Virus record (IMG/VR): IMGVR_UViG_3300007734_000749
Span: 2,650-66,649 of that record
Length of the DNA stretch: 64,000 nucleotides
DNA from: a virus
Strand: one strand, 5' to 3'
Part shown: positions 1-64,000 of the stretch, in pieces
Position numbering within the stretch: the stretch's first letter is position 1
How the letters are laid out: each line of letters starts with the position of its first letter
Position numbers and translations under genes: made by a program
The notes under the pieces: model-generated
The model's database searches: none
What the model was told of the DNA's origin: nothing
Seen by the model: the letters and a program-made list of their open reading frames with translations, nothing else

Positions 1-228
1 TTTGGTGAGAGCAAAAAAATAAAAAAATTAAGTGAAATGCAAGGTGAAGAGTATGATGATGATACTATTGACCCAAATGATTATGCTGATGATCCATATG
101 TAAGTGATAAAGCAACATATGTTGCTGATGCTCTAAATCATGTTTGGAATATGGGTAGAGGTAATAATAGAATAAATTTTGAAGATATGGCTAAATCTAT
201 TATTGATGATTTAGAAACTAGATATTGA
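1..228 (+). CDS. C-terminal part of a hypothetical protein (5' end outside window)
   Basis: Frame of ORF 37..228 stays open to base 1 (FGESKKIKKLSEMQG...); followed by a terminator. Confidence 0.6.
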   Translation, partial: FGESKKIKKLSEMQGEEYDDDTIDPNDYADDPYVSDKATYVADALNHVWNMGRGNNRINFEDMAKSIIDDLETRY

Positions 229-252
229 TTTTTAAAAACATACCATAACATA

Positions 253-275
253 AGCCCGCAATAGCGGGCTTTTTT
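253..275 (+). terminator. Rho-independent terminator
   Basis: AGCCCGC-aata-GCGGGCT stem followed by T run. Confidence 0.9.
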
Positions 276-326
276 GTCCTTACTTTTGTACCGAGATCTT
301 AAAACTAATGTTCGTATTTTTATAGT

Positions 327-458
327 ATGAAAGAAATAGCATTTAAAATTAAAGAATTAAACGCGTATCTAGATAAAAATCCATGGGATATATCTAAACG
401 CCAAGAACGTATAATCCTTATAGACCAGTTATGTGATATGGTAATTAAAGAACCATAA
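327..458 (+). CDS. small early hypothetical protein (43 aa), probably leaderless
   Basis: MKEIAFKIKELNAYLDKNPW...; ATG directly follows the promoter repeat. Confidence 0.6.
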   Translation: MKEIAFKIKELNAYLDKNPWDISKRQERIILIDQLCDMVIKEP

Positions 459-524
459 TTTGTGTACCTAGATTTTAAAATTAAAAGTTATATTTTTATA
501 CTATAATTAAAAAACCAAGCACAC

Positions 525-986
525 ATGATTAAATTCACCAAATCAGATGCCGGTCGTAATTCACACGGTTTTACTAATGAAAAAAACGACTGTAGTGTAA
601 GAGCATTAGCCACAGTAACTGGAAGTAGTTATAAGGATGCTCATAATTTTTGGAGGGGATTAGGAAGAAAAAATGGGAGTGGGGTAAGTATAAATTGGTT
701 AGATAAATATCTATCTAATAATAGTAATACTATATTTGGATATAAAATCACCAAAATTACCCTACCCTTCACCCATTCCCAGACCCATAAATGGGATAAT
801 AAAGAACGTAAGTATATAAAACATACTAAACGTATGAATGTTAAAACATTTATACAACAGAATCCCACAGGAAATTATATAATTATTACTCATAATCATG
901 CTAAAGCTATAATCAATAGTGAAATTATAGACCATGATTTTGGAGTGTATAGTGAAATTAAGTATGTATATAAATTTGAAAAATAA
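525..986 (+). CDS. early hypothetical protein with NDCxVRA motif (possible papain-like peptidase)
   Basis: NDCSVRALA motif plus a downstream His (HNHA); preceded by promoter repeat. Confidence 0.55.
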   Translation: MIKFTKSDAGRNSHGFTNEKNDCSVRALATVTGSSYKDAHNFWRGLGRKNGSGVSINWLDKYLSNNSNTIFGYKITKITLPFTHSQTHKWDNKERKYIKHTKRMNVKTFIQQNPTGNYIIITHNHAKAIINSEIIDHDFGVYSEIKYVYKFEK

Positions 987-991
987 TATAG

Positions 992-1108
992 ATGAAATAC
1001 AACAATAATACACCATTTGAAGAATTTACGTATCGCTTTGCTATAGTATTCGGTATAATAGCAATTGTTTTAAATTTAGTTGTTATTATTTCTAAAATAA
1101 TGGGCTGA
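992..1108 (+). CDS. small single-TM membrane peptide (38 aa)
   Basis: MKYNNNTPFEEFTYRFAIVFGIIAIVLNLVVIISKIMG; fills gap between cassettes. Confidence 0.5.
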   Translation: MKYNNNTPFEEFTYRFAIVFGIIAIVLNLVVIISKIMG

Positions 1109-1173
1109 GGTTTTTGTACCGAGGTTTTAAAACTAAAGTTTATACTTTTACACTATAATTAAAAAATAAACAC

Positions 1174-1896
1174 ATGAGTAAAATCACTATTGTATGTGGT
1201 AAGGATTTGAAATTTAATGATTCAATCCTTCGCCCAATGAAAACTAACTCTGAATTGGATGCTATTTTGTCCGAAAACGGAGGATTGATGCCTGCAACCA
1301 ACATGGTCATTGCTGGTGGAGCAGGATCAGGTAAGACTACACTAACCCTAGATATGTTAGCTAGGCTAACAGAACAGGGCCATAAGGTACTATTTATTTC
1401 AGGTGAGATGGATGAAATTGGATATTTTAAGTATTGTAAACGTCTTCCTAGAATTGCATCTGTACCTGTATTGTTTGTAAAAAATCACGTAGAAACATTA
1501 GGTAAAACGTTGATAGAAGTATTGGATGAAGGGTATGATGTGGTTGCAATTGATAGTGTTGCTGAAATTTTAGGTATGTTCCGTGATGTATATAAAACTA
1601 CTGAAGTAGCAGGTGAGAGATGGTTGCTAGAACTCCAGGACAAACATAAGATGGGGAAAAATAAAACTAATACCCATACATGTTTTATTAACATTCAACA
1701 AGTAACCAAACAAGGTACATTTGCTGGTAGTAATAGGTTGAAACATATGACGGATGCTATGGCAATTATCAAACGTGATGCTGATACTGCTGAGCGACGT
1801 CTTCAATTTGAGAAAAACCGTGATGGAAACACTGATCAGATTGTTACATTTATGATTTCATCTGATCATATTCGTTATGGATTTGAAAGTGAATAG
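1174..1896 (+). CDS. RadA/Sms-like RecA-family ATPase (ATPase domain only)
   Basis: Walker A GGAGSGKT, ISGEM, Walker B VVAIDS, FAGSNRLKHMTD and EKNRDG resembling the RadA KNRFG motif. Confidence 0.8.
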   Translation: MSKITIVCGKDLKFNDSILRPMKTNSELDAILSENGGLMPATNMVIAGGAGSGKTTLTLDMLARLTEQGHKVLFISGEMDEIGYFKYCKRLPRIASVPVLFVKNHVETLGKTLIEVLDEGYDVVAIDSVAEILGMFRDVYKTTEVAGERWLLELQDKHKMGKNKTNTHTCFINIQQVTKQGTFAGSNRLKHMTDAMAIIKRDADTAERRLQFEKNRDGNTDQIVTFMISSDHIRYGFESE

Positions 1897-1948
1897 TGTG
1901 TGTGTGTTTTATATGTGTACAATTGCGGGGGATTTTCCCCCTGCTTTT
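1893..1948 (+). terminator. GT-rich 3' element plus G/C hairpin terminator (copy 1)
   Basis: ATAGTGTGTGTGTGTTTTATATGTGTACAATT then GCGGGGGA-ttt-TCCCCCTGC then TTTT. Confidence 0.65.
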
Positions 1949-2001
1949 GTACCGAGATTTTAAAACTGATAGTCGTATTTTTATACTATAATTAAGATAA
2001 T

Positions 2002-2271
2002 ATGAACAATAAGTATTGTTTTCCTGATATACAAGAATATCAACAATTAGAAGAGTTGATTGGATTAGCAGCATTAGCAAAAGCGGGTATTGCTGAAGGA
2101 AATAAACACATCCAAATTGGGAAGGATTTTCTAAAACAAACAACGTGTTTAGAAGAACGGGAAAAAATACTAGAATCAATACAAAAATTACAACAGCATG
2201 TTTTTGTATGTGAAAATACATTAGAATTTTTTCAAAGCGAAATTAGACAACTTAATTATTTATTAAATTAA
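2002..2271 (+). CDS. early hypothetical protein (paralog of 7724..7996)
   Basis: ORF behind promoter repeat; similar LxELI and C-terminal E(I/L)xx(L/I)xYxLN pattern. Confidence 0.7.
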   Translation: MNNKYCFPDIQEYQQLEELIGLAALAKAGIAEGNKHIQIGKDFLKQTTCLEEREKILESIQKLQQHVFVCENTLEFFQSEIRQLNYLLN

Positions 2272-2274
2272 ATT

Positions 2275-2478
2275 ATGAAAACTGAAACTGAACTTAGAGA
2301 ATATCTAGCTGAATTAAAAGTTGCACGAACTGGGGTAAATGCTTGGTTTAAGGCATCAATAGGGGAAAAAGCAGAACAGGAAGCATTAACAGAACTATCA
2401 TTCCTAGAAGGTCAAATCCAGACTATAAAGTGGATATTAGGAGAAGAGAGTACCATAATTTTTGTACCGAGGTCTTAA
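2275..2478 (+). CDS. early hypothetical protein
   Basis: ORF tightly coupled to upstream gene. Confidence 0.65.
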   Translation: MKTETELREYLAELKVARTGVNAWFKASIGEKAEQEALTELSFLEGQIQTIKWILGEESTIIFVPRS

Positions 2479-2524
2479 AACTAACGTTCGTATCTTTATA
2501 GTATAATTAAAAACACATAATAAA

Positions 2525-2779
2525 ATGGCAGTAAATTCATTTCACAAGTACGTTTCCGCAATCAGGAAATCAAAATCGTTCAAACCAGTTGTTCAGGTTC
2601 ATCCACTAGGACTAGCAGTACATAACAATAAGGTAATAGCGGTATGTAAAGATATTCGATATCATTTTGGTCCATCTATGACTCAAGAACTGCAAGAAAT
2701 CATAGGTAAGGATAACTTAGTAATATCATCTGATTACAAAACAAATGAGATGTATGGTTACGATTGGTGGTTATTTTAA
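2525..2779 (+). CDS. early hypothetical protein
   Basis: ORF behind promoter repeat. Confidence 0.7.
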   Translation: MAVNSFHKYVSAIRKSKSFKPVVQVHPLGLAVHNNKVIAVCKDIRYHFGPSMTQELQEIIGKDNLVISSDYKTNEMYGYDWWLF

Positions 2780-2814
2780 TAAAGTAAATTTAGTTAATTA
2801 AAAATAAAACACAT

Positions 2815-3525
2815 ATGAACACAGAACAAATTTTAGAAGTAAAGATTGAAATCGCCAAAATGGTGATAGAACTAGATCAATTTTGGAATAAAGTTTATAG
2901 AAATAATGCTGAGCCATCATTGAAAAATAAAGAAGAATATCGGATTTTCTCTCAGTCACAACGACAAAAAATCATAGATTTGCTCCCCCCAGATATGGTA
3001 ATTGATTCTGATGTTACTGGGTTTTGTAGAGATGTGAGTCACTATGATATTGATGATGAAATAGTTAAGCATTTTCCATATGTAATAGCAGATAGTGAAA
3101 GTGGTCAGTTTTTTGCTTATTGTAATTCATTTCAAGCAGAGTCTATATCTGATTTTCTAAAACAAAAATTCCCATCATTGGAATTCAAAATCAGTAAAAG
3201 AAAAAATCCGGAAGATTTTCAAAACCCGTTTTTTCCTAATTCAGGTTATGCATATAGATTTCTTAAGGAAATGAATATAGATGTACCTGAGGTTTCATCT
3301 GATAAAATTCCTGTGGTTAGTGATGAATTTGGTGTTGCAGATGAAATTGTAGAAATGATTTACAGCAAATATAAAGACGTTTCTCCAAGTACCATATTGA
3401 AAGTTATTCAAAAACTAAGAATTGAAGACTACATCATAGAAAGCAGCATTGCTAGTATGGGGAAATGGGAATGGGAGTATTTAATGTCAAGAAAAAATGA
3501 ACAACTAAGTTCAAATGTGCAGTAA
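2815..3525 (+). CDS. early hypothetical protein
   Basis: 236-aa ORF with A-rich ACACAT leader. Confidence 0.75.
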   Translation: MNTEQILEVKIEIAKMVIELDQFWNKVYRNNAEPSLKNKEEYRIFSQSQRQKIIDLLPPDMVIDSDVTGFCRDVSHYDIDDEIVKHFPYVIADSESGQFFAYCNSFQAESISDFLKQKFPSLEFKISKRKNPEDFQNPFFPNSGYAYRFLKEMNIDVPEVSSDKIPVVSDEFGVADEIVEMIYSKYKDVSPSTILKVIQKLRIEDYIIESSIASMGKWEWEYLMSRKNEQLSSNVQ

Positions 3526-3588
3526 TTTTTGTACCGAGATTCTAAAGTTAGTATTTATATCTTTATACTATAATTAAAAAATAAAAAT

Positions 3589-3819
3589 ATGATAGATAAA
3601 ATTCACGGATACTACACATATTCAAATTGCTGTGGATATGGTGTTATACTTTCGGATTGTGGTGAAGCAGCAAAACTAGTAATGAATAATGAAGATTGTG
3701 ATGTTACAGATTGGTTAGATATTGAATATGTTTTTGATGAAAATGAAGGTGAATTTACACCCGTGATTGATCCTAATGGGTTTAATGTTCCATTAAATGA
3801 AGTAGTAAGAGCACAATAA
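3589..3819 (+). CDS. early hypothetical protein
   Basis: ORF behind promoter repeat. Confidence 0.7.
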   Translation: MIDKIHGYYTYSNCCGYGVILSDCGEAAKLVMNNEDCDVTDWLDIEYVFDENEGEFTPVIDPNGFNVPLNEVVRAQ

Positions 3820-3838
3820 TAATTTAATACAACATAAT

Positions 3839-4045
3839 ATGAACACGCATAAAGAAGTATTAGAAATCATATCAAAACTTAACCAATTGAATGATGGAAT
3901 GGGTGTAGATGGTGAAACAATGCAATACATTCTAGGGCAAGTTGGAATGGAATGGCAAATGCTTCGTCAATTGATGTTAACAATGCCTATGGAACCAGTA
4001 GAGTATTTACTTGAAGAAAAAAAATATCTTTTTCTTTTATCCTAG
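3839..4045 (+). CDS. early hypothetical protein
   Basis: ORF (VDGETMQYIL motif). Confidence 0.65.
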   Translation: MNTHKEVLEIISKLNQLNDGMGVDGETMQYILGQVGMEWQMLRQLMLTMPMEPVEYLLEEKKYLFLLS

Positions 4046-4096
4046 ATTTTTAAGCATTTGATATTAAATTTACACTATAATTAAAAAATATACATT

Positions 4097-4459
4097 ATGA
4101 ACCAGTTACAACAAGAATTAAACGAGCTAAAATCAAAACTCACAGTGCTAGAAGCACACATCAATGCTCAAACCCAACAAGAAGAGTATGTATTTAGTGA
4201 ACAACGATTGATTGAATTCACCAGAGAAATCCAATCACGAGCATTACAAGCAACTAAAGCTGCAGTTAAAGCATCAGATTTAGATATGGAAGATTATGTT
4301 GATCTTGATTTTGATGCATTTAATCGAACAATAGATATTGAAGTTGATGAAGATAGAGTTTACAAGGACATCATAAGTAATTTAGAAGATGTATTTGAAA
4401 CAGATGATGATAGTATAATGGATGAAATTACAAATGTATTACGAATTATGATAAAATAG
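4097..4459 (+). CDS. early acidic coiled-coil hypothetical protein
   Basis: ORF behind promoter repeat; very acidic C-terminus. Confidence 0.75.
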   Translation: MNQLQQELNELKSKLTVLEAHINAQTQQEEYVFSEQRLIEFTREIQSRALQATKAAVKASDLDMEDYVDLDFDAFNRTIDIEVDEDRVYKDIISNLEDVFETDDDSIMDEITNVLRIMIK

Positions 4460-4471
4460 AATGCCTCGAAG

Positions 4472-4527
4472 ATAGTGTGTGTGTTTTTTATATGTGTGCA
4501 ATTGTGGGGACTTAGGTCCCTACTTTT
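4472..4527 (+). terminator. GT-rich 3' element plus hairpin terminator (copy 2)
   Basis: ATAGTGTGTGTGTTTTTTATATGTGTGCAATT then GTGGGGAC-ttag-GTCCCTAC then TTTT; near-identical to 1893..1948. Confidence 0.65.
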
Positions 4528-4587
4528 GTACATAGATTTCAAAATTAACATTCGTATCTTTATAGTATAATTAAAAAATACACACAA

Positions 4588-4758
4588 ATGAAAAAAATGA
4601 ATTGGGACTTAATTCACCGAGCAACACAATTAAAGAAAAGAATCGATGACCAATCTAAGTATTATGGAATGGTTGATCTTGATGTAGTAGATGAATTTAT
4701 TGATGTATTGGGAAGAATGACAACTAAAGAAAACCAAACATTTAGGTTAAATGAATAA
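4588..4758 (+). CDS. small early hypothetical protein (56 aa)
   Basis: MKKMNWDLIHRATQLKKRID...; behind promoter repeat. Confidence 0.6.
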   Translation: MKKMNWDLIHRATQLKKRIDDQSKYYGMVDLDVVDEFIDVLGRMTTKENQTFRLNE

Positions 4759-4829
4759 CCATAACTTTTGTGCCGAGGTTTTACAACTAATAATCATATC
4801 TTTATAGTATAATTAAAAAATACACACAA

Positions 4830-5132
4830 ATGAAAAAATTCAGTTATCGCGAATTACGCAACAACCCACCAAAACTATCAGTTACTAAAAATGCACGTGA
4901 ATTAGTTATTACTACAGTATCGTGTATGTGTGACAACATTCATTATTTGAATCTAAAGAAAAATAGTGATGGTGATTTCAAACTCAGTACCGTTACCTTT
5001 GCCTTGTCAAATTGGCAAATGCGATACCCAAAACATGAAATTGAATGGGAAGCAGATGCTGGTAATTGGGATAAAGTATTTGAAATGATCAACTCAGGAA
5101 CTGAACGCATTGCAGAAGTAAAAAGTCGCTAA
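4830..5132 (+). CDS. early hypothetical protein
   Basis: ORF behind promoter repeat. Confidence 0.7.
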   Translation: MKKFSYRELRNNPPKLSVTKNARELVITTVSCMCDNIHYLNLKKNSDGDFKLSTVTFALSNWQMRYPKHEIEWEADAGNWDKVFEMINSGTERIAEVKSR

Positions 5133-5150
5133 TTAAAAAATAAAACACAC

Positions 5151-5357
5151 ATGAAAGGTTATCAATTTACAAAGCGTGAACTACAACAAATGGACACTAT
5201 TGAACAGTCCTGGAGTGGTGATTATTTAAAAATCCAAGAACAAAATGTCAGGGTGTGGTTAACACATCCCGAAAACAGAGCATACGATGGTGATTATCAG
5301 GTAGAAATCAACATTGATGGACGTTGGGTATGTGAGAGTTTTAGTTTTGAATACTAG
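5151..5357 (+). CDS. early hypothetical protein
   Basis: ORF with ACACAC leader. Confidence 0.7.
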   Translation: MKGYQFTKRELQQMDTIEQSWSGDYLKIQEQNVRVWLTHPENRAYDGDYQVEINIDGRWVCESFSFEY

Positions 5358-5424
5358 ATTTTTATGCCTAGATTCTAAAATAAATGATATTATTTTTATA
5401 GTATAATTAAAAACACACAATAAT

Positions 5425-5679
5425 ATGACAGTACAAAAGCTTATCGAAACACTACAAGATTTCGACCCAAACATGGAAGTTAAATTTGCCTACAATTTTG
5501 GTGATTATTGGAGAAGCGAAGTAGCCAGTAGCATAACAGAATTAGATGAAGGTCAAGTAACGTATTCACAGTATCACAGAATGGATAAAGTTGTTATTAG
5601 TAAATATGATGATGACGATAGTGACGAAGATGATGATAATGGTGATGATGATATAAAAACAGTGGTTATTTTAAGATAA
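5425..5679 (+). CDS. early hypothetical protein with poly-Asp tract
   Basis: MTVQKLIETLQDFDPNMEV start typical of small phage proteins; D-rich C-terminal part. Confidence 0.7.
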   Translation: MTVQKLIETLQDFDPNMEVKFAYNFGDYWRSEVASSITELDEGQVTYSQYHRMDKVVISKYDDDDSDEDDDNGDDDIKTVVILR

Positions 5680-5750
5680 ACCAAAATTCTTGTGCCTAGA
5701 TTCTAAAGCGAATAGTATTATTTTCACACTATCATTAAAAAATAAAAGTT

Positions 5751-6095
5751 ATGTCAACAAACGCAACAGTAAAAATTCAAGAAGAAGATAAAACATTGTG
5801 TACTCTATATGTTCATTGGGATGGATATTGGGAAGGGTTAGGACAGGATATGGTTGATATTTTATCAAAAGGTAAATTAGTGAATGGATTAGGTATGGAT
5901 GATAAATTAGGTGAGAAATTTAACAGAGCGGGATGTTTAGCTGCTACACTTATAGCTAAACTTAAAACAACACCTGGTAATATCTATTTAACAACTGATG
6001 GAACAACTGATGAAATGAATCATTATGATTTGAAGATAAATGAATCTGATATTGAATTATATCATAATGGTGAATTAAAATGGTATAATACATAA
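5751..6095 (+). CDS. early conserved phage protein (YxHWDGY motif)
   Basis: MST...LYVHWDGYWEGLG motif. Confidence 0.7.
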   Translation: MSTNATVKIQEEDKTLCTLYVHWDGYWEGLGQDMVDILSKGKLVNGLGMDDKLGEKFNRAGCLAATLIAKLKTTPGNIYLTTDGTTDEMNHYDLKINESDIELYHNGELKWYNT

Positions 6096-6161
6096 GCTTT
6101 TATGCCGAGATCTTAAAGCTAATAGTCGTATCTTTATAGTATAATTAAAAATAAAAAACAC

Positions 6162-6380
6162 ATGAGCAAATTTGAATTATTAAAACACGAAGTTTTTAGT
6201 GAAGTGGTTGAACATACCTATACACTTCAAGATGAGACAGGTGTGCTTATCTATAAAGAATGGGTTGATAATGGTACAGTCATTGATTTTGTTCTACGAG
6301 ACAAAGATGGAAATGATATTGGTGATGCAGAATTGTTTGACCAAGTAATGGAATTTATAGATAATCTAGAACAAAACTAA
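6162..6380 (+). CDS. early acidic hypothetical protein
   Basis: ORF behind promoter repeat. Confidence 0.7.
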   Translation: MSKFELLKHEVFSEVVEHTYTLQDETGVLIYKEWVDNGTVIDFVLRDKDGNDIGDAELFDQVMEFIDNLEQN

Positions 6381-6398
6381 TCTATATAAAAAAATAAC

Positions 6399-6560
6399 AT
6401 GGATAAATTTACAGAAGCAGTCGAAGCTGTAGGTATTGAAGTAGCAAACGAAGCAGTTGCTGCAGTAGAATTAAGTGATGCTGATGGAGCACACACAATG
6501 TTTGAAGATATGGGAATGTTTGAACATGCTTTAGCAATAGAAATTATTTATTTTGACTAA
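6399..6560 (+). CDS. small acidic early protein (53 aa)
   Basis: MDKFTEAVEAVGIEVANEAV...; fills gap up to next repeat. Confidence 0.6.
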   Translation: MDKFTEAVEAVGIEVANEAVAAVELSDADGAHTMFEDMGMFEHALAIEIIYFD

Positions 6561-6627
6561 ATTTCTGTGCCGAGATTCTAAAACTAACGTTCGTATCTTT
6601 ACAGTATAATTAAAAACACATAATAAA

Positions 6628-6957
6628 ATGAGACAACCAGATATTACCCTAAACATTCAAGAAGGAATCAATCGCGTTATTAAAATGTATGAAGAAGTTT
6701 TCGATGATATAATAAATGATTCTATAGTTGAATTGCAAAAACAAGATATTAAAACAGATACCGATAACATCAAATGGATATCCCAAGATATAGCAGATAA
6801 ATGTAAAGAAAAAGAAAATTCTGTCAATGCGATAAAGCAATGTAAGAATTTCTATGATTTGTTAGAGTTTATTAAAAACGATTTTATATTTGAAGGTAGT
6901 GAAGAAATAATCATAGGAGCATTTCTAGGGAAACAAATAGATATTCGTTACAAATAG
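6628..6957 (+). CDS. early hypothetical protein
   Basis: ORF behind promoter repeat. Confidence 0.7.
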   Translation: MRQPDITLNIQEGINRVIKMYEEVFDDIINDSIVELQKQDIKTDTDNIKWISQDIADKCKEKENSVNAIKQCKNFYDLLEFIKNDFIFEGSEEIIIGAFLGKQIDIRYK

Positions 6958-7031
6958 ATTTTTGTTAATAAATCTTTATACCTAGATTATCTAGCAATTG
7001 ATATTATTTTTATAGCATAAATTTAAAACAC

Positions 7032-7259
7032 ATGAATAAAATCATTACAATCAGTGAATTAACTGAAGAACGTTATATTGAAATCGATTCATTGCTCACC
7101 AATTCAGAACTAAACGATTCAGAAGATGTATCATTTGACGAATTGCTGAACAATTATATTGAATCAATCGAAGCAATTCAAGCCCGATTCGCACATCACG
7201 GTATTGATTGTCCTGAACAGTATCAGTATTTGCTTTCAATTATGTTAACTAATGCTTAA
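7032..7259 (+). CDS. early hypothetical protein
   Basis: ORF behind promoter repeat. Confidence 0.7.
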   Translation: MNKIITISELTEERYIEIDSLLTNSELNDSEDVSFDELLNNYIESIEAIQARFAHHGIDCPEQYQYLLSIMLTNA

Positions 7260-7271
7260 AAAATAAATCAC

Positions 7272-7652
7272 ATGAAAATTACACTCACACCATCAGAATC
7301 AGAAGAATTTTTCCACACAGCATTATGTAATGGTCTAGGATACCTAGAACAATACGGAATTGAATTAGATTACAACGAAGATGAATATAAATCATCGCGT
7401 GCCAAAATTGGACCTAATGCTCCATGTTTTGAAGATGTATTGTTGCAAATGTTGCGTGATGGATATAAACTAAAATTCATCGATAATGAAAATGGTATGG
7501 ATGAAGTAGACGTTACACTTCAAGATATACATGAAAAAGTACAGTTAACCGAATCTCGTCACTTACTTGACATGGAGAACGAAAACGGTGATGCTGATAC
7601 TGCAGATGCAGTGTTACAGACAGTGTTGTATGGTGAAGTTATATTTGGTTAA
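7272..7652 (+). CDS. early acidic conserved phage protein
   Basis: C-terminal DADTADAVLQTVLYGEVIFG motif. Confidence 0.7.
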   Translation: MKITLTPSESEEFFHTALCNGLGYLEQYGIELDYNEDEYKSSRAKIGPNAPCFEDVLLQMLRDGYKLKFIDNENGMDEVDVTLQDIHEKVQLTESRHLLDMENENGDADTADAVLQTVLYGEVIFG

Positions 7653-7723
7653 CCGAAATCTTTATACCGAGATTCTAAAACGAATCATATTATTTTTACA
7701 GTATAATTAAAAAATACACACAC

Positions 7724-7996
7724 ATGAATCCAATTTTTGAAAAAATGCCTGAATTAGCAGAGTTAATTTCAATAAATTCTCTGTTTATGTTGAAAGAAAA
7801 AACATATTATGATAAAATAGAATGCCTCAAAACAATAGAACTAATTCAGGAAGAAATGAAACATGTTATAGATGAAGAAGAAAAAGATGAAATGATTGAT
7901 GATTTAGTTTCGGTTTACAATATATTAGATACTATTGAAGAAGCACAACAATTCGTAACAGCAGAATTAAAAATGATTGGTTATAGATTAAATTGA
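7724..7996 (+). CDS. early hypothetical protein (paralog of 2002..2271)
   Basis: ORF behind promoter repeat; pattern similarity to 2002..2271. Confidence 0.7.
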   Translation: MNPIFEKMPELAELISINSLFMLKEKTYYDKIECLKTIELIQEEMKHVIDEEEKDEMIDDLVSVYNILDTIEEAQQFVTAELKMIGYRLN

Positions 7997-8069
7997 GTAC
8001 CTAGATTTTTGTACCGAGATTCCAAAACGAAAGATATTATTTTTACAGCATAAGTTAAAAAATAAAATT

Positions 8070-8282
8070 ATGAAAAAACAATTTATCGCAGTTGAAAAAG
8101 CTATTTATGGTATGCATTACATTGTAGATAATTTAGAAGAACTTATCTGTGAAATGTATGAATGTGAAATAAGTGAACATGGAATAGATAAATGCACCGA
8201 ATGGTTTTTTAATAATCATACTGTATTTGAAGTGAATGGTACTGCTGAGGAATGTTTATATGTGCCTGCACCATCATTGTAA
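8070..8282 (+). CDS. early hypothetical protein
   Basis: ORF behind promoter repeat. Confidence 0.65.
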   Translation: MKKQFIAVEKAIYGMHYIVDNLEELICEMYECEISEHGIDKCTEWFFNNHTVFEVNGTAEECLYVPAPSL

Positions 8283-8368
8283 AAGATAAAACCATAATCT
8301 TTACCCTAGATAAAGTAAAGAATTATATTATCTTTATAGTATAAGTTAAAAATAAAAATAAACCACAC

Positions 8369-8527
8369 ATGACAAAGAAGCAGAAAAAAAAGTTAGCCGA
8401 AATGTTGAAGAACCAAATCAACATAACTGATAGAATGTTTGAAACCAGAGAACAAGAATATCCTTACATTATTGGTTATTTGAAGGGTGTAATTAAGATA
8501 ACTGTTGAACAATTGGAAGATAATTAA
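8369..8527 (+). CDS. small early hypothetical protein (52 aa)
   Basis: MTKKQKKKLAEMLKNQ...; ACACAT leader behind repeat. Confidence 0.6.
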   Translation: MTKKQKKKLAEMLKNQINITDRMFETREQEYPYIIGYLKGVIKITVEQLEDN

Positions 8528-8556
8528 ACAGCATAAAAAAAAGAAACAAAGAAAAA

Positions 8557-8733
8557 ATGAAGAAATTTATATCGCAAATAATTGCCTCCATAATAGTAGT
8601 GTATTGTTTAGTAGCAGGAATATCTCATGAACTAAACGTAATGAATTGGAACATAGGAGGAAAGATAATATCTGTTGTACTAGTACTAACCATTATTCAT
8701 TCATTTCATAAAGAATACTCAAGCAAAATATGA
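8557..8733 (+). CDS. small two-TM membrane protein (58 aa)
   Basis: MKKFISQIIASIIVVYCLVAG...; ATGA overlap with next gene. Confidence 0.55.
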   Translation: MKKFISQIIASIIVVYCLVAGISHELNVMNWNIGGKIISVVLVLTIIHSFHKEYSSKI

Positions 8734-9011
8734 CAAAATATAAAAATATATTCAGAAACTATAACGAATATAAATTGTACGTGGGAAAATGGATGGTGAC
8801 GGGAGACTATATTAACATCGATGAACTCATCGGAATGGGATTACTTAATGAAGTAACAGTTCGTGTCGAGAAAGATTGGGGAAAGTATGTGGCGTATAGA
8901 GAAATGACGGAACAAGATTTTAATGCGAGTAGATTCGTGGTAAGAGGCGTGACGGGATGGATTAAATGGTTTTTCCAAAATGTGACAAATAGGGGAACAA
9001 AGGGGATATAA
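8730..9011 (+). CDS. hypothetical protein
   Basis: ORF coupled to upstream gene. Confidence 0.55.
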   Translation: MTKYKNIFRNYNEYKLYVGKWMVTGDYINIDELIGMGLLNEVTVRVEKDWGKYVAYREMTEQDFNASRFVVRGVTGWIKWFFQNVTNRGTKGI

Positions 9012-9227
9012 TGTGAAGATGTGTGGATAGTGTGTGATAAATTGTTAGTGTGTGGTGGGTAGGGGATTCCGGAACGGTTAATCCCCATCCCTCATCCCCC
9101 CAAATTTAGGAACAAAAAAAGAAAATATAAGTATATATTTCTCCCCTACCTTTGTACCGAGAAAGAAAAAAGAAAAACAATATCTTTATAGAAAAGAAAG
9201 AAAAAAACACTAAAAAATCTACACACC

Positions 9228-9431
9228 ATGTTTGAACTATTTTTCATTTTCGGAGCATTTAGAACTCTGTGGTTTTTCGTTTATGACATTCCTAAAATGT
9301 TAATCAAACCAATGTTCAAAATGTTGTACTGGTTTTGCATTGCAGCTTATTATATGATGAAGTATGGTTTAGTTGCGATGTGGTATGTTTTCAAAGGAAT
9401 GTATAGTCTTGTTGCTATGTGTTTTAGATAA
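9228..9431 (+). CDS. small hydrophobic membrane protein
   Basis: Aromatic/Met-rich hydrophobic ORF behind promoter repeat. Confidence 0.6.
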   Translation: MFELFFIFGAFRTLWFFVYDIPKMLIKPMFKMLYWFCIAAYYMMKYGLVAMWYVFKGMYSLVAMCFR

Positions 9432-9504
9432 TCTCTACTTCTGATCCTAGACAGGAAGAAGAAACATATTACTTTTATAGAAAAGAAATAAAAACAGTAA
9501 CAAT

Positions 9505-9777
9505 ATGATGGAGAATCAAATCGACAACCAATTCAGAACAACAACAGGTGACAAATTAGGATACTGTAATGGTTTCCAAATGACATTCACAAATGGAAAT
9601 ACCATAAGTGTTCAGTTTGGTAAAGCTAATTATTCAGACAAAGGAAAAACCACAGCTGAAGTAGCAGCATGGGATTCAAATGGAGAATGGATTCAACTAG
9701 GAGAACATGATGATGTTAAAGGATGGTGTTCACCTGAAGAAGTAGTAGAAATAATGAACAAAATAGCTAATAAATAA
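9505..9777 (+). CDS. early conserved phage protein
   Basis: FxNGxTISVQ...EVA...DVKGW pattern; behind promoter repeat. Confidence 0.7.
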   Translation: MMENQIDNQFRTTTGDKLGYCNGFQMTFTNGNTISVQFGKANYSDKGKTTAEVAAWDSNGEWIQLGEHDDVKGWCSPEEVVEIMNKIANK

Positions 9778-9790
9778 AAACAGATACACT

Positions 9791-9907
9791 ATGAAAAACT
9801 ATTGGTCAGAAGCAACTCCTAAACACGAAGGAAAGTATGTGATTGTAAATAATATTCCCCACAAGTGGGTGAACGGAAAATTAGTAGCGCTATCCAAAAA
9901 GGGATAG
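9791..9907 (+). CDS. small hypothetical protein (38 aa)
   Basis: MKNYWSEATPKHEGKYVIVNNIPHKWVNGKLVALSKKG. Confidence 0.45.
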   Translation: MKNYWSEATPKHEGKYVIVNNIPHKWVNGKLVALSKKG

Positions 9908-9977
9908 TCGCTACTTTTGGGCTTGGGTTTTAAAGCGAATCGTTGTATCTTTAGCTCACAATTAAAAAAACACACAC

Positions 9978-10409
9978 ATGAAGAAGATTACAGCAGCAAC
10001 TAAAATTAAGTCACTAACTTATGGTCAAATAGGACACATAACAGCTGATACAATGGGATGGTGCTTAGTTAATATGAAAAAACCAAAACGTAAGCGTTAT
10101 GGTCTAAACATGCCTAAACTTAGTGCATTTATCAGTAAACGTAAGAGCGTTAAGGAAATTCCATCCAACGATGCTCGTGGTGAGTATATGCCTTATACAA
10201 ACCAAATCATAGTTGTACCTAGCAATATCCAAACAGTGTGGGAATTGATTGAAACAGTTATTCACGAATATACTCATTCAACACAGGACCTAAAGCATTA
10301 TAATGAATGTAATGTTGTGTTTGGTTACTTCAATAACCCGTACGAGGTTGAAGCGCGTTATGAAGCAGCACTTAGAACTGATGATTGCTGTTTTGATATT
10401 TTGTCTTAA
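9978..10409 (+). CDS. putative zinc metallopeptidase
   Basis: HEYTH (HExxH) plus NPYEVEAR third-ligand motif. Confidence 0.7.
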   Translation: MKKITAATKIKSLTYGQIGHITADTMGWCLVNMKKPKRKRYGLNMPKLSAFISKRKSVKEIPSNDARGEYMPYTNQIIVVPSNIQTVWELIETVIHEYTHSTQDLKHYNECNVVFGYFNNPYEVEARYEAALRTDDCCFDILS

Positions 10410-10476
10410 CTTATGTGCTAGGGTAGCAAAGCGAATAATATTATCTTTATACAATAATTAATAAAAACACACACAT

Positions 10477-10656
10477 ATGAAAAACCGTTTAGCAATTCAC
10501 TTCACTTTTGTAGCGCTTATCTTAATGTCAGCTTATGTTGGTATCTTTTGTTATGGTTTGTTCCCAATTATGGTTATTTGGAGCATAGCTACTATTTCTA
10601 CTTGTTTAGCATCTATGATTGTAATTGAATTGGAACATATGAAATCTAATTCTTAA
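10477..10656 (+). CDS. small two-TM membrane protein (59 aa)
   Basis: MKNRLAIHFTFVALILMSAYVG...; behind promoter repeat. Confidence 0.55.
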   Translation: MKNRLAIHFTFVALILMSAYVGIFCYGLFPIMVIWSIATISTCLASMIVIELEHMKSNS

Positions 10657-10817
10657 TTTACGTGCTGGGATAGTAAAGCGAATGTTATTATCTTTACAGC
10701 ATAAGTTAAAAGCGCAAATAGCAATAATAAAAAAATCGTTATTTTGTGCTTAGGCGTTGAAATTAAAGTTTGTAAATTTATATCATAATTAAAAATAACA
10801 ATTTAATAATTACACAC

Positions 10818-11180
10818 ATGAAAAAGTCAGTTAAAAACACAAAAACAGTTGCAGTTGAAACAGTAGTAACCGTTCAATTGGGTCGTCCAGTTAATCCAAA
10901 CAGTGCACGTCAGCAAAAGCTAGCAGCAATTGCAGAACGTAAAGCAAGTGGTGTAGAAGTTAAGCGCGGTCGTCCAGTAGTTGCAGATAGCGATCGTCAA
11001 AAGCGTTTAGCTGAACAAGCACAACGTGCTGCTGCTAATGGTGGTGTTGCTCGTCGTGGACGTCCAGTTAGTGAAAATAGTGCGCGTCAGTTAAAGTTAG
11101 CAGCGCGTGAACAGTTGATTGCTAGCGGTGCTGAAATTAAGCGCGGTCGCCCTGCATTGCCTAAAATCGATGCGCAATAA
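10818..11180 (+). CDS. basic protein with four AT-hook-like (R/L)GRP repeats
   Basis: LGRPV, KRGRPV, RRGRPV, KRGRPA at ~28-aa spacing; two tandem promoter repeats upstream. Confidence 0.75.
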   Translation: MKKSVKNTKTVAVETVVTVQLGRPVNPNSARQQKLAAIAERKASGVEVKRGRPVVADSDRQKRLAEQAQRAAANGGVARRGRPVSENSARQLKLAAREQLIASGAEIKRGRPALPKIDAQ

Positions 11181-11204
11181 TTAAAATTGCATAGTGTATT
11201 TGTG

Positions 11205-11228
11205 AGTAGGTGCCTTAGGGCGCCTACT
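11205..11228 (+). terminator. hairpin ending the early region
   Basis: AGTAGGTGCC-ttag-GGCGCCTACT stem; weak T tail. Confidence 0.55.
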
Positions 11229-11421
11229 TGCATCTATGCACCCCTAGTTACTACTACTATGTTGATATATATATACCGTATACCGCATACTATATACATG
11301 GTATCGCATGTATCTACCACGTGCATTGCTGTCACTCGACGCGGCGTATTGTGGAAAAAAAAGTACGATGTAAAAATATATAGTATATAACTATACAAGC
11401 CGATGAGTATATACCTATATC

Positions 11422-11622
11422 CTATCTGAATAAGTTAATAATTTCCCCAATTACAACCAATCCAAGTACTATCAAAGCATAACCAAAACAAGCAGAAATT
11501 ATATGAAAAAGGAAATCAGCTGTTTCTTCTCCCCATGTAGGTTGAACCTCATATCGCGTTCTATAGTGTTGTATAGCGCGAAACAAACATACCCACATTA
11601 CAATTAGCGCAAATGTTCCCAT
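11422..11622 (-). CDS. small two-TM membrane protein
   Basis: Hydrophobic ORF; paralog of 11718..11885. Confidence 0.6.
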   Translation of the reverse strand: MGTFALIVMWVCLFRAIQHYRTRYEVQPTWGEETADFLFHIISACFGYALIVLGLVVIGEIINLFR

Positions 11623-11717
11623 TTTTAACTATAGGCATTTTGATAAAATTTCAAAGGGACGCAACTCGTAGCTACTAAAAATCTTTTGCGTCGACGCAAG
11701 GATATACTTATATAATA

Positions 11718-11885
11718 TTAGCTTAGTCCCAGTACTACAGCAAAACAAACATAAGCAGCCATAAAATGAAATCCAAAATTAATAACTTCAGTAGTTACAT
11801 TTGGTTTTTCCTTAGCCATATAGATGTGAATAATACGGCCCAATACTGTTGAAAACAACACGAACAACAAAACATACGTACTCAT
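11718..11885 (-). CDS. small two-TM membrane protein (55 aa)
   Basis: MSTYVLLFVLFSTVLGRIIH...EVINFGFHFMAAYVCFAVVLGLS shares E..xFxFH..A...LGL with 11422..11622. Confidence 0.6.
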   Translation of the reverse strand: MSTYVLLFVLFSTVLGRIIHIYMAKEKPNVTTEVINFGFHFMAAYVCFAVVLGLS

Positions 11886-11993
11886 AACCTTTATTTTTTG
11901 ATTTAACTTACGCCGTAAATATACGATGTAAATTTTAAAAAGACACGTTTTTTTAAAAAAACCTTTAATTTAAAGTATATACGTATGTTTGTA

Positions 11994-12022
11994 GAAAAAA
12001 TGGGAGGAGCAAACGCTCCTCC
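11994..12022 (-). terminator. Rho-independent terminator for 12047..12424
   Basis: GGAGGAGC-aaac-GCTCCTCC perfect stem; T run on minus strand. Confidence 0.8.
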
Positions 12023-12046
12023 ACATTTTGTTGAGACCTAAGTCGC

Positions 12047-12424
12047 TTATTTGTTGTTAGGTTTCCTATGCGACTTTTTAGAGGTCTTCTTAGGTGCGGG
12101 AGCAAGTGTTGGTGGGGTAGGATTAACACTGCTTGTTGGTTGAGGACTAGACGCACCGTTTTTCGATGGTACAACGTGTAATTGTGACCATTGTTTAAAT
12201 TGATCTGAGAGATTATTTACACGGGATGTTAACGATGTGTTTTTCAATCGTAGTTCTTCTATATCTAGTCGTAATGTAGAAATAAGTTTATTCAACGATT
12301 GTATATCCGTATTCTGGGTTTGGGTATAGTACTGAATGGCTTTAGTTAATTTTCTCCATTGAATAAATAAAACCACATCTGTTGCAAGTGCAATAATACA
12401 AAGTACTAAAAATAAAATTGTCAT
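12047..12424 (-). CDS. membrane-anchored coiled-coil protein
   Basis: N-terminal TM, heptad coil, Pro/Lys-rich tail. Confidence 0.7.
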   Translation of the reverse strand: MTILFLVLCIIALATDVVLFIQWRKLTKAIQYYTQTQNTDIQSLNKLISTLRLDIEELRLKNTSLTSRVNNLSDQFKQWSQLHVVPSKNGASSPQPTSSVNPTPPTLAPAPKKTSKKSHRKPNNK

Positions 12425-12545
12425 AATTCTGTTTTTTAAATTAAATTTATTGTGAATAATATAATATATACTGATATGAAATCACGTTATAGTGTAGAGG
12501 TTTTTAAAAAGTTTAATATTTATAATAAAATTAAATCTTTACATT

Positions 12546-13091
12546 ATGAAAAAATACACGGTTAGTGAATTAAAAAAGGAATTTAAGAATTTAGGTTATG
12601 AATTTCCTAAATTTCACATTGTAGGAATTAGATCTAAAGCTAATGTACCTAATGAATTTGACGATCTTATAGGTATTATAAATGGCGATAGTGTAAGTTG
12701 GTATACTGGTACTACTAATCCTGGTACTCATTGGTTGAAGAATTTAATGAACCCAAAAGGAACTGCTGTACTTAAACCAGGTCAGTATAAAGATTCATGG
12801 AAGATTGGATTACATCGTGGTCAATATAAAGCCCTAATACAGTGTAAATCAATTACAGTATTTCGTGATAATGATAAAGACGCTATTGCTGAAGAAACTG
12901 CTGTAACTGATACTGGTTTATTTGGTATTAATATTCATAGAGCTAATCCTAATTGGGCTAGTAAATTTATTGATAAATGGTCTGCAGGTTGTCAAGTATT
13001 AAATAACCCAAAAGAATTTGGTGCGTTTATAGCAACGTGTGAATCAGCCAATCAAAATTGTTTTACTTATACGTTATTAAAAGAGTTTTAA
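12546..13091 (+). CDS. putative endolysin with L,D-transpeptidase-like (YkuD-type) H...SxGC catalytic motif
   Basis: GINIHRA...WSAGCQV; heads a cluster of membrane genes; late motif upstream. Confidence 0.65.
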   Translation: MKKYTVSELKKEFKNLGYEFPKFHIVGIRSKANVPNEFDDLIGIINGDSVSWYTGTTNPGTHWLKNLMNPKGTAVLKPGQYKDSWKIGLHRGQYKALIQCKSITVFRDNDKDAIAEETAVTDTGLFGINIHRANPNWASKFIDKWSAGCQVLNNPKEFGAFIATCESANQNCFTYTLLKEF

Positions 13092-13093
13092 TT

Positions 13094-13369
13094 ATGGCTA
13101 ATAAAAATAAATACTGGATTAGTAAAATGCTTTCTGGTAACGATGATGTATCATCTAAAAGAGTTGCTGGTATGGTAATGTTAGTTAACATAGTTATATT
13201 TTGTTATATAGCTATATATGGAGAAACTATTTTACCTGAGTTTATGTTTGAAGCGGTATGTTTCTTAACTGGAGGTCTTTTAGGTATTACTGTGTTTGAA
13301 GGAATGTTTAAGAAAAATCCACCTACACCACCTAGTGAAGATAAACCTACTGATGAAACAACTCAATAA
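13094..13369 (+). CDS. putative holin (2 TM)
   Basis: SSKRV followed by two TM helices; directly after endolysin; ATG at 13094 preferred. Confidence 0.55.
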   Translation: MANKNKYWISKMLSGNDDVSSKRVAGMVMLVNIVIFCYIAIYGETILPEFMFEAVCFLTGGLLGITVFEGMFKKNPPTPPSEDKPTDETTQ

Positions 13370-13373
13370 TATA

Positions 13374-13784
13374 ATGAATTTTTTAAAAAATAATTGGTAT
13401 TATATAATAATGGCATTGATGCTTGTGGCTATTATTTTACTTTATAGAAAAATAAATGAATCTAAGCCTCTCCCACCTAAAGATAATACTATAGAACAAT
13501 TAAACGCTAGAGTAGATAGTCTATTACGTGTACGAGATAGTTTACAAATAGCATATAATGCCAAACAAGCAACAATTATTAATAATATAACTTATAAAAA
13601 TGTACAAGACGCTAAAGATATTTCTAATATCCCTAATCTTACTTTCAGCCAACGTGATAGTTTATGGGCAAAACATATTACCACAAAGGATAGTATACCG
13701 TGGGGATACTGGGATATTCTTAAACAAAAAACAGGAGGAAAATCTATTAAAGAGCTTGGCATACAAGGACCTGTACAAAAATAA
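13374..13784 (+). CDS. putative inner-membrane spanin-like protein
   Basis: N-terminal TM then coiled coil; lysis-cassette position. Confidence 0.5.
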   Translation: MNFLKNNWYYIIMALMLVAIILLYRKINESKPLPPKDNTIEQLNARVDSLLRVRDSLQIAYNAKQATIINNITYKNVQDAKDISNIPNLTFSQRDSLWAKHITTKDSIPWGYWDILKQKTGGKSIKELGIQGPVQK

Positions 13785-14055
13785 TCTAGATTCAATGTTT
13801 AGATTTTCTGAAAATTGTACTGAAGCTTTGATGTTGTCTCGTGATGCTTTTTTTGGTTTATATAAAAACTATAAAGAATTAGAGCAGGAAGCTATTTTAC
13901 AACGTGATCGTGCTAATAATGAAGAAAAATTAAAAAACGAAGCTATTGAAAAATATAATAAAGAAAATCTTCGTAAGAAACGTTGGCGACGTATAGCACT
14001 AGCTGAAGGGGCAGGAATAGGAGCTACTATATTGGTATTAGTTTTATTTTTATAA
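13600..14055 (+). CDS. putative spanin partner (signal peptide, coiled coil, C-terminal TM)
   Basis: Starts inside the upstream gene in another frame (185-nt overlap). Confidence 0.5.
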   Translation: MYKTLKIFLISLILLSANVIVYGQNILPQRIVYRGDTGIFLNKKQEENLLKSLAYKDLYKNNLDSMFRFSENCTEALMLSRDAFFGLYKNYKELEQEAILQRDRANNEEKLKNEAIEKYNKENLRKKRWRRIALAEGAGIGATILVLVLFL

Positions 14056-14082
14056 ATAACTATAAGGGGGTGTTCTTGATAA

Positions 14083-14436
14083 TTATCCTTTAATTACTTG
14101 CTTAGTACCTAGTACTTTATCAATACGTGAATCTATATACGAACGGCAATCAGCTATCTCTCTATAGATGTGCTCATTGTCCTGATCCATTCGTCTATTA
14201 AGAGCGGCATCACTTTCATCTATACGTCTATGAATCCAACTAGCACGATCATCTAATTCACGATGCGCATCAGCAAATCGTGCATGTAACTCACGTGGTG
14301 CTTCATCAAATTCTCGTTGGATTCGATCCAACCATTGTTGTTGTTTGTTAATCTTAACTATACCCCAAACCATTACGCTTATAATTGCTGCAGCGATGAT
14401 CGAGAGCATACCTAAAACAAAATACATTGTTTCCAT
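14083..14436 (-). CDS. membrane-anchored coiled-coil protein flanked by an inverted repeat
   Basis: N-terminal TM, amphipathic repeats; IR at 14057-14074 / 14468-14484. Confidence 0.75.
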   Translation of the reverse strand: METMYFVLGMLSIIAAAIISVMVWGIVKINKQQQWLDRIQREFDEAPRELHARFADAHRELDDRASWIHRRIDESDAALNRRMDQDNEHIYREIADCRSYIDSRIDKVLGTKQVIKG

Positions 14437-14481
14437 AATTTATTTCTCCTTTATTTTATTTGTAAAAAACACCCCCTATAG

Positions 14482-14670
14482 TTAATCTTGTAAATTACTA
14501 TATCTACAACATGAATTATAGTAATTAATTAAATCTTCTATAGTTAATTTTTCTTTATCTATTTGATTAGTAAATACTTCCCAAGTTTCTTTCTCAGCAG
14601 GATAGTTTATAGTTCCCTTACGTTTTTCCTGGATGATGAATTTAATGAATTCTTGTTTAAGGGAAGACAT
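14482..14670 (-). CDS. hypothetical protein
   Basis: ORF in minus-strand operon. Confidence 0.55.
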   Translation of the reverse strand: MSSLKQEFIKFIIQEKRKGTINYPAEKETWEVFTNQIDKEKLTIEDLINYYNSCCRYSNLQD

Positions 14671-14673
14671 GGT

Positions 14674-15213
14674 TTAAATTATTTCATCTATAACACTATA
14701 TTTTAGAGCTTCATTTACTCCAAAATACCAATCTGTTTTATTTTTCTTAACTTTATCTAATTGAGTACGTTTAAATGAAGTTTTAGATAAAACATATTCA
14801 TCATATATATCCATTAATCTATCACCTTCATCTAGATTTTCTTTTAAAGTAGATATTTTATCATAATGCATACTATCTAAACATTCATGATACATAAATG
14901 TAGTTAAAGAATGTCCGAATCTCTGGTGTCCTGAGAGAAGAATAGGTAACGCCATTGACATTACTGCTCCATATCCATATGTGTGAATAGGAGTAAGAGA
15001 ATTTTCTATAATACCTATTAAAGCAAACCCATCATACATTGATCCTCCTATACTATTAATAATTAATTTTATAGGTTGCCTCTCCTCGCTATCAGTATCT
15101 AATTCATTAATATATGAGATACATTGAATAGTTTTTTTTACAACAGTATCATCTATTTCCCCACTTAATACTATGTTTCTAAAAACTATATGGTCTTTAT
15201 TGATACTCTTCAT
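14674..15213 (-). CDS. clpP: ClpP-like serine protease
   Basis: IxLxINSxGG, YGAVMSMA (catalytic Ser), FMYHE, DWYFGVNEALKYSVIDEI. Confidence 0.85.
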   Translation of the reverse strand: MKSINKDHIVFRNIVLSGEIDDTVVKKTIQCISYINELDTDSEERQPIKLIINSIGGSMYDGFALIGIIENSLTPIHTYGYGAVMSMALPILLSGHQRFGHSLTTFMYHECLDSMHYDKISTLKENLDEGDRLMDIYDEYVLSKTSFKRTQLDKVKKNKTDWYFGVNEALKYSVIDEII

Positions 15214-15421
15214 GTTGTATTTCCTCCCATTCAGGTTCTTTTACAGTTTCACAAAATAAGAAATGTGATTCTGTTTTTAAAATATGATCCGCCTCTAAAT
15301 ATTCTTTCCATTCGTGAAGTAATTCTCTTATAAGTTGTCCCTCTTTATTAAAAAAATAACTAACAGGAATATCCCTTAATACCACATATACTTCTCCGTT
15401 ATAGAAATACAATCTCCTCAT
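15197..15421 (-). CDS. hypothetical protein
   Basis: ORF overlapping clpP start. Confidence 0.65.
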   Translation of the reverse strand: MRRLYFYNGEVYVVLRDIPVSYFFNKEGQLIRELLHEWKEYLEADHILKTESHFLFCETVKEPEWEEIQHEEYQ

Positions 15422-15553
15422 ACCCTTATTTATTCTAATTTTTTATCTCTCGTATTTCCAATGTAATAATATATATATTAAATTCCAAATTAAGTTTGGA
15501 AAATTTTTATTTTTTTTTTACATTTAATATATTCTTAATATCTATATATATTT

Positions 15554-15997
15554 ATGACGATGAATTTGGAAGAATTTTTTAATTTATTTAATAGTAGTTC
15601 TAAGGAAGATAATATAAGGCCATTTACTACTAAAGAAGACCCTACTGCACTTAATATTAAAATGTTTAAAGATTATGTTTTGATGTTTGATACTTTAAAA
15701 AAAGAACTCACCCCATTTCTATCACTTTTATCCCAGAATAATACAAAACAATTAGATCTTAATCCTTCTCCTTCTAGTTTTAATATTGCTTATAATTTTC
15801 TTAAAAAAGTTAATCTAGAAGATAAACAACATTATGATATTTTTTGTAAAAAGATAGATTCTAATTTTATAAAAGCATGTAATAAAACATTAAATCATTA
15901 TGTTGAAATTGAAGATTATGAAAAATGTGCTGTTTTAAAAAAGTTTATTGATGAAGGAACAAAACTTCTCAAAATGAACTTGTCTGAAGGGGAATAA
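15554..15997 (+). CDS. hypothetical protein with C-terminal UVR-like motif
   Basis: EDYEKCAVLK motif. Confidence 0.6.
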   Translation: MTMNLEEFFNLFNSSSKEDNIRPFTTKEDPTALNIKMFKDYVLMFDTLKKELTPFLSLLSQNNTKQLDLNPSPSSFNIAYNFLKKVNLEDKQHYDIFCKKIDSNFIKACNKTLNHYVEIEDYEKCAVLKKFIDEGTKLLKMNLSEGE

Positions 15998-16035
15998 TAA
16001 TATATATTAATTAATACTAATTAAAAATAAATAAA

Positions 16036-16236
16036 ATGAGAAACCGTGATTTAGTCTTTATGAAAATAGAGCGTTTAGAAGGTATTATGAAAACCTTAAA
16101 AGTTATGACTACCCGTCCTAATACTACTGTTGAAGATTTTCACTCCACAGTAAATGACGCTGAAGGTCTTTTAGAAGATTTAAAATCTATGATTGAAAGA
16201 GAGCCTATGGGCCCTAATGAAATTAATAGAGTTTAA
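16036..16236 (+). CDS. small hypothetical protein
   Basis: Helical ORF with A-rich leader. Confidence 0.65.
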   Translation: MRNRDLVFMKIERLEGIMKTLKVMTTRPNTTVEDFHSTVNDAEGLLEDLKSMIEREPMGPNEINRV

Positions 16237-16256
16237 TTTTTAAAATAATAAAAGTT

Positions 16257-17033
16257 ATGAAATTAACAGCAGAAGAAATCCAAAATAATTGGGTTAACCT
16301 AGAAGAAATTATTAAAACACTTATTAGTGAGCCCCGTCGCTCACAACTACTTGATTTTTACTCTCAATACTCAGAACGCATTATGATGATGCCTGCATCT
16401 CATAAAAAAGAATATCATAATGCTTTTCCTGGAGGGTATGTTGATCATGTATTACGAGTGATAGATTGTGCTCTTAAATTAAATGATGTGTGGATTGAAA
16501 TGGGAGTAGATGATTCTACTTATACTAAAGAAGAATTAATATTTGCTGCTTTAAATCATGACCTAGGTAAACTAGGAGATTCAGAACATGAATCATATAT
16601 TCCTCAAACTGATCAATGGCGTAAAGATAAACTTGGAGAAGATTATACTTTTAATAATAAACTTCCATTTTCATCAGTGCCTGACAGAGGATTATTTTTA
16701 CTCCAATCTCATGGGATTCAGTATTCGTTTAATGAAATGATTGCTATTCAAACACATGATGGTTTATATGATGAAGGTAATAAAAAATATTTAATGACTT
16801 GGGCACCGGAACAAAAACCTAGAACTGCTCTTCCATTTATTATTCATCAAGCAGATTTAATGGCTGCACGTATTGAGTTTGAAAAAGAATGGTTACCTAA
16901 ATTCAAAAATGGAATAGAAACTAAAAAAACAAATTTTGCTTTAAATAAAGAAGAGAAAAAAACTCCTATTAAAACTAAAGCATTAGGTACATTACAAAGT
17001 GAAGGATTAAAAAATATATTAAATAATTTATGA
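16257..17033 (+). CDS. HD-domain phosphohydrolase
   Basis: YHNAFPGGYVDHV, LNHDLGK, THDG, HQAD motifs. Confidence 0.85.
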   Translation: MKLTAEEIQNNWVNLEEIIKTLISEPRRSQLLDFYSQYSERIMMMPASHKKEYHNAFPGGYVDHVLRVIDCALKLNDVWIEMGVDDSTYTKEELIFAALNHDLGKLGDSEHESYIPQTDQWRKDKLGEDYTFNNKLPFSSVPDRGLFLLQSHGIQYSFNEMIAIQTHDGLYDEGNKKYLMTWAPEQKPRTALPFIIHQADLMAARIEFEKEWLPKFKNGIETKKTNFALNKEEKKTPIKTKALGTLQSEGLKNILNNL

Positions 17034-17299
17034 TTATAGCTATATCTATTTTAAGTTGTTTAGTTGTAATTTTAGGATATACAACTTATAATCTTCTAAT
17101 TAAAAATGAAAAAGCAGAAGATATTATAGTATCATATAAAGAATATGTTGATAAATTAAAACACCAAATAGATGTATCAGATAAACGTATTAAAGAAATA
17201 GATGCCAAAGGTATATTCACAAGTGATGATGAAATAGGATGGTTTTTTAAAGAAATTCAAACCCTTCAGGCACTATTAAACCAATTTAAAATGGATTAA
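17030..17299 (+). CDS. membrane-anchored hypothetical protein
   Basis: N-terminal TM; DDEIGWFF motif. Confidence 0.65.
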   Translation: MIIAISILSCLVVILGYTTYNLLIKNEKAEDIIVSYKEYVDKLKHQIDVSDKRIKEIDAKGIFTSDDEIGWFFKEIQTLQALLNQFKMD

Positions 17300-17306
17300 T
17301 TAAATT

Positions 17307-18065
17307 ATGGCTGAAGTAAAAAAGGGAAAAAATTATTTTACTCATGATACTGAGTTAGCAATATTAGAGTATAATAATTGTGAGGATTACCATGTAAAGA
17401 ATAAAATATATAATGAAAGAATACATTATGCTTTCTTTAAATTAACAGAAAATATAATTCATACTTTTAAATTTTATTATACTGAAGTAGATCATTTGGA
17501 GGATCTTCAACATGAAGTTATTACTTTCTTATTATCTAAAATGCATCTTTATAATCAAGATAAAGGAAAAGCATATTCTTATTTTGGTACTATTGCTAAG
17601 CGTTATCTTATAATTTCTAATACTAAAAACTATAAAAAACGAATAGATACTCTTTCATTAAGTGATATGGGAGATGGTGGTTTAGATAATGATGATTATA
17701 TAGATTATAATAAAACCTCAATTTATAATGAACCTATAGGAGATTTAACTGTTTCTTCTCCAGTTCTTACACCCCCAGACCAAGATGAATTATCTAAATT
17801 TATAGATTTATTTGTAGAATATTGTTCTAAAAATATATATGAATTATTCCCAAAAGAAACAGATGCTCAAATAGCAGATGCTATATTAGAATTATTTAGA
17901 AAACGAGATAGTTTAATTATTTTTAATAAAAAAGCTCTTTATATTTATATTAGAGAAATTATAGATATTAAAACTCCAAAAATAACTAAAATAGCAGTTT
18001 ATTTACATGAATTATTTAAAAATAAATATGCTTTTTATTTAGAAAACGGATATTTTGAGTCTTAA
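17307..18065 (+). CDS. phage sigma-like factor (probable late sigma, gp55-like)
   Basis: NYFT start, EDLQHE...KMHLYNQDKGKAYSYFGTIAKRYLI resembling sigma region 2. Confidence 0.7.
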   Translation: MAEVKKGKNYFTHDTELAILEYNNCEDYHVKNKIYNERIHYAFFKLTENIIHTFKFYYTEVDHLEDLQHEVITFLLSKMHLYNQDKGKAYSYFGTIAKRYLIISNTKNYKKRIDTLSLSDMGDGGLDNDDYIDYNKTSIYNEPIGDLTVSSPVLTPPDQDELSKFIDLFVEYCSKNIYELFPKETDAQIADAILELFRKRDSLIIFNKKALYIYIREIIDIKTPKITKIAVYLHELFKNKYAFYLENGYFES

Positions 18066-18092
18066 TTTTACCTATATTTATAAAGAAAAAAT

Positions 18093-18434
18093 ATGGGTTC
18101 TTTAGACGAAATAATATTTGGTAAAAAAAGTTTTTCTGATCTTTTAGAAGAAATATATGATAATCAAAAGAAAAAAGAAAAACAGATTTCTGCACTCATC
18201 AGTGAATTAAAACCTCTTGTTAAAGAAATAGGAGATGCTACTTTAATAGTTCCTTTAATTAAGGAATATCTAGAAATAGGAGTTAAAAATGATGAACAAC
18301 TCATCAAAATGGCTACTATTATTCAAAGAGCCCTCCAAAATTCTACTTCTACAGATAGTTTTAGTATATCTGATGAAGAAAAACAACAACTTCTATCTCA
18401 GTTAGACCAACTTAAATCAGAAGGAGATGCTTAA
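18093..18434 (+). CDS. conserved helical hypothetical protein
   Basis: ORF behind late motif. Confidence 0.7.
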   Translation: MGSLDEIIFGKKSFSDLLEEIYDNQKKKEKQISALISELKPLVKEIGDATLIVPLIKEYLEIGVKNDEQLIKMATIIQRALQNSTSTDSFSISDEEKQQLLSQLDQLKSEGDA

Positions 18435-19704
18435 ATTTGGTTTACTTAATTCTATACAACAATCTTCCCCTTCTTCAACTGGTGGAGGTGGAGGTGGTGG
18501 ACTTATTCCTGCTAGAGTTATAGATATTTTTCTTACTCCTGAAAGTATTAAAGAATATTATGATGGTGATTTATATAGAAGTATTAATGAAGAAATTACT
18601 TTAGGTAGTATAATATTTGCTGATTTAAAAGCTCCAATTGGAGATAACAATCAAGGAGGGACCAATGTAGCTAGACCTTTATTTGCTAATATAAAAAACT
18701 TCCCATTAAAAAAAGAAGTTGTATTAATTTTAGCAACTACTACTCACGGTTTAGTAGATACTAATCAACAAACTGCTAGTACTAACGATTTTACTTATTA
18801 TTATATATCTCCAATTAATATTTGGGGAAATCTTAACCATAATGCTCTTCCTGAAGAAATTTTCTTCCCCGAAACCCCACCTTCTCTAAATAAAAACTAC
18901 TCAGATACTGAAAATGGAGACCCAAATCAAGTAAATGATGAATTCCATGATATAGAATTAGGATTATATTTTAAAGAAAAGTCAAATATTCAATCACTAC
19001 AACCTTTTGAAGGAGATATTATATATGAAGGTAGATTTGGAAATTCATTAAGATTTAGTAGTACAGTTTTAGGTTCTGAAAATCCTTGGTCTGAATTTCC
19101 TGAAAATGGAGATCCAATAACTATATTAAGAAATGGATTTTATGATAATGGTAAAGAACCATGGGATACAATAACTGAAGATATAAATAAAGATAAATCT
19201 AGTATTTATTTAACATCAACTCAAAAAATAAATATTGATGTTTCTAGTAAAGAATACTCATCATATGCTGCTGGGACTGAACCTATTGCTCCTAAGGATT
19301 ATACTAAAGAACAAATAATAATTACTTCTAATAGAATCCTTATTAATAGTAAGGATGATCATACTTTACTAAGTGGAGCTAAATCTATTGGTCTTAGCTC
19401 TAAAGGAAGTGTTAATATTGATGCTAAAGATACATTTATAGTAAAATCTCCTAAAATAATTTTAGGTACAAATGATGAATCCCAAGCTTCTCCATTATTG
19501 TTAGGTGATAAAACAATAAATCTTTTATCTAGTCTATTAATAGATATGCAAACCCTCTGTACTCAGTTCTCTATTTTAGCTAGCCTCCCTCCAGGAGTAC
19601 CATTTGTTCCTTTAAATACTGCTGCTATACAAGTTAATACCAATCTTCAAAAATATCAGGGTCAATTGCAATCTTTACTTTCTAAAATTAGCAAAACTAA
19701 ATAA
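18427..19704 (+). CDS. baseplate hub/spike protein (gp5-like)
   Basis: OB-fold-like N-terminus (PL..E.V), EGDIIYEGRFGNSLRF, beta-rich C-terminus; upstream of wedge genes. Confidence 0.55.
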   Translation: MLKFGLLNSIQQSSPSSTGGGGGGGLIPARVIDIFLTPESIKEYYDGDLYRSINEEITLGSIIFADLKAPIGDNNQGGTNVARPLFANIKNFPLKKEVVLILATTTHGLVDTNQQTASTNDFTYYYISPINIWGNLNHNALPEEIFFPETPPSLNKNYSDTENGDPNQVNDEFHDIELGLYFKEKSNIQSLQPFEGDIIYEGRFGNSLRFSSTVLGSENPWSEFPENGDPITILRNGFYDNGKEPWDTITEDINKDKSSIYLTSTQKINIDVSSKEYSSYAAGTEPIAPKDYTKEQIIITSNRILINSKDDHTLLSGAKSIGLSSKGSVNIDAKDTFIVKSPKIILGTNDESQASPLLLGDKTINLLSSLLIDMQTLCTQFSILASLPPGVPFVPLNTAAIQVNTNLQKYQGQLQSLLSKISKTK

Positions 19705-19706
19705 TT

Positions 19707-21014
19707 ATGGCTGAAGATTTAAAAAAAATTGTAGGAGAAAAAGTTTTAAAAGCTCAAGAAGCAGCAGCTAAAGCAGCTGAAGTCGCAGCTAAAATTGAAG
19801 CTGCAAAGGCTAAAGCCGCTGCTGTTGCCGCGGCTGCTTTAAAAGCTAAAGAAACTGTTGCTAAAATTAAAGCCGCTAAACAACAAGCAAAATCCCAAGG
19901 TTTAAAATCCAGCATACCACCAGGTTTAGGAGGATTAATAGTATCAGTTTTAAAACAAGTAATTGTTTCTTTAAATTTACAAGAAAAAGCTATAAATAGA
20001 ATTATTGCTGATTTAGAAGAATCCTGTCCTAATAAAGAAAAATTACAAGAACTTATAGAAAAAAAGAATAAGGTCCAAGAAGTTTTAACAGAAGTAACTC
20101 AAGCTATTTCTAGTGTTAACAAAACTGGGGCTACAATATCTACCATATTAGGGGTTTTAGATACTGTAATAACAGTCCTTAAACTCCTCCCCTTCCCAGT
20201 GGCTATTCCTCCAGGTATAGGTGTTCCTGCAAATATTATTACTTTAATTGGAGATGGTATTAGAACAGCAGATAAAGAACTTGATAAATTAAAAGGTATT
20301 GTAGATGGTATAGTAGGAGGTATTGGAGTTATAAAATCTACCGTAGAAAGTTTATTAGAATATGTAAGTTTATTAGACCAAGCTATTGAATTGTGTGCTT
20401 CAAAAATTGCAGTTGAAGAAGCAAATTCCCCAGAAGAAGCCCAAGCTATAATTTCTGAATTTGTCAATAAGATAAATTCATTTAGTTTCCCATCTCTAGA
20501 TACCTCAATACTTCCTCCAGTAATAGGAGCAGCAAGAATTGCTTCTACAGATATAAATGGAGGAGTAAATGGACTTGAAATTTTAAATAAAGGTGCTAAT
20601 TATAATCCTTCAAAATTACTTTCTCTTACTAAAGGAAATAATTCTTCATCATTAATTAAAATTACTGTTGATAATAAAGGATCTATAAAAGGATTTTCTA
20701 TTTCAACTGCTGGTAATAATTATAGCGTTGGTGATATAGTATCTATAAATCCTACAAATACCTCTATTTCCCCAATAGAAATATCACTACCAATAATGTA
20801 TAAAGGATTTGAAATTAATATAGAAAATAATCCTATAGAAACTCTTTCTACTATACCTAGAAGAAGACCTATTGCTTTTAATCCTACTACTAATATAGAA
20901 ATTATTGGGGATTATTCATTTAGTTCTAATGCTCAAATATTAATTGATACTATGAAATTTGCTATTGATGATTATTTAAACGACTTTACACCATCATCAA
21001 ACAATCCACAATAA
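19707..21014 (+). CDS. structural/baseplate-associated protein
   Basis: A/K-rich N-terminus, coiled coil, PPGIGVP hydrophobic hairpin; baseplate context. Confidence 0.45.
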   Translation: MAEDLKKIVGEKVLKAQEAAAKAAEVAAKIEAAKAKAAAVAAAALKAKETVAKIKAAKQQAKSQGLKSSIPPGLGGLIVSVLKQVIVSLNLQEKAINRIIADLEESCPNKEKLQELIEKKNKVQEVLTEVTQAISSVNKTGATISTILGVLDTVITVLKLLPFPVAIPPGIGVPANIITLIGDGIRTADKELDKLKGIVDGIVGGIGVIKSTVESLLEYVSLLDQAIELCASKIAVEEANSPEEAQAIISEFVNKINSFSFPSLDTSILPPVIGAARIASTDINGGVNGLEILNKGANYNPSKLLSLTKGNNSSSLIKITVDNKGSIKGFSISTAGNNYSVGDIVSINPTNTSISPIEISLPIMYKGFEINIENNPIETLSTIPRRRPIAFNPTTNIEIIGDYSFSSNAQILIDTMKFAIDDYLNDFTPSSNNPQ

Positions 21015-21042
21015 AAATTTATTAATAAAATATTTATAACCG

Positions 21043-21393
21043 ATGAAAACCGATATTTTAAAAAAATTAATTAAAGAAGCAGTACGAGAAGCTATTCAAG
21101 ATGAATTAAAAGACATACTTCTTGAAGCAGTACGTGCTCCTAAAACTGTAGTTTCTGAGAATACTAATCCTTTAGCTTTTAATATAAAAACTACATCAAA
21201 TAATCTCAACCCAGATATTAAACGTAATTTAAGAACCATGATTGGAGGAGAATTTGATACTATGGTTACAGCTAATTCATCACATGTCCAACCAACTTAT
21301 ACCCCACCTCCTATTAATACTGCGGGTGAAGGTTCTTCCCTCCCAGCAGGCGAAGTAAATCTAGATCAAATTCTAGGATTAATGAATAGATAA
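21043..21393 (+). CDS. hypothetical protein with LKKLIKE leader (candidate head-associated)
   Basis: MKTDILKKLIKEAVREAIQDELKDILLEA; late motif upstream. Confidence 0.6.
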   Translation: MKTDILKKLIKEAVREAIQDELKDILLEAVRAPKTVVSENTNPLAFNIKTTSNNLNPDIKRNLRTMIGGEFDTMVTANSSHVQPTYTPPPINTAGEGSSLPAGEVNLDQILGLMNR

Positions 21394-21794
21394 TGGCTAT
21401 TATTATACAAAATAAATTTGCTTTAGATTCTTTAGGATATAAAACTATAGGATTTGCTTTTCCTATTAGTTCTGGGGGAGTATTTCCTCCTACGTACACT
21501 GTAAAGGAACAACTTAGATATAATCTAATAAATTATCTAATGACCAACCCTGGAGAATCATACCTCAACCCAGATTTTGGAGCAGGATTACCCAAATTTA
21601 TTTTTGAACAAATTAATACTCAAAATCTTGAATCTATTAAAACTATAATTCAAAATAAAATTACTGTTGCTTTTCCTAGTATTAAAGTACAACAAGTAGA
21701 TGTTTATGGAAATGAAAATTATAGTCAAATAAGAATAGTTATTACGTATAATATTTTAAATTTTGGTAATGACCAAATAACTTTACAATTTTAA
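21393..21794 (+). CDS. baseplate wedge protein, gp25-like
   Basis: NLINYLMTNPGE...PDFGAGL...FE motif. Confidence 0.85.
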   Translation: MAIIIQNKFALDSLGYKTIGFAFPISSGGVFPPTYTVKEQLRYNLINYLMTNPGESYLNPDFGAGLPKFIFEQINTQNLESIKTIIQNKITVAFPSIKVQQVDVYGNENYSQIRIVITYNILNFGNDQITLQF

Positions 21795-21800
21795 TTTATA

Positions 21801-23666
21801 ATGGCATCTAATACACCTCAAATAAACTATTTTTCTAGAGATTTTGAAACTCTAAAAAACTCATTAGTTAATTACGCTAGAACATATTTTCCTAATACCT
21901 ATAATGATTTTAGCCCCTCATCTACAGGTATGATGTTTATTAATATGGCTGCTTATGTAGGTGATATCTTGTCATTTTATTTAGATAATCAAGTTCAAGA
22001 AACCTTTATACAGTATGCTAAGCAAGAAGAAAATATATATGCTTTAGCTTATCTTTTAGGTTATAAACCAAAAGTAGCCACCCCAGCTGTTACTACTATT
22101 GATTTTTACCAACAACTCCCGGCCATTGCTTCAGGAAGTATTCAAGTCCCTGATTACTCATATGCATTAACTATTCCTCAGGGAACTGTTGTTTCTACTG
22201 CTTTTGGTGTTTCTACTAATTTTAATACTTTAAATAAAGTAGATTTTTCTTTTAGTAGTTCTTTAGATCCTACTGAAATTACTGTTTACACAGTAAGTAA
22301 CGGGGTTCCTACCTACTTTCTAGCTAAAAAATCAGTTCAAGCTGTTGAAGGTACTATTAAAACTAAATCATTTTCATTTGGTGGAGCACAAGAATTTCCT
22401 ACTGTTTTAATTACTGATACTAATATAGTTAATATTCAATCTTGCACTGATACTGGAGGAAATGTTTGGTATGAAGTAGATAATCTTGCTCAAGATTTTA
22501 TATATGATATTAAAGCTAATACATCTACTAATGACCCTAATAGTATTCCCACTGATACATCAGATACACCAAATCTTCTTCAATTAAAAAAAGTAGAACG
22601 TAGATTTGCTACTAGATTTATTAATAATACTACATTAGAAATTCAATTTGGAAATGGTGGAACAAATAATACTACTGAAGAAATTATTCCTAATCCTGAT
22701 AATGTAGGATTAGGACTTACAATTGGACAAAGTAAACTTACAACTGCTTTTTCTCCTACTAATTTTATATTTTCAAACACATACGGTATATCTCCATCTA
22801 ATACTATTTTAAACTTTAGATATTTAACCTCAAACGGCACTTCAGGAAATGTATCCGTAAATTCTCTTACTCAATTTAGTAAAGCTTCTCTCACATTTAA
22901 AACCATAGGATTAGACTCATCTCTATCCAACATAATAGTTAATTCAGTTACAGCTACTAACCCATCTGCAGCTTCTGGGGGAGGAGATGGTGATACATTA
23001 AATGAAATAAAACAAAATTCTTTAGGTAATTTTCAATCTCAACTTAGAGCTGTTACACCTGAAGATTATATTATTAGAGCCTACAGCCTTCCTGCTGAAT
23101 TAGGGACTATATCTAAAGCTTTTGTAACATCTGAAAAATTAACTACTTTACAACAAGGAGAAACTCCTTCTATATTAAATTTATATATTTTAAGTAAAAA
23201 TAGACAAGGTAATTTTACTATTGCTAATGATAGTTTAAAAAGAAATCTTAAAACATACTTATCGCAATATAGAAGTATTAGTGATACTATTAAAATTAAA
23301 GATGCATTTATTATTAATATAGGAATTAATTTTGATATAGTAGTTAGACCTAATAGTGTAGGAGATACTGTTTTAGCTTCATGTATAAATACTTTAAATA
23401 AAATATTTTTTAATGATAATTGGCAAATTAATCAACCTATTCTTTTAGGAGATATATATAGTGCTTTAGATGCAATAGAAGGAGTCCAAACAGTTAAAAA
23501 TGTACAAATAGTAAATTTAACCTCAAATGATGGGGATTATAGTCAATACGCATATGATACTCAAGGAGCTACTATTAATAGAATTGTTTACCCATCAGTA
23601 GATCCTATGATTTTTGAAGTTAAATATCCTAATATTGATATAAAAGGAAGAATAGTTCCATATTAA
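21801..23666 (+). CDS. baseplate wedge protein, gp6/BplJ-like
   Basis: RDFETLK...YNDF...AYVGDILSFYLD; ASGGGD...Q.RAVT..DY motifs. Confidence 0.85.
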   Translation: MASNTPQINYFSRDFETLKNSLVNYARTYFPNTYNDFSPSSTGMMFINMAAYVGDILSFYLDNQVQETFIQYAKQEENIYALAYLLGYKPKVATPAVTTIDFYQQLPAIASGSIQVPDYSYALTIPQGTVVSTAFGVSTNFNTLNKVDFSFSSSLDPTEITVYTVSNGVPTYFLAKKSVQAVEGTIKTKSFSFGGAQEFPTVLITDTNIVNIQSCTDTGGNVWYEVDNLAQDFIYDIKANTSTNDPNSIPTDTSDTPNLLQLKKVERRFATRFINNTTLEIQFGNGGTNNTTEEIIPNPDNVGLGLTIGQSKLTTAFSPTNFIFSNTYGISPSNTILNFRYLTSNGTSGNVSVNSLTQFSKASLTFKTIGLDSSLSNIIVNSVTATNPSAASGGGDGDTLNEIKQNSLGNFQSQLRAVTPEDYIIRAYSLPAELGTISKAFVTSEKLTTLQQGETPSILNLYILSKNRQGNFTIANDSLKRNLKTYLSQYRSISDTIKIKDAFIINIGINFDIVVRPNSVGDTVLASCINTLNKIFFNDNWQINQPILLGDIYSALDAIEGVQTVKNVQIVNLTSNDGDYSQYAYDTQGATINRIVYPSVDPMIFEVKYPNIDIKGRIVPY

Positions 23667-23683
23667 TAAAAAAATAACTACCA

Positions 23684-24817
23684 ATGGCAATATATAAAAT
23701 ATTCCCCACTAAAGATACAACCATTTATTCCGCATACCCTAACCTTAATACAGGTCTGGACTCTCTTTTAGAAACATCTACCACTACAGTAGCACAATCT
23801 GGGTTTAATCCTCAAGTATCAAGAACTCTCATTCAATTTGATACTACTGAAATGAATAATATTGTAACCAATACAATCTCAGGAAGTTCATTTTTGGTAT
23901 ATTTAAAACTATTTCAAGCCCAAATTTTTGGACTTTATGGTGATTCATCTGTTGAAGTTTACCCTATATATAACTCTTGGAATATGGGTACTGGAAAATA
24001 CCCAGATAATCCTATAACTACTAATGGAGCTAGTTGGACTTGGTCAGATCTTTCAGGCTCAACAGCATGGACAACAGGAGGATTTCCTAGTTATGTTACT
24101 GCTTCATTTCCTTCAACTAATGCTGGTGGTGGGACTTGGTATACTGGATCTTCCAATAGTACTGTATTACCAATATATTCAACTCAAAGTTTCTCTTATT
24201 ATTCTAATTTAGATTTAGAATTAAATGTTACTAATATAGTAAAAGCATGGAATAGTGGAAGTATCAATAATAATGGTTTTATATTAAAACAACCTACATC
24301 TAAAGAATTTTTAGATAATAATCAATCTCAAACTGAATTAAAATATTACTCTCGAGATACTAATACTATTTATCCTCCTATTTTAGAATTTCGTTGGAGA
24401 GATTATAATTTTAATACTGGATCTTCTACTAATACTATTATTAATACTGATCAATTGTCTATTAGTAATCCAAATAATTTAAAAGCATTTTATAGTGGAA
24501 GTATCCAACGTTTTAGATTAAATGTGAGACCTCAATATCCTATTAGAGTATTCCAAACTTCTTCTTTATATACTACTAATTATTATTTGCCAACTTCTTC
24601 TTATTATGCTATTAAAGATTTACAAACCAATGAATATGTAATTAATTTTGACTCAAACTACACCCAAATAAGTGCAGATGATCAAAGTAATTATTTTGAT
24701 ATTTATATGAGTGGTCTTCAACCTGAAAGATATTATACTGTATTAGTTAAAACTACTATAAATGGTTCTACTATAATATATGATCAAAACATTAACTTTA
24801 AAGTTATTAATGGGTAA
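23684..24817 (+). CDS. virion structural protein (beta-rich, DNRLRE-like)
   Basis: KDTTIYS...NTG, NNGFILK, YSRDT.TIYPP.LE motifs. Confidence 0.55.
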   Translation: MAIYKIFPTKDTTIYSAYPNLNTGLDSLLETSTTTVAQSGFNPQVSRTLIQFDTTEMNNIVTNTISGSSFLVYLKLFQAQIFGLYGDSSVEVYPIYNSWNMGTGKYPDNPITTNGASWTWSDLSGSTAWTTGGFPSYVTASFPSTNAGGGTWYTGSSNSTVLPIYSTQSFSYYSNLDLELNVTNIVKAWNSGSINNNGFILKQPTSKEFLDNNQSQTELKYYSRDTNTIYPPILEFRWRDYNFNTGSSTNTIINTDQLSISNPNNLKAFYSGSIQRFRLNVRPQYPIRVFQTSSLYTTNYYLPTSSYYAIKDLQTNEYVINFDSNYTQISADDQSNYFDIYMSGLQPERYYTVLVKTTINGSTIIYDQNINFKVING

Positions 24818-25212
24818 TGGAAAATATAATTTTAAATAAACAAGTATTTGAAAAAACTCAATTTTTAAATACTGTAAATACTACTTTCACACAACTCACT
24901 AGTTCTCAAGCTATTCCTACGGGACCTGCTATGGTTGAAGCTACAGTAGATGGTTTTTTTACTTTATATGAAGATTTATTTTTTGATATACCTAAATTTG
25001 GAGACTTAAATTCTCATCAATATCTTGTTTCTACTAGTGATAACTATATTGGAGGTGCTAGTGTTAATGATAGTATACAAGTTTTATTAGATGAAATTGC
25101 TAATTTAAGAACAGCATTATTAGATGCTAATAGAACTATTACTGATCTTCAAATCCAAGTAGGTATAAGCCAACAAGGAATAAACCCAAACTTATTTTTA
25201 TCAAATGGATAA
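24817..25212 (+). CDS. virion structural protein
   Basis: Coupled to neighbours in baseplate operon. Confidence 0.55.
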   Translation: MENIILNKQVFEKTQFLNTVNTTFTQLTSSQAIPTGPAMVEATVDGFFTLYEDLFFDIPKFGDLNSHQYLVSTSDNYIGGASVNDSIQVLLDEIANLRTALLDANRTITDLQIQVGISQQGINPNLFLSNG

Positions 25213-25237
25213 AAAAACATTTTAATTTTATCACTCA

Positions 25238-28200
25238 ATGAATCTATACCCATCAGCATCTATAGAAATATTAGATCCTAAAACATTAAATGCTCCTGTA
25301 TTTACTGATAAAGATTTTGCTGTTATACCTAATTTTATATTTACTGGATCTTTTGATCCTGTAGAAAACAGAGTAGAATTTTTTGTTTATTCTGAAGATA
25401 ATACTTTACTATATTCTGATAGTAATTTTAATGATTGGTCTAATGTTTTAGATCCATTGTTGATTTCTCAAGGAATTTCAACTCTTAATATAGATCCTAT
25501 AAAAAATGTAGCTGATGTAGGAATTACTGAAGGAAAAGTTAAAGTATTATATAACTTTATTTCTGATGAATTAGGTTCTTCTCAAGATAATCCATTTTTT
25601 CTTAAGGAAATTTCTGGTGATAGAACCGAACTAAGACTCCAAACAAATTTTACTTCAGACAGTACTCTTCAAGTTTTATTTGATGAATTTAAAACTAGAA
25701 TTTCTTCAGAAGATTATTTTGATGAATTTTATTTAAGTTTTGGAGAAAATAGATATACTATAGGTACTAATATATTATTAGAGAATAATAATGGTTTAAT
25801 TACTTTATTAGTCAAATTATATGAACCTTTATCTCCTATATATTCATTACAAGATATAGTATGGATTACTACTAAAGTTGGAGAATCATCTGCTTACAAA
25901 ATTGATTTCCCCATTGTTCCTTTAGTTGTAGATAATTTAGTTTACTTAAAAGGCCCTAATATAAGTTTAGATTTAAATGATCAAACTTCTCTTACTACCC
26001 CATATAGAAACTATTTAACATTACTATCTTCTTCTCTCACCAGCTCATATCAACATATACAAAATCTACTCCAACAAAATGGAGTCCAACTTACCCCAGA
26101 TTACACTGATTTTTCAAATTTTATTTTCTTTTCATCTGCATATAGAAGAATTTCTAATTTTTATACTAAAGTATCTCAAATTGAATCATATACTAATGAT
26201 TTAGCTATTACTAATTCTATTACTGGATCTGCGTCTCAATCTTTTTCTGTATCTGCTAGTAGAGCTACCATACAAAATCAAATAGATGAAATTATAACTA
26301 ATTTTGATGGGTATGAAAAATATCTTTATTTTGAATCAAGTTCATACACATATCCAAAATCAAACTCAACCTATCCTTACACATTATACTCCACAGGTAG
26401 CACGCAAACTTTAACATGGTTAGGAAGTTATATAGAAACAGATACATACTATGGAGGACAACTATATTCTGCTTCTATCTATGATCTAGAGAATCCTAAT
26501 AATCTATATCAATCTATACCTGAATTTTTAAAAAATGATCCATTAAATACCCCTTATTTTCTTTTTATAGAAATGATGGGTCAATTTTTTGATAATGCAT
26601 GGGCATATACTGATGCTATATCAGATAAATTAAAAGCAGATAATAGAATAAATTATGGTGTATCTAAAGATTTAGTTTCCACTGTATTGCAATCTTTTGG
26701 CCATAAAATCTACACCAACCAATTTACAGCTAATGATTTATATACTTCATTATTAGGTATTACTCCTCAAGGTAATCTCCAATTATTTCCTAATACTACT
26801 AGTAGTCTCCCTATAATCAATTCTGGTATAGAATATATTAAAACGTATGTTACTGCATCTCTCCAATCTGGGTCTCGTATTCCATTAGGTGAAGCTAATG
26901 AGCGTTTATATAAAAGAATATATCATAATTTACCATATTTAGTTAAAAAGAAAGGTACATTAGAAGCACTAAAACTTATTAGAAATATATATGGTATTCC
27001 AAGTACTATTTTAAGATTCAATGAATTTGGAGGAAGAGATGCACAATCTACTAAATATGATTATTTTAATGATAAATTTAATTATGCTTTTGGTACTAAT
27101 AAAAGTGCATCCATTATTATACCTTGGAATACATTAAATAGAGAATTCGGACAAATTGCTCCTCCATGTATCCAGTTTAGATTCAAAACAGCAGGAATAC
27201 CTTCTGGAAGTTTATCTCAGTCTTTATTTATAAAAACATCATCCCCATCTTCTAATTCTACTGATTTTAAAACTAAATGGGACATGGGGTTATTCCTATT
27301 TTATACAGGCTCTGGTCTTACCTCAGGCTCATATTCAGGATCAGTTGTAGATCCATATAATCAATACGGTACCCTAAGATTTTATATTTCAGGATCTTCT
27401 GCAGGAGGAGGTATTACTACTTATAAATCATCATCAGATATATATCTTCCATTTTTTGATGGAGGATGGTGGAATGTAATGTTACAACGAAATACAGTAT
27501 CTGATAATCCTGCAACTACAATCACATATTCATTATATGCTGCTAATAAAATATATGATGAAAATGAAGGATATACTTTAGGATATATAGGATCAGCCTC
27601 ATTTACTAATAATGAACAACGTGTCAATGAAGCTTGGTCTAATTCCTCATCATATGTTATTGCTGACTGGACTGCAAACTTCCCCCCAGGGATATATTTG
27701 GGAGGATTTATTTCAGGTTCTTTAGGAAGAGGGGGAGATATAATTACAAAACCTAGAAATTTATTTACAGGCTCATTTCAAGAATTTAGATATTATGCTT
27801 CCCCTTTATCTACATCTTCTTTTTATGATTATGTAATGAATCCCCAATCTATAAATGCATACACTACTTCAGGCTCAGTACTAGTTAGTGGATCAAGTTA
27901 TAGAACATTAGCATTTAGAGCAGATTTAGGAAGTGAATTAACTACTTTTCCACTTGTTGGCACTTCAGATTATAATGATTCCTCAAATCTTTTTAGTATT
28001 CATCCTGCTAAATCAGGATCTTTTCCTACATCTTCATTTAGTTCTTCATATTTAGCCCAATCTTTTTATAAAATTCAATACTTTAATACAAACATATTTG
28101 CTATAGTTCCTTCTATTTTTAGCTCTTCCTTTATTAAAGATAATATAGAAACCTACTATTATGCTATCCCTTCAACCGGAACTAAAACCAAAACCTCAGA

Positions 28201-31096
28201 CAATATCCATATAATTTCTTCATCATATGCTCAAGGTAATATTTTATCACAATATACTAGTATTGAACAAAAATATCCTTCAAGCGGAAGTGTAGTAAGC
28301 AATACCAATTTATTTGAGGCTGGGTTTTCTCCTCAAGAAGAAATTAATGATGATATTATAGCATCAATGGGAAGATTTGATATTGGAGAATATATTGGTG
28401 ACCCAAGACTACTCTCTCAATCATTTACTAGCTATCCTGATTTAGATGCTTTAGCTGTTTATCATTTTAGAAAATATAATAACAGTTACAATATATCTGA
28501 TTATGTAAGATTAATCAAATATATTGATAATTCATTATTTAAAACTATAAAAGATTACATACCAGCTAAAACTGATGCTTCTACAGGTATAATTATTAAA
28601 CAACATTTACTTGAAAGAAATCGTCATAGAATGGTATTACCTACCATTTCTCAATCATACAACCAATTTACTTCTAGTGTTAATTCTTTAGTAGTTACTA
28701 ATATTAGTGGAGGAAATTATTATCCATATGACTCTGGATCTATATATGAATTTTCTGGGGAAAATGGAGGAGTAAATAATCCATCATTCCCAACCTCTAG
28801 TTTATTTCTAGTTATATCAGATGCTTATCCTTCACAAGATACTATGGCTGTTTCTACAGCATTTGGTGATACAAAAGTTAATTTTTTTGGTAGTGATGGT
28901 TTTAATTATGGACCTGAAAATCTTATAAGTCCTACATATAATATTAATCCTATTACATGGGATAATACATATAAAGGATTAACTACACAATATAATGGTA
29001 AAATAGTATTTGATCTTGACAGAATAGCAGTTATTTTAAATGGTTTAGGAATTATTATTTCCTCATCCCTCCAACAAGAATTACAATTCTTCCCAGGTAA
29101 TAATACTACAGTCAATACTTTTAGTAATCCTTTTAATTGCTCTATTGGTGAAACTTTTACTTTTTGGGTATCAAAAAGTGCAGCAGCATCTCCAACTATA
29201 TATCTTGAATATTTAGGAGCTTCATCTCCTTCATATTATAATAATACTTTTTATGGACCAACTGGCGTTTCTTATTTTAGTACCCCATCCCAAGATTCAT
29301 TTTATAATGGAGAATATAGTGGATCTAATATAACAGTTACTACTCAAAGTTTATTTTCCCCTGATTTCCTAAATTCACCTACAGGATCTATAAATTTAAC
29401 AGCCTCATCCCCGTCATTTATAACGGCTTCTGATGGAACTATATTAGCTAATTATCAATTTGAAAACAGTAATTATTATCCTTTAACTAATAATATTAAT
29501 AATAATAGACTTAGTACTTATTATCAAGATATAGATTATTCTACTAATCCATTTTATCCTGTTAATTTAAACGCTGTTTTAAATAATCTAGCTCCGGCTC
29601 AAACTCCTGATAGTAATTATTCTTCATTAAGACATATTATATCTAAATATAGTGGTAGTAAATTAATAGCAGCTGATTACAATAAATACTTCCAAAGAGG
29701 AGCTACAGTTACTTTAAGAGATGGAACCATTTCTTCCAGCTGGCAAGGAGATACAAGTTATGGTACTAGTCCTGTAATTGAATCACGCCCTAGATTTTTT
29801 GCTCATTTTACATATGGGTATCCATCATTAGAAGATTTTAACACATTTACATTTAATATAGATCAACTTATTGATATTAATAACCCAAATATAGTCACTT
29901 CAGCTGGGAATTTAGATTCAAATTATTTTGCATCAAGTGTTTTTCCTCCTTCAAGAAGACTTTTAGTAATCTTACCTACAGAAGGAAATAAACCAAACGT
30001 CCCAGGTTCAATAGAAACTCAAGTATCTACAACATACTCACCACCGTTTCCTTTTACTGTTCCTTCTGGTTCTAAAACTATAAATAGATCTGGATTAGAT
30101 TATGATATAATTATATCTAATGAATCAACAACCCAATACAGTAATAAAAGAATTTCAAAAATTACCTATTTTTCTAGAAGAAATCAACGCACCCCTGGTA
30201 CTGAAGCAAATTTTGATACTCTCCCTGTTTATCTTTATGGAAAACCTTCAAGTCAACCTCAAGGAGGAACTACTACTCAACAATTTACTTACTCTGGGAG
30301 TTTTTTAGCAACAGGAAGTGGGCATTTTGTTATAGCAGATAGTTCTTATACCGCAAGTTTTATAGATTTTGGAGGTAGATATCTTTTTGAAACTAATAGA
30401 CCTTTAGCTGCAATTCACCATTATAATTATTTATTAGCTAATGATCTTACTAGTTCTAATACCACCTTTCAACAACAATTAACTAAACTAAATCCAAATA
30501 TAAATAAAAACAACCCAGATAATTATTATGGATTTAATTCAATAGCTTCTAATTTAGTTCAATACGGTAATAATGAACTCCCATTTTTAATTCAAGTAAA
30601 TGACATAATAAGAGTATCCTATGCATCTTCAGGTAACCCTATAACTAAAGAATTCAGAGTTACAAGTATAGATAATTATAATAATGGTATAGAAACAATG
30701 GGATGGTACGATACTATAGCTGATAGTTACAGTGGGCCTCCTAGTTATAAAACTAGTCCTTATATTAAATTTAATGTTGATCCTGATCCATCAACTTTAG
30801 ATTTTCCTATTCCTCACAACAGTTCATCATTAGTAGGTGATGCTTGGGCTAATAGTTTACAAGGAGTTATTACTATCAAACGCCCTAGAAATGATAATAG
30901 AACAATAAATATTAAATTTACTAACCCATCAGGATCTAATGGAATCCAAACCCAGATTGGAGAAGGATATCTAATACCTGAAGATATGTCCCCAGAACAA
31001 AAACAAAAAGCACAAGCCTTAATTAACAATATAACAACTAGAAACTCACTAAATGATATTCCTGAAGCAGGAACTGATCAAGGATTAAATAGATAG
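25238..31096 (+). CDS. large baseplate/tail protein (gp7-like wedge region plus LamG-like and beta-rich domains)
   Basis: 1952 aa; IPEFL...MMGQFFD and KKGTLEALKLI..YG motifs; WWNVMLQR...QEFRYY LamG-like segment. Confidence 0.65.
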   Translation: MNLYPSASIEILDPKTLNAPVFTDKDFAVIPNFIFTGSFDPVENRVEFFVYSEDNTLLYSDSNFNDWSNVLDPLLISQGISTLNIDPIKNVADVGITEGKVKVLYNFISDELGSSQDNPFFLKEISGDRTELRLQTNFTSDSTLQVLFDEFKTRISSEDYFDEFYLSFGENRYTIGTNILLENNNGLITLLVKLYEPLSPIYSLQDIVWITTKVGESSAYKIDFPIVPLVVDNLVYLKGPNISLDLNDQTSLTTPYRNYLTLLSSSLTSSYQHIQNLLQQNGVQLTPDYTDFSNFIFFSSAYRRISNFYTKVSQIESYTNDLAITNSITGSASQSFSVSASRATIQNQIDEIITNFDGYEKYLYFESSSYTYPKSNSTYPYTLYSTGSTQTLTWLGSYIETDTYYGGQLYSASIYDLENPNNLYQSIPEFLKNDPLNTPYFLFIEMMGQFFDNAWAYTDAISDKLKADNRINYGVSKDLVSTVLQSFGHKIYTNQFTANDLYTSLLGITPQGNLQLFPNTTSSLPIINSGIEYIKTYVTASLQSGSRIPLGEANERLYKRIYHNLPYLVKKKGTLEALKLIRNIYGIPSTILRFNEFGGRDAQSTKYDYFNDKFNYAFGTNKSASIIIPWNTLNREFGQIAPPCIQFRFKTAGIPSGSLSQSLFIKTSSPSSNSTDFKTKWDMGLFLFYTGSGLTSGSYSGSVVDPYNQYGTLRFYISGSSAGGGITTYKSSSDIYLPFFDGGWWNVMLQRNTVSDNPATTITYSLYAANKIYDENEGYTLGYIGSASFTNNEQRVNEAWSNSSSYVIADWTANFPPGIYLGGFISGSLGRGGDIITKPRNLFTGSFQEFRYYASPLSTSSFYDYVMNPQSINAYTTSGSVLVSGSSYRTLAFRADLGSELTTFPLVGTSDYNDSSNLFSIHPAKSGSFPTSSFSSSYLAQSFYKIQYFNTNIFAIVPSIFSSSFIKDNIETYYYAIPSTGTKTKTSDNIHIISSSYAQGNILSQYTSIEQKYPSSGSVVSNTNLFEAGFSPQEEINDDIIASMGRFDIGEYIGDPRLLSQSFTSYPDLDALAVYHFRKYNNSYNISDYVRLIKYIDNSLFKTIKDYIPAKTDASTGIIIKQHLLERNRHRMVLPTISQSYNQFTSSVNSLVVTNISGGNYYPYDSGSIYEFSGENGGVNNPSFPTSSLFLVISDAYPSQDTMAVSTAFGDTKVNFFGSDGFNYGPENLISPTYNINPITWDNTYKGLTTQYNGKIVFDLDRIAVILNGLGIIISSSLQQELQFFPGNNTTVNTFSNPFNCSIGETFTFWVSKSAAASPTIYLEYLGASSPSYYNNTFYGPTGVSYFSTPSQDSFYNGEYSGSNITVTTQSLFSPDFLNSPTGSINLTASSPSFITASDGTILANYQFENSNYYPLTNNINNNRLSTYYQDIDYSTNPFYPVNLNAVLNNLAPAQTPDSNYSSLRHIISKYSGSKLIAADYNKYFQRGATVTLRDGTISSSWQGDTSYGTSPVIESRPRFFAHFTYGYPSLEDFNTFTFNIDQLIDINNPNIVTSAGNLDSNYFASSVFPPSRRLLVILPTEGNKPNVPGSIETQVSTTYSPPFPFTVPSGSKTINRSGLDYDIIISNESTTQYSNKRISKITYFSRRNQRTPGTEANFDTLPVYLYGKPSSQPQGGTTTQQFTYSGSFLATGSGHFVIADSSYTASFIDFGGRYLFETNRPLAAIHHYNYLLANDLTSSNTTFQQQLTKLNPNINKNNPDNYYGFNSIASNLVQYGNNELPFLIQVNDIIRVSYASSGNPITKEFRVTSIDNYNNGIETMGWYDTIADSYSGPPSYKTSPYIKFNVDPDPSTLDFPIPHNSSSLVGDAWANSLQGVITIKRPRNDNRTINIKFTNPSGSNGIQTQIGEGYLIPEDMSPEQKQKAQALINNITTRNSLNDIPEAGTDQGLNR

Positions 31097-31152
31097 ATAA
31101 TTAAAAAATAAAATATTTTAAACTTTATATATATTTATAAACAAAAACTCAA

Positions 31153-31812
31153 ATGGGATATTTAAATAATCAAATAATTACAGTTGATGCTATTCTTACT
31201 ACTAAAGGTAGAGAATTATTATCCAAAGGAGATGGTTCCTTTAAAATAACTCAATTTGCTCTTTCCGATGATGAAATTGACTATACTACATATAACCCAA
31301 CCCATCCTTCAGGTTCAGCATATTATGGAGAAGCAATTGAAAATATGCCGGTTATAGAAGCATTTCCTGATCAAAATCAAATTATGAAATATAAGCTTGT
31401 AACTCTTCCTAGAGGAACAGCCAAACTCCCGATACTTGATTTAGGTCTCCCACAGGTTAGTCTTGTTCAAGGATCTTCAGTTGCAATTAGTCCTCAAACA
31501 TTAAATTATTTAGGTAGTAATGTAGTATCTGAAACAAGTGGATATGTAGCTACAATAGCCGATGTACGATTATTAAGTACATTTAATGGTGTTGGTATTA
31601 ATACTCCTCAAGCAACCGCTTTAAATAATTCTACTACTGTTGGAACTGCTGTCTCTAAAACAACTATTGGAACCTCATTCACTCTTACAGCCACTACAGT
31701 TAATACCCTCTTCTCAGGATCAAATACTACTATTAATACTACATTAACTGTGGAAGGAAGAGATAGTGGTGCTAGAATTACTGTTCCTGTAACAATTACT
31801 AAACAACAATAA
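31153..31812 (+). CDS. virion structural (baseplate/tail) protein
   Basis: DAILTTKGRELL...FKITQFALSDDEIDY motif. Confidence 0.6.
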   Translation: MGYLNNQIITVDAILTTKGRELLSKGDGSFKITQFALSDDEIDYTTYNPTHPSGSAYYGEAIENMPVIEAFPDQNQIMKYKLVTLPRGTAKLPILDLGLPQVSLVQGSSVAISPQTLNYLGSNVVSETSGYVATIADVRLLSTFNGVGINTPQATALNNSTTVGTAVSKTTIGTSFTLTATTVNTLFSGSNTTINTTLTVEGRDSGARITVPVTITKQQ

Positions 31813-31831
31813 TATTTACAAATAGATACCA

Positions 31832-32878
31832 ATGTCATATAAAAGATTAGACCCTCAAGATTTAGTAATAAGTGTAGATTCAATATCTAGTACTATTTGG
31901 AGCACAAATAATCCTTCATTAGTTACATTTTTTACTTCTTCAACCCAAGAAGGAAGTTCAACAGGACAATACTATTTAACAGTTTATCAATCATCTCCAT
32001 CATCAACCGGTGCTGCTAGTCAATTTTCAATAGTATATGGTGATGCTGCTGGAAGTGGAAGTGCATTTTTTAATAATGCTGTAACAGGGTCATCTCCTAC
32101 TAGAACTATTTATGGTCAATATAGAAACCTAATTTTAGCAGATGAAAGTTCTTCTTTTAATTTTGCTGGAGTTACAAGTTCATATTTTTGGGCAATTAAT
32201 ATTGATCGTGCAAGATACAAAGAACACCTTTTAGCAGGTTCTTTAACATTAGCTATAAGTGGTACCGTTGGAGCAAGTGGTGGAGTTATCCACCTTACAG
32301 ATGATAGTGCATATACAACAGTAGTATCATATACAGATGCAGGAAGAACATTTAATCTTATTTCTGGATCAGCTGGGGTAAGAACATCCTCCCCAAAAGA
32401 TTCTGCAGGTCTTGGTTACACCACCAATTCAGGATCATATGGATATTTCCTCCCAGATATAGGTGTAATCTTACTTAATGGTGAAGCACTTTCAGGTTCA
32501 GTAGCAGGAGGAGGAATTGCTCTTAATGCAAGTAGATCATTTGATGCTCCTGGGTTAAACGAAAGAAGATTATTTACTGCTATTAGTAGATCTGCTACTG
32601 CTGATTTTAGATTAAATAGTCAAGAATCATTAGCTTCTAATTATGTATTTGTAAGAGCAAGAAGCAATGAATTTAATTATTCTGAAAATCCAAGTTACAT
32701 TGCTAGCAGTAATGGTTCATTAACATGGAGTGATTTTGCTTATAATCCATTAACATATATTACTACAATTGGTATGTATAATGATAATAATGAATTATTA
32801 GCTGTAGCTAAACTTAGTAGACCATTACATAAAGACTTTACTAAAGAATTACTAGTAAGAGTTAAATTAGATTTCTAA
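31832..32878 (+). CDS. virion structural (tail collar/fibre-base-like) protein
   Basis: C-terminal YITTIGMYNDNNELLAVAKLSRP. Confidence 0.6.
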   Translation: MSYKRLDPQDLVISVDSISSTIWSTNNPSLVTFFTSSTQEGSSTGQYYLTVYQSSPSSTGAASQFSIVYGDAAGSGSAFFNNAVTGSSPTRTIYGQYRNLILADESSSFNFAGVTSSYFWAINIDRARYKEHLLAGSLTLAISGTVGASGGVIHLTDDSAYTTVVSYTDAGRTFNLISGSAGVRTSSPKDSAGLGYTTNSGSYGYFLPDIGVILLNGEALSGSVAGGGIALNASRSFDAPGLNERRLFTAISRSATADFRLNSQESLASNYVFVRARSNEFNYSENPSYIASSNGSLTWSDFAYNPLTYITTIGMYNDNNELLAVAKLSRPLHKDFTKELLVRVKLDF

Positions 32879-32881
32879 TGA

Positions 32882-33904
32882 ATGAGCGCTTACAAACAAT
32901 TTACAACTAGTGATGTAATCTCTGTACCTTTTACAGTTACAAAAGGATTTTTCTTTTCAGGATCTACAGCTACTGGTTCTAATGTAGGTATAGAATTTTA
33001 TTCTGGTTTAAATTTAGATGGAATAACGTACATTTCTTCATCTGAACCTACTACAGGAATAGTTACTATATTTCCTAAAAGAAGTATATATAATAGTGCT
33101 AGAGTATTGTATTATTCTAATAATATTTCTCGTTATGGAGATTTAACTACTAGTTCATATGGATTATATAATTCTAATTATACCCCATATTGGGAACAAT
33201 ATTTAACTCAATTTACGGGTTCAACATCATCTTCTTTTGGTAGATTTGAAAATTATAATTCTACAACTTTATACAACCCTAAATATTTCCCTACTAATAC
33301 TCAATCTATAACAGATAGTGGATCTATTTCTATAATATCTATTCCTACTAATTTATATGGACAATATGTTATTCCTCGTACCTTTAAATTAGAATTTGAT
33401 GTAGCTGCTAATAATAATTTTCTCCCTATAACTGATGATGGAGAAGGAAATTTATACCTTACTTCAGGCAGTGATTATGTAAAAGTAGGTAATATTTTTT
33501 ATTCGCACGGAATAGCAGTCATTACTACTGGAAGTGCTACCATATCTAGCAGCCAATGGTGTGAAGACATCAATAAACCTGATTTTTCCTCAGGAAAACC
33601 TGGAATTGAATTTGTTAAAATCTCTTTTTCTTCCTCAATAACATTATATGAAAACAAATATAACTGTAATATTAAAGAAAATGAATTTGAATTTAGCCAA
33701 AACCCATCCTTAATCTCAGGCTCATCTCCTTCCGGAAGCACAGTTTATGATTTTGCAACTGGTTCGTATTTTTCTCCATATATTACTACAGTAGGTTTAT
33801 ATAATGATAATAAAGAATTAATAGCAGTAGCTAAATTAGGTAAACCTTTACAGTGTTCTTCTACAACTGATACTACAATTATGATAAACTTTGATTTAGT
33901 GTAA
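32882..33904 (+). CDS. virion structural protein, paralog of 31832..32878
   Basis: C-terminal YITTVGLYNDNKELIAVAKLGKP. Confidence 0.6.
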   Translation: MSAYKQFTTSDVISVPFTVTKGFFFSGSTATGSNVGIEFYSGLNLDGITYISSSEPTTGIVTIFPKRSIYNSARVLYYSNNISRYGDLTTSSYGLYNSNYTPYWEQYLTQFTGSTSSSFGRFENYNSTTLYNPKYFPTNTQSITDSGSISIISIPTNLYGQYVIPRTFKLEFDVAANNNFLPITDDGEGNLYLTSGSDYVKVGNIFYSHGIAVITTGSATISSSQWCEDINKPDFSSGKPGIEFVKISFSSSITLYENKYNCNIKENEFEFSQNPSLISGSSPSGSTVYDFATGSYFSPYITTVGLYNDNKELIAVAKLGKPLQCSSTTDTTIMINFDLV

Positions 33905-33921
33905 TAAAATTTATAAATAAA

Positions 33922-34377
33922 ATGAATAATTGGTTTTGGTATGAAAACATGGGAATTAAAGAATTCAAATCAATAGAAGACTTCCCAGAAAATAGTTTTG
34001 GCTTTATATATAAAATTACTAATATAATAACAGGTAAATTTTATATTGGAAAAAAAAGTCTTTATCATAATATAAAGAAAAAATTAACTAAAGCTGAATT
34101 AGCCGAACAAACTGGTCCTGGCCGTAAATCTACCACTAAAACTATCCAAAAAGAATCAGATTGGTTAACATACTGGGGTTCTAATAAAGAATTATTAAAT
34201 GATATTAAAACATCTAGTAATTTATCATTCCAAAGAGAAATCATTAAAATAGCAAAAACTAAAAAAGAATTAACATATTGGGAAGTAAATTACCAATGTT
34301 CATATGATGTTTTATTAGTTAATAGTTACAATGATAATATATTAGGAAAGTTTTTTAGGAAAGACTTGGAAAACTAA
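33922..34377 (+). CDS. GIY-YIG family nuclease (Seg-like catalytic domain)
   Basis: GFIYKITN...FYIGKK, YWGS, FQREI, YN motifs. Confidence 0.8.
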   Translation: MNNWFWYENMGIKEFKSIEDFPENSFGFIYKITNIITGKFYIGKKSLYHNIKKKLTKAELAEQTGPGRKSTTKTIQKESDWLTYWGSNKELLNDIKTSSNLSFQREIIKIAKTKKELTYWEVNYQCSYDVLLVNSYNDNILGKFFRKDLEN

Positions 34378-34400
34378 TATTAGTTATTATCTTATCTTTT

Positions 34401-35330
34401 ATGGTAGATCAACTACTTATAACATTAGTAGATTCTGTTTTAGGTTCTGGAAAGAATACTGCTCGAAATAATAGAGCATATTGTTGTCCTTTTTGTAAAC
34501 ACCCTAAACCTAAATTAGAAGTAAATATGGTTACTACTTCTAAAGGAGAAAATTTTTGGAATTGTTGGGTTTGTGGTAAAAAAGGAAAAAAACTTTCTAA
34601 TTTATTTAAATCTCTTCAAGTTGATTCTGCTAAAATTATTGAACTAAAATCATTAGTTACATCATCATCTTCTTTTAATGAAGAAATTATTATTGAACAT
34701 ATATCTCTCCCCAAAGAATTCACCCCACTTTACCCTACCCCTACTGGAATCTCAGCTCGCCATGCTTTAGTTTATTTAAAACAAAGAAACATTACAGAAG
34801 AAGATATTATTCGATATAATATAGGATATTGTGAATATGGTGAGTATGCCAACATGATTATAGTCCCATCATACGACGAAAATGGTCTTCTAAATTACTT
34901 CTCAGCTAGAAATTTTAATAAAAATATATCATTAAAATATAAAAATCCTAAAGTTTCTAGAGATATAATTCCATTTGGGTTTTATATAAATTGGAATTCA
35001 CCTTTAATATTATGTGAAGGAGTATTTGATATGTTAGCTATAAAAAGAAATGTAATTCCATTATTAGGAAAAAATATTCCTAAATCTTTAATGAAAAAAA
35101 TAGTAACATCTTCTATACAAAAAATATATATAGCTTTAGATAAAGATGCAATTAAACAAGCCTTAGGATTCTGTGAAGAATTACTAAATGAAGGTAAAAA
35201 AGTATATTTAGTAGAACTTCAAGACAAAGATCCTGGTGAGATGGGTTTTGTTAATTTTACTAATTTAATTCAACAAACTCAAAAATTAACATTCTCAAAA
35301 CTATTTGAGAAAAAATTACAACTATCATGA
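34401..35330 (+). CDS. DNA primase (Zn finger + TOPRIM)
   Basis: CPFC..H, NCWVC, LCEGVFD, ALDKDA, KDPGE. Confidence 0.88.
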   Translation: MVDQLLITLVDSVLGSGKNTARNNRAYCCPFCKHPKPKLEVNMVTTSKGENFWNCWVCGKKGKKLSNLFKSLQVDSAKIIELKSLVTSSSSFNEEIIIEHISLPKEFTPLYPTPTGISARHALVYLKQRNITEEDIIRYNIGYCEYGEYANMIIVPSYDENGLLNYFSARNFNKNISLKYKNPKVSRDIIPFGFYINWNSPLILCEGVFDMLAIKRNVIPLLGKNIPKSLMKKIVTSSIQKIYIALDKDAIKQALGFCEELLNEGKKVYLVELQDKDPGEMGFVNFTNLIQQTQKLTFSKLFEKKLQLS

Positions 35331-36112
35331 TTGAAAAAAATGTAAATGTACATAAAAAAAGTGTAACTCGTATTTTAAATATAGATCCTGAATCTAAACG
35401 AGTTAATGTGTTAGATAATCGATTCTATAGTCGAAATCAAGATTACTACCCATCAGTAACAAGTATATTACAATTCATGCCTAAAGGTAAGTTTTTTGAA
35501 ACTTGGCTTAAAGATGTAGGACATAATGCCGATATTATAGCTAAAAAAGCCGCTGATGAAGGAACTCAAGTACATGATGCTATTGAAAAATATCTTAAAG
35601 GAGAAAAAATTCAATGGTTAAATGAAGAAGGATATTCTAATTATTCTATGGATGTTTGGAAACTAATTCTTAAATTCCATGATTTTTGGACAACATATAA
35701 ACCTACTCTGATTGAAAGCGAAATTCATCTATTCTCAGATCAATATAAGTATGCTGGAACATGTGATTTGGTTGTTGAAATTGATAATGTGAGATGGTTA
35801 TTAGATATTAAAACTTCAAATTCAATTCATACATCTATGGATTTACAACTAGCTGCTTATGCTCAAGCTTGGAATGAAACATTTGAAGAAAAAATAGAAA
35901 AAACAGGTATTATTTGGTTAAAATCTTCCAAACGTGGTGAAGGTAAAGGAGATAAAATTCAAGGTAAAGGATGGGAAATATATGAACCAACCCGCACTTT
36001 TGAAGAAAATTTAAGATTATTTAATTCTATACATGAATTATTTAAACTTGAATATCCTAACCCAAAACCATCATCTGATCAATTTCCTATGGAAATCCAA
36101 ATATCTTCTTGA
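35327..36112 (+). CDS. PD-(D/E)xK exonuclease (phage Cas4/lambda-exo-like)
   Basis: YPSVTSIL, GTQVH, YAGTCD, LDIKTS, QLAAY. Confidence 0.85.
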   Translation: MIEKNVNVHKKSVTRILNIDPESKRVNVLDNRFYSRNQDYYPSVTSILQFMPKGKFFETWLKDVGHNADIIAKKAADEGTQVHDAIEKYLKGEKIQWLNEEGYSNYSMDVWKLILKFHDFWTTYKPTLIESEIHLFSDQYKYAGTCDLVVEIDNVRWLLDIKTSNSIHTSMDLQLAAYAQAWNETFEEKIEKTGIIWLKSSKRGEGKGDKIQGKGWEIYEPTRTFEENLRLFNSIHELFKLEYPNPKPSSDQFPMEIQISS

Positions 36113-36133
36113 TATTTATAATAAAATTAAGGA

Positions 36134-37096
36134 ATGATATCATTGGTTAGTATTTTTAAGGAAACACTCCTTGAAGGAGGTAACGTATTTGGCACTACTT
36201 CTTCTATTAAAAAAGAATACATCCAGCCTACTTTAGATAAATTTATTAAAGAATTAAAACGTCTTTATCCTAAAATAAATTTTGATTTTGAAACTTTAGG
36301 ATCAGTAGGTAAAAAAGATGAATCTGGAGATATAGATTTAGGATTTAGTATTAATAATTTTATTACTACTCAAGGTGAACCTAAACTCTTAGAATGGGGA
36401 ATTGACTCTAAAGAATTTCAATCTACTTATGAAGCAATACGAAAAAAAGCTCGTACTGCTTCTGAATTACAAAGTACTATAAGAGCTGTACTTCAATTAG
36501 TAGCAGTTAATATAGAAAATAAATCTCAACTTATTACTACTGATTCTAAAGCTGCAGGTAGTGGATCTATATTTTGTACTTTCCCCCAATATGATAAAAG
36601 TGGAAAACAAGTAGAAGATAAAACTGTTCAAATTGATATTAATGTTGGAAGTATAGATTGGCTTAAGTTTAGTTATTATTCTAATACTTACAAAGATAAT
36701 GTTAAAGGTCTTCATAGAACACAATTAATGGTAGCTTTATTTCAAGCAGCAGGAATGACTTTTAGTCATGGTGCTGGAGTTAAAATGAAAGATACTGGAG
36801 AAACTGTAGCTACAAATCCACAAGAAGCTATTGAAGCTCTAAACAAAGCATACAATATTAACATTACCTCAGATGTTTTAAATGATTATTTTGAATTAAT
36901 ATCTTATCTTAAACAAAATCTTCATAGAGAAAAATATAATAAAATTTTAGATATATATTTAAAAATTCTTGACTCTACTAGAGCAGACATACCTACTAAT
37001 ATCCAAAAATACTGGATAGAAAACCAAGATAGACTTGGCCTTAAAGGTAAATTCCTACCAGATGATTCTAGTTTAACTAAATATAAAAAAGTATAA
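36134..37096 (+). CDS. Pol-beta superfamily nucleotidyltransferase with short N-terminal leader
   Basis: LGSVGKKDESGDIDL and VQID motifs; leader MISLVSIFKETLLE|GGN. Confidence 0.75.
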   Translation: MISLVSIFKETLLEGGNVFGTTSSIKKEYIQPTLDKFIKELKRLYPKINFDFETLGSVGKKDESGDIDLGFSINNFITTQGEPKLLEWGIDSKEFQSTYEAIRKKARTASELQSTIRAVLQLVAVNIENKSQLITTDSKAAGSGSIFCTFPQYDKSGKQVEDKTVQIDINVGSIDWLKFSYYSNTYKDNVKGLHRTQLMVALFQAAGMTFSHGAGVKMKDTGETVATNPQEAIEALNKAYNINITSDVLNDYFELISYLKQNLHREKYNKILDIYLKILDSTRADIPTNIQKYWIENQDRLGLKGKFLPDDSSLTKYKKV

Positions 37097-40000
37097 TGTC
37101 AGGTTCAGCAGGAGGAAATAGAATTCCTAGAGAAGCAGTACAAGCTACTGTAAATGATTATATAGATAAAGTTTTATCTAAATATCCTGGCTTTAAATCT
37201 GCTAAAATTACTGGTTCCTATAATACCAGTAAAAAATCAGATTTTGGAGATATTGATTTAATTGTTCAAATTGACGGTGAAGACAAAAAACTAATTAAAC
37301 AAGACCTAGCCAAATTCTTTACCTCATTCCCAGATTCTATAATAGTACCATTTAAAAGTGAAAAATACAGTGGTAAAAAATTTATGAATACTGGAGAATT
37401 AGTAACTATACTTTATCCAATAATAGGATTTGAAGACCAATACGCTCAAATAGATAATATTATATCGGTAAGTGAAGAAGAATCTGTTTTTAAAAATTCT
37501 TTTCTTGATTATCCTGCTGAAATACAAGGTTTACTTTTAGGCCTAGCTAAAGTAATATGCCTTGAAGAAAACCCAAAAGATATATTTAAGCGATTAGGCA
37601 TTACCAATGTCCCTGAATTAGAAGAAAATCAAGAATACGAGTTTAATCTCTCCAGTTCAGGTTTAACATTACGTATAGTTACTTTAGATAACTTTAAAGA
37701 AACAGACCGCACTGAGGTTTGGAAAACCTCTAATTGGGGTAAAATTAAACTCCTTTTTCAAAACTACAATATTGATTCTGATTTCCCTACCCTCCTTTCA
37801 GATTTATCTAAAAAACTAACAAATTCTAGATCTAAAACTAGAGTAAAAGGTATATTTAAATCTATGGTATCTATTAAAAGTGGAGAAGTAGGTACTGCTA
37901 AAGGAGATAATAAAGCTAAAGCAATACAAAGTGTAGATTCATTATTAGAAAATAAACTTTGCAAAGGATTAGTTGAATCTCTTATTACCCCTTTTCTTAT
38001 TGAAGATCAAGAAACAACAGGTAAAACTTTAATAAAATTTTCCCCTGATGAAACCGTAGCCCTCTACCCAGGCAAATTCAAACCACCACATAAAGGACAT
38101 TTAGATGTAGTTAATCAACTTACTCAAATAGCTGATAAAGTGTATGTTATAATTTCTCCTAAAACACATGAAGGAATAACATCTAATCAAAGTTTAGCCA
38201 TTTGGGAAAATTTATATGCTCCTTTAATTCTAGATAAAAGTAAAGTTACTTTCTTAATAGCCAGAATTTCCCCTATAGGAGATACATATGATATAATTGA
38301 AGCTAACCCTGAAACTAATTTTATAGCAGCATACGGAAAGGATGAAGTAGGTAGATATCAAAGTAAATTTAAATCTGATAAAGTAAATATATATAATGCT
38401 GGAGAAATAGAGGGAGTAAATTCAACTAAACTTCGTCAAGCTTTATTTTCTCAAGGAGATATAACTCCTTATATCCCTGAAGAAGTATCTTCTGTAAAAT
38501 ATTTAGAAACTTTAGGATTATTATTACATGAAAACATAGAAGAATATAAAAACAAAACATCCCTTAATCCTTCTGTATTCTCAGATCTAGAAATAAAACC
38601 TAAAGTAAAAGATGCATTATTAAAAATAGCTAATCGTTTTTGGGATTCCCTTGATTTAGACATTAAATATGAAGACATACTTCTTCTAGGTAGCTCAGCT
38701 AATTACAATTGGACTCCATACTCAGATATTGATTTACACATTTTAGTAGATTTTGACCAATTTGAAGACCCTGAAATAGCTAAAAAATATTTTGACTCAG
38801 CAAAATCTAGATTTAATGATGCTCATGATTTAAAAATAAAGAAAAACGATATTGAAGTATATATTCAAAATTCTAAAGAACCTAATGCTAGTGTAGGTGT
38901 TTATTCTTTATTAAATAATAAATGGCTTCAAGAACCAACATATGAAAAAATAGAAATTCCTGATAAAGATATAGAAAATAAGGCTAAACCTTATAAACAA
39001 CAGATAGATAAGATTATCAATACTAAACCTACTCCTAAAAATTATGATTCTTTAGTAGATAAAATAGATAAACTTCAAGAAAAAATTAAAAAGTTTAGAC
39101 AAACAGGTTTACAAGATGAAGGAGAATATTCTATAGAAAATTTAGCATTTAAAAATCTTAGAAATACAAAATATATAGAAAAACTTTTTAACTTTAAAAA
39201 TGAGATAACTGATAAAATTTTATCAATAAACGAAATTTTCAATCAACCCGTAGATTCATATTCATTTTCTTCCGAAAACGGAGAACAATACTCTTTCACT
39301 ACAGAAAATAACGAAATATACACTGTAGAAATTTTACCTGCTTCTGAAAATAGGATTTTTATAGATTTTGGTGTTCAAATCCCTGATGATATTGATTATA
39401 GTACTACCAATAAAGGAGATTTATATAAAGTAATGTCTACTATTATTGCAATTACTAAAGATTATATAGATAGACATCCTGAAGTAGAAATTATATCGTG
39501 GCAATCTATAGGAAAAACAGGAGAAACTAAAATAGGAGATACACAAAGAGATAAACTTTATAAACTTATTCTTAAAAGACAAGGTGGTCTTAAAGATGAT
39601 GACATTGTATTTAAAAATGGAGAATGGTGGGCATACTTAAAAGGTTACGATACTGTATTTGAAGGATATGCTGTTCGTTATACTGATGCTCCATTAGAAA
39701 CCTTTACTTATAAAGATCTTCTAGCAGTAGGTTCTCACGCAACCTCACAACTCTCCCCAGCTAACCTTGTTTTTTCAAACCATTTTTTAGATCGTGTTAA
39801 GGAAAGAGGAATCACCAAACAAGAACTTATTGATTTCTTTACTCACTTAAACCAAAACCCAGAAGCAAAGAAAAAATTATTTTCTAAATTACAAAATTAT
39901 GATGATGAATTATTAGCTACTGATTCTAAAACTAGTATAAATATACCATTAGCTAAAAAAGGAGGTAAAGATATTAAAGCTATTACTGTTATGAGAAAAA

Positions 40001-40893
40001 AAGGGTTTAGGCCTAATAATCCTAATGACCCTCACATTGTATTTGAAGATAAAAAAGATTTCTTTGGTTTAAATGAATACGCTAGAGAATTAGCTACTGA
40101 CTTAACAGAAGCAGACCCTAAAACAGGTACTGGTAAAAAACCAAAAGGATCAGGTCGTCGTTTGTATACTGATGAAAATCCTAAAGACACTGTATCTATT
40201 AAATTTAAAACTAAAGAAGACATAGCTGCTACTTTAAATAAAGCATCATTTAAGTCAAAATCTCATGCTCGTCAATCTCAAATTATTAATTTAATACACC
40301 AACGAGTTAGAGCAGCATATCAAAATGCTAAAGATCCTGAAGTTAAAAAACGTTTAAAACGTGCTTTAGAATATATTACTAAACGTAAAGAAACTTCTAA
40401 AAAGAAAACTAAGCGTTTACAAAAATTAACTGAAGCAAATAATATAAAAACTTCTAAGGCCCAATACGCTGTTAAAATATTAGTGTTAGATTCTATGGAT
40501 AAATTTGGAACTCAAGACTATTTACCATATATTAAGATGTTAACTCAATATATGATAGATAATGGATTAAATATTAATCCTTTACCTAAATTAATTTTTA
40601 TTGATAATGATGTAGAAAACGCTAATAATATATTAGGTCGTACTGCCCATTATGATCCTAATAATAAATGTATTACTTTGTTTACATATGGGCGACATCC
40701 AAAAGATGTATTACGTTCATATGCTCATGAAATGATTCATCATTTACAAAATTTAGAAAATAGAATAGTAAATGTTAAAACTTTTAATATCAATGAAGAT
40801 GATTATTTAAAAGAATTAGAACGTGAAGCATATGAAAAAGGAAATCTCATGTTTAGAGGATGGGAAAATAATTTAAAATCACAAAATGATTAA
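37096..40893 (+). CDS. multidomain protein: NTase + HxGH cytidylyltransferase-like + second NTase + unknown module + RNase-like module + basic module + HExxH metallopeptidase
   Basis: GSYN..SDFGDIDL (37213), YPGKFKPPHKGH (38065), LLGSSANYNW..YSDIDLH (38680), HFLDRVKERG/ITVMRK (39781/39982), HEMIHH (40726). Confidence 0.75.
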   Translation: MSGSAGGNRIPREAVQATVNDYIDKVLSKYPGFKSAKITGSYNTSKKSDFGDIDLIVQIDGEDKKLIKQDLAKFFTSFPDSIIVPFKSEKYSGKKFMNTGELVTILYPIIGFEDQYAQIDNIISVSEEESVFKNSFLDYPAEIQGLLLGLAKVICLEENPKDIFKRLGITNVPELEENQEYEFNLSSSGLTLRIVTLDNFKETDRTEVWKTSNWGKIKLLFQNYNIDSDFPTLLSDLSKKLTNSRSKTRVKGIFKSMVSIKSGEVGTAKGDNKAKAIQSVDSLLENKLCKGLVESLITPFLIEDQETTGKTLIKFSPDETVALYPGKFKPPHKGHLDVVNQLTQIADKVYVIISPKTHEGITSNQSLAIWENLYAPLILDKSKVTFLIARISPIGDTYDIIEANPETNFIAAYGKDEVGRYQSKFKSDKVNIYNAGEIEGVNSTKLRQALFSQGDITPYIPEEVSSVKYLETLGLLLHENIEEYKNKTSLNPSVFSDLEIKPKVKDALLKIANRFWDSLDLDIKYEDILLLGSSANYNWTPYSDIDLHILVDFDQFEDPEIAKKYFDSAKSRFNDAHDLKIKKNDIEVYIQNSKEPNASVGVYSLLNNKWLQEPTYEKIEIPDKDIENKAKPYKQQIDKIINTKPTPKNYDSLVDKIDKLQEKIKKFRQTGLQDEGEYSIENLAFKNLRNTKYIEKLFNFKNEITDKILSINEIFNQPVDSYSFSSENGEQYSFTTENNEIYTVEILPASENRIFIDFGVQIPDDIDYSTTNKGDLYKVMSTIIAITKDYIDRHPEVEIISWQSIGKTGETKIGDTQRDKLYKLILKRQGGLKDDDIVFKNGEWWAYLKGYDTVFEGYAVRYTDAPLETFTYKDLLAVGSHATSQLSPANLVFSNHFLDRVKERGITKQELIDFFTHLNQNPEAKKKLFSKLQNYDDELLATDSKTSINIPLAKKGGKDIKAITVMRKKGFRPNNPNDPHIVFEDKKDFFGLNEYARELATDLTEADPKTGTGKKPKGSGRRLYTDENPKDTVSIKFKTKEDIAATLNKASFKSKSHARQSQIINLIHQRVRAAYQNAKDPEVKKRLKRALEYITKRKETSKKKTKRLQKLTEANNIKTSKAQYAVKILVLDSMDKFGTQDYLPYIKMLTQYMIDNGLNINPLPKLIFIDNDVENANNILGRTAHYDPNNKCITLFTYGRHPKDVLRSYAHEMIHHLQNLENRIVNVKTFNINEDDYLKELEREAYEKGNLMFRGWENNLKSQND

Positions 40894-41422
40894 ATTAGTT
40901 GAACTATATAAAAATAATCTTACCCCAAATTATATTATATATTGTGATATGGATGGGGTAATTTGTGATTTTGATGCCCGTTTTGATTACTTTACAGGAA
41001 TGTCTCCTAAAGAATATGAAGAAAAATTTGGAATTAAAAAATTCTGGAACTTAATTGATGATCAAATTGGAATAGAATTTTGGTCTAAAATCCCATGGAT
41101 GCCCGAAGGAAAAATTTTATGGGAATACATCAGAAAATATAATCCTATCCTCCTCTCAGCTCCTTCTCAAAATAATGAATCTAGAATAGGAAAACGAATT
41201 TGGGTTGAAACTCATATAAACAAATATCTCCCACCTCCTGCTCCAAAAATTAAATTAATTTTAGCATCTAGAGAAAACAAACAAAATTATTCTGAAAAAA
41301 ACTCAATACTTATAGACGACAGAGAAGACACTATTAAGGAATGGAATTCTCGTGGTGGTATTGGAATATTATTTGAATCAACTGAACAAACTATAAATGA
41401 TTTAAAAAAATTAGGACTATAA
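40886..41422 (+). CDS. HAD-family 5'(3')-nucleotidase-like phosphatase
   Basis: DMDGVICDF, LS, K, LIDD motifs. Confidence 0.85.
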   Translation: MIKLVELYKNNLTPNYIIYCDMDGVICDFDARFDYFTGMSPKEYEEKFGIKKFWNLIDDQIGIEFWSKIPWMPEGKILWEYIRKYNPILLSAPSQNNESRIGKRIWVETHINKYLPPPAPKIKLILASRENKQNYSEKNSILIDDREDTIKEWNSRGGIGILFESTEQTINDLKKLGL

Positions 41423-41423
41423 A

Positions 41424-41993
41424 ATGGCTAATAATGTTTTAAAAAAAGAATTTCAACGTAAAGATGTAGAACGTCTTCGTAACCTAATGAAAGGTAAATA
41501 TGGAGAAAAAACAACTGTTGGAACAGGTTATACTAAACAACAAGAATTTCATGAAGAAGGAGATATATGGAATGAAAATGACCGTGTGTGGACTATTAAA
41601 AATGGTATAAAACAAAATATTACTAAACTAGATAAAGCAAAAGAATTAATTCATGTTCCTTTATTTTGTCCTTGTTGTAATAAAATTATGAAAAATAGAC
41701 ATGATAAACCTTTTTATCTCCAATATAAAAGATGTTTTAATTGTCAAATAGAATTTGAAACAGAACTTAAAATTAAAGGTTTATGGGAAGAATATGAAAA
41801 AAACATCCTTAATTCAGATATTGATGGAATGATAAATGAATTTAATATTTGGATGGATGAAGAAATAAATGAATCCAATAACTCATACATTACTGAAGCT
41901 GGAGATGTTGAGCGTTGGGTAGGTTCTTTAAAGAAGAAGTTGCTAGAAAATAAAGAAGAAACAATTAAGTACCTACAAAATTTAAAAAAGTAA
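41424..41993 (+). CDS. conserved hypothetical protein with Zn finger
   Basis: CPCC...CFNC; WTIKNGIKQ motif. Confidence 0.65.
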   Translation: MANNVLKKEFQRKDVERLRNLMKGKYGEKTTVGTGYTKQQEFHEEGDIWNENDRVWTIKNGIKQNITKLDKAKELIHVPLFCPCCNKIMKNRHDKPFYLQYKRCFNCQIEFETELKIKGLWEEYEKNILNSDIDGMINEFNIWMDEEINESNNSYITEAGDVERWVGSLKKKLLENKEETIKYLQNLKK

Positions 41994-42601
41994 TGGAATT
42001 TATCATACCTATTACAATTGCATTAACTACATCTGTATTTGGTCCTATTCTAGTAGAATGGACTAAAAGAAAATTTTTTACTAAACAAACTGATCCTTTA
42101 CATGATGCAATTATCCATAATGAATTAATAGAACAACAATTAGATTTAATTTTAAAAGAAATTGATTGTGATCAAATTTACATAGCCCAATTCCATAATG
42201 GTGGACACTTTTACCCTACAGGAAAATCAATTCAAAAATTTTCTGTATTTTATGAGGTTGCTACCCCAAATGTAACCCCACTAAAAACCTCACTACAAAA
42301 CATCCCCGTATCCTTATTTAGCAAACAATTTTCTATGTTATATGAACATGGAGAAATTATAATTGAAAACACCACCCAGGACCCTACTTATGGGCTTGAA
42401 GCATTTCAAATTGAAAATCCATGTAAATCTGTTTATTTATTTGCTATAAAAGATTTAGATGATAGAATTGTTGGGTTAATGGGGATACATTTTACTGAAA
42501 CTTCTCATAAATTTACAACAGAAGAATGGATATTTATAAGACAGAAAATGGGTGCCATTGGAAATTTAATGAGCAACTATTTAAATAATAAAAAATCTTA
42601 A
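41993..42601 (+). CDS. single-TM protein with GAF-like domain (T4 T-holin-like architecture)
   Basis: N-terminal TM; QFHNGG, KFSVFYE, PCKSVYLFAI...VGLMGI pattern. Confidence 0.55.
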   Translation: MEFIIPITIALTTSVFGPILVEWTKRKFFTKQTDPLHDAIIHNELIEQQLDLILKEIDCDQIYIAQFHNGGHFYPTGKSIQKFSVFYEVATPNVTPLKTSLQNIPVSLFSKQFSMLYEHGEIIIENTTQDPTYGLEAFQIENPCKSVYLFAIKDLDDRIVGLMGIHFTETSHKFTTEEWIFIRQKMGAIGNLMSNYLNNKKS

Positions 42602-42604
42602 ATA

Positions 42605-43003
42605 ATGGATAATTTCGATATGAGAAAATGGAGACGCTCTTTTTTATTTGAAGGAGAAATGTCTTCTGCTCCTTATACTAAAAAAATTGGGGATTTAACT
42701 TGGGAAGATGTAGCTGGTCTTAGTCTTCCTACTGGTGAATCTGGAGGAGTAATGAATACAATGGATGATCGTGACATGTTTAGTCCTGAAAGGAAAGAAT
42801 CTATGCTTAATAACTGGAAAGCAAGAATATCTAAGTCATTTCCTAATGCTTTAAATATGGATATTACTATTGATAGAAATAACCCAACATGGTTTGAACG
42901 AGCAGTTATTACTGACCCTGAATATGTTGAGACAATGAAAAAGAAAGAAGATGCTTTCCAAGCTGAATACGACAGATATAGAGGAAGTTATCAAGGAGAT
43001 TAA
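42605..43003 (+). CDS. hypothetical protein
   Basis: MDNFDMRKW...LFE|G leader. Confidence 0.65.
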   Translation: MDNFDMRKWRRSFLFEGEMSSAPYTKKIGDLTWEDVAGLSLPTGESGGVMNTMDDRDMFSPERKESMLNNWKARISKSFPNALNMDITIDRNNPTWFERAVITDPEYVETMKKKEDAFQAEYDRYRGSYQGD

Positions 43004-43021
43004 TAAAAAAATACAACAAAC

Positions 43022-43417
43022 ATGGATATTACTTTAATTAAAAACAACCCTAATGACCTAGGAAAATTAGTTTCTTTTCTATTTCATTCCCGCACCCAAG
43101 CTCATGTCTATCATCTCCAAACCCCATCATTTGCAGCACATAATGCTTTAAATGCTTTTTATGATGGTATTATAGGTTTAACAGATGGTTTAGTAGAATC
43201 ATACCAAGGAAAATATGGTATTATTACTGGATATGAAACATATGATCTATTAGAATACAACAGCTGTGAAGAAATTATCATGTTCTTTCAAAGCCTTTGT
43301 AATACTATAGAAAAACTTCGTATGTCTGTTCCTCAAGACACATACATCCAAAATCAAATTGATGAAATAGTTGCTCTTGTTACTTCTACTATTTATAAAC
43401 TTAAATTCTTAAAATAA
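43022..43417 (+). CDS. ferritin/Dps-like four-helix protein
   Basis: HVYHLQT.SFAAH.AL..FYD...D.LVESYQG and YKL.FL motifs. Confidence 0.7.
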   Translation: MDITLIKNNPNDLGKLVSFLFHSRTQAHVYHLQTPSFAAHNALNAFYDGIIGLTDGLVESYQGKYGIITGYETYDLLEYNSCEEIIMFFQSLCNTIEKLRMSVPQDTYIQNQIDEIVALVTSTIYKLKFLK

Positions 43418-43758
43418 TGGTAGATTATAAAGAACTTTTAGCAATGCTTCTTAGTACTCCTAAAGGACAAATATTTCAAAATGATCCTCGTTTTAAAGTA
43501 CAAGATAATGAACCTGAAGAAGAAGTAAAAAACAAATATTTAATGCTTCAAAATGTAATAAGAATGGGCAAAAACCCAATTTCTATTACTCCATCATTAA
43601 CTGAAATGCTAGAAGAACTTGTTAATCAAACTTTAGAGGAAGAACTTTGCCCTGCTGGTAAAGCATACATAAAAAAAAGAAAAGCAGCTGGTGAAAAATC
43701 ATCCGCTTACCTCTCAGGTCGTGCTGTAAAAGTATGTAAAGGACAAATGAAAGGATAA
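43417..43758 (+). CDS. hypothetical protein with basic C-terminal Cys module
   Basis: LEE|ELCPAGKAY...SAYLSGRAVKVCKG. Confidence 0.65.
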   Translation: MVDYKELLAMLLSTPKGQIFQNDPRFKVQDNEPEEEVKNKYLMLQNVIRMGKNPISITPSLTEMLEELVNQTLEEELCPAGKAYIKKRKAAGEKSSAYLSGRAVKVCKGQMKG

Positions 43759-43759
43759 A

Positions 43760-44047
43760 ATGGACATCAATAGTATTCGTGAAATAATTCGTGAATCACT
43801 ACGTGATTGGTTCAAAAAAGAAAAATGGGTACGCATTGATACTCAAGGTAATATTACTGGTCCGTGCGGTACTATGAAAAAAGGTAAAGCAACTACTCGT
43901 TGCCTTCCTTATTCTAAAGCTAAAAATTTAACTAAAGCTGAACGTGCTGCTACTGCTAGAAAAAAAGTGGCAGGAAGTAAAAAAGGTAAACAGTTTGTTT
44001 CTAATACAAATAAAGCTAAAGTTAAATTTAGAAATAAAAAATCATAA
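43760..44047 (+). CDS. small basic protein
   Basis: IREIIRE|SLRDWFKKEKWV...PCG...CLP motif. Confidence 0.7.
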   Translation: MDINSIREIIRESLRDWFKKEKWVRIDTQGNITGPCGTMKKGKATTRCLPYSKAKNLTKAERAATARKKVAGSKKGKQFVSNTNKAKVKFRNKKS

Positions 44048-44067
44048 TATTTATTACAAAATATACA

Positions 44068-45219
44068 ATGGAAAATAATTCTTCTAATAATCTTATTTCT
44101 CGCATGCAAAAACTTGCAGGAATAATTACTGAAAACTCATATCTTCAAGACCCTAATCCTATATCTAACATTCAACAGATGAACCCTCAACAAAAACAGG
44201 ATAAAGATATTGAATGGGCTAATATGGATTACGAAGAAAAAACTAATCTTCTCCTCCAATATGTCCCAGACCCGGATAAAGCTGCATTATATGCTGATTA
44301 TGCCTGGGACAACTTACCAGATTTTCTTATAGCAAGTTTAGGAAATGTTGATTTAACTCCACAAGGTAGTCTTGAACCAATCAATGAAGAATTAGATGAA
44401 ATTTTAGCTTTACTAGAAAAAGCTGAAAAAAAAGATAAAGAAGAAGAAACTTCTGAAGAAGAAACCCCTGAAGAAACACCTGCAGAAGAAGAAACCCCTG
44501 AAGAAACCCCAGCAGAAGAAACACCCGAGGGTGAAGGAAGTGGAGATGTAAAACAAGTACAAAATGCTTTAGAACAAGCATATAATAGTGCTAAAGGATT
44601 AAATGATGAAAAACTCACAAATCAAATAGCTAATACTATTACTTATTTTACTAAAACTCAAATTCTTAAACAAACCGAAAAAGAAGAAGAAATTACTGAA
44701 GATATATTTTCATCCTTAGTAAAAGAAATCGCCCCCAAACCAGACCCAAAACAAGATAAAGTTGGAGGAAATACAAGTGCTCTAGTTACTGCATTAAAAG
44801 GTCTTGATGTCCCTGGATTAAACTCCCAATTATTAGGATCATCCCTTACTAAAATCAAACAGGGTGTTCCTGGAGATAAACTCAGCACTGGTGAATTAAA
44901 AGAAATCTCTAAAGTATTTGCCCAAATGATTCGAACAGGAAATGATAGTGCAATTAATAAAATTGCAGCAGCATTAAGAAGTATTGAATCTAAAGCAGGT
45001 AAAGAAGCATCAGCTCCAAATAAAAAAGAATTAAAAGAACAATTAATTCGTAAAATTGAAAGACTTCTTATAGAAAAACTTTCAAAAAAAGAAATGAGTG
45101 AAAAAGAAAAAATCGTAAAAGCTCTTAAATCTAATAAAAAAGATTTTGTAAAGAGATATGGTAAAGATGCTCAAAACGTAATGTATGCTACTGCTACTAA
45201 AATGGCTAAAAACAAATAA
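44068..45219 (+). CDS. candidate internal head protein with KLAGI motif and EETP repeats
   Basis: RMQKLAGIITEN near N-terminus; acidic EETP tract; C-terminal RYGKDA..VMYATATKMAK module. Confidence 0.65.
   Translation: MENNSSNNLISRMQKLAGIITENSYLQDPNPISNIQQMNPQQKQDKDIEWANMDYEEKTNLLLQYVPDPDKAALYADYAWDNLPDFLIASLGNVDLTPQGSLEPINEELDEILALLEKAEKKDKEEETSEEETPEETPAEEETPEETPAEETPEGEGSGDVKQVQNALEQAYNSAKGLNDEKLTNQIANTITYFTKTQILKQTEKEEEITEDIFSSLVKEIAPKPDPKQDKVGGNTSALVTALKGLDVPGLNSQLLGSSLTKIKQGVPGDKLSTGELKEISKVFAQMIRTGNDSAINKIAAALRSIESKAGKEASAPNKKELKEQLIRKIERLLIEKLSKKEMSEKEKIVKALKSNKKDFVKRYGKDAQNVMYATATKMAKNK
44443..44530 (+). repeat. coding tandem repeat GAAGAAAC(A/C)CC (EETP)
   Basis: Repeated units inside 44068..45219. 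Confidence 0.8.
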
Positions 45220-45734
45220 TGACTAAAAAAGAATTAAGAGATAGTATTAAAGCAGTTGCTAAAGAACTATATAAATCTATTAACACAAAAGTAGATTTAG
45301 ATACTTCTTTTACAGGAGTATCTCTAGATATTGAAAGATATCCATTATTAGCAAAATTTCCATCTTTAAGAATTACTATAGAAAAACTTCTTACATCTCA
45401 ATATGATTTGTTTATAGAAGATATTTTATGGGTAGCACCTCGCCCTACTACTTTTAAGGTTGTTTTTAATAATGGTCAATCTTTTTATTTAATATCTCAC
45501 TCTGATGGGTTTATAGCTAAAGTAGAAGGTAAAAAATATTTCCTTAATACTTTTAATGATTTAGATAGAGCATCAGATGCTATATCACGTATACTTTCTT
45601 ATGGCTCTGCTGCCGCTCCAGAAGGAGAAACTCCAGCAGAAGAGACTCCAACTGAAGAAACACCTACAGAAGAAACCCCAACAGAAGAAACACCTGAGGA
45701 AACACCTGAGGAAACACCTGAAGAAACAGCATAA
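45219..45734 (+). CDS. hypothetical protein with EETP-repeat tail
   Basis: WVAPRPTTFKV core; C-terminal (EETP)n at 45626-45731. Confidence 0.7.
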   Translation: MTKKELRDSIKAVAKELYKSINTKVDLDTSFTGVSLDIERYPLLAKFPSLRITIEKLLTSQYDLFIEDILWVAPRPTTFKVVFNNGQSFYLISHSDGFIAKVEGKKYFLNTFNDLDRASDAISRILSYGSAAAPEGETPAEETPTEETPTEETPTEETPEETPEETPEETA

Positions 45735-45758
45735 TAATAAAAATAAATTCAACCAATC

Positions 45759-46292
45759 ATGAAAAATAATAATATAATCACAGAACAACAAGTAGAACAA
45801 ATTATACAAGAACTTATTGAAGAAGGATTTTTTGATAGACTTAAAGCTACAGCCTCAGGAACATTTGCTGGATTAAAGCAAGGAGCTAAAAATTTTCAAT
45901 CATACATGAAAGGAGATCCTAAAGGTATACTTCCTCCTAAACTAATGAAAAATTTAAATAAATTAAGTTCCTCATTATCTACTGTTGAAAAATCCCTTAC
46001 AAGCGCTTCAAATGATTTTAATACCCTCTTCCCAGCTGGCTCTGAAGCAGATTTACCTAAAGGCTTAAGTGATGTTATATCCCAATATAAAAATACTTTA
46101 GAACAAACATTACAAGCTAGTACTGCTGTACTTGATATGGTTAAACAAGGAATTGCAGACCCACAAGCCCTTCTTAAGGCCTCTAAAAAATCCCCAGCAA
46201 AAAAATCTAAAAAACCAGCACCTAAACCTGCTGCTAAATCAGGTAAATCTACACCTAAACCAACTACTAAGTCTACTAGAAGAACCCCATAA
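45759..46292 (+). CDS. hypothetical protein with K/P-rich tail
   Basis: IIQELIEE|GFFDRLKA leader; histone H1-like tail. Confidence 0.65.
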   Translation: MKNNNIITEQQVEQIIQELIEEGFFDRLKATASGTFAGLKQGAKNFQSYMKGDPKGILPPKLMKNLNKLSSSLSTVEKSLTSASNDFNTLFPAGSEADLPKGLSDVISQYKNTLEQTLQASTAVLDMVKQGIADPQALLKASKKSPAKKSKKPAPKPAAKSGKSTPKPTTKSTRRTP

Positions 46293-46309
46293 TTATTTGT
46301 TTTTAAAAC

Positions 46310-47350
46310 ATGAGTGTTTTTGATACATTTTTTACTAAGTTTTCTTACAAATTTGATAAGGGCTACCCAGACATGAAAGACCCAAAGGATATAGTTCTGC
46401 TTAAAAAATTAGTTATAGAAACATTAGGTTTAGTAATTGAAGAAAAAGACTATGATGATCAAATATTAGATCTTCTTACTAATTTATCTGATGATGAAGC
46501 AAAGAAAAAAGTAATTGCTTATTTATCTAAGATTAATAAAAAAGAAGACAAAGAAGATAATAAATTAGAAGAAAATATAACTAAACATCTTGTAAATAAA
46601 AACTTAACTGGAGATATAATAGATAGTATTTTATTTAAAGTCATTAAATCTAAACAACTACAAGAATTTTCGGATTATTTAGATAATCCTAACGTTACTC
46701 ATTCTGATTTACTAAATAATAACAACTTAAATTCTTTATTTAATGAAGTCTCACTTAACTCTGACCTAAAAAACACTATTATTAATATATCAGGAGCTTT
46801 AGGAAATATTACTTTTGGTAAAGGAGAAATAGCATTAATAGTATTTTTAAAAGGAGCTATTAAACATAAATCTTCTAAAGAACAAAAAGGAGATATCCAA
46901 ATAGAAGGTCATGTTTTAGAATTAAAACGAGGAAAATTTATTGTAGCTCCTGCTGCTTATATAAGTCGAGCTACTAAAACTGATTTATTTAAGGGTACTA
47001 AATCTAAAGAATTTATTGAAAAATATAATATAGATTTATCATCTAGAACACCTTGGCCTTCACTTATAATTAAAGCTAAGCCTGAAGAAAAAGAAGTAAA
47101 AGAAATTCTAAAGGAAATATACCCTGGATTAGATATAGATATAGATTTATCTAGCCCTGAAGCCTTAAATACGGCTGTAGGTTTAGCATTAGCTAAAGAT
47201 TATTTAGATAATAAAGATTTACTCCTTATAAGTGAACAAAATAAATACATCTGTGTTGAAAACTATAATGCTTTTAAACAGGGGGTTGAGTCTGGATTTA
47301 TAGGATTTAGCCTAGCATCAGACATTATTCCTAGATGTTACATAAATTGA
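46310..47350 (+). CDS. putative PD-(D/E)xK restriction-like nuclease with N-terminal extension
   Basis: GKGE...KGDIQIEGHVLELK motif. Confidence 0.5.
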   Translation: MSVFDTFFTKFSYKFDKGYPDMKDPKDIVLLKKLVIETLGLVIEEKDYDDQILDLLTNLSDDEAKKKVIAYLSKINKKEDKEDNKLEENITKHLVNKNLTGDIIDSILFKVIKSKQLQEFSDYLDNPNVTHSDLLNNNNLNSLFNEVSLNSDLKNTIINISGALGNITFGKGEIALIVFLKGAIKHKSSKEQKGDIQIEGHVLELKRGKFIVAPAAYISRATKTDLFKGTKSKEFIEKYNIDLSSRTPWPSLIIKAKPEEKEVKEILKEIYPGLDIDIDLSSPEALNTAVGLALAKDYLDNKDLLLISEQNKYICVENYNAFKQGVESGFIGFSLASDIIPRCYIN

Positions 47351-47377
47351 TAATATTTATAATAAAAATCTAATACT

Positions 47378-47983
47378 ATGGGATGTGCTTGTGGATGTAA
47401 TACTTGTCATATATCGCCATTACTAAATGAAGCGAAACAGTATGATGCTCCTATATCTGAAAATTTAAGATATCATATAGACAAGAAAATACCGCTTAAT
47501 GAAAGTATATTTAGAGCAGGTTCAAATGCTCATGTCAATTTACTTCAAGAAGCACGTAATCTTTGGAATCAAGGCATTATTGAATTCCAAGATTTAGATA
47601 AAAAACTATTTGAAAACACAGATCTAGGTAAAATAGGTGTTTACGAAGGTAAAGTAGTACCATTAGATTTTCCTATAATGGAAATATTAACTGAAGCAGA
47701 AAAGAAAAAGAAAAATCCTCCTTTAGGAAAACCTAAACGTGGTGGCTCAAAGAAATTTTATGTTTATGTAAGAGATCCTAAAACTAAAAACATTAAAAAA
47801 GTGTCATTTGGTCAAGTAGGAATGTCTGCAAAAATTAATGATCCAAAAGCACGTCAAGCATTTGCTAAAAGACATAAGTGTGCTCAAAAAACAGATAAAA
47901 CTAAACCTAGTTATTGGTCCTGTCGCTTACCTAGATATGCTAAATTATTAGGTCTAAAATCAACATTCTCAGGATTCTGGTAA
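47378..47983 (+). CDS. hypothetical protein with basic C-terminal module
   Basis: LTE|AEKKK...KKFYVYV...KKVSFG...FAKRHKC...YWSC. Confidence 0.7.
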   Translation: MGCACGCNTCHISPLLNEAKQYDAPISENLRYHIDKKIPLNESIFRAGSNAHVNLLQEARNLWNQGIIEFQDLDKKLFENTDLGKIGVYEGKVVPLDFPIMEILTEAEKKKKNPPLGKPKRGGSKKFYVYVRDPKTKNIKKVSFGQVGMSAKINDPKARQAFAKRHKCAQKTDKTKPSYWSCRLPRYAKLLGLKSTFSGFW

Positions 47984-47986
47984 GAT

Positions 47987-49168
47987 ATGGCAAACGATTT
48001 AAAAACATATGGTGATTTAAAAAAAGCTATTAAATCTATCACTACCAAGCAAAAAGGAGAAAAAATTGCCGGAGTAGCAGCTGATGTCCTTGCTGGTTTT
48101 ATACCAGGTGCTGATGCTGCAAAAACTACAGTAGGCTTTGTAAAAGCTCTAATGGCAAAACCAGATAATAAAAAAACTAAAACTTGGTTAGATAAGTTAG
48201 ATGTAGATGATAAATTTTCTAAAATAGTTGATGATACTGTAGAAAATGGATTCATAGATAGTATATCTCAAGATATTGCATCTAAATCTGATGATGAATC
48301 TTTAGATCCTAATTTTAACATGAATGATAAATTATCCCAATATTTAAAAGCTAAATATTCTGGTAGAACTGTGACTGGAGTATCTGAAATTATTAGAGAA
48401 ATATTATTAGAAGCTGGCTTTTCTTTTACTCCTAAAAAAGGAGGAGTAGGGGGTAGAAGATATATTCCTAAATTTTTTACTTTAGAAAAATCTATTAGAG
48501 ATCAATTTAGTGATCTTATTAAATTTTATGGAGGAGTAATGTATGTTGACCCTCAAGTTCCTATTGCTTTAGGATACTTAGAAAGAGGCAGACAATCATA
48601 TGAAAAAACCCAAAATTTTCCTTCATTAACCAAAGCCCTTCAAGACAAGCTCCCTCAACCTATTAGATTAGCCATTAAAAAAGGAGTAGAAGACCAGAAA
48701 TTAGTAAATGTTGGTGATAAACAAATGATTCCATTAGATTTAGAAATTACTAGAGATGAATTTGGGAATTATTTAATTAAAAATCCATATACTACTCTAG
48801 ACGAATATAAGTTATTCTTAACAGAAATGTTAATTTTAGAAAAAAAAAACGTATCTAATATTTATCAATTAGAATCATTATTAGTTACTGATACTAGTGT
48901 TCGTAACCAAGCTGAAATCCTTTCTGATATTCGTTCTTTACCTGGAGTTACTATTGTATCTACAGACCCATTAAATCCAAGTCAAACAGTTCAAAATAAA
49001 GATAGAGTTGAATCTAAACTTTATTTAAAAATTGACCCACATCCTTTTTTAGGTAAAGGAGGATTTGGAGACGAAGAACTCGATTCCATATACTCTAGCA
49101 TTAAAAAAATCAAAGGTGTTACCGTATTTAGAGTAATTGGTAAACCTATTAAAAAAACACTACGATGA
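47987..49168 (+). CDS. multi-module hypothetical protein
   Basis: Three segments separated by EIIREILLE|A and LTEMLILE|K; last has DIRSLPGVTIV. Confidence 0.65.
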   Translation: MANDLKTYGDLKKAIKSITTKQKGEKIAGVAADVLAGFIPGADAAKTTVGFVKALMAKPDNKKTKTWLDKLDVDDKFSKIVDDTVENGFIDSISQDIASKSDDESLDPNFNMNDKLSQYLKAKYSGRTVTGVSEIIREILLEAGFSFTPKKGGVGGRRYIPKFFTLEKSIRDQFSDLIKFYGGVMYVDPQVPIALGYLERGRQSYEKTQNFPSLTKALQDKLPQPIRLAIKKGVEDQKLVNVGDKQMIPLDLEITRDEFGNYLIKNPYTTLDEYKLFLTEMLILEKKNVSNIYQLESLLVTDTSVRNQAEILSDIRSLPGVTIVSTDPLNPSQTVQNKDRVESKLYLKIDPHPFLGKGGFGDEELDSIYSSIKKIKGVTVFRVIGKPIKKTLR

Positions 49169-49422
49169 TTAAATTAGTAGATTTACTTAAAGAAGGAAAA
49201 AAAGAAAAATATCCTCCTTACATGTATTCACCTGTAGGATTTGGTTGCCATGTTTGTGAATATTATTATATGGAAGATAACAAGCACTATTGTAATAATA
49301 AAGAATACCAAAGTTATATGGGTACTAATGAATTAGTAGATAATGAAGGTAACCAAATTCAAGATCCATCTAAATGGTGTTCAAATTGGTTTCACCCTAA
49401 AGAAAAAGATGAAACCATATAA
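49165..49422 (+). CDS. small Cys4 metal-binding protein (HiPIP-like spacing)
   Basis: MIKLVDLLKE leader; CHVCEYY...C...WCSNWF. Confidence 0.55.
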   Translation: MIKLVDLLKEGKKEKYPPYMYSPVGFGCHVCEYYYMEDNKHYCNNKEYQSYMGTNELVDNEGNQIQDPSKWCSNWFHPKEKDETI

Positions 49423-49669
49423 AGATATAGAAGTAACATATACTTATATTATTCGTGAATTTGACGAAAATATAGATCCTATTGAACTAAAATGGCATCG
49501 TGATAAAGAAGACCGTTTAGTAGAAATTATAGGAGAAACAAATTGGCAAATACAACTTGAAAACCAATTACCAACTTCTATAAATTATCAAATATTTATA
49601 CCAAAATACGAGTGGCATCGTATTATTAAAGGAACAGGAACACTAAAATTAAAAATACACAAATCATGA
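49409..49669 (+). CDS. small cupin-like protein
   Basis: WHRD.EDR and IFIP..EWHR motifs; ATG at 49409 preferred. Confidence 0.6.
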   Translation: MKPYKDIEVTYTYIIREFDENIDPIELKWHRDKEDRLVEIIGETNWQIQLENQLPTSINYQIFIPKYEWHRIIKGTGTLKLKIHKS

Positions 49670-50067
49670 AAAAATCAGATTTAAAAAATATCATTCAAGA
49701 AGAAATTGAAAATATGTTAAATGAAAATATTACTCCTATAAGTGATTTAGGTGATGTAGTTCCTTTTCTTAATGCTAATAAGGAAAAAATTTTTCAAATA
49801 GCTGATGAATATAAAGGAGATACTATGTCTATGCAAGCTGCATTAAATAATTTTCTAGCCCCATACATTGAAAACACCCCAGAATTTATAGTTACTAGAA
49901 TGAAAGCAGCTATTGGTAGTGCAATATTAAGAAGAAATGTTGCTGCTAATCCTAAATCACAAGCAGCATATGATGAATTAAAAAACACATTAAATAAAAG
50001 AAATAATCCAATGAATGAATCATTTCTTAAAATGCAAAAATTAGCTGGTATTATTACTGAAAATTAA
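49666..50067 (+). CDS. candidate internal head protein
   Basis: MKKSDLKNIIQEEI leader and C-terminal KMQKLAGIITEN. Confidence 0.65.
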   Translation: MKKSDLKNIIQEEIENMLNENITPISDLGDVVPFLNANKEKIFQIADEYKGDTMSMQAALNNFLAPYIENTPEFIVTRMKAAIGSAILRRNVAANPKSQAAYDELKNTLNKRNNPMNESFLKMQKLAGIITEN

Positions 50068-50125
50068 ACCCTAACATATAGACAGATTCATAGCCTGTCG
50101 CTTAAAAAAATAAATTATGGTAGCT

Positions 50126-50158
50126 GTGGCACCCCTAAAAAGGTGCCACTTTTATTTT
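50126..50158 (+). terminator. Rho-independent terminator
   Basis: GTGGCACC-N8-GGTGCCAC then TTTTATTTT. Confidence 0.85.
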
Positions 50159-50193
50159 GGCTTATTAAATAAATTTTATTATCTTTATAAAGT

Positions 50194-51519
50194 ATGAATA
50201 AAAAAATAGTAATTATAGGTGCAGGAGTAGCTGGTATAAATGCAGCTACTAAATTAGTTGACAATGGTTACCCTGGTAACTTAATCACAATTATAGACAA
50301 AGGTAATGACCCTCATAACCGTTTACCTGAAGAAGTAATGACAGGTATGCTCGGTGCAGGAGGATGGAGTGATGGTAAATTAACTTATCACACTGCAATT
50401 GGAGGTGTATTATCAAAATATTGTGGTGAAGAAAAAGCAATGGAATTAATGGATCAAGTCATTAGCAACTTTAGACGTTTCCATCCTAAACCAGAAGAAA
50501 TATTTTGCTCTGATCCACAAGCAGAACCTGATTTTATTAAACCATATTTTGGATTACGTTTATTCCCAGTATGGCATATTGGTTCAAATTATCTACATGA
50601 GATTGCTAAAGCATGGTATTCATATTTAGTTGATAATGGTGTTAGTTTTATGTGGAATACCGAAATCACTAATCTAAATTTATCTAATAATTGGGTTAAT
50701 TATATAGATAGTCTTAACGAAAAAGAAGCTATTACCTATGATACCCTAATATTTGCAGTAGGTAAATCAGGTATTGATTTTGCCCAAAAAACATCTAATC
50801 AATATAATCTCCCTACAGAACCTAAATCAGTTCAAATTGGGGTCCGTTTTGAAGCACCACAAAAATACTTTCAAAAACTAATTGATATTAGTTATGATTT
50901 TAAACTATATCAAAAGTTTGATAATGTATCATTACGCTCATTCTGTACTAATAATAACGCAGCTTATGTAGCAGTAGAAGAAACATATGGTGATATTAGT
51001 TACAACGGTCATGCTAAAAAAGGTGAACAATTCAGAAATGATATGACCAATTTTGGTATTTTAATGGAAATTAAAGGCATTGAAAATCCGTTTGAATGGT
51101 CAAGAAAAGTAGTAAGTGAATGTAATATAATTGATGGACAAACAGAAGAAAACTTAGGTGGTATATATTACTCACCAAATCAAACTAGACAACCATCAAA
51201 TACTTCAGAAGGAGAAAGAGTCAAATCTCATCAATCTCCTAAACAAATATTACCTTTAGTACGAAATGCTTTTGGTGGTTATTTTGAACATATTGAAAAC
51301 TTTATTGACCAAATGAATAAAGTATTTGAATTTGGTGATGATTGGGGAATGTATATTCCTGAAGTAAAGTATTTATCTCCTGAACCATTAGTAGACTATA
51401 AAAACTTAGCGTTAGTAGACTATCCAAATGTACACTTTGTAGGTGATGCCTTATCTGCTCGTGGTATTACAGTTAGTGGTGCTCAAGGAATTTATGTAGC
51501 TGAAAGTTTAATAAAATAA
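50194..51519 (+). CDS. FAD/NAD(P)-dependent oxidoreductase
   Basis: IVIIGAGVAG Rossmann motif, GAGGWSDGKL, IGVRFE, RSFC, FVGD..RGI. Confidence 0.85.
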   Translation: MNKKIVIIGAGVAGINAATKLVDNGYPGNLITIIDKGNDPHNRLPEEVMTGMLGAGGWSDGKLTYHTAIGGVLSKYCGEEKAMELMDQVISNFRRFHPKPEEIFCSDPQAEPDFIKPYFGLRLFPVWHIGSNYLHEIAKAWYSYLVDNGVSFMWNTEITNLNLSNNWVNYIDSLNEKEAITYDTLIFAVGKSGIDFAQKTSNQYNLPTEPKSVQIGVRFEAPQKYFQKLIDISYDFKLYQKFDNVSLRSFCTNNNAAYVAVEETYGDISYNGHAKKGEQFRNDMTNFGILMEIKGIENPFEWSRKVVSECNIIDGQTEENLGGIYYSPNQTRQPSNTSEGERVKSHQSPKQILPLVRNAFGGYFEHIENFIDQMNKVFEFGDDWGMYIPEVKYLSPEPLVDYKNLALVDYPNVHFVGDALSARGITVSGAQGIYVAESLIK

Positions 51520-51526
51520 AAAAGTT

Positions 51527-51763
51527 ATGCCAATAGATCAAACATTACAAGTTAAAAAATTTACATCAACTGATGGAACAATACGTTATATGAAAGATGG
51601 TAAACTACATAACTGGGAAGGACCAGCTGTAATTCATCCTGATGGTAAAGAAGAATATTTTATTAATGGTTTTCAACATACCAAGGATAGTTGGAAAAAA
51701 GCTAGAAAAGATGGTATTGGATTACCTTGGTATAAATCAAGTGTGGCTAAAGCTAGATTTTAA
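51527..51763 (+). CDS. small protein with GKLH..xGPAV repeat unit
   Basis: GKLHNWEGPAVIHPDGKEEYFING. Confidence 0.65.
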   Translation: MPIDQTLQVKKFTSTDGTIRYMKDGKLHNWEGPAVIHPDGKEEYFINGFQHTKDSWKKARKDGIGLPWYKSSVAKARF

Positions 51764-51776
51764 TTATCTTTAAAAT

Positions 51777-52307
51777 ATGAAAATAGGATTTTGTGGTACA
51801 ATGAGTGTAGGTAAATCTACACTTGTACATGCTTTAAAAGAATTACCTGAATTTAAAGATTATTTCTTTGCTACTGAACGTAGTAAATACTTACGTGATT
51901 TAGGTATCCCATTAAACACAGATAGTACATTAAAAGGTCAAACAATATTCTTAGCTGAGCGTTGTTCTGAATTAATGAGGGAAAATGTTATTACTGATAG
52001 AACAATAATTGATGTAATGGCATTTGCTGAATGTGCTCAATCAATTGAGAAAAATGAAAAACAGTCTTTTATTAATTATGCTTCTCAATTCATTAAAGAA
52101 TATGATTATATATTTTATATTTCTCCTACTGGGGTAGAAATTGAAGATAATGGTGTTAGAGAAACAAATATTGAATATCGTAATTTAATTGATATTTCTA
52201 TAAAATCTTTAATTAAATCTAATATAGATAGTTTTCAAAACTTTGGTATAATTACAGGCACTGTAGAAGAAAGAATTAAACAAGTTAAATTTTATTTAAA
52301 GTTTTAA
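51777..52307 (+). CDS. P-loop nucleoside/nucleotide kinase (NadR/AAA_28-like)
   Basis: GTMSVGKST, ITDRT, EDNGVR, GTVEER. Confidence 0.75.
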   Translation: MKIGFCGTMSVGKSTLVHALKELPEFKDYFFATERSKYLRDLGIPLNTDSTLKGQTIFLAERCSELMRENVITDRTIIDVMAFAECAQSIEKNEKQSFINYASQFIKEYDYIFYISPTGVEIEDNGVRETNIEYRNLIDISIKSLIKSNIDSFQNFGIITGTVEERIKQVKFYLKF

Positions 52308-52334
52308 TATTTATAATCAAAATTTTACTATAAA

Positions 52335-52820
52335 ATGAAACAACTTGATCTTTTAAGAAAACTCGTTAAAGAAACCCTTGAAGAAAAGGGACTTGATGAA
52401 ATGGCTCGTTTAGCCACTGGATATAAACTTACAGACAATTGGGAAGAAGCTTTTGCTTCATTGCCTCCTAATGTACAAAAATCCACTAGATTCCTTAGAG
52501 TCATTGACCATCTTAAAGAAAATCCTGGAGCTGAAATGAAAGATATAGCACTAGCCCAATTTGGTCCTAATGCTGATACTCCTGCAGTTAACCCACAAAT
52601 ACGTGCTTTACTAGATGCAGGTGTAGTTGAAAAAACAGGATATACAACTCCAAAAGCAATAAAAACTGAACCAACTGGTACTAGAGGTCGTCCAAAAGTT
52701 ACTAACGATGAATTAAAGATGATGGGTGCTCGTATAGCTTTAAAATTTGCTAAAGGAGATTCATCATATACCCCTGAAGAAGTAGAATATATCCAAAATC
52801 TCTATAATTCTTTACCTTAA
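52335..52820 (+). CDS. hypothetical protein, possible winged-helix DNA-binding
   Basis: LLRKLVKETLEE..LDE|MAR leader; helix-turn-helix-like core; RGRP. Confidence 0.55.
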   Translation: MKQLDLLRKLVKETLEEKGLDEMARLATGYKLTDNWEEAFASLPPNVQKSTRFLRVIDHLKENPGAEMKDIALAQFGPNADTPAVNPQIRALLDAGVVEKTGYTTPKAIKTEPTGTRGRPKVTNDELKMMGARIALKFAKGDSSYTPEEVEYIQNLYNSLP

Positions 52821-52884
52821 TTATTTATTCTTGGTCTAAACTTGGGGAAAACAAGATAATTAGTTATATTAACATATGTAATTT

Positions 52885-54456
52885 ATGAGTCAACCCAATT
52901 TAAAAGATATAATTCGCCAAGAATATCTTAAGTGTGTTCAAGATCCGGCACACTTTATGAAAAAATACTGTTATATTCAACATCCCCAACGTGGGAGAGT
53001 AGTATTTAATTTATATCCTTTTCAAGGTAAAGTATTAAACTTATGGAAAGATAATCCATATTCAATAGTTCTTAAATCCCGACAACTAGGAATTTCAACA
53101 TTAGCCGCAGGTTATTCTCTGTGGCTAATGTTGTTTCATAAAGATAAAAATGTACTTTGTATAGCTACTAAACAGGAAACTGCTCGTAACATGGTTACTA
53201 AGGTTAAGTTTATGTTTGATAATTTACCTTCTTGGTTAAAAATACAAGCCGAAGAAAACAATAAATTATCATTACGACTTAGTAATGGATCCCAAATCAA
53301 AGCCACATCAGCTAGTAGTGATGCCGGTCGTTCAGAAGCAGTATCTCTCTTATTAATTGATGAAGCAGCATTTATTGAAGGAATTGGTGAAATATGGGCT
53401 TCAGCCCAACAAACCTTAGCAACTGGTGGTGGAGCAATAGTATTATCTACTCCATATGGTACTGGTAACTGGTTTCATCAAACATGGGCTAGAGCAGAAG
53501 CACAAGAAAATGATTTTTTACCAATTAAATTACCATGGTTTGTCCATCCTGAACGAGATGAAGCATGGAGAAAACGCCAAGATGAATTACTAGGTGATCC
53601 TAGATTAGCATCCCAAGAATGTGACTGTGATTTTAATACATCAGGTGATGTAGTATTCTACCCAGAATGGCTTGAATTTATATCTCAAACTACTATTAAA
53701 GACCCTTTAGAAAGAAGAGGAGCCGATCAAAATTTATGGATATGGGAACCTGCAGATTATTCTAGAGATTATATGGTAGTAGCAGATGTTGCTAGAGGTG
53801 ATAGTAAAGATTTTTCTGCATTTCATGTAATAGATGTTGCTACTAATACTCAAGTAGCTGAATATAAAGGACAACTTCCTCCTAAAGAATTTGGTTATTT
53901 ACTTTGTGCTATTGCTACTGAATATAACCAAGCATTATTAGTAGTAGAGAATGCTAATATAGGATGGTCAACATTAGATGCTATACAAGAAAGAGGATAC
54001 CGAAACCTATATTTTTCCCCTAAAGGAGATTCAGTAACAGCAGAATCTTTCTATGACCAATTCTCAGATACTTCTAAAATGACCCCTGGATTTACAATGT
54101 CACTTAGAACCAGACCTTTAGTAATTAATAAGTTTAGAGAATATATAGGTGACCAAAGTGTTACTATACAGTCAAAACGTTTATTAGAAGAAATGAAAGT
54201 TTTTATCTGGAAAAATGGTCGTCCTGAAGCTCAATCTGGTTATAATGATGACTTAATAATGAGTTTTGGCATAGCAATGTTTTTAAGAGATACTTCTTTA
54301 AAATTTAGACAACAAAACTTAGACGCTGCTCGCGCTGCATTGAATAATGTAAAATCAAATAATCCCCTAGCTGGTGTTTATTCTCCTAGTAAAAATAATA
54401 ATCCATATAACATAGATATAAATGGACAAAGAGAAGACATCACCTGGTTATTATAA
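52885..54456 (+). CDS. terminase large subunit (T4 gp17-like)
   Basis: KSRQLGIST, LLIDEAAF, STPYG, ADVARG, VENANIG, DDLIMS. Confidence 0.95.
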   Translation: MSQPNLKDIIRQEYLKCVQDPAHFMKKYCYIQHPQRGRVVFNLYPFQGKVLNLWKDNPYSIVLKSRQLGISTLAAGYSLWLMLFHKDKNVLCIATKQETARNMVTKVKFMFDNLPSWLKIQAEENNKLSLRLSNGSQIKATSASSDAGRSEAVSLLLIDEAAFIEGIGEIWASAQQTLATGGGAIVLSTPYGTGNWFHQTWARAEAQENDFLPIKLPWFVHPERDEAWRKRQDELLGDPRLASQECDCDFNTSGDVVFYPEWLEFISQTTIKDPLERRGADQNLWIWEPADYSRDYMVVADVARGDSKDFSAFHVIDVATNTQVAEYKGQLPPKEFGYLLCAIATEYNQALLVVENANIGWSTLDAIQERGYRNLYFSPKGDSVTAESFYDQFSDTSKMTPGFTMSLRTRPLVINKFREYIGDQSVTIQSKRLLEEMKVFIWKNGRPEAQSGYNDDLIMSFGIAMFLRDTSLKFRQQNLDAARAALNNVKSNNPLAGVYSPSKNNNPYNIDINGQREDITWLL

Positions 54457-54471
54457 TATTTATAAATAAAA

Positions 54472-56364
54472 ATGGCTAACATAAACGTATTTACCAGACT
54501 AAAACGACTTTTCTCTACAGATGTAATTGTAAGAAATCTTGGAGGAGATAATTTAAGAGTTTTAGACGTAAATAAAATCCAAACAACTGGGGAAATTGAA
54601 ACCAATTCTCTATATGATCGTTTTACCAGATTATATACTACCAATTCTTCCCCATATTATAATTTAAATGCTAATTACCCTACTTTACGTCTTAATCTCT
54701 ACCAAGACTATGAAGTAATGGATACAGATGCTATTATAGCTTCTGCACTAGATGTTGTAGCAGATGAATGTACTCTTAAAAATGATTTAGATGAAATTCT
54801 TCAAATCCGTAGTTCTGATGAAGATATTCAAAAAACACTATATCATTTGTTTTATGACGTATTAAATGTTGAATTCAATTTGTGGTCTTGGACCCGCCAA
54901 ATGTGTAAATACGGTGATTTTTTCTTAAAATTAGAAATTGCTGAAAAATACGGTGTATATAATGTTATTCCATTCTCTGCATATAATGTAGCAAGAGAAG
55001 AAGGATATGATCCTAATAATCCTAGTTCTATTAGATTTAGATATGATCCTACAGGTAATCTAGGAGCAAGTGGGTACTATACTCAAACTACTCTTAACCG
55101 CTCAGATAACCCATCAGCATATTATTTGGATAATTATGAAATGGCTCATTTTAGATTATTAGCTGATTCTAATTTTCTTCCATATGGTCGTTCATTCTTA
55201 GAACCTGCTCGTAAATCTTATAAGCAATTAGTTTTAGTAGAAGATGCAATGCTTATTCACCGTATTGTAAGAGCCCCAGAAAGACGAGTATTCTATATTA
55301 ATGTAGGTTCAATTCCTCCAAATGAGATTGAACAATTTATGGAAAGAACTATTTCTAAAATGAAAAGAATTCCATATATGGACCCTCAAACTGGTGAATA
55401 TAATCTTAAATATAATGTTCAAAACATGTTAGAAGATTATTTTATTCCTGTAAGAGGTGGAGATGCTACAACTAAAATAGATACTACTAAAGGATTAGAT
55501 TATGATGGTATTACTGATGTAGTTTACCTAAGAGATAAAATGATGGCTGCTTTAAAAGTACCTAAAGCCTTTATGGGATATGATGCTCAACTACAAGGTA
55601 AAGCTACTTTAGCAGCCGAAGATATTCGCTTTGCTCGTACTATTGATAGAATCCAAAAAATCATCCTCTCAGAATTATATAAAATAGCTTTAGTTCACTT
55701 ATATACTCAAGGGTATACTGGTGAAAATTTATCTAATTTTGAATTAAGTTTAACTAATCCTTCTATTGTTTTTGAACAAGAAAAAATTGCTCTTCTTACA
55801 CAAAAAGTAGAATTAGCTAAAAATATTTTAGACGCTAAACTATTACCTCAAGATTGGGTTTATGATCATATCTTTAACTTTAGTGAAGACACATTTGATG
55901 AATATAGAGATCTAATCATCCAAGACCAAAAATATAAATTTAGACTAAGCCAAATAGAAACCGAAGGTAATGACCCATTAGAATCAGGTACATCTTACGG
56001 CACTCCACATGACTTAGCATCTTTATATGGTAAAGGTAGATATGCATCAGTCTCAGCTGATGTTCCTACTGGATATGAAGCCGATCTACCAGGTCGTCCT
56101 GTAGAGAAAGCAACATTTATAGATACTCAAGAAGATCCTTTAGGTAAAGATAGATTAGGTAAAAAAGATTTTAAAGATGTAGGTGCTGATGATAATAGAT
56201 TTAGGAATAGAAAAAAAGGCCCTAACACTTTTTTAACAAATGAAGATGCTAAATCTGTTGTTTTAAAAAATAAACTCATTTTTGAAACTATGGATAATAA
56301 GATAAATATTTTTCCAAAAAATAATGGAGATGGTTTCTTAGATGAAAATCTATTAAAAGATTAA
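54472..56364 (+). CDS. portal protein (T4 gp20-like)
   Basis: EDAMLIHRIVRAPERRVFYINVG, EDYFIPVRG, ALKVPK. Confidence 0.95.
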   Translation: MANINVFTRLKRLFSTDVIVRNLGGDNLRVLDVNKIQTTGEIETNSLYDRFTRLYTTNSSPYYNLNANYPTLRLNLYQDYEVMDTDAIIASALDVVADECTLKNDLDEILQIRSSDEDIQKTLYHLFYDVLNVEFNLWSWTRQMCKYGDFFLKLEIAEKYGVYNVIPFSAYNVAREEGYDPNNPSSIRFRYDPTGNLGASGYYTQTTLNRSDNPSAYYLDNYEMAHFRLLADSNFLPYGRSFLEPARKSYKQLVLVEDAMLIHRIVRAPERRVFYINVGSIPPNEIEQFMERTISKMKRIPYMDPQTGEYNLKYNVQNMLEDYFIPVRGGDATTKIDTTKGLDYDGITDVVYLRDKMMAALKVPKAFMGYDAQLQGKATLAAEDIRFARTIDRIQKIILSELYKIALVHLYTQGYTGENLSNFELSLTNPSIVFEQEKIALLTQKVELAKNILDAKLLPQDWVYDHIFNFSEDTFDEYRDLIIQDQKYKFRLSQIETEGNDPLESGTSYGTPHDLASLYGKGRYASVSADVPTGYEADLPGRPVEKATFIDTQEDPLGKDRLGKKDFKDVGADDNRFRNRKKGPNTFLTNEDAKSVVLKNKLIFETMDNKINIFPKNNGDGFLDENLLKD

Positions 56365-56396
56365 AAAAATATACATATTTATAAAAAAACAGATTA

Positions 56397-57254
56397 ATGC
56401 AACTTAAACATTCAAAATTTAAGAATACCGGAATTCTTTTTGAATTATTAGTTCGACGAGTAACAGCTGATACTTTAGAAGGTGATGATTCTAAGGCTTT
56501 AGGATTATTAAAAAAATATTTTATTAATACTGAATTAGGTAAAGAATATAAATTATTCGAAACCCTATTTAAAAATCCTAATCTTAGTGAATCTAAAGCT
56601 AACATAGCTATCACTACAGTACTAGAAGCGTCTAAAAAATTAAATAGAACAGCTTTAAGGAAAGAAAAATACAACTTAATTAAAGAAATAAAAGAAAGTT
56701 ACAATTTAGAAGAATTTTTTAAAATTAGAATTTCTCATTACAAAGCATTAGCTTCATTTGCTACTTTATTAGAAATATCTAATTCAAAAAACAATATCCA
56801 TCCTAATACTATAGTAGAAAATAAATTTACTCTTTTGGAATTTCTTACTAAAGGTATTATCAATAAAAATCAAACTAAAGATAAGTTATTAGAAGAATTT
56901 AAAAATTATGATAAGGATACTCGTATTCTTACTTATAAAGTACTTTTAAATAAATTTAATTCTAAATACGAAAATCTTAGTTCTCCCCAAAAACTTATTC
57001 TTAAAGAATATATTAATTCTGTAGATTCAACATCTAAATTAAAAGATTTTTATAATAATAAAATTAATGAAATTAAATCTAAATTATTATTATTAAATAA
57101 AAAAGTTACAGATAAGGTTACTCAAATTAAAATAGTAGAAGTATCTAAATTACTTACTGAATTGGATAAAAACCAAAAAATTAAGGATGATCACCTTATT
57201 GATCTCCTCCAATACTCAGAATTATTAGAAGAACTAAAAAAAACTATTAAATGA
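56397..57254 (+). CDS. conserved head-module protein
   Basis: KHSKFKNTGILFELLVR; between portal and protease. Confidence 0.6.
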   Translation: MQLKHSKFKNTGILFELLVRRVTADTLEGDDSKALGLLKKYFINTELGKEYKLFETLFKNPNLSESKANIAITTVLEASKKLNRTALRKEKYNLIKEIKESYNLEEFFKIRISHYKALASFATLLEISNSKNNIHPNTIVENKFTLLEFLTKGIINKNQTKDKLLEEFKNYDKDTRILTYKVLLNKFNSKYENLSSPQKLILKEYINSVDSTSKLKDFYNNKINEIKSKLLLLNKKVTDKVTQIKIVEVSKLLTELDKNQKIKDDHLIDLLQYSELLEELKKTIK

Positions 57255-57760
57255 ATAATCTAGCATATTTAAAAGAACTAATTAAGAAAAAACTCTCAGA
57301 AACTAGTATTACTGGAGGTACAGCTTCTACTACCCCAGGAACTGGTGAAGGGGTAGCTACAAAATATGCTTATTCTAATAAAAAAATTAAAAGTGTAAAA
57401 GATACAGCATATGCTTCTTTAGGTTTTAAAGATGCTAATCCTGATGTTTTATCAAAAAAACAAAAAGGCATTGAGTATAAACACTTATGGAAATCTAAAC
57501 TAAATGAAGATAATTTTAATGTTGAAAGTTATGTAAATAGTTTAAATACTCAAGATGCTAACGTTAAACAGCATGTAACTCAAAGAATGAAAGAATTTGA
57601 AGAAATAGAAATTAAACTTAATATTTTAATTCCTTTACTTCAAAAAGCTAAACAACAAACTGTCGATTACTATAAACAAAGACCATCTACAAATGATATC
57701 TATAGTACTGAATTAGCTGTAGAATATCTAAATGATTTAATAAAATTATTTAAAAAATAA
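57251..57760 (+). CDS. head-module protein with LKELIK leader
   Basis: LKELIKKKLSE|TS leader; LNE site. Confidence 0.6.
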   Translation: MNNLAYLKELIKKKLSETSITGGTASTTPGTGEGVATKYAYSNKKIKSVKDTAYASLGFKDANPDVLSKKQKGIEYKHLWKSKLNEDNFNVESYVNSLNTQDANVKQHVTQRMKEFEEIEIKLNILIPLLQKAKQQTVDYYKQRPSTNDIYSTELAVEYLNDLIKLFKK

Positions 57761-57761
57761 C

Positions 57762-59171
57762 ATGAAAACACTCCAAGACCAATATAATTTAATCAAAGAA
57801 GGAAAAGGAAATAAAGAAATTTTTCTTAAACAAGCTAAATCTTTATTCCCTCAACATGTTACCAATGCTTCTACATTCCAAGAAGTTACTACTATCTTAA
57901 AACAAAGAGGTATTCTTTCTGAAAATATCGGCGGTGTAGTCACTACAGGTACTATCCCAGATTGGTTTTCCATTTTTAATGAAAATGTATCTAAACTTGA
58001 AGAAAATCCTAATGATGGGTTTGCTGTAGAAAAACCTAATGGTGAAGTAATTAAATATTTCTCTTCATATGATGAAGCATTAGCATATGTTAATCATGTA
58101 GATCCTGATGGAATGGTAGACTTTAATATTAGACAAGTTGACACTACTCCCCAACCATTCCTAAACAAACCATCAACAAATTTAATGGAAGCTAAAGCAA
58201 TAGAAAAAAAAGCTACCAAAGAAGTAACTGATATGGAAACTAAAGGTTATGATTATAAAACACTAGATAATATTGATAATGTTTATGGGCAAGAATTTTT
58301 ATTAGGGTACTTAGTAGAAATGGGTGATGTTAAAAATTCTGATAAGTCTATAGATGAACTAAAAACTATTATTGCTAAAAACTTATCTAAAGATAGATTA
58401 TTTTATGTTAAAAAAGGACAATTTGGTATTAAAGATCTTGGATACACAGATGAGCACCCAGGACTAGGTAAATCAAAAGAACCTAAAGGAAAATATAAAT
58501 CTAGCGGATATGGTGATTTAGAAACTGAAAATTTTGAACCTGAAAAACCTAAATCAAATACTAAAGATTTGGGTGAAAAGGAAAATAAAACAGGAATGCC
58601 TAGAAAAATTGATTTAATGTCTATGGTACCTAAGTCATCTAAAGGTGTTAAAAAAATGCCTATGCCTGGTAAGGAAAAGAAAATTAAATTGCAAGAAACA
58701 GAAATGAATAATACCCAAGAACAAAAACTTCGTAATATTATTGCTAGATTAATCACAGAAGTAATTAATCAAAAAGAAATAGATGCTGCTGGTGAAGAAG
58801 CATCTGTTAAAGCTAAAACTAAATTAATTGATAAAGAAATTAATAAACGTAGAAAAAAACTTAAGGCTTTAACAACTTTAAAAGAACTTGAAGCTGATTC
58901 TGTTAATCCTAAAAAAATTAAAGAATTAAATGATGATATTAAAAAACTAGAAAAACTTAAAGATAAGCTTAATAAAAAGCCTTCTAAAAAATTATCACAA
59001 GAAGAACCTTTAAATGAACGCAGTAAAGAAGAAATTGCTGCTGCTTCTGCTGAACTAGATGCAGAAATAAAAAATAAAGAAACTCAAAAAAAAGCTATTG
59101 ATAAGTCTATTCAAGCACTTAAAAAAGCCCAAGGTACAACTAAATCTGAACAACCTACTGACGCCGCATAA
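57762..59171 (+). CDS. candidate prohead core/internal protein
   Basis: Charged, many LxE sites (LSE, LME, LQE, ITE, LNE); directly upstream of protease. Confidence 0.55.
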   Translation: MKTLQDQYNLIKEGKGNKEIFLKQAKSLFPQHVTNASTFQEVTTILKQRGILSENIGGVVTTGTIPDWFSIFNENVSKLEENPNDGFAVEKPNGEVIKYFSSYDEALAYVNHVDPDGMVDFNIRQVDTTPQPFLNKPSTNLMEAKAIEKKATKEVTDMETKGYDYKTLDNIDNVYGQEFLLGYLVEMGDVKNSDKSIDELKTIIAKNLSKDRLFYVKKGQFGIKDLGYTDEHPGLGKSKEPKGKYKSSGYGDLETENFEPEKPKSNTKDLGEKENKTGMPRKIDLMSMVPKSSKGVKKMPMPGKEKKIKLQETEMNNTQEQKLRNIIARLITEVINQKEIDAAGEEASVKAKTKLIDKEINKRRKKLKALTTLKELEADSVNPKKIKELNDDIKKLEKLKDKLNKKPSKKLSQEEPLNERSKEEIAAASAELDAEIKNKETQKKAIDKSIQALKKAQGTTKSEQPTDAA

Positions 59172-59172
59172 T

Positions 59173-59778
59173 ATGAAACAGACTTTAATTGAAACTAATA
59201 TATTTAGGCCTACTAGTAATTTAGTTATTGGTGAATCCAAGTCTGGTAATGGAAATGTCTTAGTAGAAGGAATATTAGCTACAGCTGAAGTAAAAAATGG
59301 TAATGGTAGATACTATAAAAAAGGACTTTGGAAAAGAGAAATTGATAAGTACCAAAAAAGTGTTGAAGAAAATAGAGCTTTAGGTGAACTAGATCATCCT
59401 GATTCTTCTGTTATAAATTTAAAAAATGTGTCTCACAATATTAAAAAAATATGGTGGGATGGAGATGTAATTAAAGGAGTTATTGAAATTCTTCCTACTC
59501 CTTCTGGCAATATTTTAACTTCTCTTCTTAAAAACAACATTACTGTAGGAGTATCTTCTAGAGGAATGGGATCACTAAAACAAAAAGATGATATCCTAGA
59601 AGTACAAGACGATTTTGAACTTCTTTGCTGGGATTTTGTTTCTACTCCTTCTAACCCAGGATCATATATGCAAGTCATAAGTTTAAACGAAAATAAATCA
59701 AACCCTAACCCTTACACTAAGGTTAATTCTATTATTACAGATATATTATGTGCTAATGGAACTTGCCCTATATTTTAA
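59173..59778 (+). CDS. prohead protease (T4 gp21-like)
   Basis: KNGNGRYY, ALGELDHP, SH.I, TPSG, GVSSRGMGS, DFVSTPS; ATG at 59173. Confidence 0.93.
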   Translation: MKQTLIETNIFRPTSNLVIGESKSGNGNVLVEGILATAEVKNGNGRYYKKGLWKREIDKYQKSVEENRALGELDHPDSSVINLKNVSHNIKKIWWDGDVIKGVIEILPTPSGNILTSLLKNNITVGVSSRGMGSLKQKDDILEVQDDFELLCWDFVSTPSNPGSYMQVISLNENKSNPNPYTKVNSIITDILCANGTCPIF

Positions 59779-59782
59779 TACT

Positions 59783-60013
59783 ATGAAAAATCAACCATTA
59801 TCTGAAGAATTTCGTAAAATGCAAAAAATTGCAGGAATAATTACTGAAATTGATGACATGCAAAGTCTTTATAATCAACTAGAAAAAGAATACTTTCAAG
59901 GAGATAATATAGAAGGTTTAATGACTGATGAAAGATTTAAATCTCTACCTAGAGAAATGAGAACAAAACTCCATACTGTTATATTCAATAACATGAGACA
60001 AAATTACTATTAA
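59783..60013 (+). CDS. small candidate internal head protein
   Basis: MKNQPLSEEFRKMQKIAGIITE. Confidence 0.6.
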   Translation: MKNQPLSEEFRKMQKIAGIITEIDDMQSLYNQLEKEYFQGDNIEGLMTDERFKSLPREMRTKLHTVIFNNMRQNYY

Positions 60014-60041
60014 CCCCTCTTAAAATAGTATTTTAAGATTG

Positions 60042-60071
60042 ATGCCTCATTATTGTGAGGCATTTCTCTTT
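60042..60071 (+). terminator. Rho-independent terminator
   Basis: ATGCCTCA-ttattg-TGAGGCAT then pyrimidine run. Confidence 0.7.
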
Positions 60072-60202
60072 CTGTGCATTTTTGAAGAATCCTCATATAT
60101 GTATATTAGAATATGCCATCAGTCTTATATGGCATTTAACTACAGTTAATCCCCCATTACGTTTTTATTAATAAACGTAGTTCCTAAAACAAATTTACGG
60201 AA

Positions 60203-61603
60203 ATGAAATCAAACAGAGATTTACTCAAAGAAGCTATTGCCGATGCAAAAGCCGTTAAGGAAACTGCTATTGCAAATGCTAAAGCTGCATTAGAAGAAGC
60301 ATTTACTCCTCAACTTAAATCCATGTTATCTCAACGTCTTGCTGAAATGGAAGAAGCCGATGATACTGATGAGTATGGCTTTGGAAAAAATAAAGCAGAC
60401 GGTGATGTTGGATTCGGTTCAATGGGTCAAAAGGCCTTAGATGAAACTGATGAAGAAAAAGAAGGCATGTATGAAGCTGATGAGGAAGAAGAAGCTATGA
60501 ATGAAATTGATCTTGAAGAACTTTTAGCCGAAATGGAAGAAGCTGAAGACGAAGAAGAAGCCATGATGGAAGCTGACGATAAGGAAGAAGCCATGATGGA
60601 AGCTGAAGACGAAGAAGAAGCTATGTATGAAGCTGAAGAGGAAGAAGAAGCTATGATGGAAGCAGACGACCAAGAAGAGGTTGATCTTGAAGAACTTTTA
60701 GCTGAACTTGAAGAAGCTGAAGACGAAGAAGAAGCTATGAATGAAGCTGAAGGTGAAGAAGAAGAAGAGGAAGAGGAAGAAAAAGAAGAAGCTGAAGGTG
60801 ATGATGAAGATATCAACATTGAAAGCATGTCTAAAGAAGAATTTAAGTCTTTTATTGAAGACACTATCAAAGACATGTTCAGCTCTGGTGAACTTTCATC
60901 CGATATGATGTCAGGAGGTGAAGAAGAAGAATCTAAACCACTTGATGAATATACTCTTGAAGAACTTCTTGCTGAAATGAAAGCTAAAAATGCTAAAGAC
61001 AAGTCAATGAAAAAAGAAGTTAAAACTAAAAAAGAAAAAGAACCAGTTAATGAAATAACAGACACTGCCTTAATGCTTACAGCATTAGGAACAGCACTTG
61101 GTATTCCTGCAGCTTCACTAACTATAGCTAAACTTCATGATTTAGCAAAAGCTGGAAAATTAGGAAAAGCAGGTGAAAAAGTTGCTGCTTTCTTAGAAAA
61201 AGCTGGTAAAGCTTCTTCACCTAAAGGTACTGGTGGTGGTACAGGAGGCGTAGCTGAAGCTAATGATGAAGCTAACCAAACTGAGACTATTCAAGAATTA
61301 AGAAAAGAACTTAATGAGGTTAATCTTTTAAACGCAAAACTTCTTTATACAAACAAAATTTTCAAAAACAAGTCGCTTAATGAAGCGCAAAAGGTTAAAG
61401 TTTTAACTGCTTTTGACAAAGCTAATAGTGTTAAAGAAGCAAAATTAGTATATGAAACATTAATGGAGAGCTTAAAACTTAAAAAGCCTTCAATTAATGA
61501 ATCTATGGGATTTGCTTCTAAAACAATCGGTGCTACTAAAGCTCCAATTGTAGAATCTAATAGTATGGTTGAAAGATTTAAAAAATTAGCCGGAATTAAT
61601 TAA
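60203..61603 (+). CDS. prohead scaffold protein (gp22-like)
   Basis: Highly acidic coiled coil between protease and MCP; EVNLLNAKLLY; C-terminal RFKKLAGIN. Confidence 0.85.
   Translation: MKSNRDLLKEAIADAKAVKETAIANAKAALEEAFTPQLKSMLSQRLAEMEEADDTDEYGFGKNKADGDVGFGSMGQKALDETDEEKEGMYEADEEEEAMNEIDLEELLAEMEEAEDEEEAMMEADDKEEAMMEAEDEEEAMYEAEEEEEAMMEADDQEEVDLEELLAELEEAEDEEEAMNEAEGEEEEEEEEEKEEAEGDDEDINIESMSKEEFKSFIEDTIKDMFSSGELSSDMMSGGEEEESKPLDEYTLEELLAEMKAKNAKDKSMKKEVKTKKEKEPVNEITDTALMLTALGTALGIPAASLTIAKLHDLAKAGKLGKAGEKVAAFLEKAGKASSPKGTGGGTGGVAEANDEANQTETIQELRKELNEVNLLNAKLLYTNKIFKNKSLNEAQKVKVLTAFDKANSVKEAKLVYETLMESLKLKKPSINESMGFASKTIGATKAPIVESNSMVERFKKLAGIN
60469..60750 (+). repeat. 30-nt coding tandem repeats (AEDEEEAM(M/Y/N)E) in scaffold
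   Basis: Repeated GAAGCTGAAGACGAAGAAGAAGC(C/T)ATG units; duplicated DLEELLAE block. Confidence 0.85.
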
Positions 61604-61634
61604 TTTAAAAACAATTTAAAACCCCTTTAATAAA

Positions 61635-63320
61635 ATGAGCACAGTTCAAAATTTATTAGAATCTGCTGCTGGCGGTTGGAAAAACTTACAAAACGACGCC
61701 GCTAGATTAGCAAACAAGTGGACCAAGACAGGTTTACTTGAAGGGCTTGGAAGCGAAGTAGACAAAAACAATATGTCACTTATGCTTGAAAACCAAGCAA
61801 AACAACTTGTAGTTGAAGCATCTGCAACTGGTGGTACAGGTGCATTTACTGCTGGTACAGGTGAACAATGGGCAGGTATTGCACTCCCATTAGTACGTAA
61901 GGTATTTGGTCAAATCGCAGCAAAAGAATTTGTTAGCGTTCAACCAATGAACTTACCTTCTGGTCTTGTATTCTATTTGGATTTCCAATATGGTACTACC
62001 AAAACTCCATTCACTAATGGTACATCAATGTATGGTAACACAGGCTCAGCATATCCATTCTCTAATAATGCTGCGGCTGGTGGTTTATATGGTGCTGGTC
62101 GTTTTTCATACTCTACTAACCTATTCTCAGCTTCAAATGGTACAGTAACTACAGCTTCTAACTATGTATCTGCATCTACAGCTGCTGAAAAACAAGCTCA
62201 ATGGGCTGCTTTAGGTTACGAATCTAGCCTTTCAGCTTCAGTTGCTGCTGGTCAAATTTGGACATTAACATTATCAACTCTTGGTGCAGTTTCTGCCTCT
62301 CTTGATAATGAAGCAGTTCGTGCATTTACAGTATCTGGTTCTGGTACTACTAATATGATTCCTGCCAATGTACTAAGTGCATATACTACTATTAATTCAG
62401 CACAAACCGCCATTACATTCTACCTTACTGGTAGCTCTACTGATATTGGTGGTAATATCACCCCAGTATTATTCTATCAAAAGGAAACTACTGACTCTGG
62501 TCGTGGTGATTTCGAATCTGGATCTTCAGTTTCATCCCCTAACGCATTAGGTGCTAATATTTCTATCCCAGAAATTAACGTAAAAATGCGTTCTGAAGCA
62601 ATTGTTGCTAAGACCAAGAAATTAAAGGCTGTATGGACACCTGAATTTGCTCAAGACCTTAATGCTTATCAAGCTTTAGATGCTGAAGCTGAATTAACAA
62701 GCATTATGAGTGAGTATATTTCATTAGAAATCGACCTTGAAATCTTAGATATGTTGATTCAAGATGTTCCAACTTCTAATGTTGAATATTGGAGTGCTGT
62801 TAACAACTTTACTTTAGATGCTTCAACTAACCCATCTTCAACTTTAGGTTTCTACAACACCCAAGGTCAATGGTTCCAAACTCTTGGTACTAAGATTCAA
62901 AAACTTAGCAACAAGATTCACCAATTAACCCTTCGTGGTGGTGCTAACTTCATGGTATGCTCCCCTACAGTAGCTACCATCATTGAATCAATCCCAGGAT
63001 TTGCTTCAAACTCTGATGGTAATGTTGCTAAAATGCAATATGCATTTGGTGTACAGAAGTCTGGTAATTTAAATAGCAAATACAATGTTTATAAGAACCC
63101 ATACATGACTGAAAACACTATCTTAGTTGGTTTCCGCGGTACTCAGTTCTTAGAAGCAGGTGCTGTGTTTGCTCCATATATTCCATTGATTATGACTCCA
63201 TTAGTGTACGATCCAGAAACCTTCACTCCACGTAAAGGTTTGATGACTCGTTTCGCTAAGAAGATGTTACGTCCTGAATTCTATGGTAAGATTTATGTTC
63301 ACGGTTTGAATACCCTTTAA
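61635..63320 (+). CDS. major capsid protein (T4 gp23-like)
   Basis: LENQA, LVRKVF, VQPM..PSGL.F, KLKAVWTPEFAQDL.A, EIDLEI, GANF, APYIPL, FTPRKG..TR. Confidence 0.97.
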   Translation: MSTVQNLLESAAGGWKNLQNDAARLANKWTKTGLLEGLGSEVDKNNMSLMLENQAKQLVVEASATGGTGAFTAGTGEQWAGIALPLVRKVFGQIAAKEFVSVQPMNLPSGLVFYLDFQYGTTKTPFTNGTSMYGNTGSAYPFSNNAAAGGLYGAGRFSYSTNLFSASNGTVTTASNYVSASTAAEKQAQWAALGYESSLSASVAAGQIWTLTLSTLGAVSASLDNEAVRAFTVSGSGTTNMIPANVLSAYTTINSAQTAITFYLTGSSTDIGGNITPVLFYQKETTDSGRGDFESGSSVSSPNALGANISIPEINVKMRSEAIVAKTKKLKAVWTPEFAQDLNAYQALDAEAELTSIMSEYISLEIDLEILDMLIQDVPTSNVEYWSAVNNFTLDASTNPSSTLGFYNTQGQWFQTLGTKIQKLSNKIHQLTLRGGANFMVCSPTVATIIESIPGFASNSDGNVAKMQYAFGVQKSGNLNSKYNVYKNPYMTENTILVGFRGTQFLEAGAVFAPYIPLIMTPLVYDPETFTPRKGLMTRFAKKMLRPEFYGKIYVHGLNTL

Positions 63321-63341
63321 TCATAAATTAAATAATTAAAA

Positions 63342-63374
63342 GAGGCCGAGTTTTTCTCGGCCTTTTTTATTTTT
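63342..63374 (+). terminator. Rho-independent terminator after MCP
   Basis: AGGCCGAG-ttttt-CTCGGCCT then T run. Confidence 0.92.
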
Positions 63375-63439
63375 CTCTATATAGGTTTTTATTTCTACTA
63401 TATTTTACTTATATTTATATTAAAATAAAAGTATATAAA

Positions 63440-64000
63440 ATGAAAGAAACCCCGTCACAATTAAGTGTTCCAAGTTATGTAATGAATTTTCCATTTACTT
63501 TAGACACATCTAGCCCTAATAACATTTGGATGAAAGAACTTTCACCAGATGATATTAAAGTAAATCGATCTAAAGCATATAGACAATTTTTAGATGTCTA
63601 TAATTTTGTTGCAGGATCAGGATTATGTTATTTACTCCCATCTGAGGGGAATTTTCAAGATCAAGTATATGTTGCTAATTTAGGAATTTACTTACCTCAT
63701 CTTAAAGAAAACACTATTATTTTATCCAACTACACCTCAGAACCTAGACAAGGTGAAGAACATGTTGGTAAAAAATTCTTTGATATGATGGGATATGAAA
63801 CATATATTAGTCCATATAAATGGGAAGGTGAAGCAGATTTAAAATATCTTCACAGTAATGTTTATATTGGTGGATACGGAATACGTTCTCAAAAAGAAAC
63901 ATATGATTGGATGTGTAAACATTTTGGTATGACTATTATACCATTAGAAATGGTAGAGGAATATTTGTATCATTTAGATTGTTCTATATTTCCTATATCA
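63440..64000 (+). CDS. amidinotransferase/arginine deiminase (pentein) superfamily protein, 3' truncated
   Basis: MKETPSQ...NNIWM...QDQVYVAN...PRQGEE...WEGEAD...YLYHLDC; open to window end. Confidence 0.75.
   Translation, partial: MKETPSQLSVPSYVMNFPFTLDTSSPNNIWMKELSPDDIKVNRSKAYRQFLDVYNFVAGSGLCYLLPSEGNFQDQVYVANLGIYLPHLKENTIILSNYTSEPRQGEEHVGKKFFDMMGYETYISPYKWEGEADLKYLHSNVYIGGYGIRSQKETYDWMCKHFGMTIIPLEMVEEYLYHLDCSIFPIS

Follow-up and report, generated by a model that had tools for sequence, protein, structure and literature searches.

The window, the whole 64,000-nt stretch analyzed here, is from a distant T4-like myophage of Flavobacteriia. Its head module is of T4 type, comprising terL, a gp20-family portal, an S77 protease and a gp23-family capsid protein (Table 1). 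The protease is 32% identical to T4 gp21 (E = 2e-17) and has conserved His-Pro and G-V-S-S-R-G blocks. The capsid propeptide has conserved sites L-L-E/S, L-L-E/G and V-x-E61/A, and L7, E9, S10, L34, L35, G37, V59 and E61 are invariant across 21 capsid orthologues. E61 aligns with the T4 gp23 maturation site E65, the end of a propeptide described as 65 residues long (PMC9026906). The protein in the gp22 position gave zero Pfam or PHROG matches and has 25 relatives in the fetched loci. Relatives of head-module ORF 57762 in at least four loci carry a class C-like motif (classes are defined below) internally or at the C-terminus; in our scan of window ORFs, neither the N-terminus nor the internal motif of ORF 57762 itself exceeded the profile threshold.

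Table 1. Features of the window (positions count from its first nucleotide)
Feature	Position	Strand	Basis
Late-type promoter motif ATATTTATAA	36112..36121	+	exact match
Further exact copies of ATATTTATAA (starts)	12516, 18074, 21030, 31131, 42530, 47353, 52307, 54456, 56375	+	exact match
Class C leader, ORF 21043-21393, baseplate region outside island	21043..21078	+	profile C 17.0 bits
Class D leader, 14 aa ending L-L-E, ORF 36134-37096	36134..36175	+	profile D 14.2 bits vs. best decoy 6.7
Class D-like N-terminal extension (ambiguous), NT5C-type 5'(3')-deoxyribonucleotidase, 40886-41422	40886..40930	+	profile D 18.6 bits, ORF is a profile seed
Class A-like leader (M-D-N-F-D-...-F-E-G-E), ORF 42605-43003	42605..42658	+	below profile threshold
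Class C leader, 12 aa ending I-R-E, ORF 43760-44047	43760..43795	+	profile C 16.9 bits vs. best decoy 10.5
Class B (scaffold-tail-like) leader ending I-T-E, ORF 44068-45219	44068..44133	+	profile B 39.5 bits vs. best decoy 7.4
Class D leader, 10 aa ending L-K-E, ORF 49165-49422	49165..49194	+	profile D 18.6 bits, ORF is a profile seed
Class C leader, ORF 49666-50067	49666..49725	+	profile C 16.8 bits
Class B tag at C-terminus of ORF 49666-50067, M-N-E before tag	50011..50064	+	profile B 44.0 bits, residues 116-133 of 133
Class C leader ending L-E-E, ORF 52335-52820	52335..52385	+	profile C 15.0 bits
Head-module ORF 57762-59171, conserved N-terminus ending I-K-E/G	57762..57800	+	immuto orthologue keeps I-Q-E/G
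Class C-like internal motif, ORF 57762-59171	58725-58760	+	below profile threshold
Prohead protease, gp21 / MEROPS S77	59173..59778	+	Pfam PF03420 at 2.7e-26
Class B leader, small ORF between protease and scaffold genes (probable start 59783, stop 60013)	59783..59848	+	profile B 44.0 bits
Scaffold protein, acidic, repeat-rich, gp22 position	60203..61603	+	between protease and major capsid protein genes
Scaffold C-terminal tail: P-I-V-E site, then R-F-K-K-L-A-G core	61544..61600	+	orthologue comparison
Major capsid protein (gp23 family) propeptide	61635..61817	+	Pfam PF07068 at 5.2e-73

An earlier note on this DNA had read positions 36113-52820 as a cargo island whose unrelated proteins share one general capsid-targeting leader, a short helix ending at LxE. 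The N-termini it quoted are all present at the positions it gave, and the internal motif of ORF 57762 lies at 58725-58760. A loose form of the motif, defined as hydrophobic-x-Glu ending within residues 8-26 and preceded by eight residues free of Pro and Gly, is weakly enriched at N-termini, both in the contig (33/89 vs. 119/598 internal windows, P = 0.0006) and in Flavobacterium phage immuto (54/211 vs. 239/1490, P = 0.001). This amounts to 1.6–1.9-fold, with 16–20% of internal windows carrying the motif, and requiring a small residue after the Glu gave no significant difference in the contig (10/89 vs. 41/598). What stand out above decoy controls are specific tags, which appear to form at least four sequence classes (A, B, C and D) instead of one leader.

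Clustering of N-termini from proteins whose bodies lack similarity recovered signal peptides, our positive control, together with classes A, B and C, and yielded 68 pairs scoring ≥35 compared with 20 for internal windows. Tag profiles were scored against reversed-sequence decoys. In 82 sources (1.05 Mb), 31 profile B matches outscore every reversed decoy. Profile C, built with the Met column left out, has 26 matches above decoy, 16 of them in non-seed loci and 13 of those 16 directly after the first Met, while profile D has nine matches in non-seed loci, six of them N-terminal. Because profiles C and D were seeded from the contig and immuto, window counts for these classes are partly circular, and only the non-seed-locus matches are independent. 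Class A, and the likeness of classes C and D to scaffold and capsid N-termini, are apparent as patterns, with scores that are not significant. A wide protein search with profile B (8000 candidates scored) found at least 1444 protein clusters at E ≤ 0.01; the 120 top-ranking proteins carry 93 N-terminal, 42 middle and 11 C-terminal tags. For its conserved residues, tag B draws on five Leu, three Ala, four Gly and five Arg codons, a synonymous variety that argues for selection at the protein level.

Class B shares its core with the C-terminal tail of the phage's own scaffold. In all 21 scaffold orthologues listed, P-I-[IVM]-E, 5-6 residues and R-[FMW]-x-x-L-A-[GF] form the terminal tail, which is present in all 20 of the 21 that were aligned. 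A scan of 661,555 residues for the core [RK]-[MFW]-x-x-L-A-G gave 37 matches, all of them in scaffold tails (19) or tagged ORFs (18), and reversed decoys gave 0. Across genomes, the B tags of cargo proteins are closer to each other than to the tail of their own scaffold, and scaffold tails score 8-13 bits with the cargo B profile (the window's own tail, <8 bits). Tails of the form M-R-E-L-A-[GF] co-occur with M-Q-K-L-A-G cargo tags, so tag and tail do not co-vary. The C-terminus of T4 gp22, which we also examined, lacks the L-A-G core, and the scaffold-tail link is therefore not transferable from T4 biology.

B tags occur at the N-terminus, at the C-terminus or between modules, and [LIVM]-x-E, a predicted site of gp21 type, always lies on their body side. 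It follows within 8 residues in 18/18 B tags with >8 residues following (background 0.10) and falls in the 13 residues before the tag in 28/28 C-terminal tags (background 0.19), only one of which has such a motif after it; three variant rows were dropped from this placement count. Site and tag counts alike take in orthologues, and the events are not independent. In T4, the protease is described as cleaving after L/I-x-E, and the targeting peptides as propeptides of 10-19 residues that bind the core (PMC9026906, PMC5694885).

Individual leaders were compared across orthologues. ORF 36134, judging by its structural model, is a pol-beta-fold nucleotidyltransferase-like protein. All 42 of 42 orthologues have a 13-15 aa leader whose invariant Glu directly precedes an invariant G-G-N-V-F-G-T-T, and the immuto orthologue begins at G-G-N-V-F, without leader. 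The AF2 model gives residues 1-20 a pLDDT of <50 and shows a well-folded body (82.9 pLDDT reported for the family); DNA polymerase beta palm/thumb structures are its top Foldseek matches, and mean column identity in the family is 78% (19 aligned orthologues). ORF 40886 is ambiguous: its enzyme domain begins near residue 15 and the start M-[IY]-x-L-x-x-[IL]-Y is kept in 11/14 orthologues, but the position of the Glu varies and this ORF itself lacks it at the consensus place. The N-terminus of ORF 42605 clusters with that of a small immuto ORF at 125241, and its leader was not retrieved by profile A.

Some other leaders are exchanged between bodies or placed at module junctions. Orthologues of ORF 43760 have a variable leader followed by conserved S-L-R-D-W, and in two loci this module forms the later part of a fusion protein, joined by the leader to the modules ahead of it. 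In three loci, bodies homologous to that of ORF 44068 (E 1e-10 to 4e-9) are preceded by a class A-variant leader in place of the B tag. The leader form of ORF 49165, whose pattern is that of the gp24 propeptide as given in the T4 record, recurs on unrelated bodies in five loci. ORF 49666 shares its layout, an N-terminal C and a C-terminal B tag, with relatives in two loci, and distant homologues of ORF 52335 in three loci likewise combine a class C leader with a C-terminal class B tag. Outside the island, the leader of ORF 21043 is also found on its immuto orthologue at 81525. Among the eight island N-termini proposed earlier, 36134, 40886, 43760, 49165, 49666 and 52335 pass the profiles and 45219 and 45759 fail; of those proposed outside it, 21043 passes and 57251 fails (3.7 bits). 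We rejected 45219 and 45759 as tagged ORFs, since the profiles do not distinguish them from ordinary AT-rich N-termini. The B tags on 44068 and 59783 and the C-terminal tag of 49666 had gone unremarked, as had the scaffold C-terminal tail.

The island is a mosaic of tagged and untagged ORFs. Profile-called tags are present in 7/22 island ORFs, compared with 5/77 other contig ORFs (P = 0.004) and 0/32 early ORFs (P = 0.001). The picture of a ~16-kb cargo island does not hold, as 15/22 ORFs are untagged, among them most recognizable enzymes (37096, 43022, 50194 and 51777), whose orthologues are likewise untagged in all rows listed (up to 63). The tag-free proteins include the oxidoreductase, the 1265-aa nucleotidyltransferase and the AAA_28 kinase-like protein. 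Nor are tags confined to island N-termini, being found outside the island, at C-termini and between modules. Tagged ORFs total ~12 in 66.6 kb, including enzyme-like bodies. Three of them, also overlooked earlier, lie directly left of the window. By body homology, the 31 B-tagged ORFs form 19 groups; 16 of the ORFs have the tag at the N-terminus, 11 at the C-terminus and four in the middle. Homologous bodies gain, lose and swap tags (families of 36134, 47378 and 44068); a class C leader, for example, precedes the 47378-family protein of certain genomes but is missing from the one in the window. As features of sequence, then, the tags are demonstrably real, position-specific, portable and conserved at the protein level.

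Tagged genes share a late-type motif with structural genes. There are 10 exact matches to ATATTTATAA where 2.7 are expected (0/100 shuffles reach 10), all 10 on the + strand and nine of them 12-30 nt upstream of an ATG. One of these nine copies, at 36112, stands at the start of the island. The shorter TATTTATA shows no overall enrichment (26 matches vs. 24.2 expected). ATATTTATAA is common to the portal gene, ORF 56397, tail/baseplate genes and tagged genes, including ORFs 52335 (motif at 52307-52316) and 21043 (21030-21039). Tagged genes away from the head module have a late motif of their own, as seen for two genes of immuto (24569 and 25061) and for the three ORFs on the left flank of the window. 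Most genes for tagged proteins lie in the interval that separates the replication genes from the terminase/head module. In immuto, tags are found on 10/29 ORFs ahead of the head genes and 4/197 elsewhere (P = 2e-7); one of its class A genes, 1803, lies amid replication genes, without the late motif.

The closest known system is the T4 capsid-targeting sequence (CTS) of the internal proteins IPI-III, together with the propeptides of Alt and gp24, all removed by the prohead protease gp21. These too are short (10-20 residues) N-terminal propeptides that end in hydrophobic-x-Glu, on otherwise unrelated proteins and beside a homologous S77 protease and gp23-family capsid protein. By pattern, classes C and D resemble scaffold and capsid N-termini and the propeptides of T4 gp24, gp22 and the internal proteins; the gp24 propeptide has the same pattern as class D, and in the T4 record the 10-residue CTS itself is similar to the start of gp22, the scaffold protein of T4. 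T4 Alt is described as processed at both ends (PMC5694885). However, the tags here have no sequence homology to the CTS, form at least four classes where T4 has one, include one class that copies the scaffold C-terminal tail and is used at either terminus or between modules, and are on far more proteins.

In the giant phages phiKZ and SPN3US, as predicted here, many head-internal proteins are processed after Glu by a gp21-related protease. The long propeptides of their ejection proteins are described as cut at S/A-x-Glu, at multiple sites, by an S80 protease, and as thought to target proteins into the prohead (PMC5694885). In contrast to short interchangeable tags, these propeptides are mostly >100 residues long, belong to paralogous families and are not known to copy the scaffold tail.

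Two further systems invite comparison. The herpesvirus scaffold tail binds the major capsid protein, and to our knowledge it is not shared by any group of unrelated cargo proteins. Encapsulin cargo-loading peptides (for a review, PMC8229669) are not known to be cleaved or to depend on a scaffold or protease, and they are cellular, not viral. As an analogy only, the former is a short tail behind a protease site (the maturational or M site) near the C-terminus, with a protease described as related to gp21 (PMC9026906). The latter are short terminal peptides on unrelated enzymes that direct them to an HK97-fold shell, whereas the tags here are viral, accompanied by scaffold and protease, and predicted to be cleaved.

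We suggest, with a probability of roughly 0.6, that the short helical tags on about a dozen unrelated late accessory proteins amount to a T4-type capsid-targeting sequence that mimics the scaffold and comes in several classes. We read them as signals for capsid loading because of the scaffold-tail core, the body-side sites, gene placement and timing, and the T4 precedent. The part of the earlier proposal that survives is that of portable, CTS-like leaders, predicted to be cleavable, on unrelated late proteins beside a gp21-type protease; the single leader and the cargo island do not. We found no published account of such tags in the literature. One alternative, which we consider unlikely, is that tagged proteins belong only transiently to the assembly core (as T4 gp67 and gp68 do) or act as size or shape factors, and are degraded and expelled at maturation, with the tags as scaffold-interaction modules and no delivered cargo. 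Several ORFs taken as tagged (57251, 57762 and 59783) lie inside the head module, where T4 has gp67 and gp68, many tagged bodies are small, acidic or repeat-rich (e.g., 44068), and tags join modules in long proteins seemingly built for cutting up. Yet the tagged bodies include folded and conserved proteins that are enzymes or resemble them, as in the 36134 family, and NT5C (in a global search) and AAA_33 domains elsewhere bear B tags; throw-away filler is hard to reconcile with such conserved, folded bodies. T4, moreover, is described as loading both kinds of protein via the same route (PMC9026906).

The tags could instead serve another late role, such as protease docking as a pure processing signal, chaperone binding, oligomerization or delivery to another late structure, the scaffold tail having the motif because it uses the same partner. 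The absence of tag-tail co-variation and the GroEL/GroES genes of immuto would fit. This is nonetheless improbable given that scaffolds are the only proteins of known role with the core, always at the extreme C-terminus and behind a conserved protease-type site, that sites always lie between tag and body, that tagged genes cluster and share late regulation with head genes, and that the same logic is described for T4 (PMC9026906). Ordinary Lys/Glu/Leu/Ile-rich N-terminal helices of a 30% G+C genome, or A-rich starts for Shine-Dalgarno-free translation, with LxE arising by chance, would explain the modest loose-motif enrichment and its frequency in internal windows; M-K-K starts are frequent in early genes too, and 45219, 45759 and 57251, which pass no profile, are best read in this way. 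For profile-defined tags this explanation is refuted by reversed decoys and internal windows, which reject chance for classes B, C and D, and it is also opposed by C-terminal copies, synonymous codon variety and the 42/42 leaders of the 36134 family; as a general account it is very improbable. Equally remote is the idea that the shared segments act at the DNA level, as linkers for recombination at gene boundaries, and so aid module shuffling, the peptide having no function. Tags do coincide exactly with module junctions and move from one body to another, but what is conserved is the amino-acid sequence, with synonymous changes freely accepted, and 36113-52820 has zero megablast matches in the phage collection.

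Under the capsid-loading reading, we infer from these patterns that tagged proteins may bind core or shell, be cleaved, be present in virions and be injected. During assembly of the prohead core, tags would make the contacts that scaffold ends themselves make, so that tagged proteins are built into the prohead. The gp21-type serine protease would then cut each tag at its body-side [LIVM]-x-E, after the Glu, and the mature proteins, freed within the head, could enter the next host cell along with the DNA.

Short, putatively removable peptide tags on unrelated late proteins form a real, multi-class, portable system. When residues 1–28 of 272 proteins encoded by this contig or by Flavobacterium phage vB_FspM_immuto (hereafter immuto) were compared all-versus-all, 96 pairs scored ≥35 among N-termini versus 24 among randomly placed internal windows, and 68 versus 20 once body-homologous pairs were removed. 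The resulting clusters are signal peptides, which serve as a positive control, and three leader classes, A (M-E-N-F-D-L-K-K-[FY]-L-x-E-N-K-L...), B (...[LI]-[SN]-E-x-F-x-[RK]-M-Q-K-L-A-G-I-I-T-E) and C (M-K-K-S-x-L-x-x-I-I-[KR]-E-E...); a fourth, class D (M-I-[KS]-L-x-x-[IL]-[LF]-[KR]-E), was recognised by eye. The looser motif of an earlier note, an amphipathic N-terminal helix ending in LxE, is enriched, if weakly, at 33/89 N-termini versus 119/598 internal windows of this contig (54/211 versus 239/1490 in immuto). Every N-terminus quoted in that note is found in the window, and three of its examples (ORFs 45219 and 45759 in the proposed cargo island at 36113..52820, and 57251 outside it) are not separable from ordinary N-termini by profiles.

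Three of the four classes recur outside their seeds. Profile searches covered six-frame ORFs from 82 sources (1.05 Mb) against reversed-sequence decoys, with an independent test set of 80 loci around terL relatives drawn from more than 601 matching stretches of viral contigs. Profile B gave 31 matches above the best decoy (7.4 bits), including 22 that reach ≥28 bits. Profile C, seeded from this contig and immuto alone and with the Met column left out, gave 26 matches above the decoy maximum of 10.5; 16 lie in non-seed loci, 13 of these immediately after the first Met of the ORF. Nine non-seed matches to profile D exceed 6.7 bits, 6/9 being N-terminal. Across the same 82 sources profile A recovers nothing above decoy except its own 13 seeds, so ORF 42605 is "A-like" by pattern only; class A as a whole is likewise a matter of pattern only, as is the resemblance that classes C and D bear to the N-termini of scaffold and capsid proteins, and the leader of ORF 40886 is ambiguous. 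Conserved residues of tag B are encoded by many synonymous codons, so selection is on the peptide rather than on the DNA, and on this ground we reject a DNA-repeat origin. Neither Pfam nor PHROGs contains a family for any tag, and 13/21 island proteins scanned (49165 included; genes from 52335 onward and upstream fall outside this count) are Pfam-less.

Tags are carried by diverse bodies and at diverse positions. The bodies of the 31 B-tagged ORFs form 19 groups without mutual similarity, and the tags are N-terminal in 16, C-terminal in 11 and internal in 4 cases; one family carries its tag C-terminally in two genomes and, in two others, internally ahead of a further module. Together with leader presence/absence and class swaps on homologous bodies, the 19 groups show that the peptide is portable between unrelated proteins. 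For example, the 44068 family carries class B in the window and a class A variant in three fetched loci (L012, L023 and L051; E 1e-10 to 4e-9, low-complexity filter on), and the 47378 family, leaderless in the window, bears a class C leader in several genomes. The 43760 module is elsewhere fused behind other modules, with its own leader as the junction. ORF 36134 begins with a 14-residue class D leader, and all 42 fetched orthologues have a variable leader of 13–15 residues whose last residue is an invariant Glu, immediately ahead of the invariant G-G-N-V-F-G-T-T; the immuto orthologue is leaderless and starts exactly at the G-G-N-V-F point. An AF2 model of ORF 36134 (pLDDT 82.9) leaves residues 1–20 unplaced, and the modelled body, with the motif G-S-x-G-K...S-G-D-I-D-L, is similar to the DNA polymerase beta palm/thumb. 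A PDB sequence search with this family gave no useful match, and the ESM Atlas returned viral unnamed clusters plus one cluster with PF01909 in 33% of members. ORF 40886 is a predicted NT5C 5′(3′)-deoxyribonucleotidase (phrog_2643, 9.4e-27; PF06941 at 5.4e-4, below the curated cut-off) with the HAD-type D-x-D-G-V motif as D-M-D-G-V at residues 21–25. Neighboring genes served as controls: among the orthologues shown, no leader was seen for primase, exonuclease, the 1265-aa nucleotidyltransferase, ORF 41424, oxidoreductase 50194, ORF 51527 or the AAA_28 protein 51777.

Several neighboring genes have features of their own. The untagged 1265-aa protein (37096-40893) combines two pol-beta-type nucleotidyltransferase segments, a cytidylyltransferase/NMN-adenylyltransferase-like segment and DUF6934; its gene directly follows that of the tagged pol-beta-fold protein 36134, and both are conserved together in the fetched loci. 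Members of the 47378 family (in the window and in L028, L079, L014, L033, L018 and L036) share a Cys-rich start (47378-47431 in the window), M-x-C-x-C-G-C-N-x-C, with a conserved [LV]-[LN]-[NT]-E site about 8 residues after it, and some relatives place the class C leader ahead. ORFs 49165-49422 and 49343-49669 overlap by 80 nt; orthologues of the latter start at an internal Met (M-[KR]-P-Y-x-D-[IL]-E), so the overlap is probably a first-ATG artefact and the true start lies near 49409. In some relatives (L051, frame 2, ORF from aa 1279; L033, ORF at aa 1703; and proteins P0001, P0021 and P0002 from the global search), modules that are separate genes in the window occur as long in-frame fusions with a tag at each junction, as in 47378-like + 43417-like + 43760-like. 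Such long proteins could be natural polyproteins that the head protease processes, or products of gene-calling read-through.

Predicted cutting sites accompany the tags at both protein ends. Where more than 8 residues follow a B tag, 18/18 have [LIVM]-x-Glu within 8 residues past the tag (background 0.10 per window), and 28/28 C-terminal B tags have it in the 13 residues preceding the tag (background 0.19), with an additional site after the tag in 1/28, ORF 49666. These rows include orthologues and are thus not independent; they cover at least six unrelated families and exclude three variant rows that lack the L-A-G core. A predicted site therefore always separates tag from body, at either end, and a site in this place is what a removable address would require. 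Short terminal peptides (about 10–20 aa) ending in L/I-x-Glu beside the body are found as the leaders of 36134, 43760, 44068, 49165, 49666, 52335 and 21043.

The genome also encodes a candidate enzyme for such cutting within a T4-type head module. The window makes up most of a contig of 66,649 bases and about 30% G+C in which the + strand holds almost every gene.

Genes of the T4-type head module at the right end of the window
Feature	Position	Strand	Match or remark
Large terminase (terL)	52885-54456	+	
Portal, gp20 family	54472-56364	+	PF07230, 3.8e-68
Three ORFs without assigned role		+	Between portal and protease genes
Prohead protease, S77/gp21 family	59173-59778	+	PF03420, 2.7e-26
Small ORF		+	Between protease and scaffold-like genes
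Scaffold-like protein	60203-61603	+	Acidic; between protease and MCP genes
Major capsid protein (MCP), gp23 family	61635-63320	+	PF07068, 5.2e-73

The closest named relative is immuto, which is cultured on Flavobacterium sp. LMO8, with 55.6% MCP identity over 99% of the length and the same gene order. With T4 gp21 the protease shares 32% identity and alignable H-P and G-V-S-S-R-G blocks, which contain the catalytic His and Ser. E61 of the MCP is invariant in 21 orthologues and aligns with E65 of T4 gp23, the last residue of its 65-residue propeptide (PMC9026906). A P-I-x-E site in the scaffold is at least 90% conserved, so predicted cleavage sites in the known substrates, MCP and scaffold, are kept. 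The candidate gp22-type scaffold fits by position and composition; it has no Pfam or PHROG match, and its immuto orthologue is annotated otherwise. Elsewhere in the window, minus-strand genes form a single block (11422-15421) that separates the early region from the structural genes; of its seven small ORFs, several have hydrophobic N-termini. Between the tail-fibre genes and primase lies a gene like those of SegE-type GIY-YIG homing endonucleases (33922-34377; PF19835, 2.9e-24), whose family bears the PHROGs name 'NAD synthetase'.

Class B is linked to the scaffold itself. Some proteins, scaffold proteins among them, carry it at their very C-terminal end: all 21 listed scaffold orthologues (20 aligned) end in P-I-[IVM]-E, 5–6 residues, R-[FMW]-x-x-L-A-[GF] and 1–5 residues. 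Across 661,555 residues of six-frame ORFs the core [RK]-[MFW]-x-x-L-A-G occurs 37 times, in 18 listed scaffold tails, one further scaffold tail and 18 profile-tagged ORFs, and neither elsewhere in those residues nor in reversed decoys. Cargo tag and scaffold tail therefore share a motif absent elsewhere in these genomes. The cargo profile B scores scaffold tails weakly (8–13 bits, and below 8 for the window's own tail), and we saw no within-genome co-variation of cargo tag with scaffold tail. A complex prediction, run without controls, for the MCP (alignment of 21) with the last 45 scaffold residues (alignment of 20) gave a score of 0.00 and a mark of 0.32, which weighs neither way. For class A, likeness to W-L-A-E-N-K-L of T4 gp22 and to the scaffold D-L-x-x-L-L-A-E repeats is sub-threshold, and we keep it as a mere idea.

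These features invite comparison with T4 internal proteins. PMC9026906, PMC5694885 and PMC3012670 describe 10–19 residue N-terminal targeting sequences that direct T4 internal proteins to the prohead core and are then removed, with gp21 cleaving after L/I-x-Glu. According to PMC9026906, changing Glu to Asp at the T4 site stops processing and leaves targeting intact. Shared with the T4 system are an S77 protease with its His and Ser, a terminal peptide ending in L/I-x-Glu, portability and sites in the substrates; compared by eye rather than by profile, the leaders of T4 IPII and IPIII match the window tags in general pattern only, with no visible homology, and the L-A-G core is absent at the C-terminus of T4 gp22. 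In the T4 record (gene 22 in L006; ipII and ipIII in L129), the 10-residue IPII/IPIII leader is like the first 10 residues of the scaffold gp22 (Q-E-F-I-A-E|A versus E-Q-L-I-A-E|A), and because of this resemblance the T4 targeting sequence may also be a scaffold-end copy. We found the tags described nowhere in literature listings on targeting, prohead protease, scaffolds, T4-like virion proteomes and immuto, and found there no proteomic or biochemical study of this clade. On sequence evidence, the tag system is most plausibly a variant of the T4 capsid-targeting sequence that mimics the scaffold.

Tagged genes concentrate near the head module and away from early genes. In this contig 12/99 ORFs are profile-tagged, with 7/22 in the island (36134, 40886, 43760, 44068, 49165, 49666 and 52335) versus 5/77 elsewhere (P = 0.004), 1/62 between 327 and 35327 (P = 0.0002) and 0/32 among early ORFs (P = 0.001). 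These window counts are in part circular, as profiles C and D were seeded with these proteins. The supposed ~16-kb cargo island is better described as a mosaic that holds tagged modules and also untagged enzymes. In the complete immuto genome, tags are carried by 10/29 ORFs in the stretch from the tail-spike genes to the scaffold versus 4/197 elsewhere (P = 2e-7); tagged immuto ORFs include those at 102294, 102880, 103366, 103806, 111675, 112261, 113188, 117631, 118632, 123355, 24569 and 25061.

The late motif TATTTATA to which the earlier note had tied the island is not over-represented overall (26 copies versus 24.2 expected), whereas the longer ATATTTATAA is enriched, with 10 copies versus 2.7 expected and 0/100 shuffles reaching 10. 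All copies are on the + strand, 9/10 sit 12–30 nt ahead of a start codon, and none is in the early region. The longer motif precedes the portal, ORF 56397, tail/baseplate genes, the tagged ORFs 21043, 36134 and 52335, and also ORF 47378, untagged in the window; near-identical versions precede three tagged ORFs left of the window and two tagged immuto genes distant from the head module. Because structural genes have it too, we infer that ATATTTATAA is a late promoter. Early genes have another upstream element, highly conserved and differing from ATATTTATAA: about 50 nt at 470-524, 1120-1173, 1950-2001 and before most ORFs to about 11000, it reads G-T-A-C-C-G-A-G-A-T-T-T-T-A-A-A-A-C-T-A-A ... 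T-A-T-A-C-T-A-T-A-A-T-T-A-A-A-A-A-A-T-A, then an A-C-A-C-rich leader, and probably represents an early promoter together with a 5′ leader. On contig G000:C1, a terminator-like G+C-rich hairpin followed by a T run (~1540-1595) immediately precedes the late motif that belongs to the first of the tagged ORFs to the left of the window, and the same layout occurs ahead of the tagged immuto gene at 25061.

Class B is widespread beyond these genomes. In a search of 5.8 billion proteins, with 8000 candidates scored, its profile matched at least 1444 protein clusters at E ≤ 0.01, nearly all Pfam-less and some with NT5C (PF06941) or AAA_33 (PF13671) domains. The best 120 B-tagged proteins carry 146 tags (93 N-terminal, 42 internal and 11 C-terminal), 26 of the proteins having two; Met precedes 24/42 internal tags, as if neighboring tagged genes had fused.

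One tentative possibility, to which we give roughly one chance in three, is that the tags are a combinatorial address code taken from the scaffold's own ends, loading changeable enzymes for injection. The peptide copied from the scaffold C-tail would dock on the inside of the gp23-family shell, or on its propeptide, by analogy with encapsulin cargo peptides and their shell, and the remaining classes would bind the scaffold core. A very abundant aquatic T4-like clade would then carry dozens of changeable enzymes, such as nucleotidyltransferases, nucleotidases and kinases, inside the head and deliver them into the host as first-strike effectors.

Provided that the tags do serve as capsid addresses, the virion-carried proteins of an abundant uncultured group of aquatic phages would be flagged by a short profile search, class B alone giving at least 1444 protein clusters to flag. 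Candidates for early take-over and anti-defence factors are best sought among proteins delivered to the host along with the DNA. They would also offer natural short cleavable loading tags for phage-capsid engineering. The T4 targeting principle would in that case be old and general, buildable from copies of scaffold ends and able to work at either end of a protein. Should the address code hold as well, thousands of 'hypothetical' viral proteins could become readable as virion-delivered effectors from sequence alone.

Follow-up and report, generated by a model that had tools for sequence, protein, structure and literature searches.

To our knowledge, the way in which the capsid targeting sequence (CTS) of phage T4 recognizes the prohead has never been explained. 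According to passages of three papers, the CTS is carried by the T4 internal proteins IPI, IPII, IPIII and Alt and is removed by the gp21 protease (PMC9026906, PMC3012670, PMC5694885), the specificity of which is given in one of these passages as L/I-x-E (PMC9026906). In another system, the scaffold of phage 80alpha and the protein CpmB of SaPI1 have a common C-terminal helix-and-hook (RIIK), described in part of PMC5644958 as binding the capsid protein. The strings QKLAGI and LAGIITE, characteristic of the tag considered here, were found in none of the papers searched, and the Far-T4 genomics paper makes no mention of scaffold, prohead or internal proteins.

Phage and head-gene module

The window, i.e., the whole analysed stretch of 64,000 nucleotides, belongs to an uncultured T4-like water myophage of the Far-T4 type, in which a Gp20 portal, an S77 (gp21-like) protease and a Gp23 capsid protein were identified with Pfam, all three matches exceeding the curated cut-offs. 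The genes follow the order protease–scaffold–major capsid protein:

54472..56364, + strand, portal protein, T4 Gp20 family (Pfam PF07230, E = 3.8e-68)
59098..59778, + strand, prohead protease, T4 gp21 family (Pfam PF03420 Peptidase_S77, E = 2.7e-26, 92.7 bits against a cut-off of 27)
60203..61603, + strand, presumed scaffold in the gp22 position, 466 aa (gene order, site density, conserved tail)
61635..63320, + strand, major capsid protein (MCP), Gp23 family (Pfam PF07068, E = 5.2e-73)

The likely start of the protease is the ATG at 59173 (MKQTLIE..). The N-terminal propeptide of the MCP contains conserved sites LLE9, LLE36, LE52 and E61, which are invariant columns in an alignment of 47 sequences.

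The protein encoded by 60203..61603 can only be presumed to be the head scaffold, from gene order, composition, protease-type sites and conservation. No Pfam, PHROG or NCBIfam match was found for it, nor any sequence likeness to T4 gp22 (BLASTP, best E = 18). Glutamate accounts for 21.5% of its residues, and it contains 33 [LIVM]-x-E sites, i.e., 7.1 per 100 aa versus 1.3–1.5 in MCP, portal and TerL. The protein ends in SMVERFKKLAGIN, and its C-terminal peptide RFKKLAGIN is encoded by 61574..61600; residues R162, A167 and G168 of the tail are invariant in 44 scaffold tails. In the AF2 model, a folded domain (pLDDT 90–98) is followed by a low-confidence linker of about 30 residues, holding a conserved K-x-P-I-x-E, then by a predicted helix (158–167) and G-I-N, the last block of the model having a pLDDT of 80. 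A Foldseek search of the C-terminal model against PDB retrieved generic helical bundles and no match at E <= 0.001. The hydrophobic moment compared with shuffles was convincing in one of four peptides (fractions 0.04, 0.07, 0.16 and 0.40), and the amphipathicity of the scaffold peptide was not significant by this measure.

Tag copies in the window and contig

A six-frame search of the window for K[LIVM]AG[ILV] gave five matches, all on the + strand, at 44110, 50038, 59825, 61583 (scaffold) and 48062; the last one (GEKIAGVAAD) is unrelated to the tag. The tag carriers of the contig are as follows:

44068..45219, + strand, carrier A, 383 aa, N-terminal tag MENNSSNNLISRMQKLAGIITEN, MQKLAGIITE at 44104..44133
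49666..50067, + strand, carrier B, 133 aa, C-terminal tag PMNESFLKMQKLAGIITEN, MQKLAGIITE at 50032..50061
59783..60013, + strand, carrier C, 76 aa, N-terminal tag MKNQPLSEEFRKMQKIAGIITEI, MQKIAGIITE at 59819..59848
contig 1820-2146, upstream of the window and just before carrier E, carrier D, tag MNKEFIRMQKLAGLVTEN, found with the cargo-tag profile
contig 2188-2874, + strand, 3' end at window 1..228, carrier E, 229 aa, N-terminal tag MNKEFLKMQKIAGLVTES from contig 2188, upstream of the window

The original prediction had placed copies of the tag, each ending in ITE, at 44104, 50032 and 59819, which are the positions of the ATG of MQK in MQK[L/I]AGIITE; both the copies, confirmed by the six-frame search and by a profile, and their endings were borne out at all three positions. 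The cargo-tag profile, for which 72 distinct 18-mers of the tag were taken from other contigs, gave 44.7 bits for carrier B, 40.8 for C and 28.3 for A, while no unrelated segment of the contig exceeded 4.1 bits, and the match is therefore not due to chance. The same profile detected carriers E and D (25.2 and 30.3 bits). In five of five contig copies the tag is closed by I-T-E or V-T-E. Outside the tag, which was masked for this comparison, the five carriers and the scaffold show no mutual likeness (best pair E = 0.3 in a six-sequence database), so the carriers are otherwise unrelated, as had been proposed for three of them.

In carrier A the tag is followed by an acidic EETP-repeat region; no Pfam family was above the cut-off, and tagged homologues were found on three other contigs. 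The tag of carrier B lies at the extreme C-terminus, with M-N-E just before it and N and the stop codon after it, and the N-terminus has a different leader, MKKSDLKNIIQEEIENMLNE. The core of carrier B, from L-N-E-N on, recurs in the database homologues P0005 and P0006, which have another N-terminal leader and, with their C-termini as called, no C-terminal tag; the junction of core and leader in both is exactly at the conserved L-N-E. No relatives of carrier B were found in IMG/VR. The gene of carrier C is located between the protease and scaffold genes, residues 8–37 of its product form one helix in a single-sequence AF2 model (pLDDT 70–80), and the only homologues found are near-identical ones.

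The original prediction spoke of the tag as a second encapsidation signal; at least two other candidate leader types seem to occur in the window. The reading of the second type as a copy of the scaffold N-terminus was dropped, as the scaffold N-terminus profile gave at most 4.6 bits except for the scaffold itself, and that of K-W-x4-L-x-E leaders as copies of the MCP propeptide was unsupported (MCP-propeptide profile, at most 5.1 bits).

The tag and the scaffold tail in related phages

That the tag copies the scaffold C-terminus, as originally predicted, is poorly visible in the window, where the likeness consists of K-L-A-G-I plus R/K and F/M and the scaffold tail RFKKLAGIN gave 1.2 bits with the cargo-tag profile; the identity of tag and scaffold tail therefore rests on the relatives, many of which have a scaffold with precisely RMQKLAGI at its end. 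At 77 loci examined, 76 of the 76 scaffold-position ORFs read end in R-[F/M/W]-x-x-L-A-G-[I/L] plus 0–9 residues, with the literal RMQKLAGI in 10 of the 76 and G-I-I-K as the scaffold end in many relatives. Mel-JY01 (ERMKKLAGIVK), RM378 (ERIKRLAGL) and LR756508 (SRMQKLADIS) have the scaffold tail motif as well. In RM378 and Mel-JY01 the scaffold motif was found and no tagged cargo, and the cultured relative Flavobacterium phage immuto has two tagged ORFs.

Applied to 80 loci, the cargo-tag profile gave 23 matches of at least 12 bits, every one on the strand of the MCP; 17 of them are scaffold C-termini and 6 are N-terminal leaders. The reverse profile, made from scaffold tails of relatives only, gave 17.9 bits for carrier A, 14.5 for D and 10.8 for B over a noise level of 3.4, and 1.8 bits only for carrier C. 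These comparisons support the tag and the scaffold tail being one motif at the sequence level.

A tag that copies the docking peptide of the scaffold would be expected to bring its carrier to the binding partner of the scaffold tail. The most likely partner is the Gp23-type capsid protein, at its inner face or in its N-terminal region; the core itself is less likely. The second of these partners belongs to an alternative that we consider rather unlikely, in which the tags and the scaffold tail bind each other, another part of the scaffold core, the portal or the protease, and cargo co-assembles as in T4. It is consistent with statements in a passage of PMC9026906 that gp22 and the T4 internal proteins purify together and that the affinity given by the CTS is for the core rather than the shell. 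The tags also do not covary with variants of the scaffold tail: on four contigs with both, the tags are RMQKLAGIITE and the scaffold tails RFKK, RWKV or RMQKI. Hydrophobic residues of the leader at -7, -3, 0, +3/+4 and +7 would likewise suit helix–helix bundling. Against this, the scaffold C-terminus of 80alpha lies on the capsid protein in a solved procapsid, according to part of PMC5644958, and solved procapsids of P22, T7 and SPP1, as cited in a passage of PMC9546572, have the scaffold C-termini on the capsid protein too. The data here do not tell the capsid protein and the core apart as partners.

Position of the tag and the putative protease site

An unforced IMG/VR sample of MQKLAGI comprised 106 unique contexts among the matches listed, of which 74 lie at most 4 residues from the end of a long ORF and are protein C-termini. 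In 29 of the other 32 contexts listed, [ILVM]-x-E occurs no more than 7 residues beyond L-A-G, compared with a background of 22.8% of 9-aa windows. On cargo, a second [LIM]-x-E site is often present a few residues upstream. The proposal that ITE is a potential cleavage site fits the L/I-x-E specificity of gp21 described in part of PMC9026906, and the phage encodes a protease of this family. As the cargo copies run into I-T-E, often with the extra [LIM]-x-E site before it, the tag would be cut off after assembly.

Among the matches listed, the tag is N-terminal in 25 of the 32 non-scaffold contexts of the unforced sample and in 95 of 107 contexts, and the leader is about 22 residues long. Tags between modules and at true C-termini also occur (carrier B, L091 and L130). 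The designation of the signal as position-independent accordingly holds in that internal and C-terminal copies exist, but is too strong, since the tag is chiefly an N-terminal leader.

The distribution of the site also bears on the possibility that the shared helix has another in-cell role, such as oligomerisation, timed degradation or regulation, and that the carriers never enter the capsid. The carriers are all orphans, none with a virion annotation, as such a role would allow; it leaves unexplained why the same peptide stands at the scaffold end in every relative read, why 29 of the 32 non-scaffold copies listed have a protease-type Glu site, and why all copies are on the head-gene strand, and we regard it as improbable.

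Conservation of the peptide and diversity of the carriers

In 107 contexts among the matches listed, Leu is encoded by six codons, and Ala, Gly and Thr by all four. Positions outside the search string are also conserved among these matches, namely, F at -3 (90/107), R/K/H at -1 (98/107) and L/M at -7 (95/107). Judged from codon use, selection is acting on the peptide.

The DNA similarity reported in the original prediction for the three window copies holds for A and C, which differ in one codon, but not for B, in which L, A, G and I are encoded by other synonymous codons. If the conserved unit were the DNA itself, whether as a recombination joint, as a promoter or as some other signal, and the peptide were a by-product, the near identity of A and C would be expected, and the location of tags at module junctions, the different sequences after the tag in homologous proteins (L088 versus L130) and the frequent tandem arrangement would agree with it. 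This reading is rejected as very improbable, since the peptide stays constant despite free synonymous variation in the codons for L, A, G, I and T; furthermore, six synonymous differences separate B from A, and every copy is read in frame within an ORF, always on the same strand. Tags may well be sites of recombination, but as a consequence of the tag.

The 86 tag-masked proteins listed fall into at least 67 unrelated groups (E < 1e-5). None of the 83 tagged proteins listed that were compared with Pfam reached the cut-off, and searches of Pfam, PHROGs, NCBIfam and ESM Atlas gave nothing usable on carrier function, the best ESM Atlas scores of 0.83 being in the range reached by shuffled proteins. 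Tagged genes are often found in tandem. In L088 a 37-aa module follows the tag; the homologous L130 ends at I-T-E.

Proposed mechanism

The tag probably serves capsid targeting, is removable and was copied from the docking peptide of the scaffold, with the cargo docked at the site of the scaffold and then cleaved free. The sequence (F)-x-(R/K)-M-Q-K-(L/I)-A-G-I would copy the C-terminal docking peptide of the head scaffold of this lineage, which in the scaffold would be a short helix with a tail of 2–3 residues on a flexible tether. Placed on an unrelated protein, the tag would recruit it into the assembling prohead via the docking site of the scaffold. After assembly, we infer, the gp21-family protease clips the tag at I-T-E, and the cargo would be free inside the head, like the internal proteins of T4.

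A wider extension of this mechanism, plausible but more doubtful, is that Far-T4 aquatic phages have a general address system of several interchangeable clip-off tags, each copying a docking element of the head and shuffling orphan cargo into the capsid. The scaffold tail would be the clearest copied element, the tag would stand at either end or between modules and double as a recombination joint, and at least 67 orphan families would be shuffled into the capsid and injected with the DNA. If true, this would be the first account of how a CTS finds the prohead, namely, by mimicry of the scaffold. With the tag visibly the terminal peptide of the scaffold, CTS recognition in T4 would become a direct question of binding. 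The tag system is widespread among uncultured aquatic T4-like phages, with dozens of orphan families as probable capsid cargo. The tagged orphans, which can be found by motif search, are candidates for proteins coinjected with DNA, for example, anti-defence factors, and a natural tag of 20 residues with a built-in release site is a potential means of loading phage heads with foreign proteins.

Comparison with known systems

Similar to the T4 CTS, the tag is a short leader with a hydrophobic-x-Glu end on unrelated, fast-evolving small proteins, in a phage whose head is of the Gp23/Gp20 type and whose protease belongs to the gp21 family, and the leader of T4 IPI (T4 record) ends in I-T-E too. 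Unlike the CTS, the tag is longer (about 22 residues) and is also internal and C-terminal; the IPII/IPIII leader MKTYQEFIAE shares with it only the terminal hydrophobic-x-E. The tag copies the scaffold C-terminus, whereas the C-terminus of T4 gp22 (..AKVASRF) is unlike the T4 CTS.

The 80alpha/CpmB pair, as described in part of PMC5644958, offers a second protein with a copy of the last ~16 residues of the scaffold that occupies the same site on the capsid protein, which the tag would resemble if its presumed binding holds. The scaffold tail here is predicted to form a helix of 10 residues, carried by a flexible linker and followed by a tail of 3, and many relatives end in G-I-I-K. However, CpmB serves a satellite as an alternative scaffold and is not cargo, no protease site follows its motif, and the lineage of 80alpha, a siphovirus of Gram-positive hosts, is unrelated to the phage here.

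Encapsulin cargo-loading peptides, compared by their description in excerpts, are also short terminal peptides that address diverse cargo into a shell of the HK97 lineage, but, by the same description, they are neither removed by a protease nor copies of a scaffold. The head propeptides of phiKZ and SPN3US, according to part of PMC5694885, similarly combine targeting with subsequent trimming after x-x-Glu by a gp21-related protease; as described there, these propeptides are protein-specific and often exceed 100 residues, whereas the tag here is one portable cassette of 20 residues.

Tag copies and tail of the presumed scaffold

The MQK[L/I]AGIITE-type peptide (the tag) is best read as a putative removable capsid-targeting tag that mimics the docking peptide of the scaffold. 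The original prediction had located three tags and a similar scaffold tail in the window, and all four positions are correct. The window copies score 44.7, 40.8 and 28.3 bits with a profile of 72 tag 18-mers from other contigs, while the highest-scoring unrelated contig segment reaches 4.1 bits. The same search revealed two extra tagged ORFs directly upstream of the window, one ending at window 228; this partial contig contains five tagged ORFs.

Tagged ORFs of the contig
44068..45219, carrier A, tag at 44104
49666..50067, carrier B, tag at 50032 (C-terminal)
59783..60013, carrier C, tag at 59819
contig 1820-2146, carrier D
contig 2188-2874, carrier E

With the tag masked, the carriers show no similarity to one another. 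The predicted sharing of tag DNA holds for A and C, which are almost identical, but B has other synonymous codons. In this window the scaffold tail RFKKLAGIN has only K-L-A-G-I and two conservative positions in common with the tags, and the tag profile scores it at 1.2 bits; judged from the window alone, the likeness would not be convincing.

The claimed likeness is borne out by relatives. Loci around 80 related capsid genes were taken, 77 of which had upstream sequence, and an ORF ends just before the capsid gene in 76 of the 77. All 76 ORFs carry terminal R-[F/M/W]-x-x-L-A-G-[I/L] followed by 0-9 residues, with a conserved P-I-x-E preceding the tail motif; RMQKLAGI is literal in 10 of them. 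On the related loci (1.25 Mb), the cargo-tag profile matched 23 segments with 12 bits or more. All 23 lie on the strand of the capsid gene; 17 are C-termini of scaffolds and 6 are leaders at N-termini. For the reverse profile, only scaffold tails of relatives (49 distinct sequences) were used. On the contig it detects the window scaffold at 23.3 bits, carrier A at 17.9, carrier D at 14.5 and carrier B at 10.8, while carrier C (1.8) lies below noise (3.4). No covariation between tags and scaffold-tail variants was found in the four contigs with both.

The tail motif is also present in distant phages: ERMKKLAGIVK in Mel-JY01, ERIKRLAGL in RM378 and SRMQKLADIS in the 484-kb phage. In whole-genome scans of RM378 and Mel-JY01, the scaffold was the only protein with the motif; therefore, the scaffold tail is older, and the copies on other proteins arose later, in the immuto-like clade.

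Head module

The viral contig is 66.6 kb long, with a G+C content of 30%, and the window covers 64 kb of it. On its + strand, the window encodes a head module of the T4 type.

Head genes of the window
52885..54456, +, large terminase (Pfam)
54472..56364, +, Gp20 portal (Pfam)
59098..59778, +, S77 prohead protease, gp21 family (Pfam, E = 2.7e-26)
60203..61603, +, presumed scaffold, 466 aa, between the protease and capsid genes, as T4 gene 22
61635..63320, +, Gp23 major capsid protein (Pfam, E = 5.2e-73)

By capsid protein identity, the closest named phages are Flavobacterium phage immuto (55.6%) and Microcystis phage Mel-JY01 (50%), followed by an uncultured 484-kb phage (47%) and Rhodothermus phage RM378 (34%). 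By sequence, the phage is assigned to the 'Far-T4' group.

ORF 60203..61603 contains 21.5% Glu and 33 [LIVM]-x-E sites, that is, 7.1 per 100 aa versus 1.3-1.5 in the capsid, portal and terminase proteins. Sequence comparison found no likeness to T4 gp22, and no family match was detected in Pfam, PHROG and NCBIfam; therefore, the name 'scaffold' is presumptive, given for position, composition and conservation. The immuto homologue (L204:18722-19963) is annotated as 'DNA polymerase phi-like protein', probably a low-complexity artefact of the acidic region.

In the capsid protein propeptide, L-L-E9, L-L-E36, L-E52 and E61 are invariant, which parallels the 65-residue propeptide of T4 gp23. The protease C-terminus (window 59700..59778) contains N-S-I-I-T-D, similar to the I-I-T-E of the tag but with Asp, and one related scaffold (L030) ends in LAGIITDKSYR. 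In T4, according to PMC9026906, Asp at the cleavage position of the capsid targeting sequence (CTS) stops processing, while targeting is unaffected.

Spread and protease-type sites

Searching IMG/VR with a degenerate DNA pattern for MQK[L/I/M]AGIITE gave at least 123 stretches, with 107 unique contexts among the matches listed. Within these 107, tag codons vary synonymously without restriction (all six for Leu, all four each for Ala, Gly and Thr), and residues not forced by the pattern are conserved: F at -3 (90/107), R/K/H at -1 (98/107) and L/M at -7 (95/107). The leader consensus is M-K-K-Q-I-L-S-E-E-F-R-R-M-Q-K-L-A-G-I-I-T-E.

A scan with MQKLAGI only, chosen so that I-T-E was unforced, gave 106 unique contexts among the matches listed, of which 74 are scaffold-like (a long ORF ends within 4 residues). 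Among the 32 others listed, 25 are N-terminal leaders, and 29 have [ILVM]-x-E within 7 residues after L-A-G, versus 22.8% of background windows. Thus, where it does not end a scaffold, the peptide continues into a Glu site similar to those cleaved by T4 gp21, whose motif is given as L/I-x-E in PMC9026906. In 66 of the 74 scaffold-like and 22 of the 32 other contexts listed, there is also an [ILVM]-x-E site no more than 16 residues upstream, so the peptide is predicted to be excisable on both sides.

Tag position and cargo

The proposed position independence stands in that the tag is tolerated internally and C-terminally (12/107 contexts, carrier B), but tags are mostly N-terminal. In 12 of the 107 contexts listed, 60 or more residues of the ORF precede the tag, and these ORFs are genuine multi-module proteins; in some, a 37-aa or ~95-aa module follows the tag. 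Two ORFs (L091 and L130) end 10 and 0 residues past I-T-E, resembling carrier B; the post-tag module is present in one of the homologues L088 and L130 and absent from the other. The two database homologues of carrier B (72-74% identity; proteins only, C-termini as annotated) lack the C-terminal tag and have a different N-terminal leader, with the common core beginning at a conserved L-N-E-N. Such comparisons support a portable tag.

None of the 83 complete tagged ORFs exceeds the Pfam cut-off, and 86 tagged proteins with the tag masked form 67 groups. Complete ~160-kb relatives contain one to four matches per genome, immuto (vB_FspM_immuto) has two tagged ORFs, near 111687 and 25073 of its record, plus the scaffold, and tandem arrangement of tagged genes is frequent.

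Several features were noted near the carriers. ORF 44068 (carrier A) and the adjoining ORF 45219 have acidic E-E-T-P / E-T-P repeat tracts, at window 44380..44560 and 45640..45734; ORF 45219 has no [LIVM]-x-E sites. Directly upstream of carrier B lie two ORFs, 49165..49422 and 49343..49669, which share 80 bases but are read in different frames. Directly after carrier B, in the late-gene block, 50194..51519 encodes an FAD/NAD-type oxidoreductase (Pyr_redox_2, E = 9.6e-10). The block that precedes the terminase encodes small, very basic K/R-rich proteins with Cys pairs at 43417..44047 and 47378..47983; these proteins match only PHROG families of unknown function (phrog_23735, phrog_7595) and could be DNA-associated head proteins.

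Other candidate leaders

Five ORFs have a putative second type of leader, [LIVMF]-x-x-[LI]-[LI]-[RKQ]-E, that begins within their first 3-5 residues; MKKSDLKNIIQEE, MDINSIREIIRES and MKTDILKKLIKEA are examples.

ORF N-termini with the second leader motif
window 21043
window 43760
window 49165
window 49666
contig 1588-1800, upstream of the window

In related contigs, M..IRSIIRESIQEYIKEID opens multi-module proteins bearing internal tags. This type may be another clip-off leader; the scaffold N-terminus profile did not match it.

A putative third type, F-[D/N]-x-x-K-W-x4-[L/F]-x-E, is represented by MDNFDMRKWRRSFLFE at the N-terminus of 42605..43003, and was also found in immuto gp069 (L204:18337-18564) and both carrier B homologues (P0005, P0006). 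It has the K-W-x4-L-x-E spacing in common with the capsid propeptide (KWTKTGLLE), besides which only the 42605..43003 leader matches in the contig; the capsid-propeptide profile gave no significant match to the third leader.

Predicted structure and comparison with known systems

The AF2 model of the last 170 scaffold residues (44 homologues) comprises a confident helical domain (pLDDT 90-98), a low-confidence linker of ~30 residues bearing K-x-P-I-x-E, and a terminal helix (158-167) followed by G-I-N. Carrier C, modelled from a single sequence, is predicted to form a single helix from residue 8 to 37. The hydrophobic moment of the peptides was not convincingly above shuffles.

The capsid protein was originally proposed as the partner of the tag; by analogy, the T4 literature, which suggests the core as the partner of the CTS, would point to the core instead. 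In T4, unlike the phage described here, C-terminal mimicry between the scaffold tail and the CTS is absent. The T4 IPII/IPIII leader MKTYQEFIAE loosely resembles the gp22 N-terminus MLKEQLIAE, with Ala following I-A-E in both (T4 record stretches L205:8118-8927 and L206:19416-20415).

No published description of a natural cargo tag combining a scaffold tail with a protease site was found, a literature search for the strings QKLAGI and LAGIITE gave 0 occurrences, and the Far-T4 paper mentions neither scaffold nor prohead. The T4 CTS, encapsulin cargo peptides and scaffold mimicry by CpmB are already known. In 80alpha, according to PMC5644958, an 11-residue helix and hook of the scaffold contact the capsid protein, and SaPI1 CpmB copies this helix-hook; the predicted scaffold tail, a helix followed by G-I-N, recalls this arrangement.
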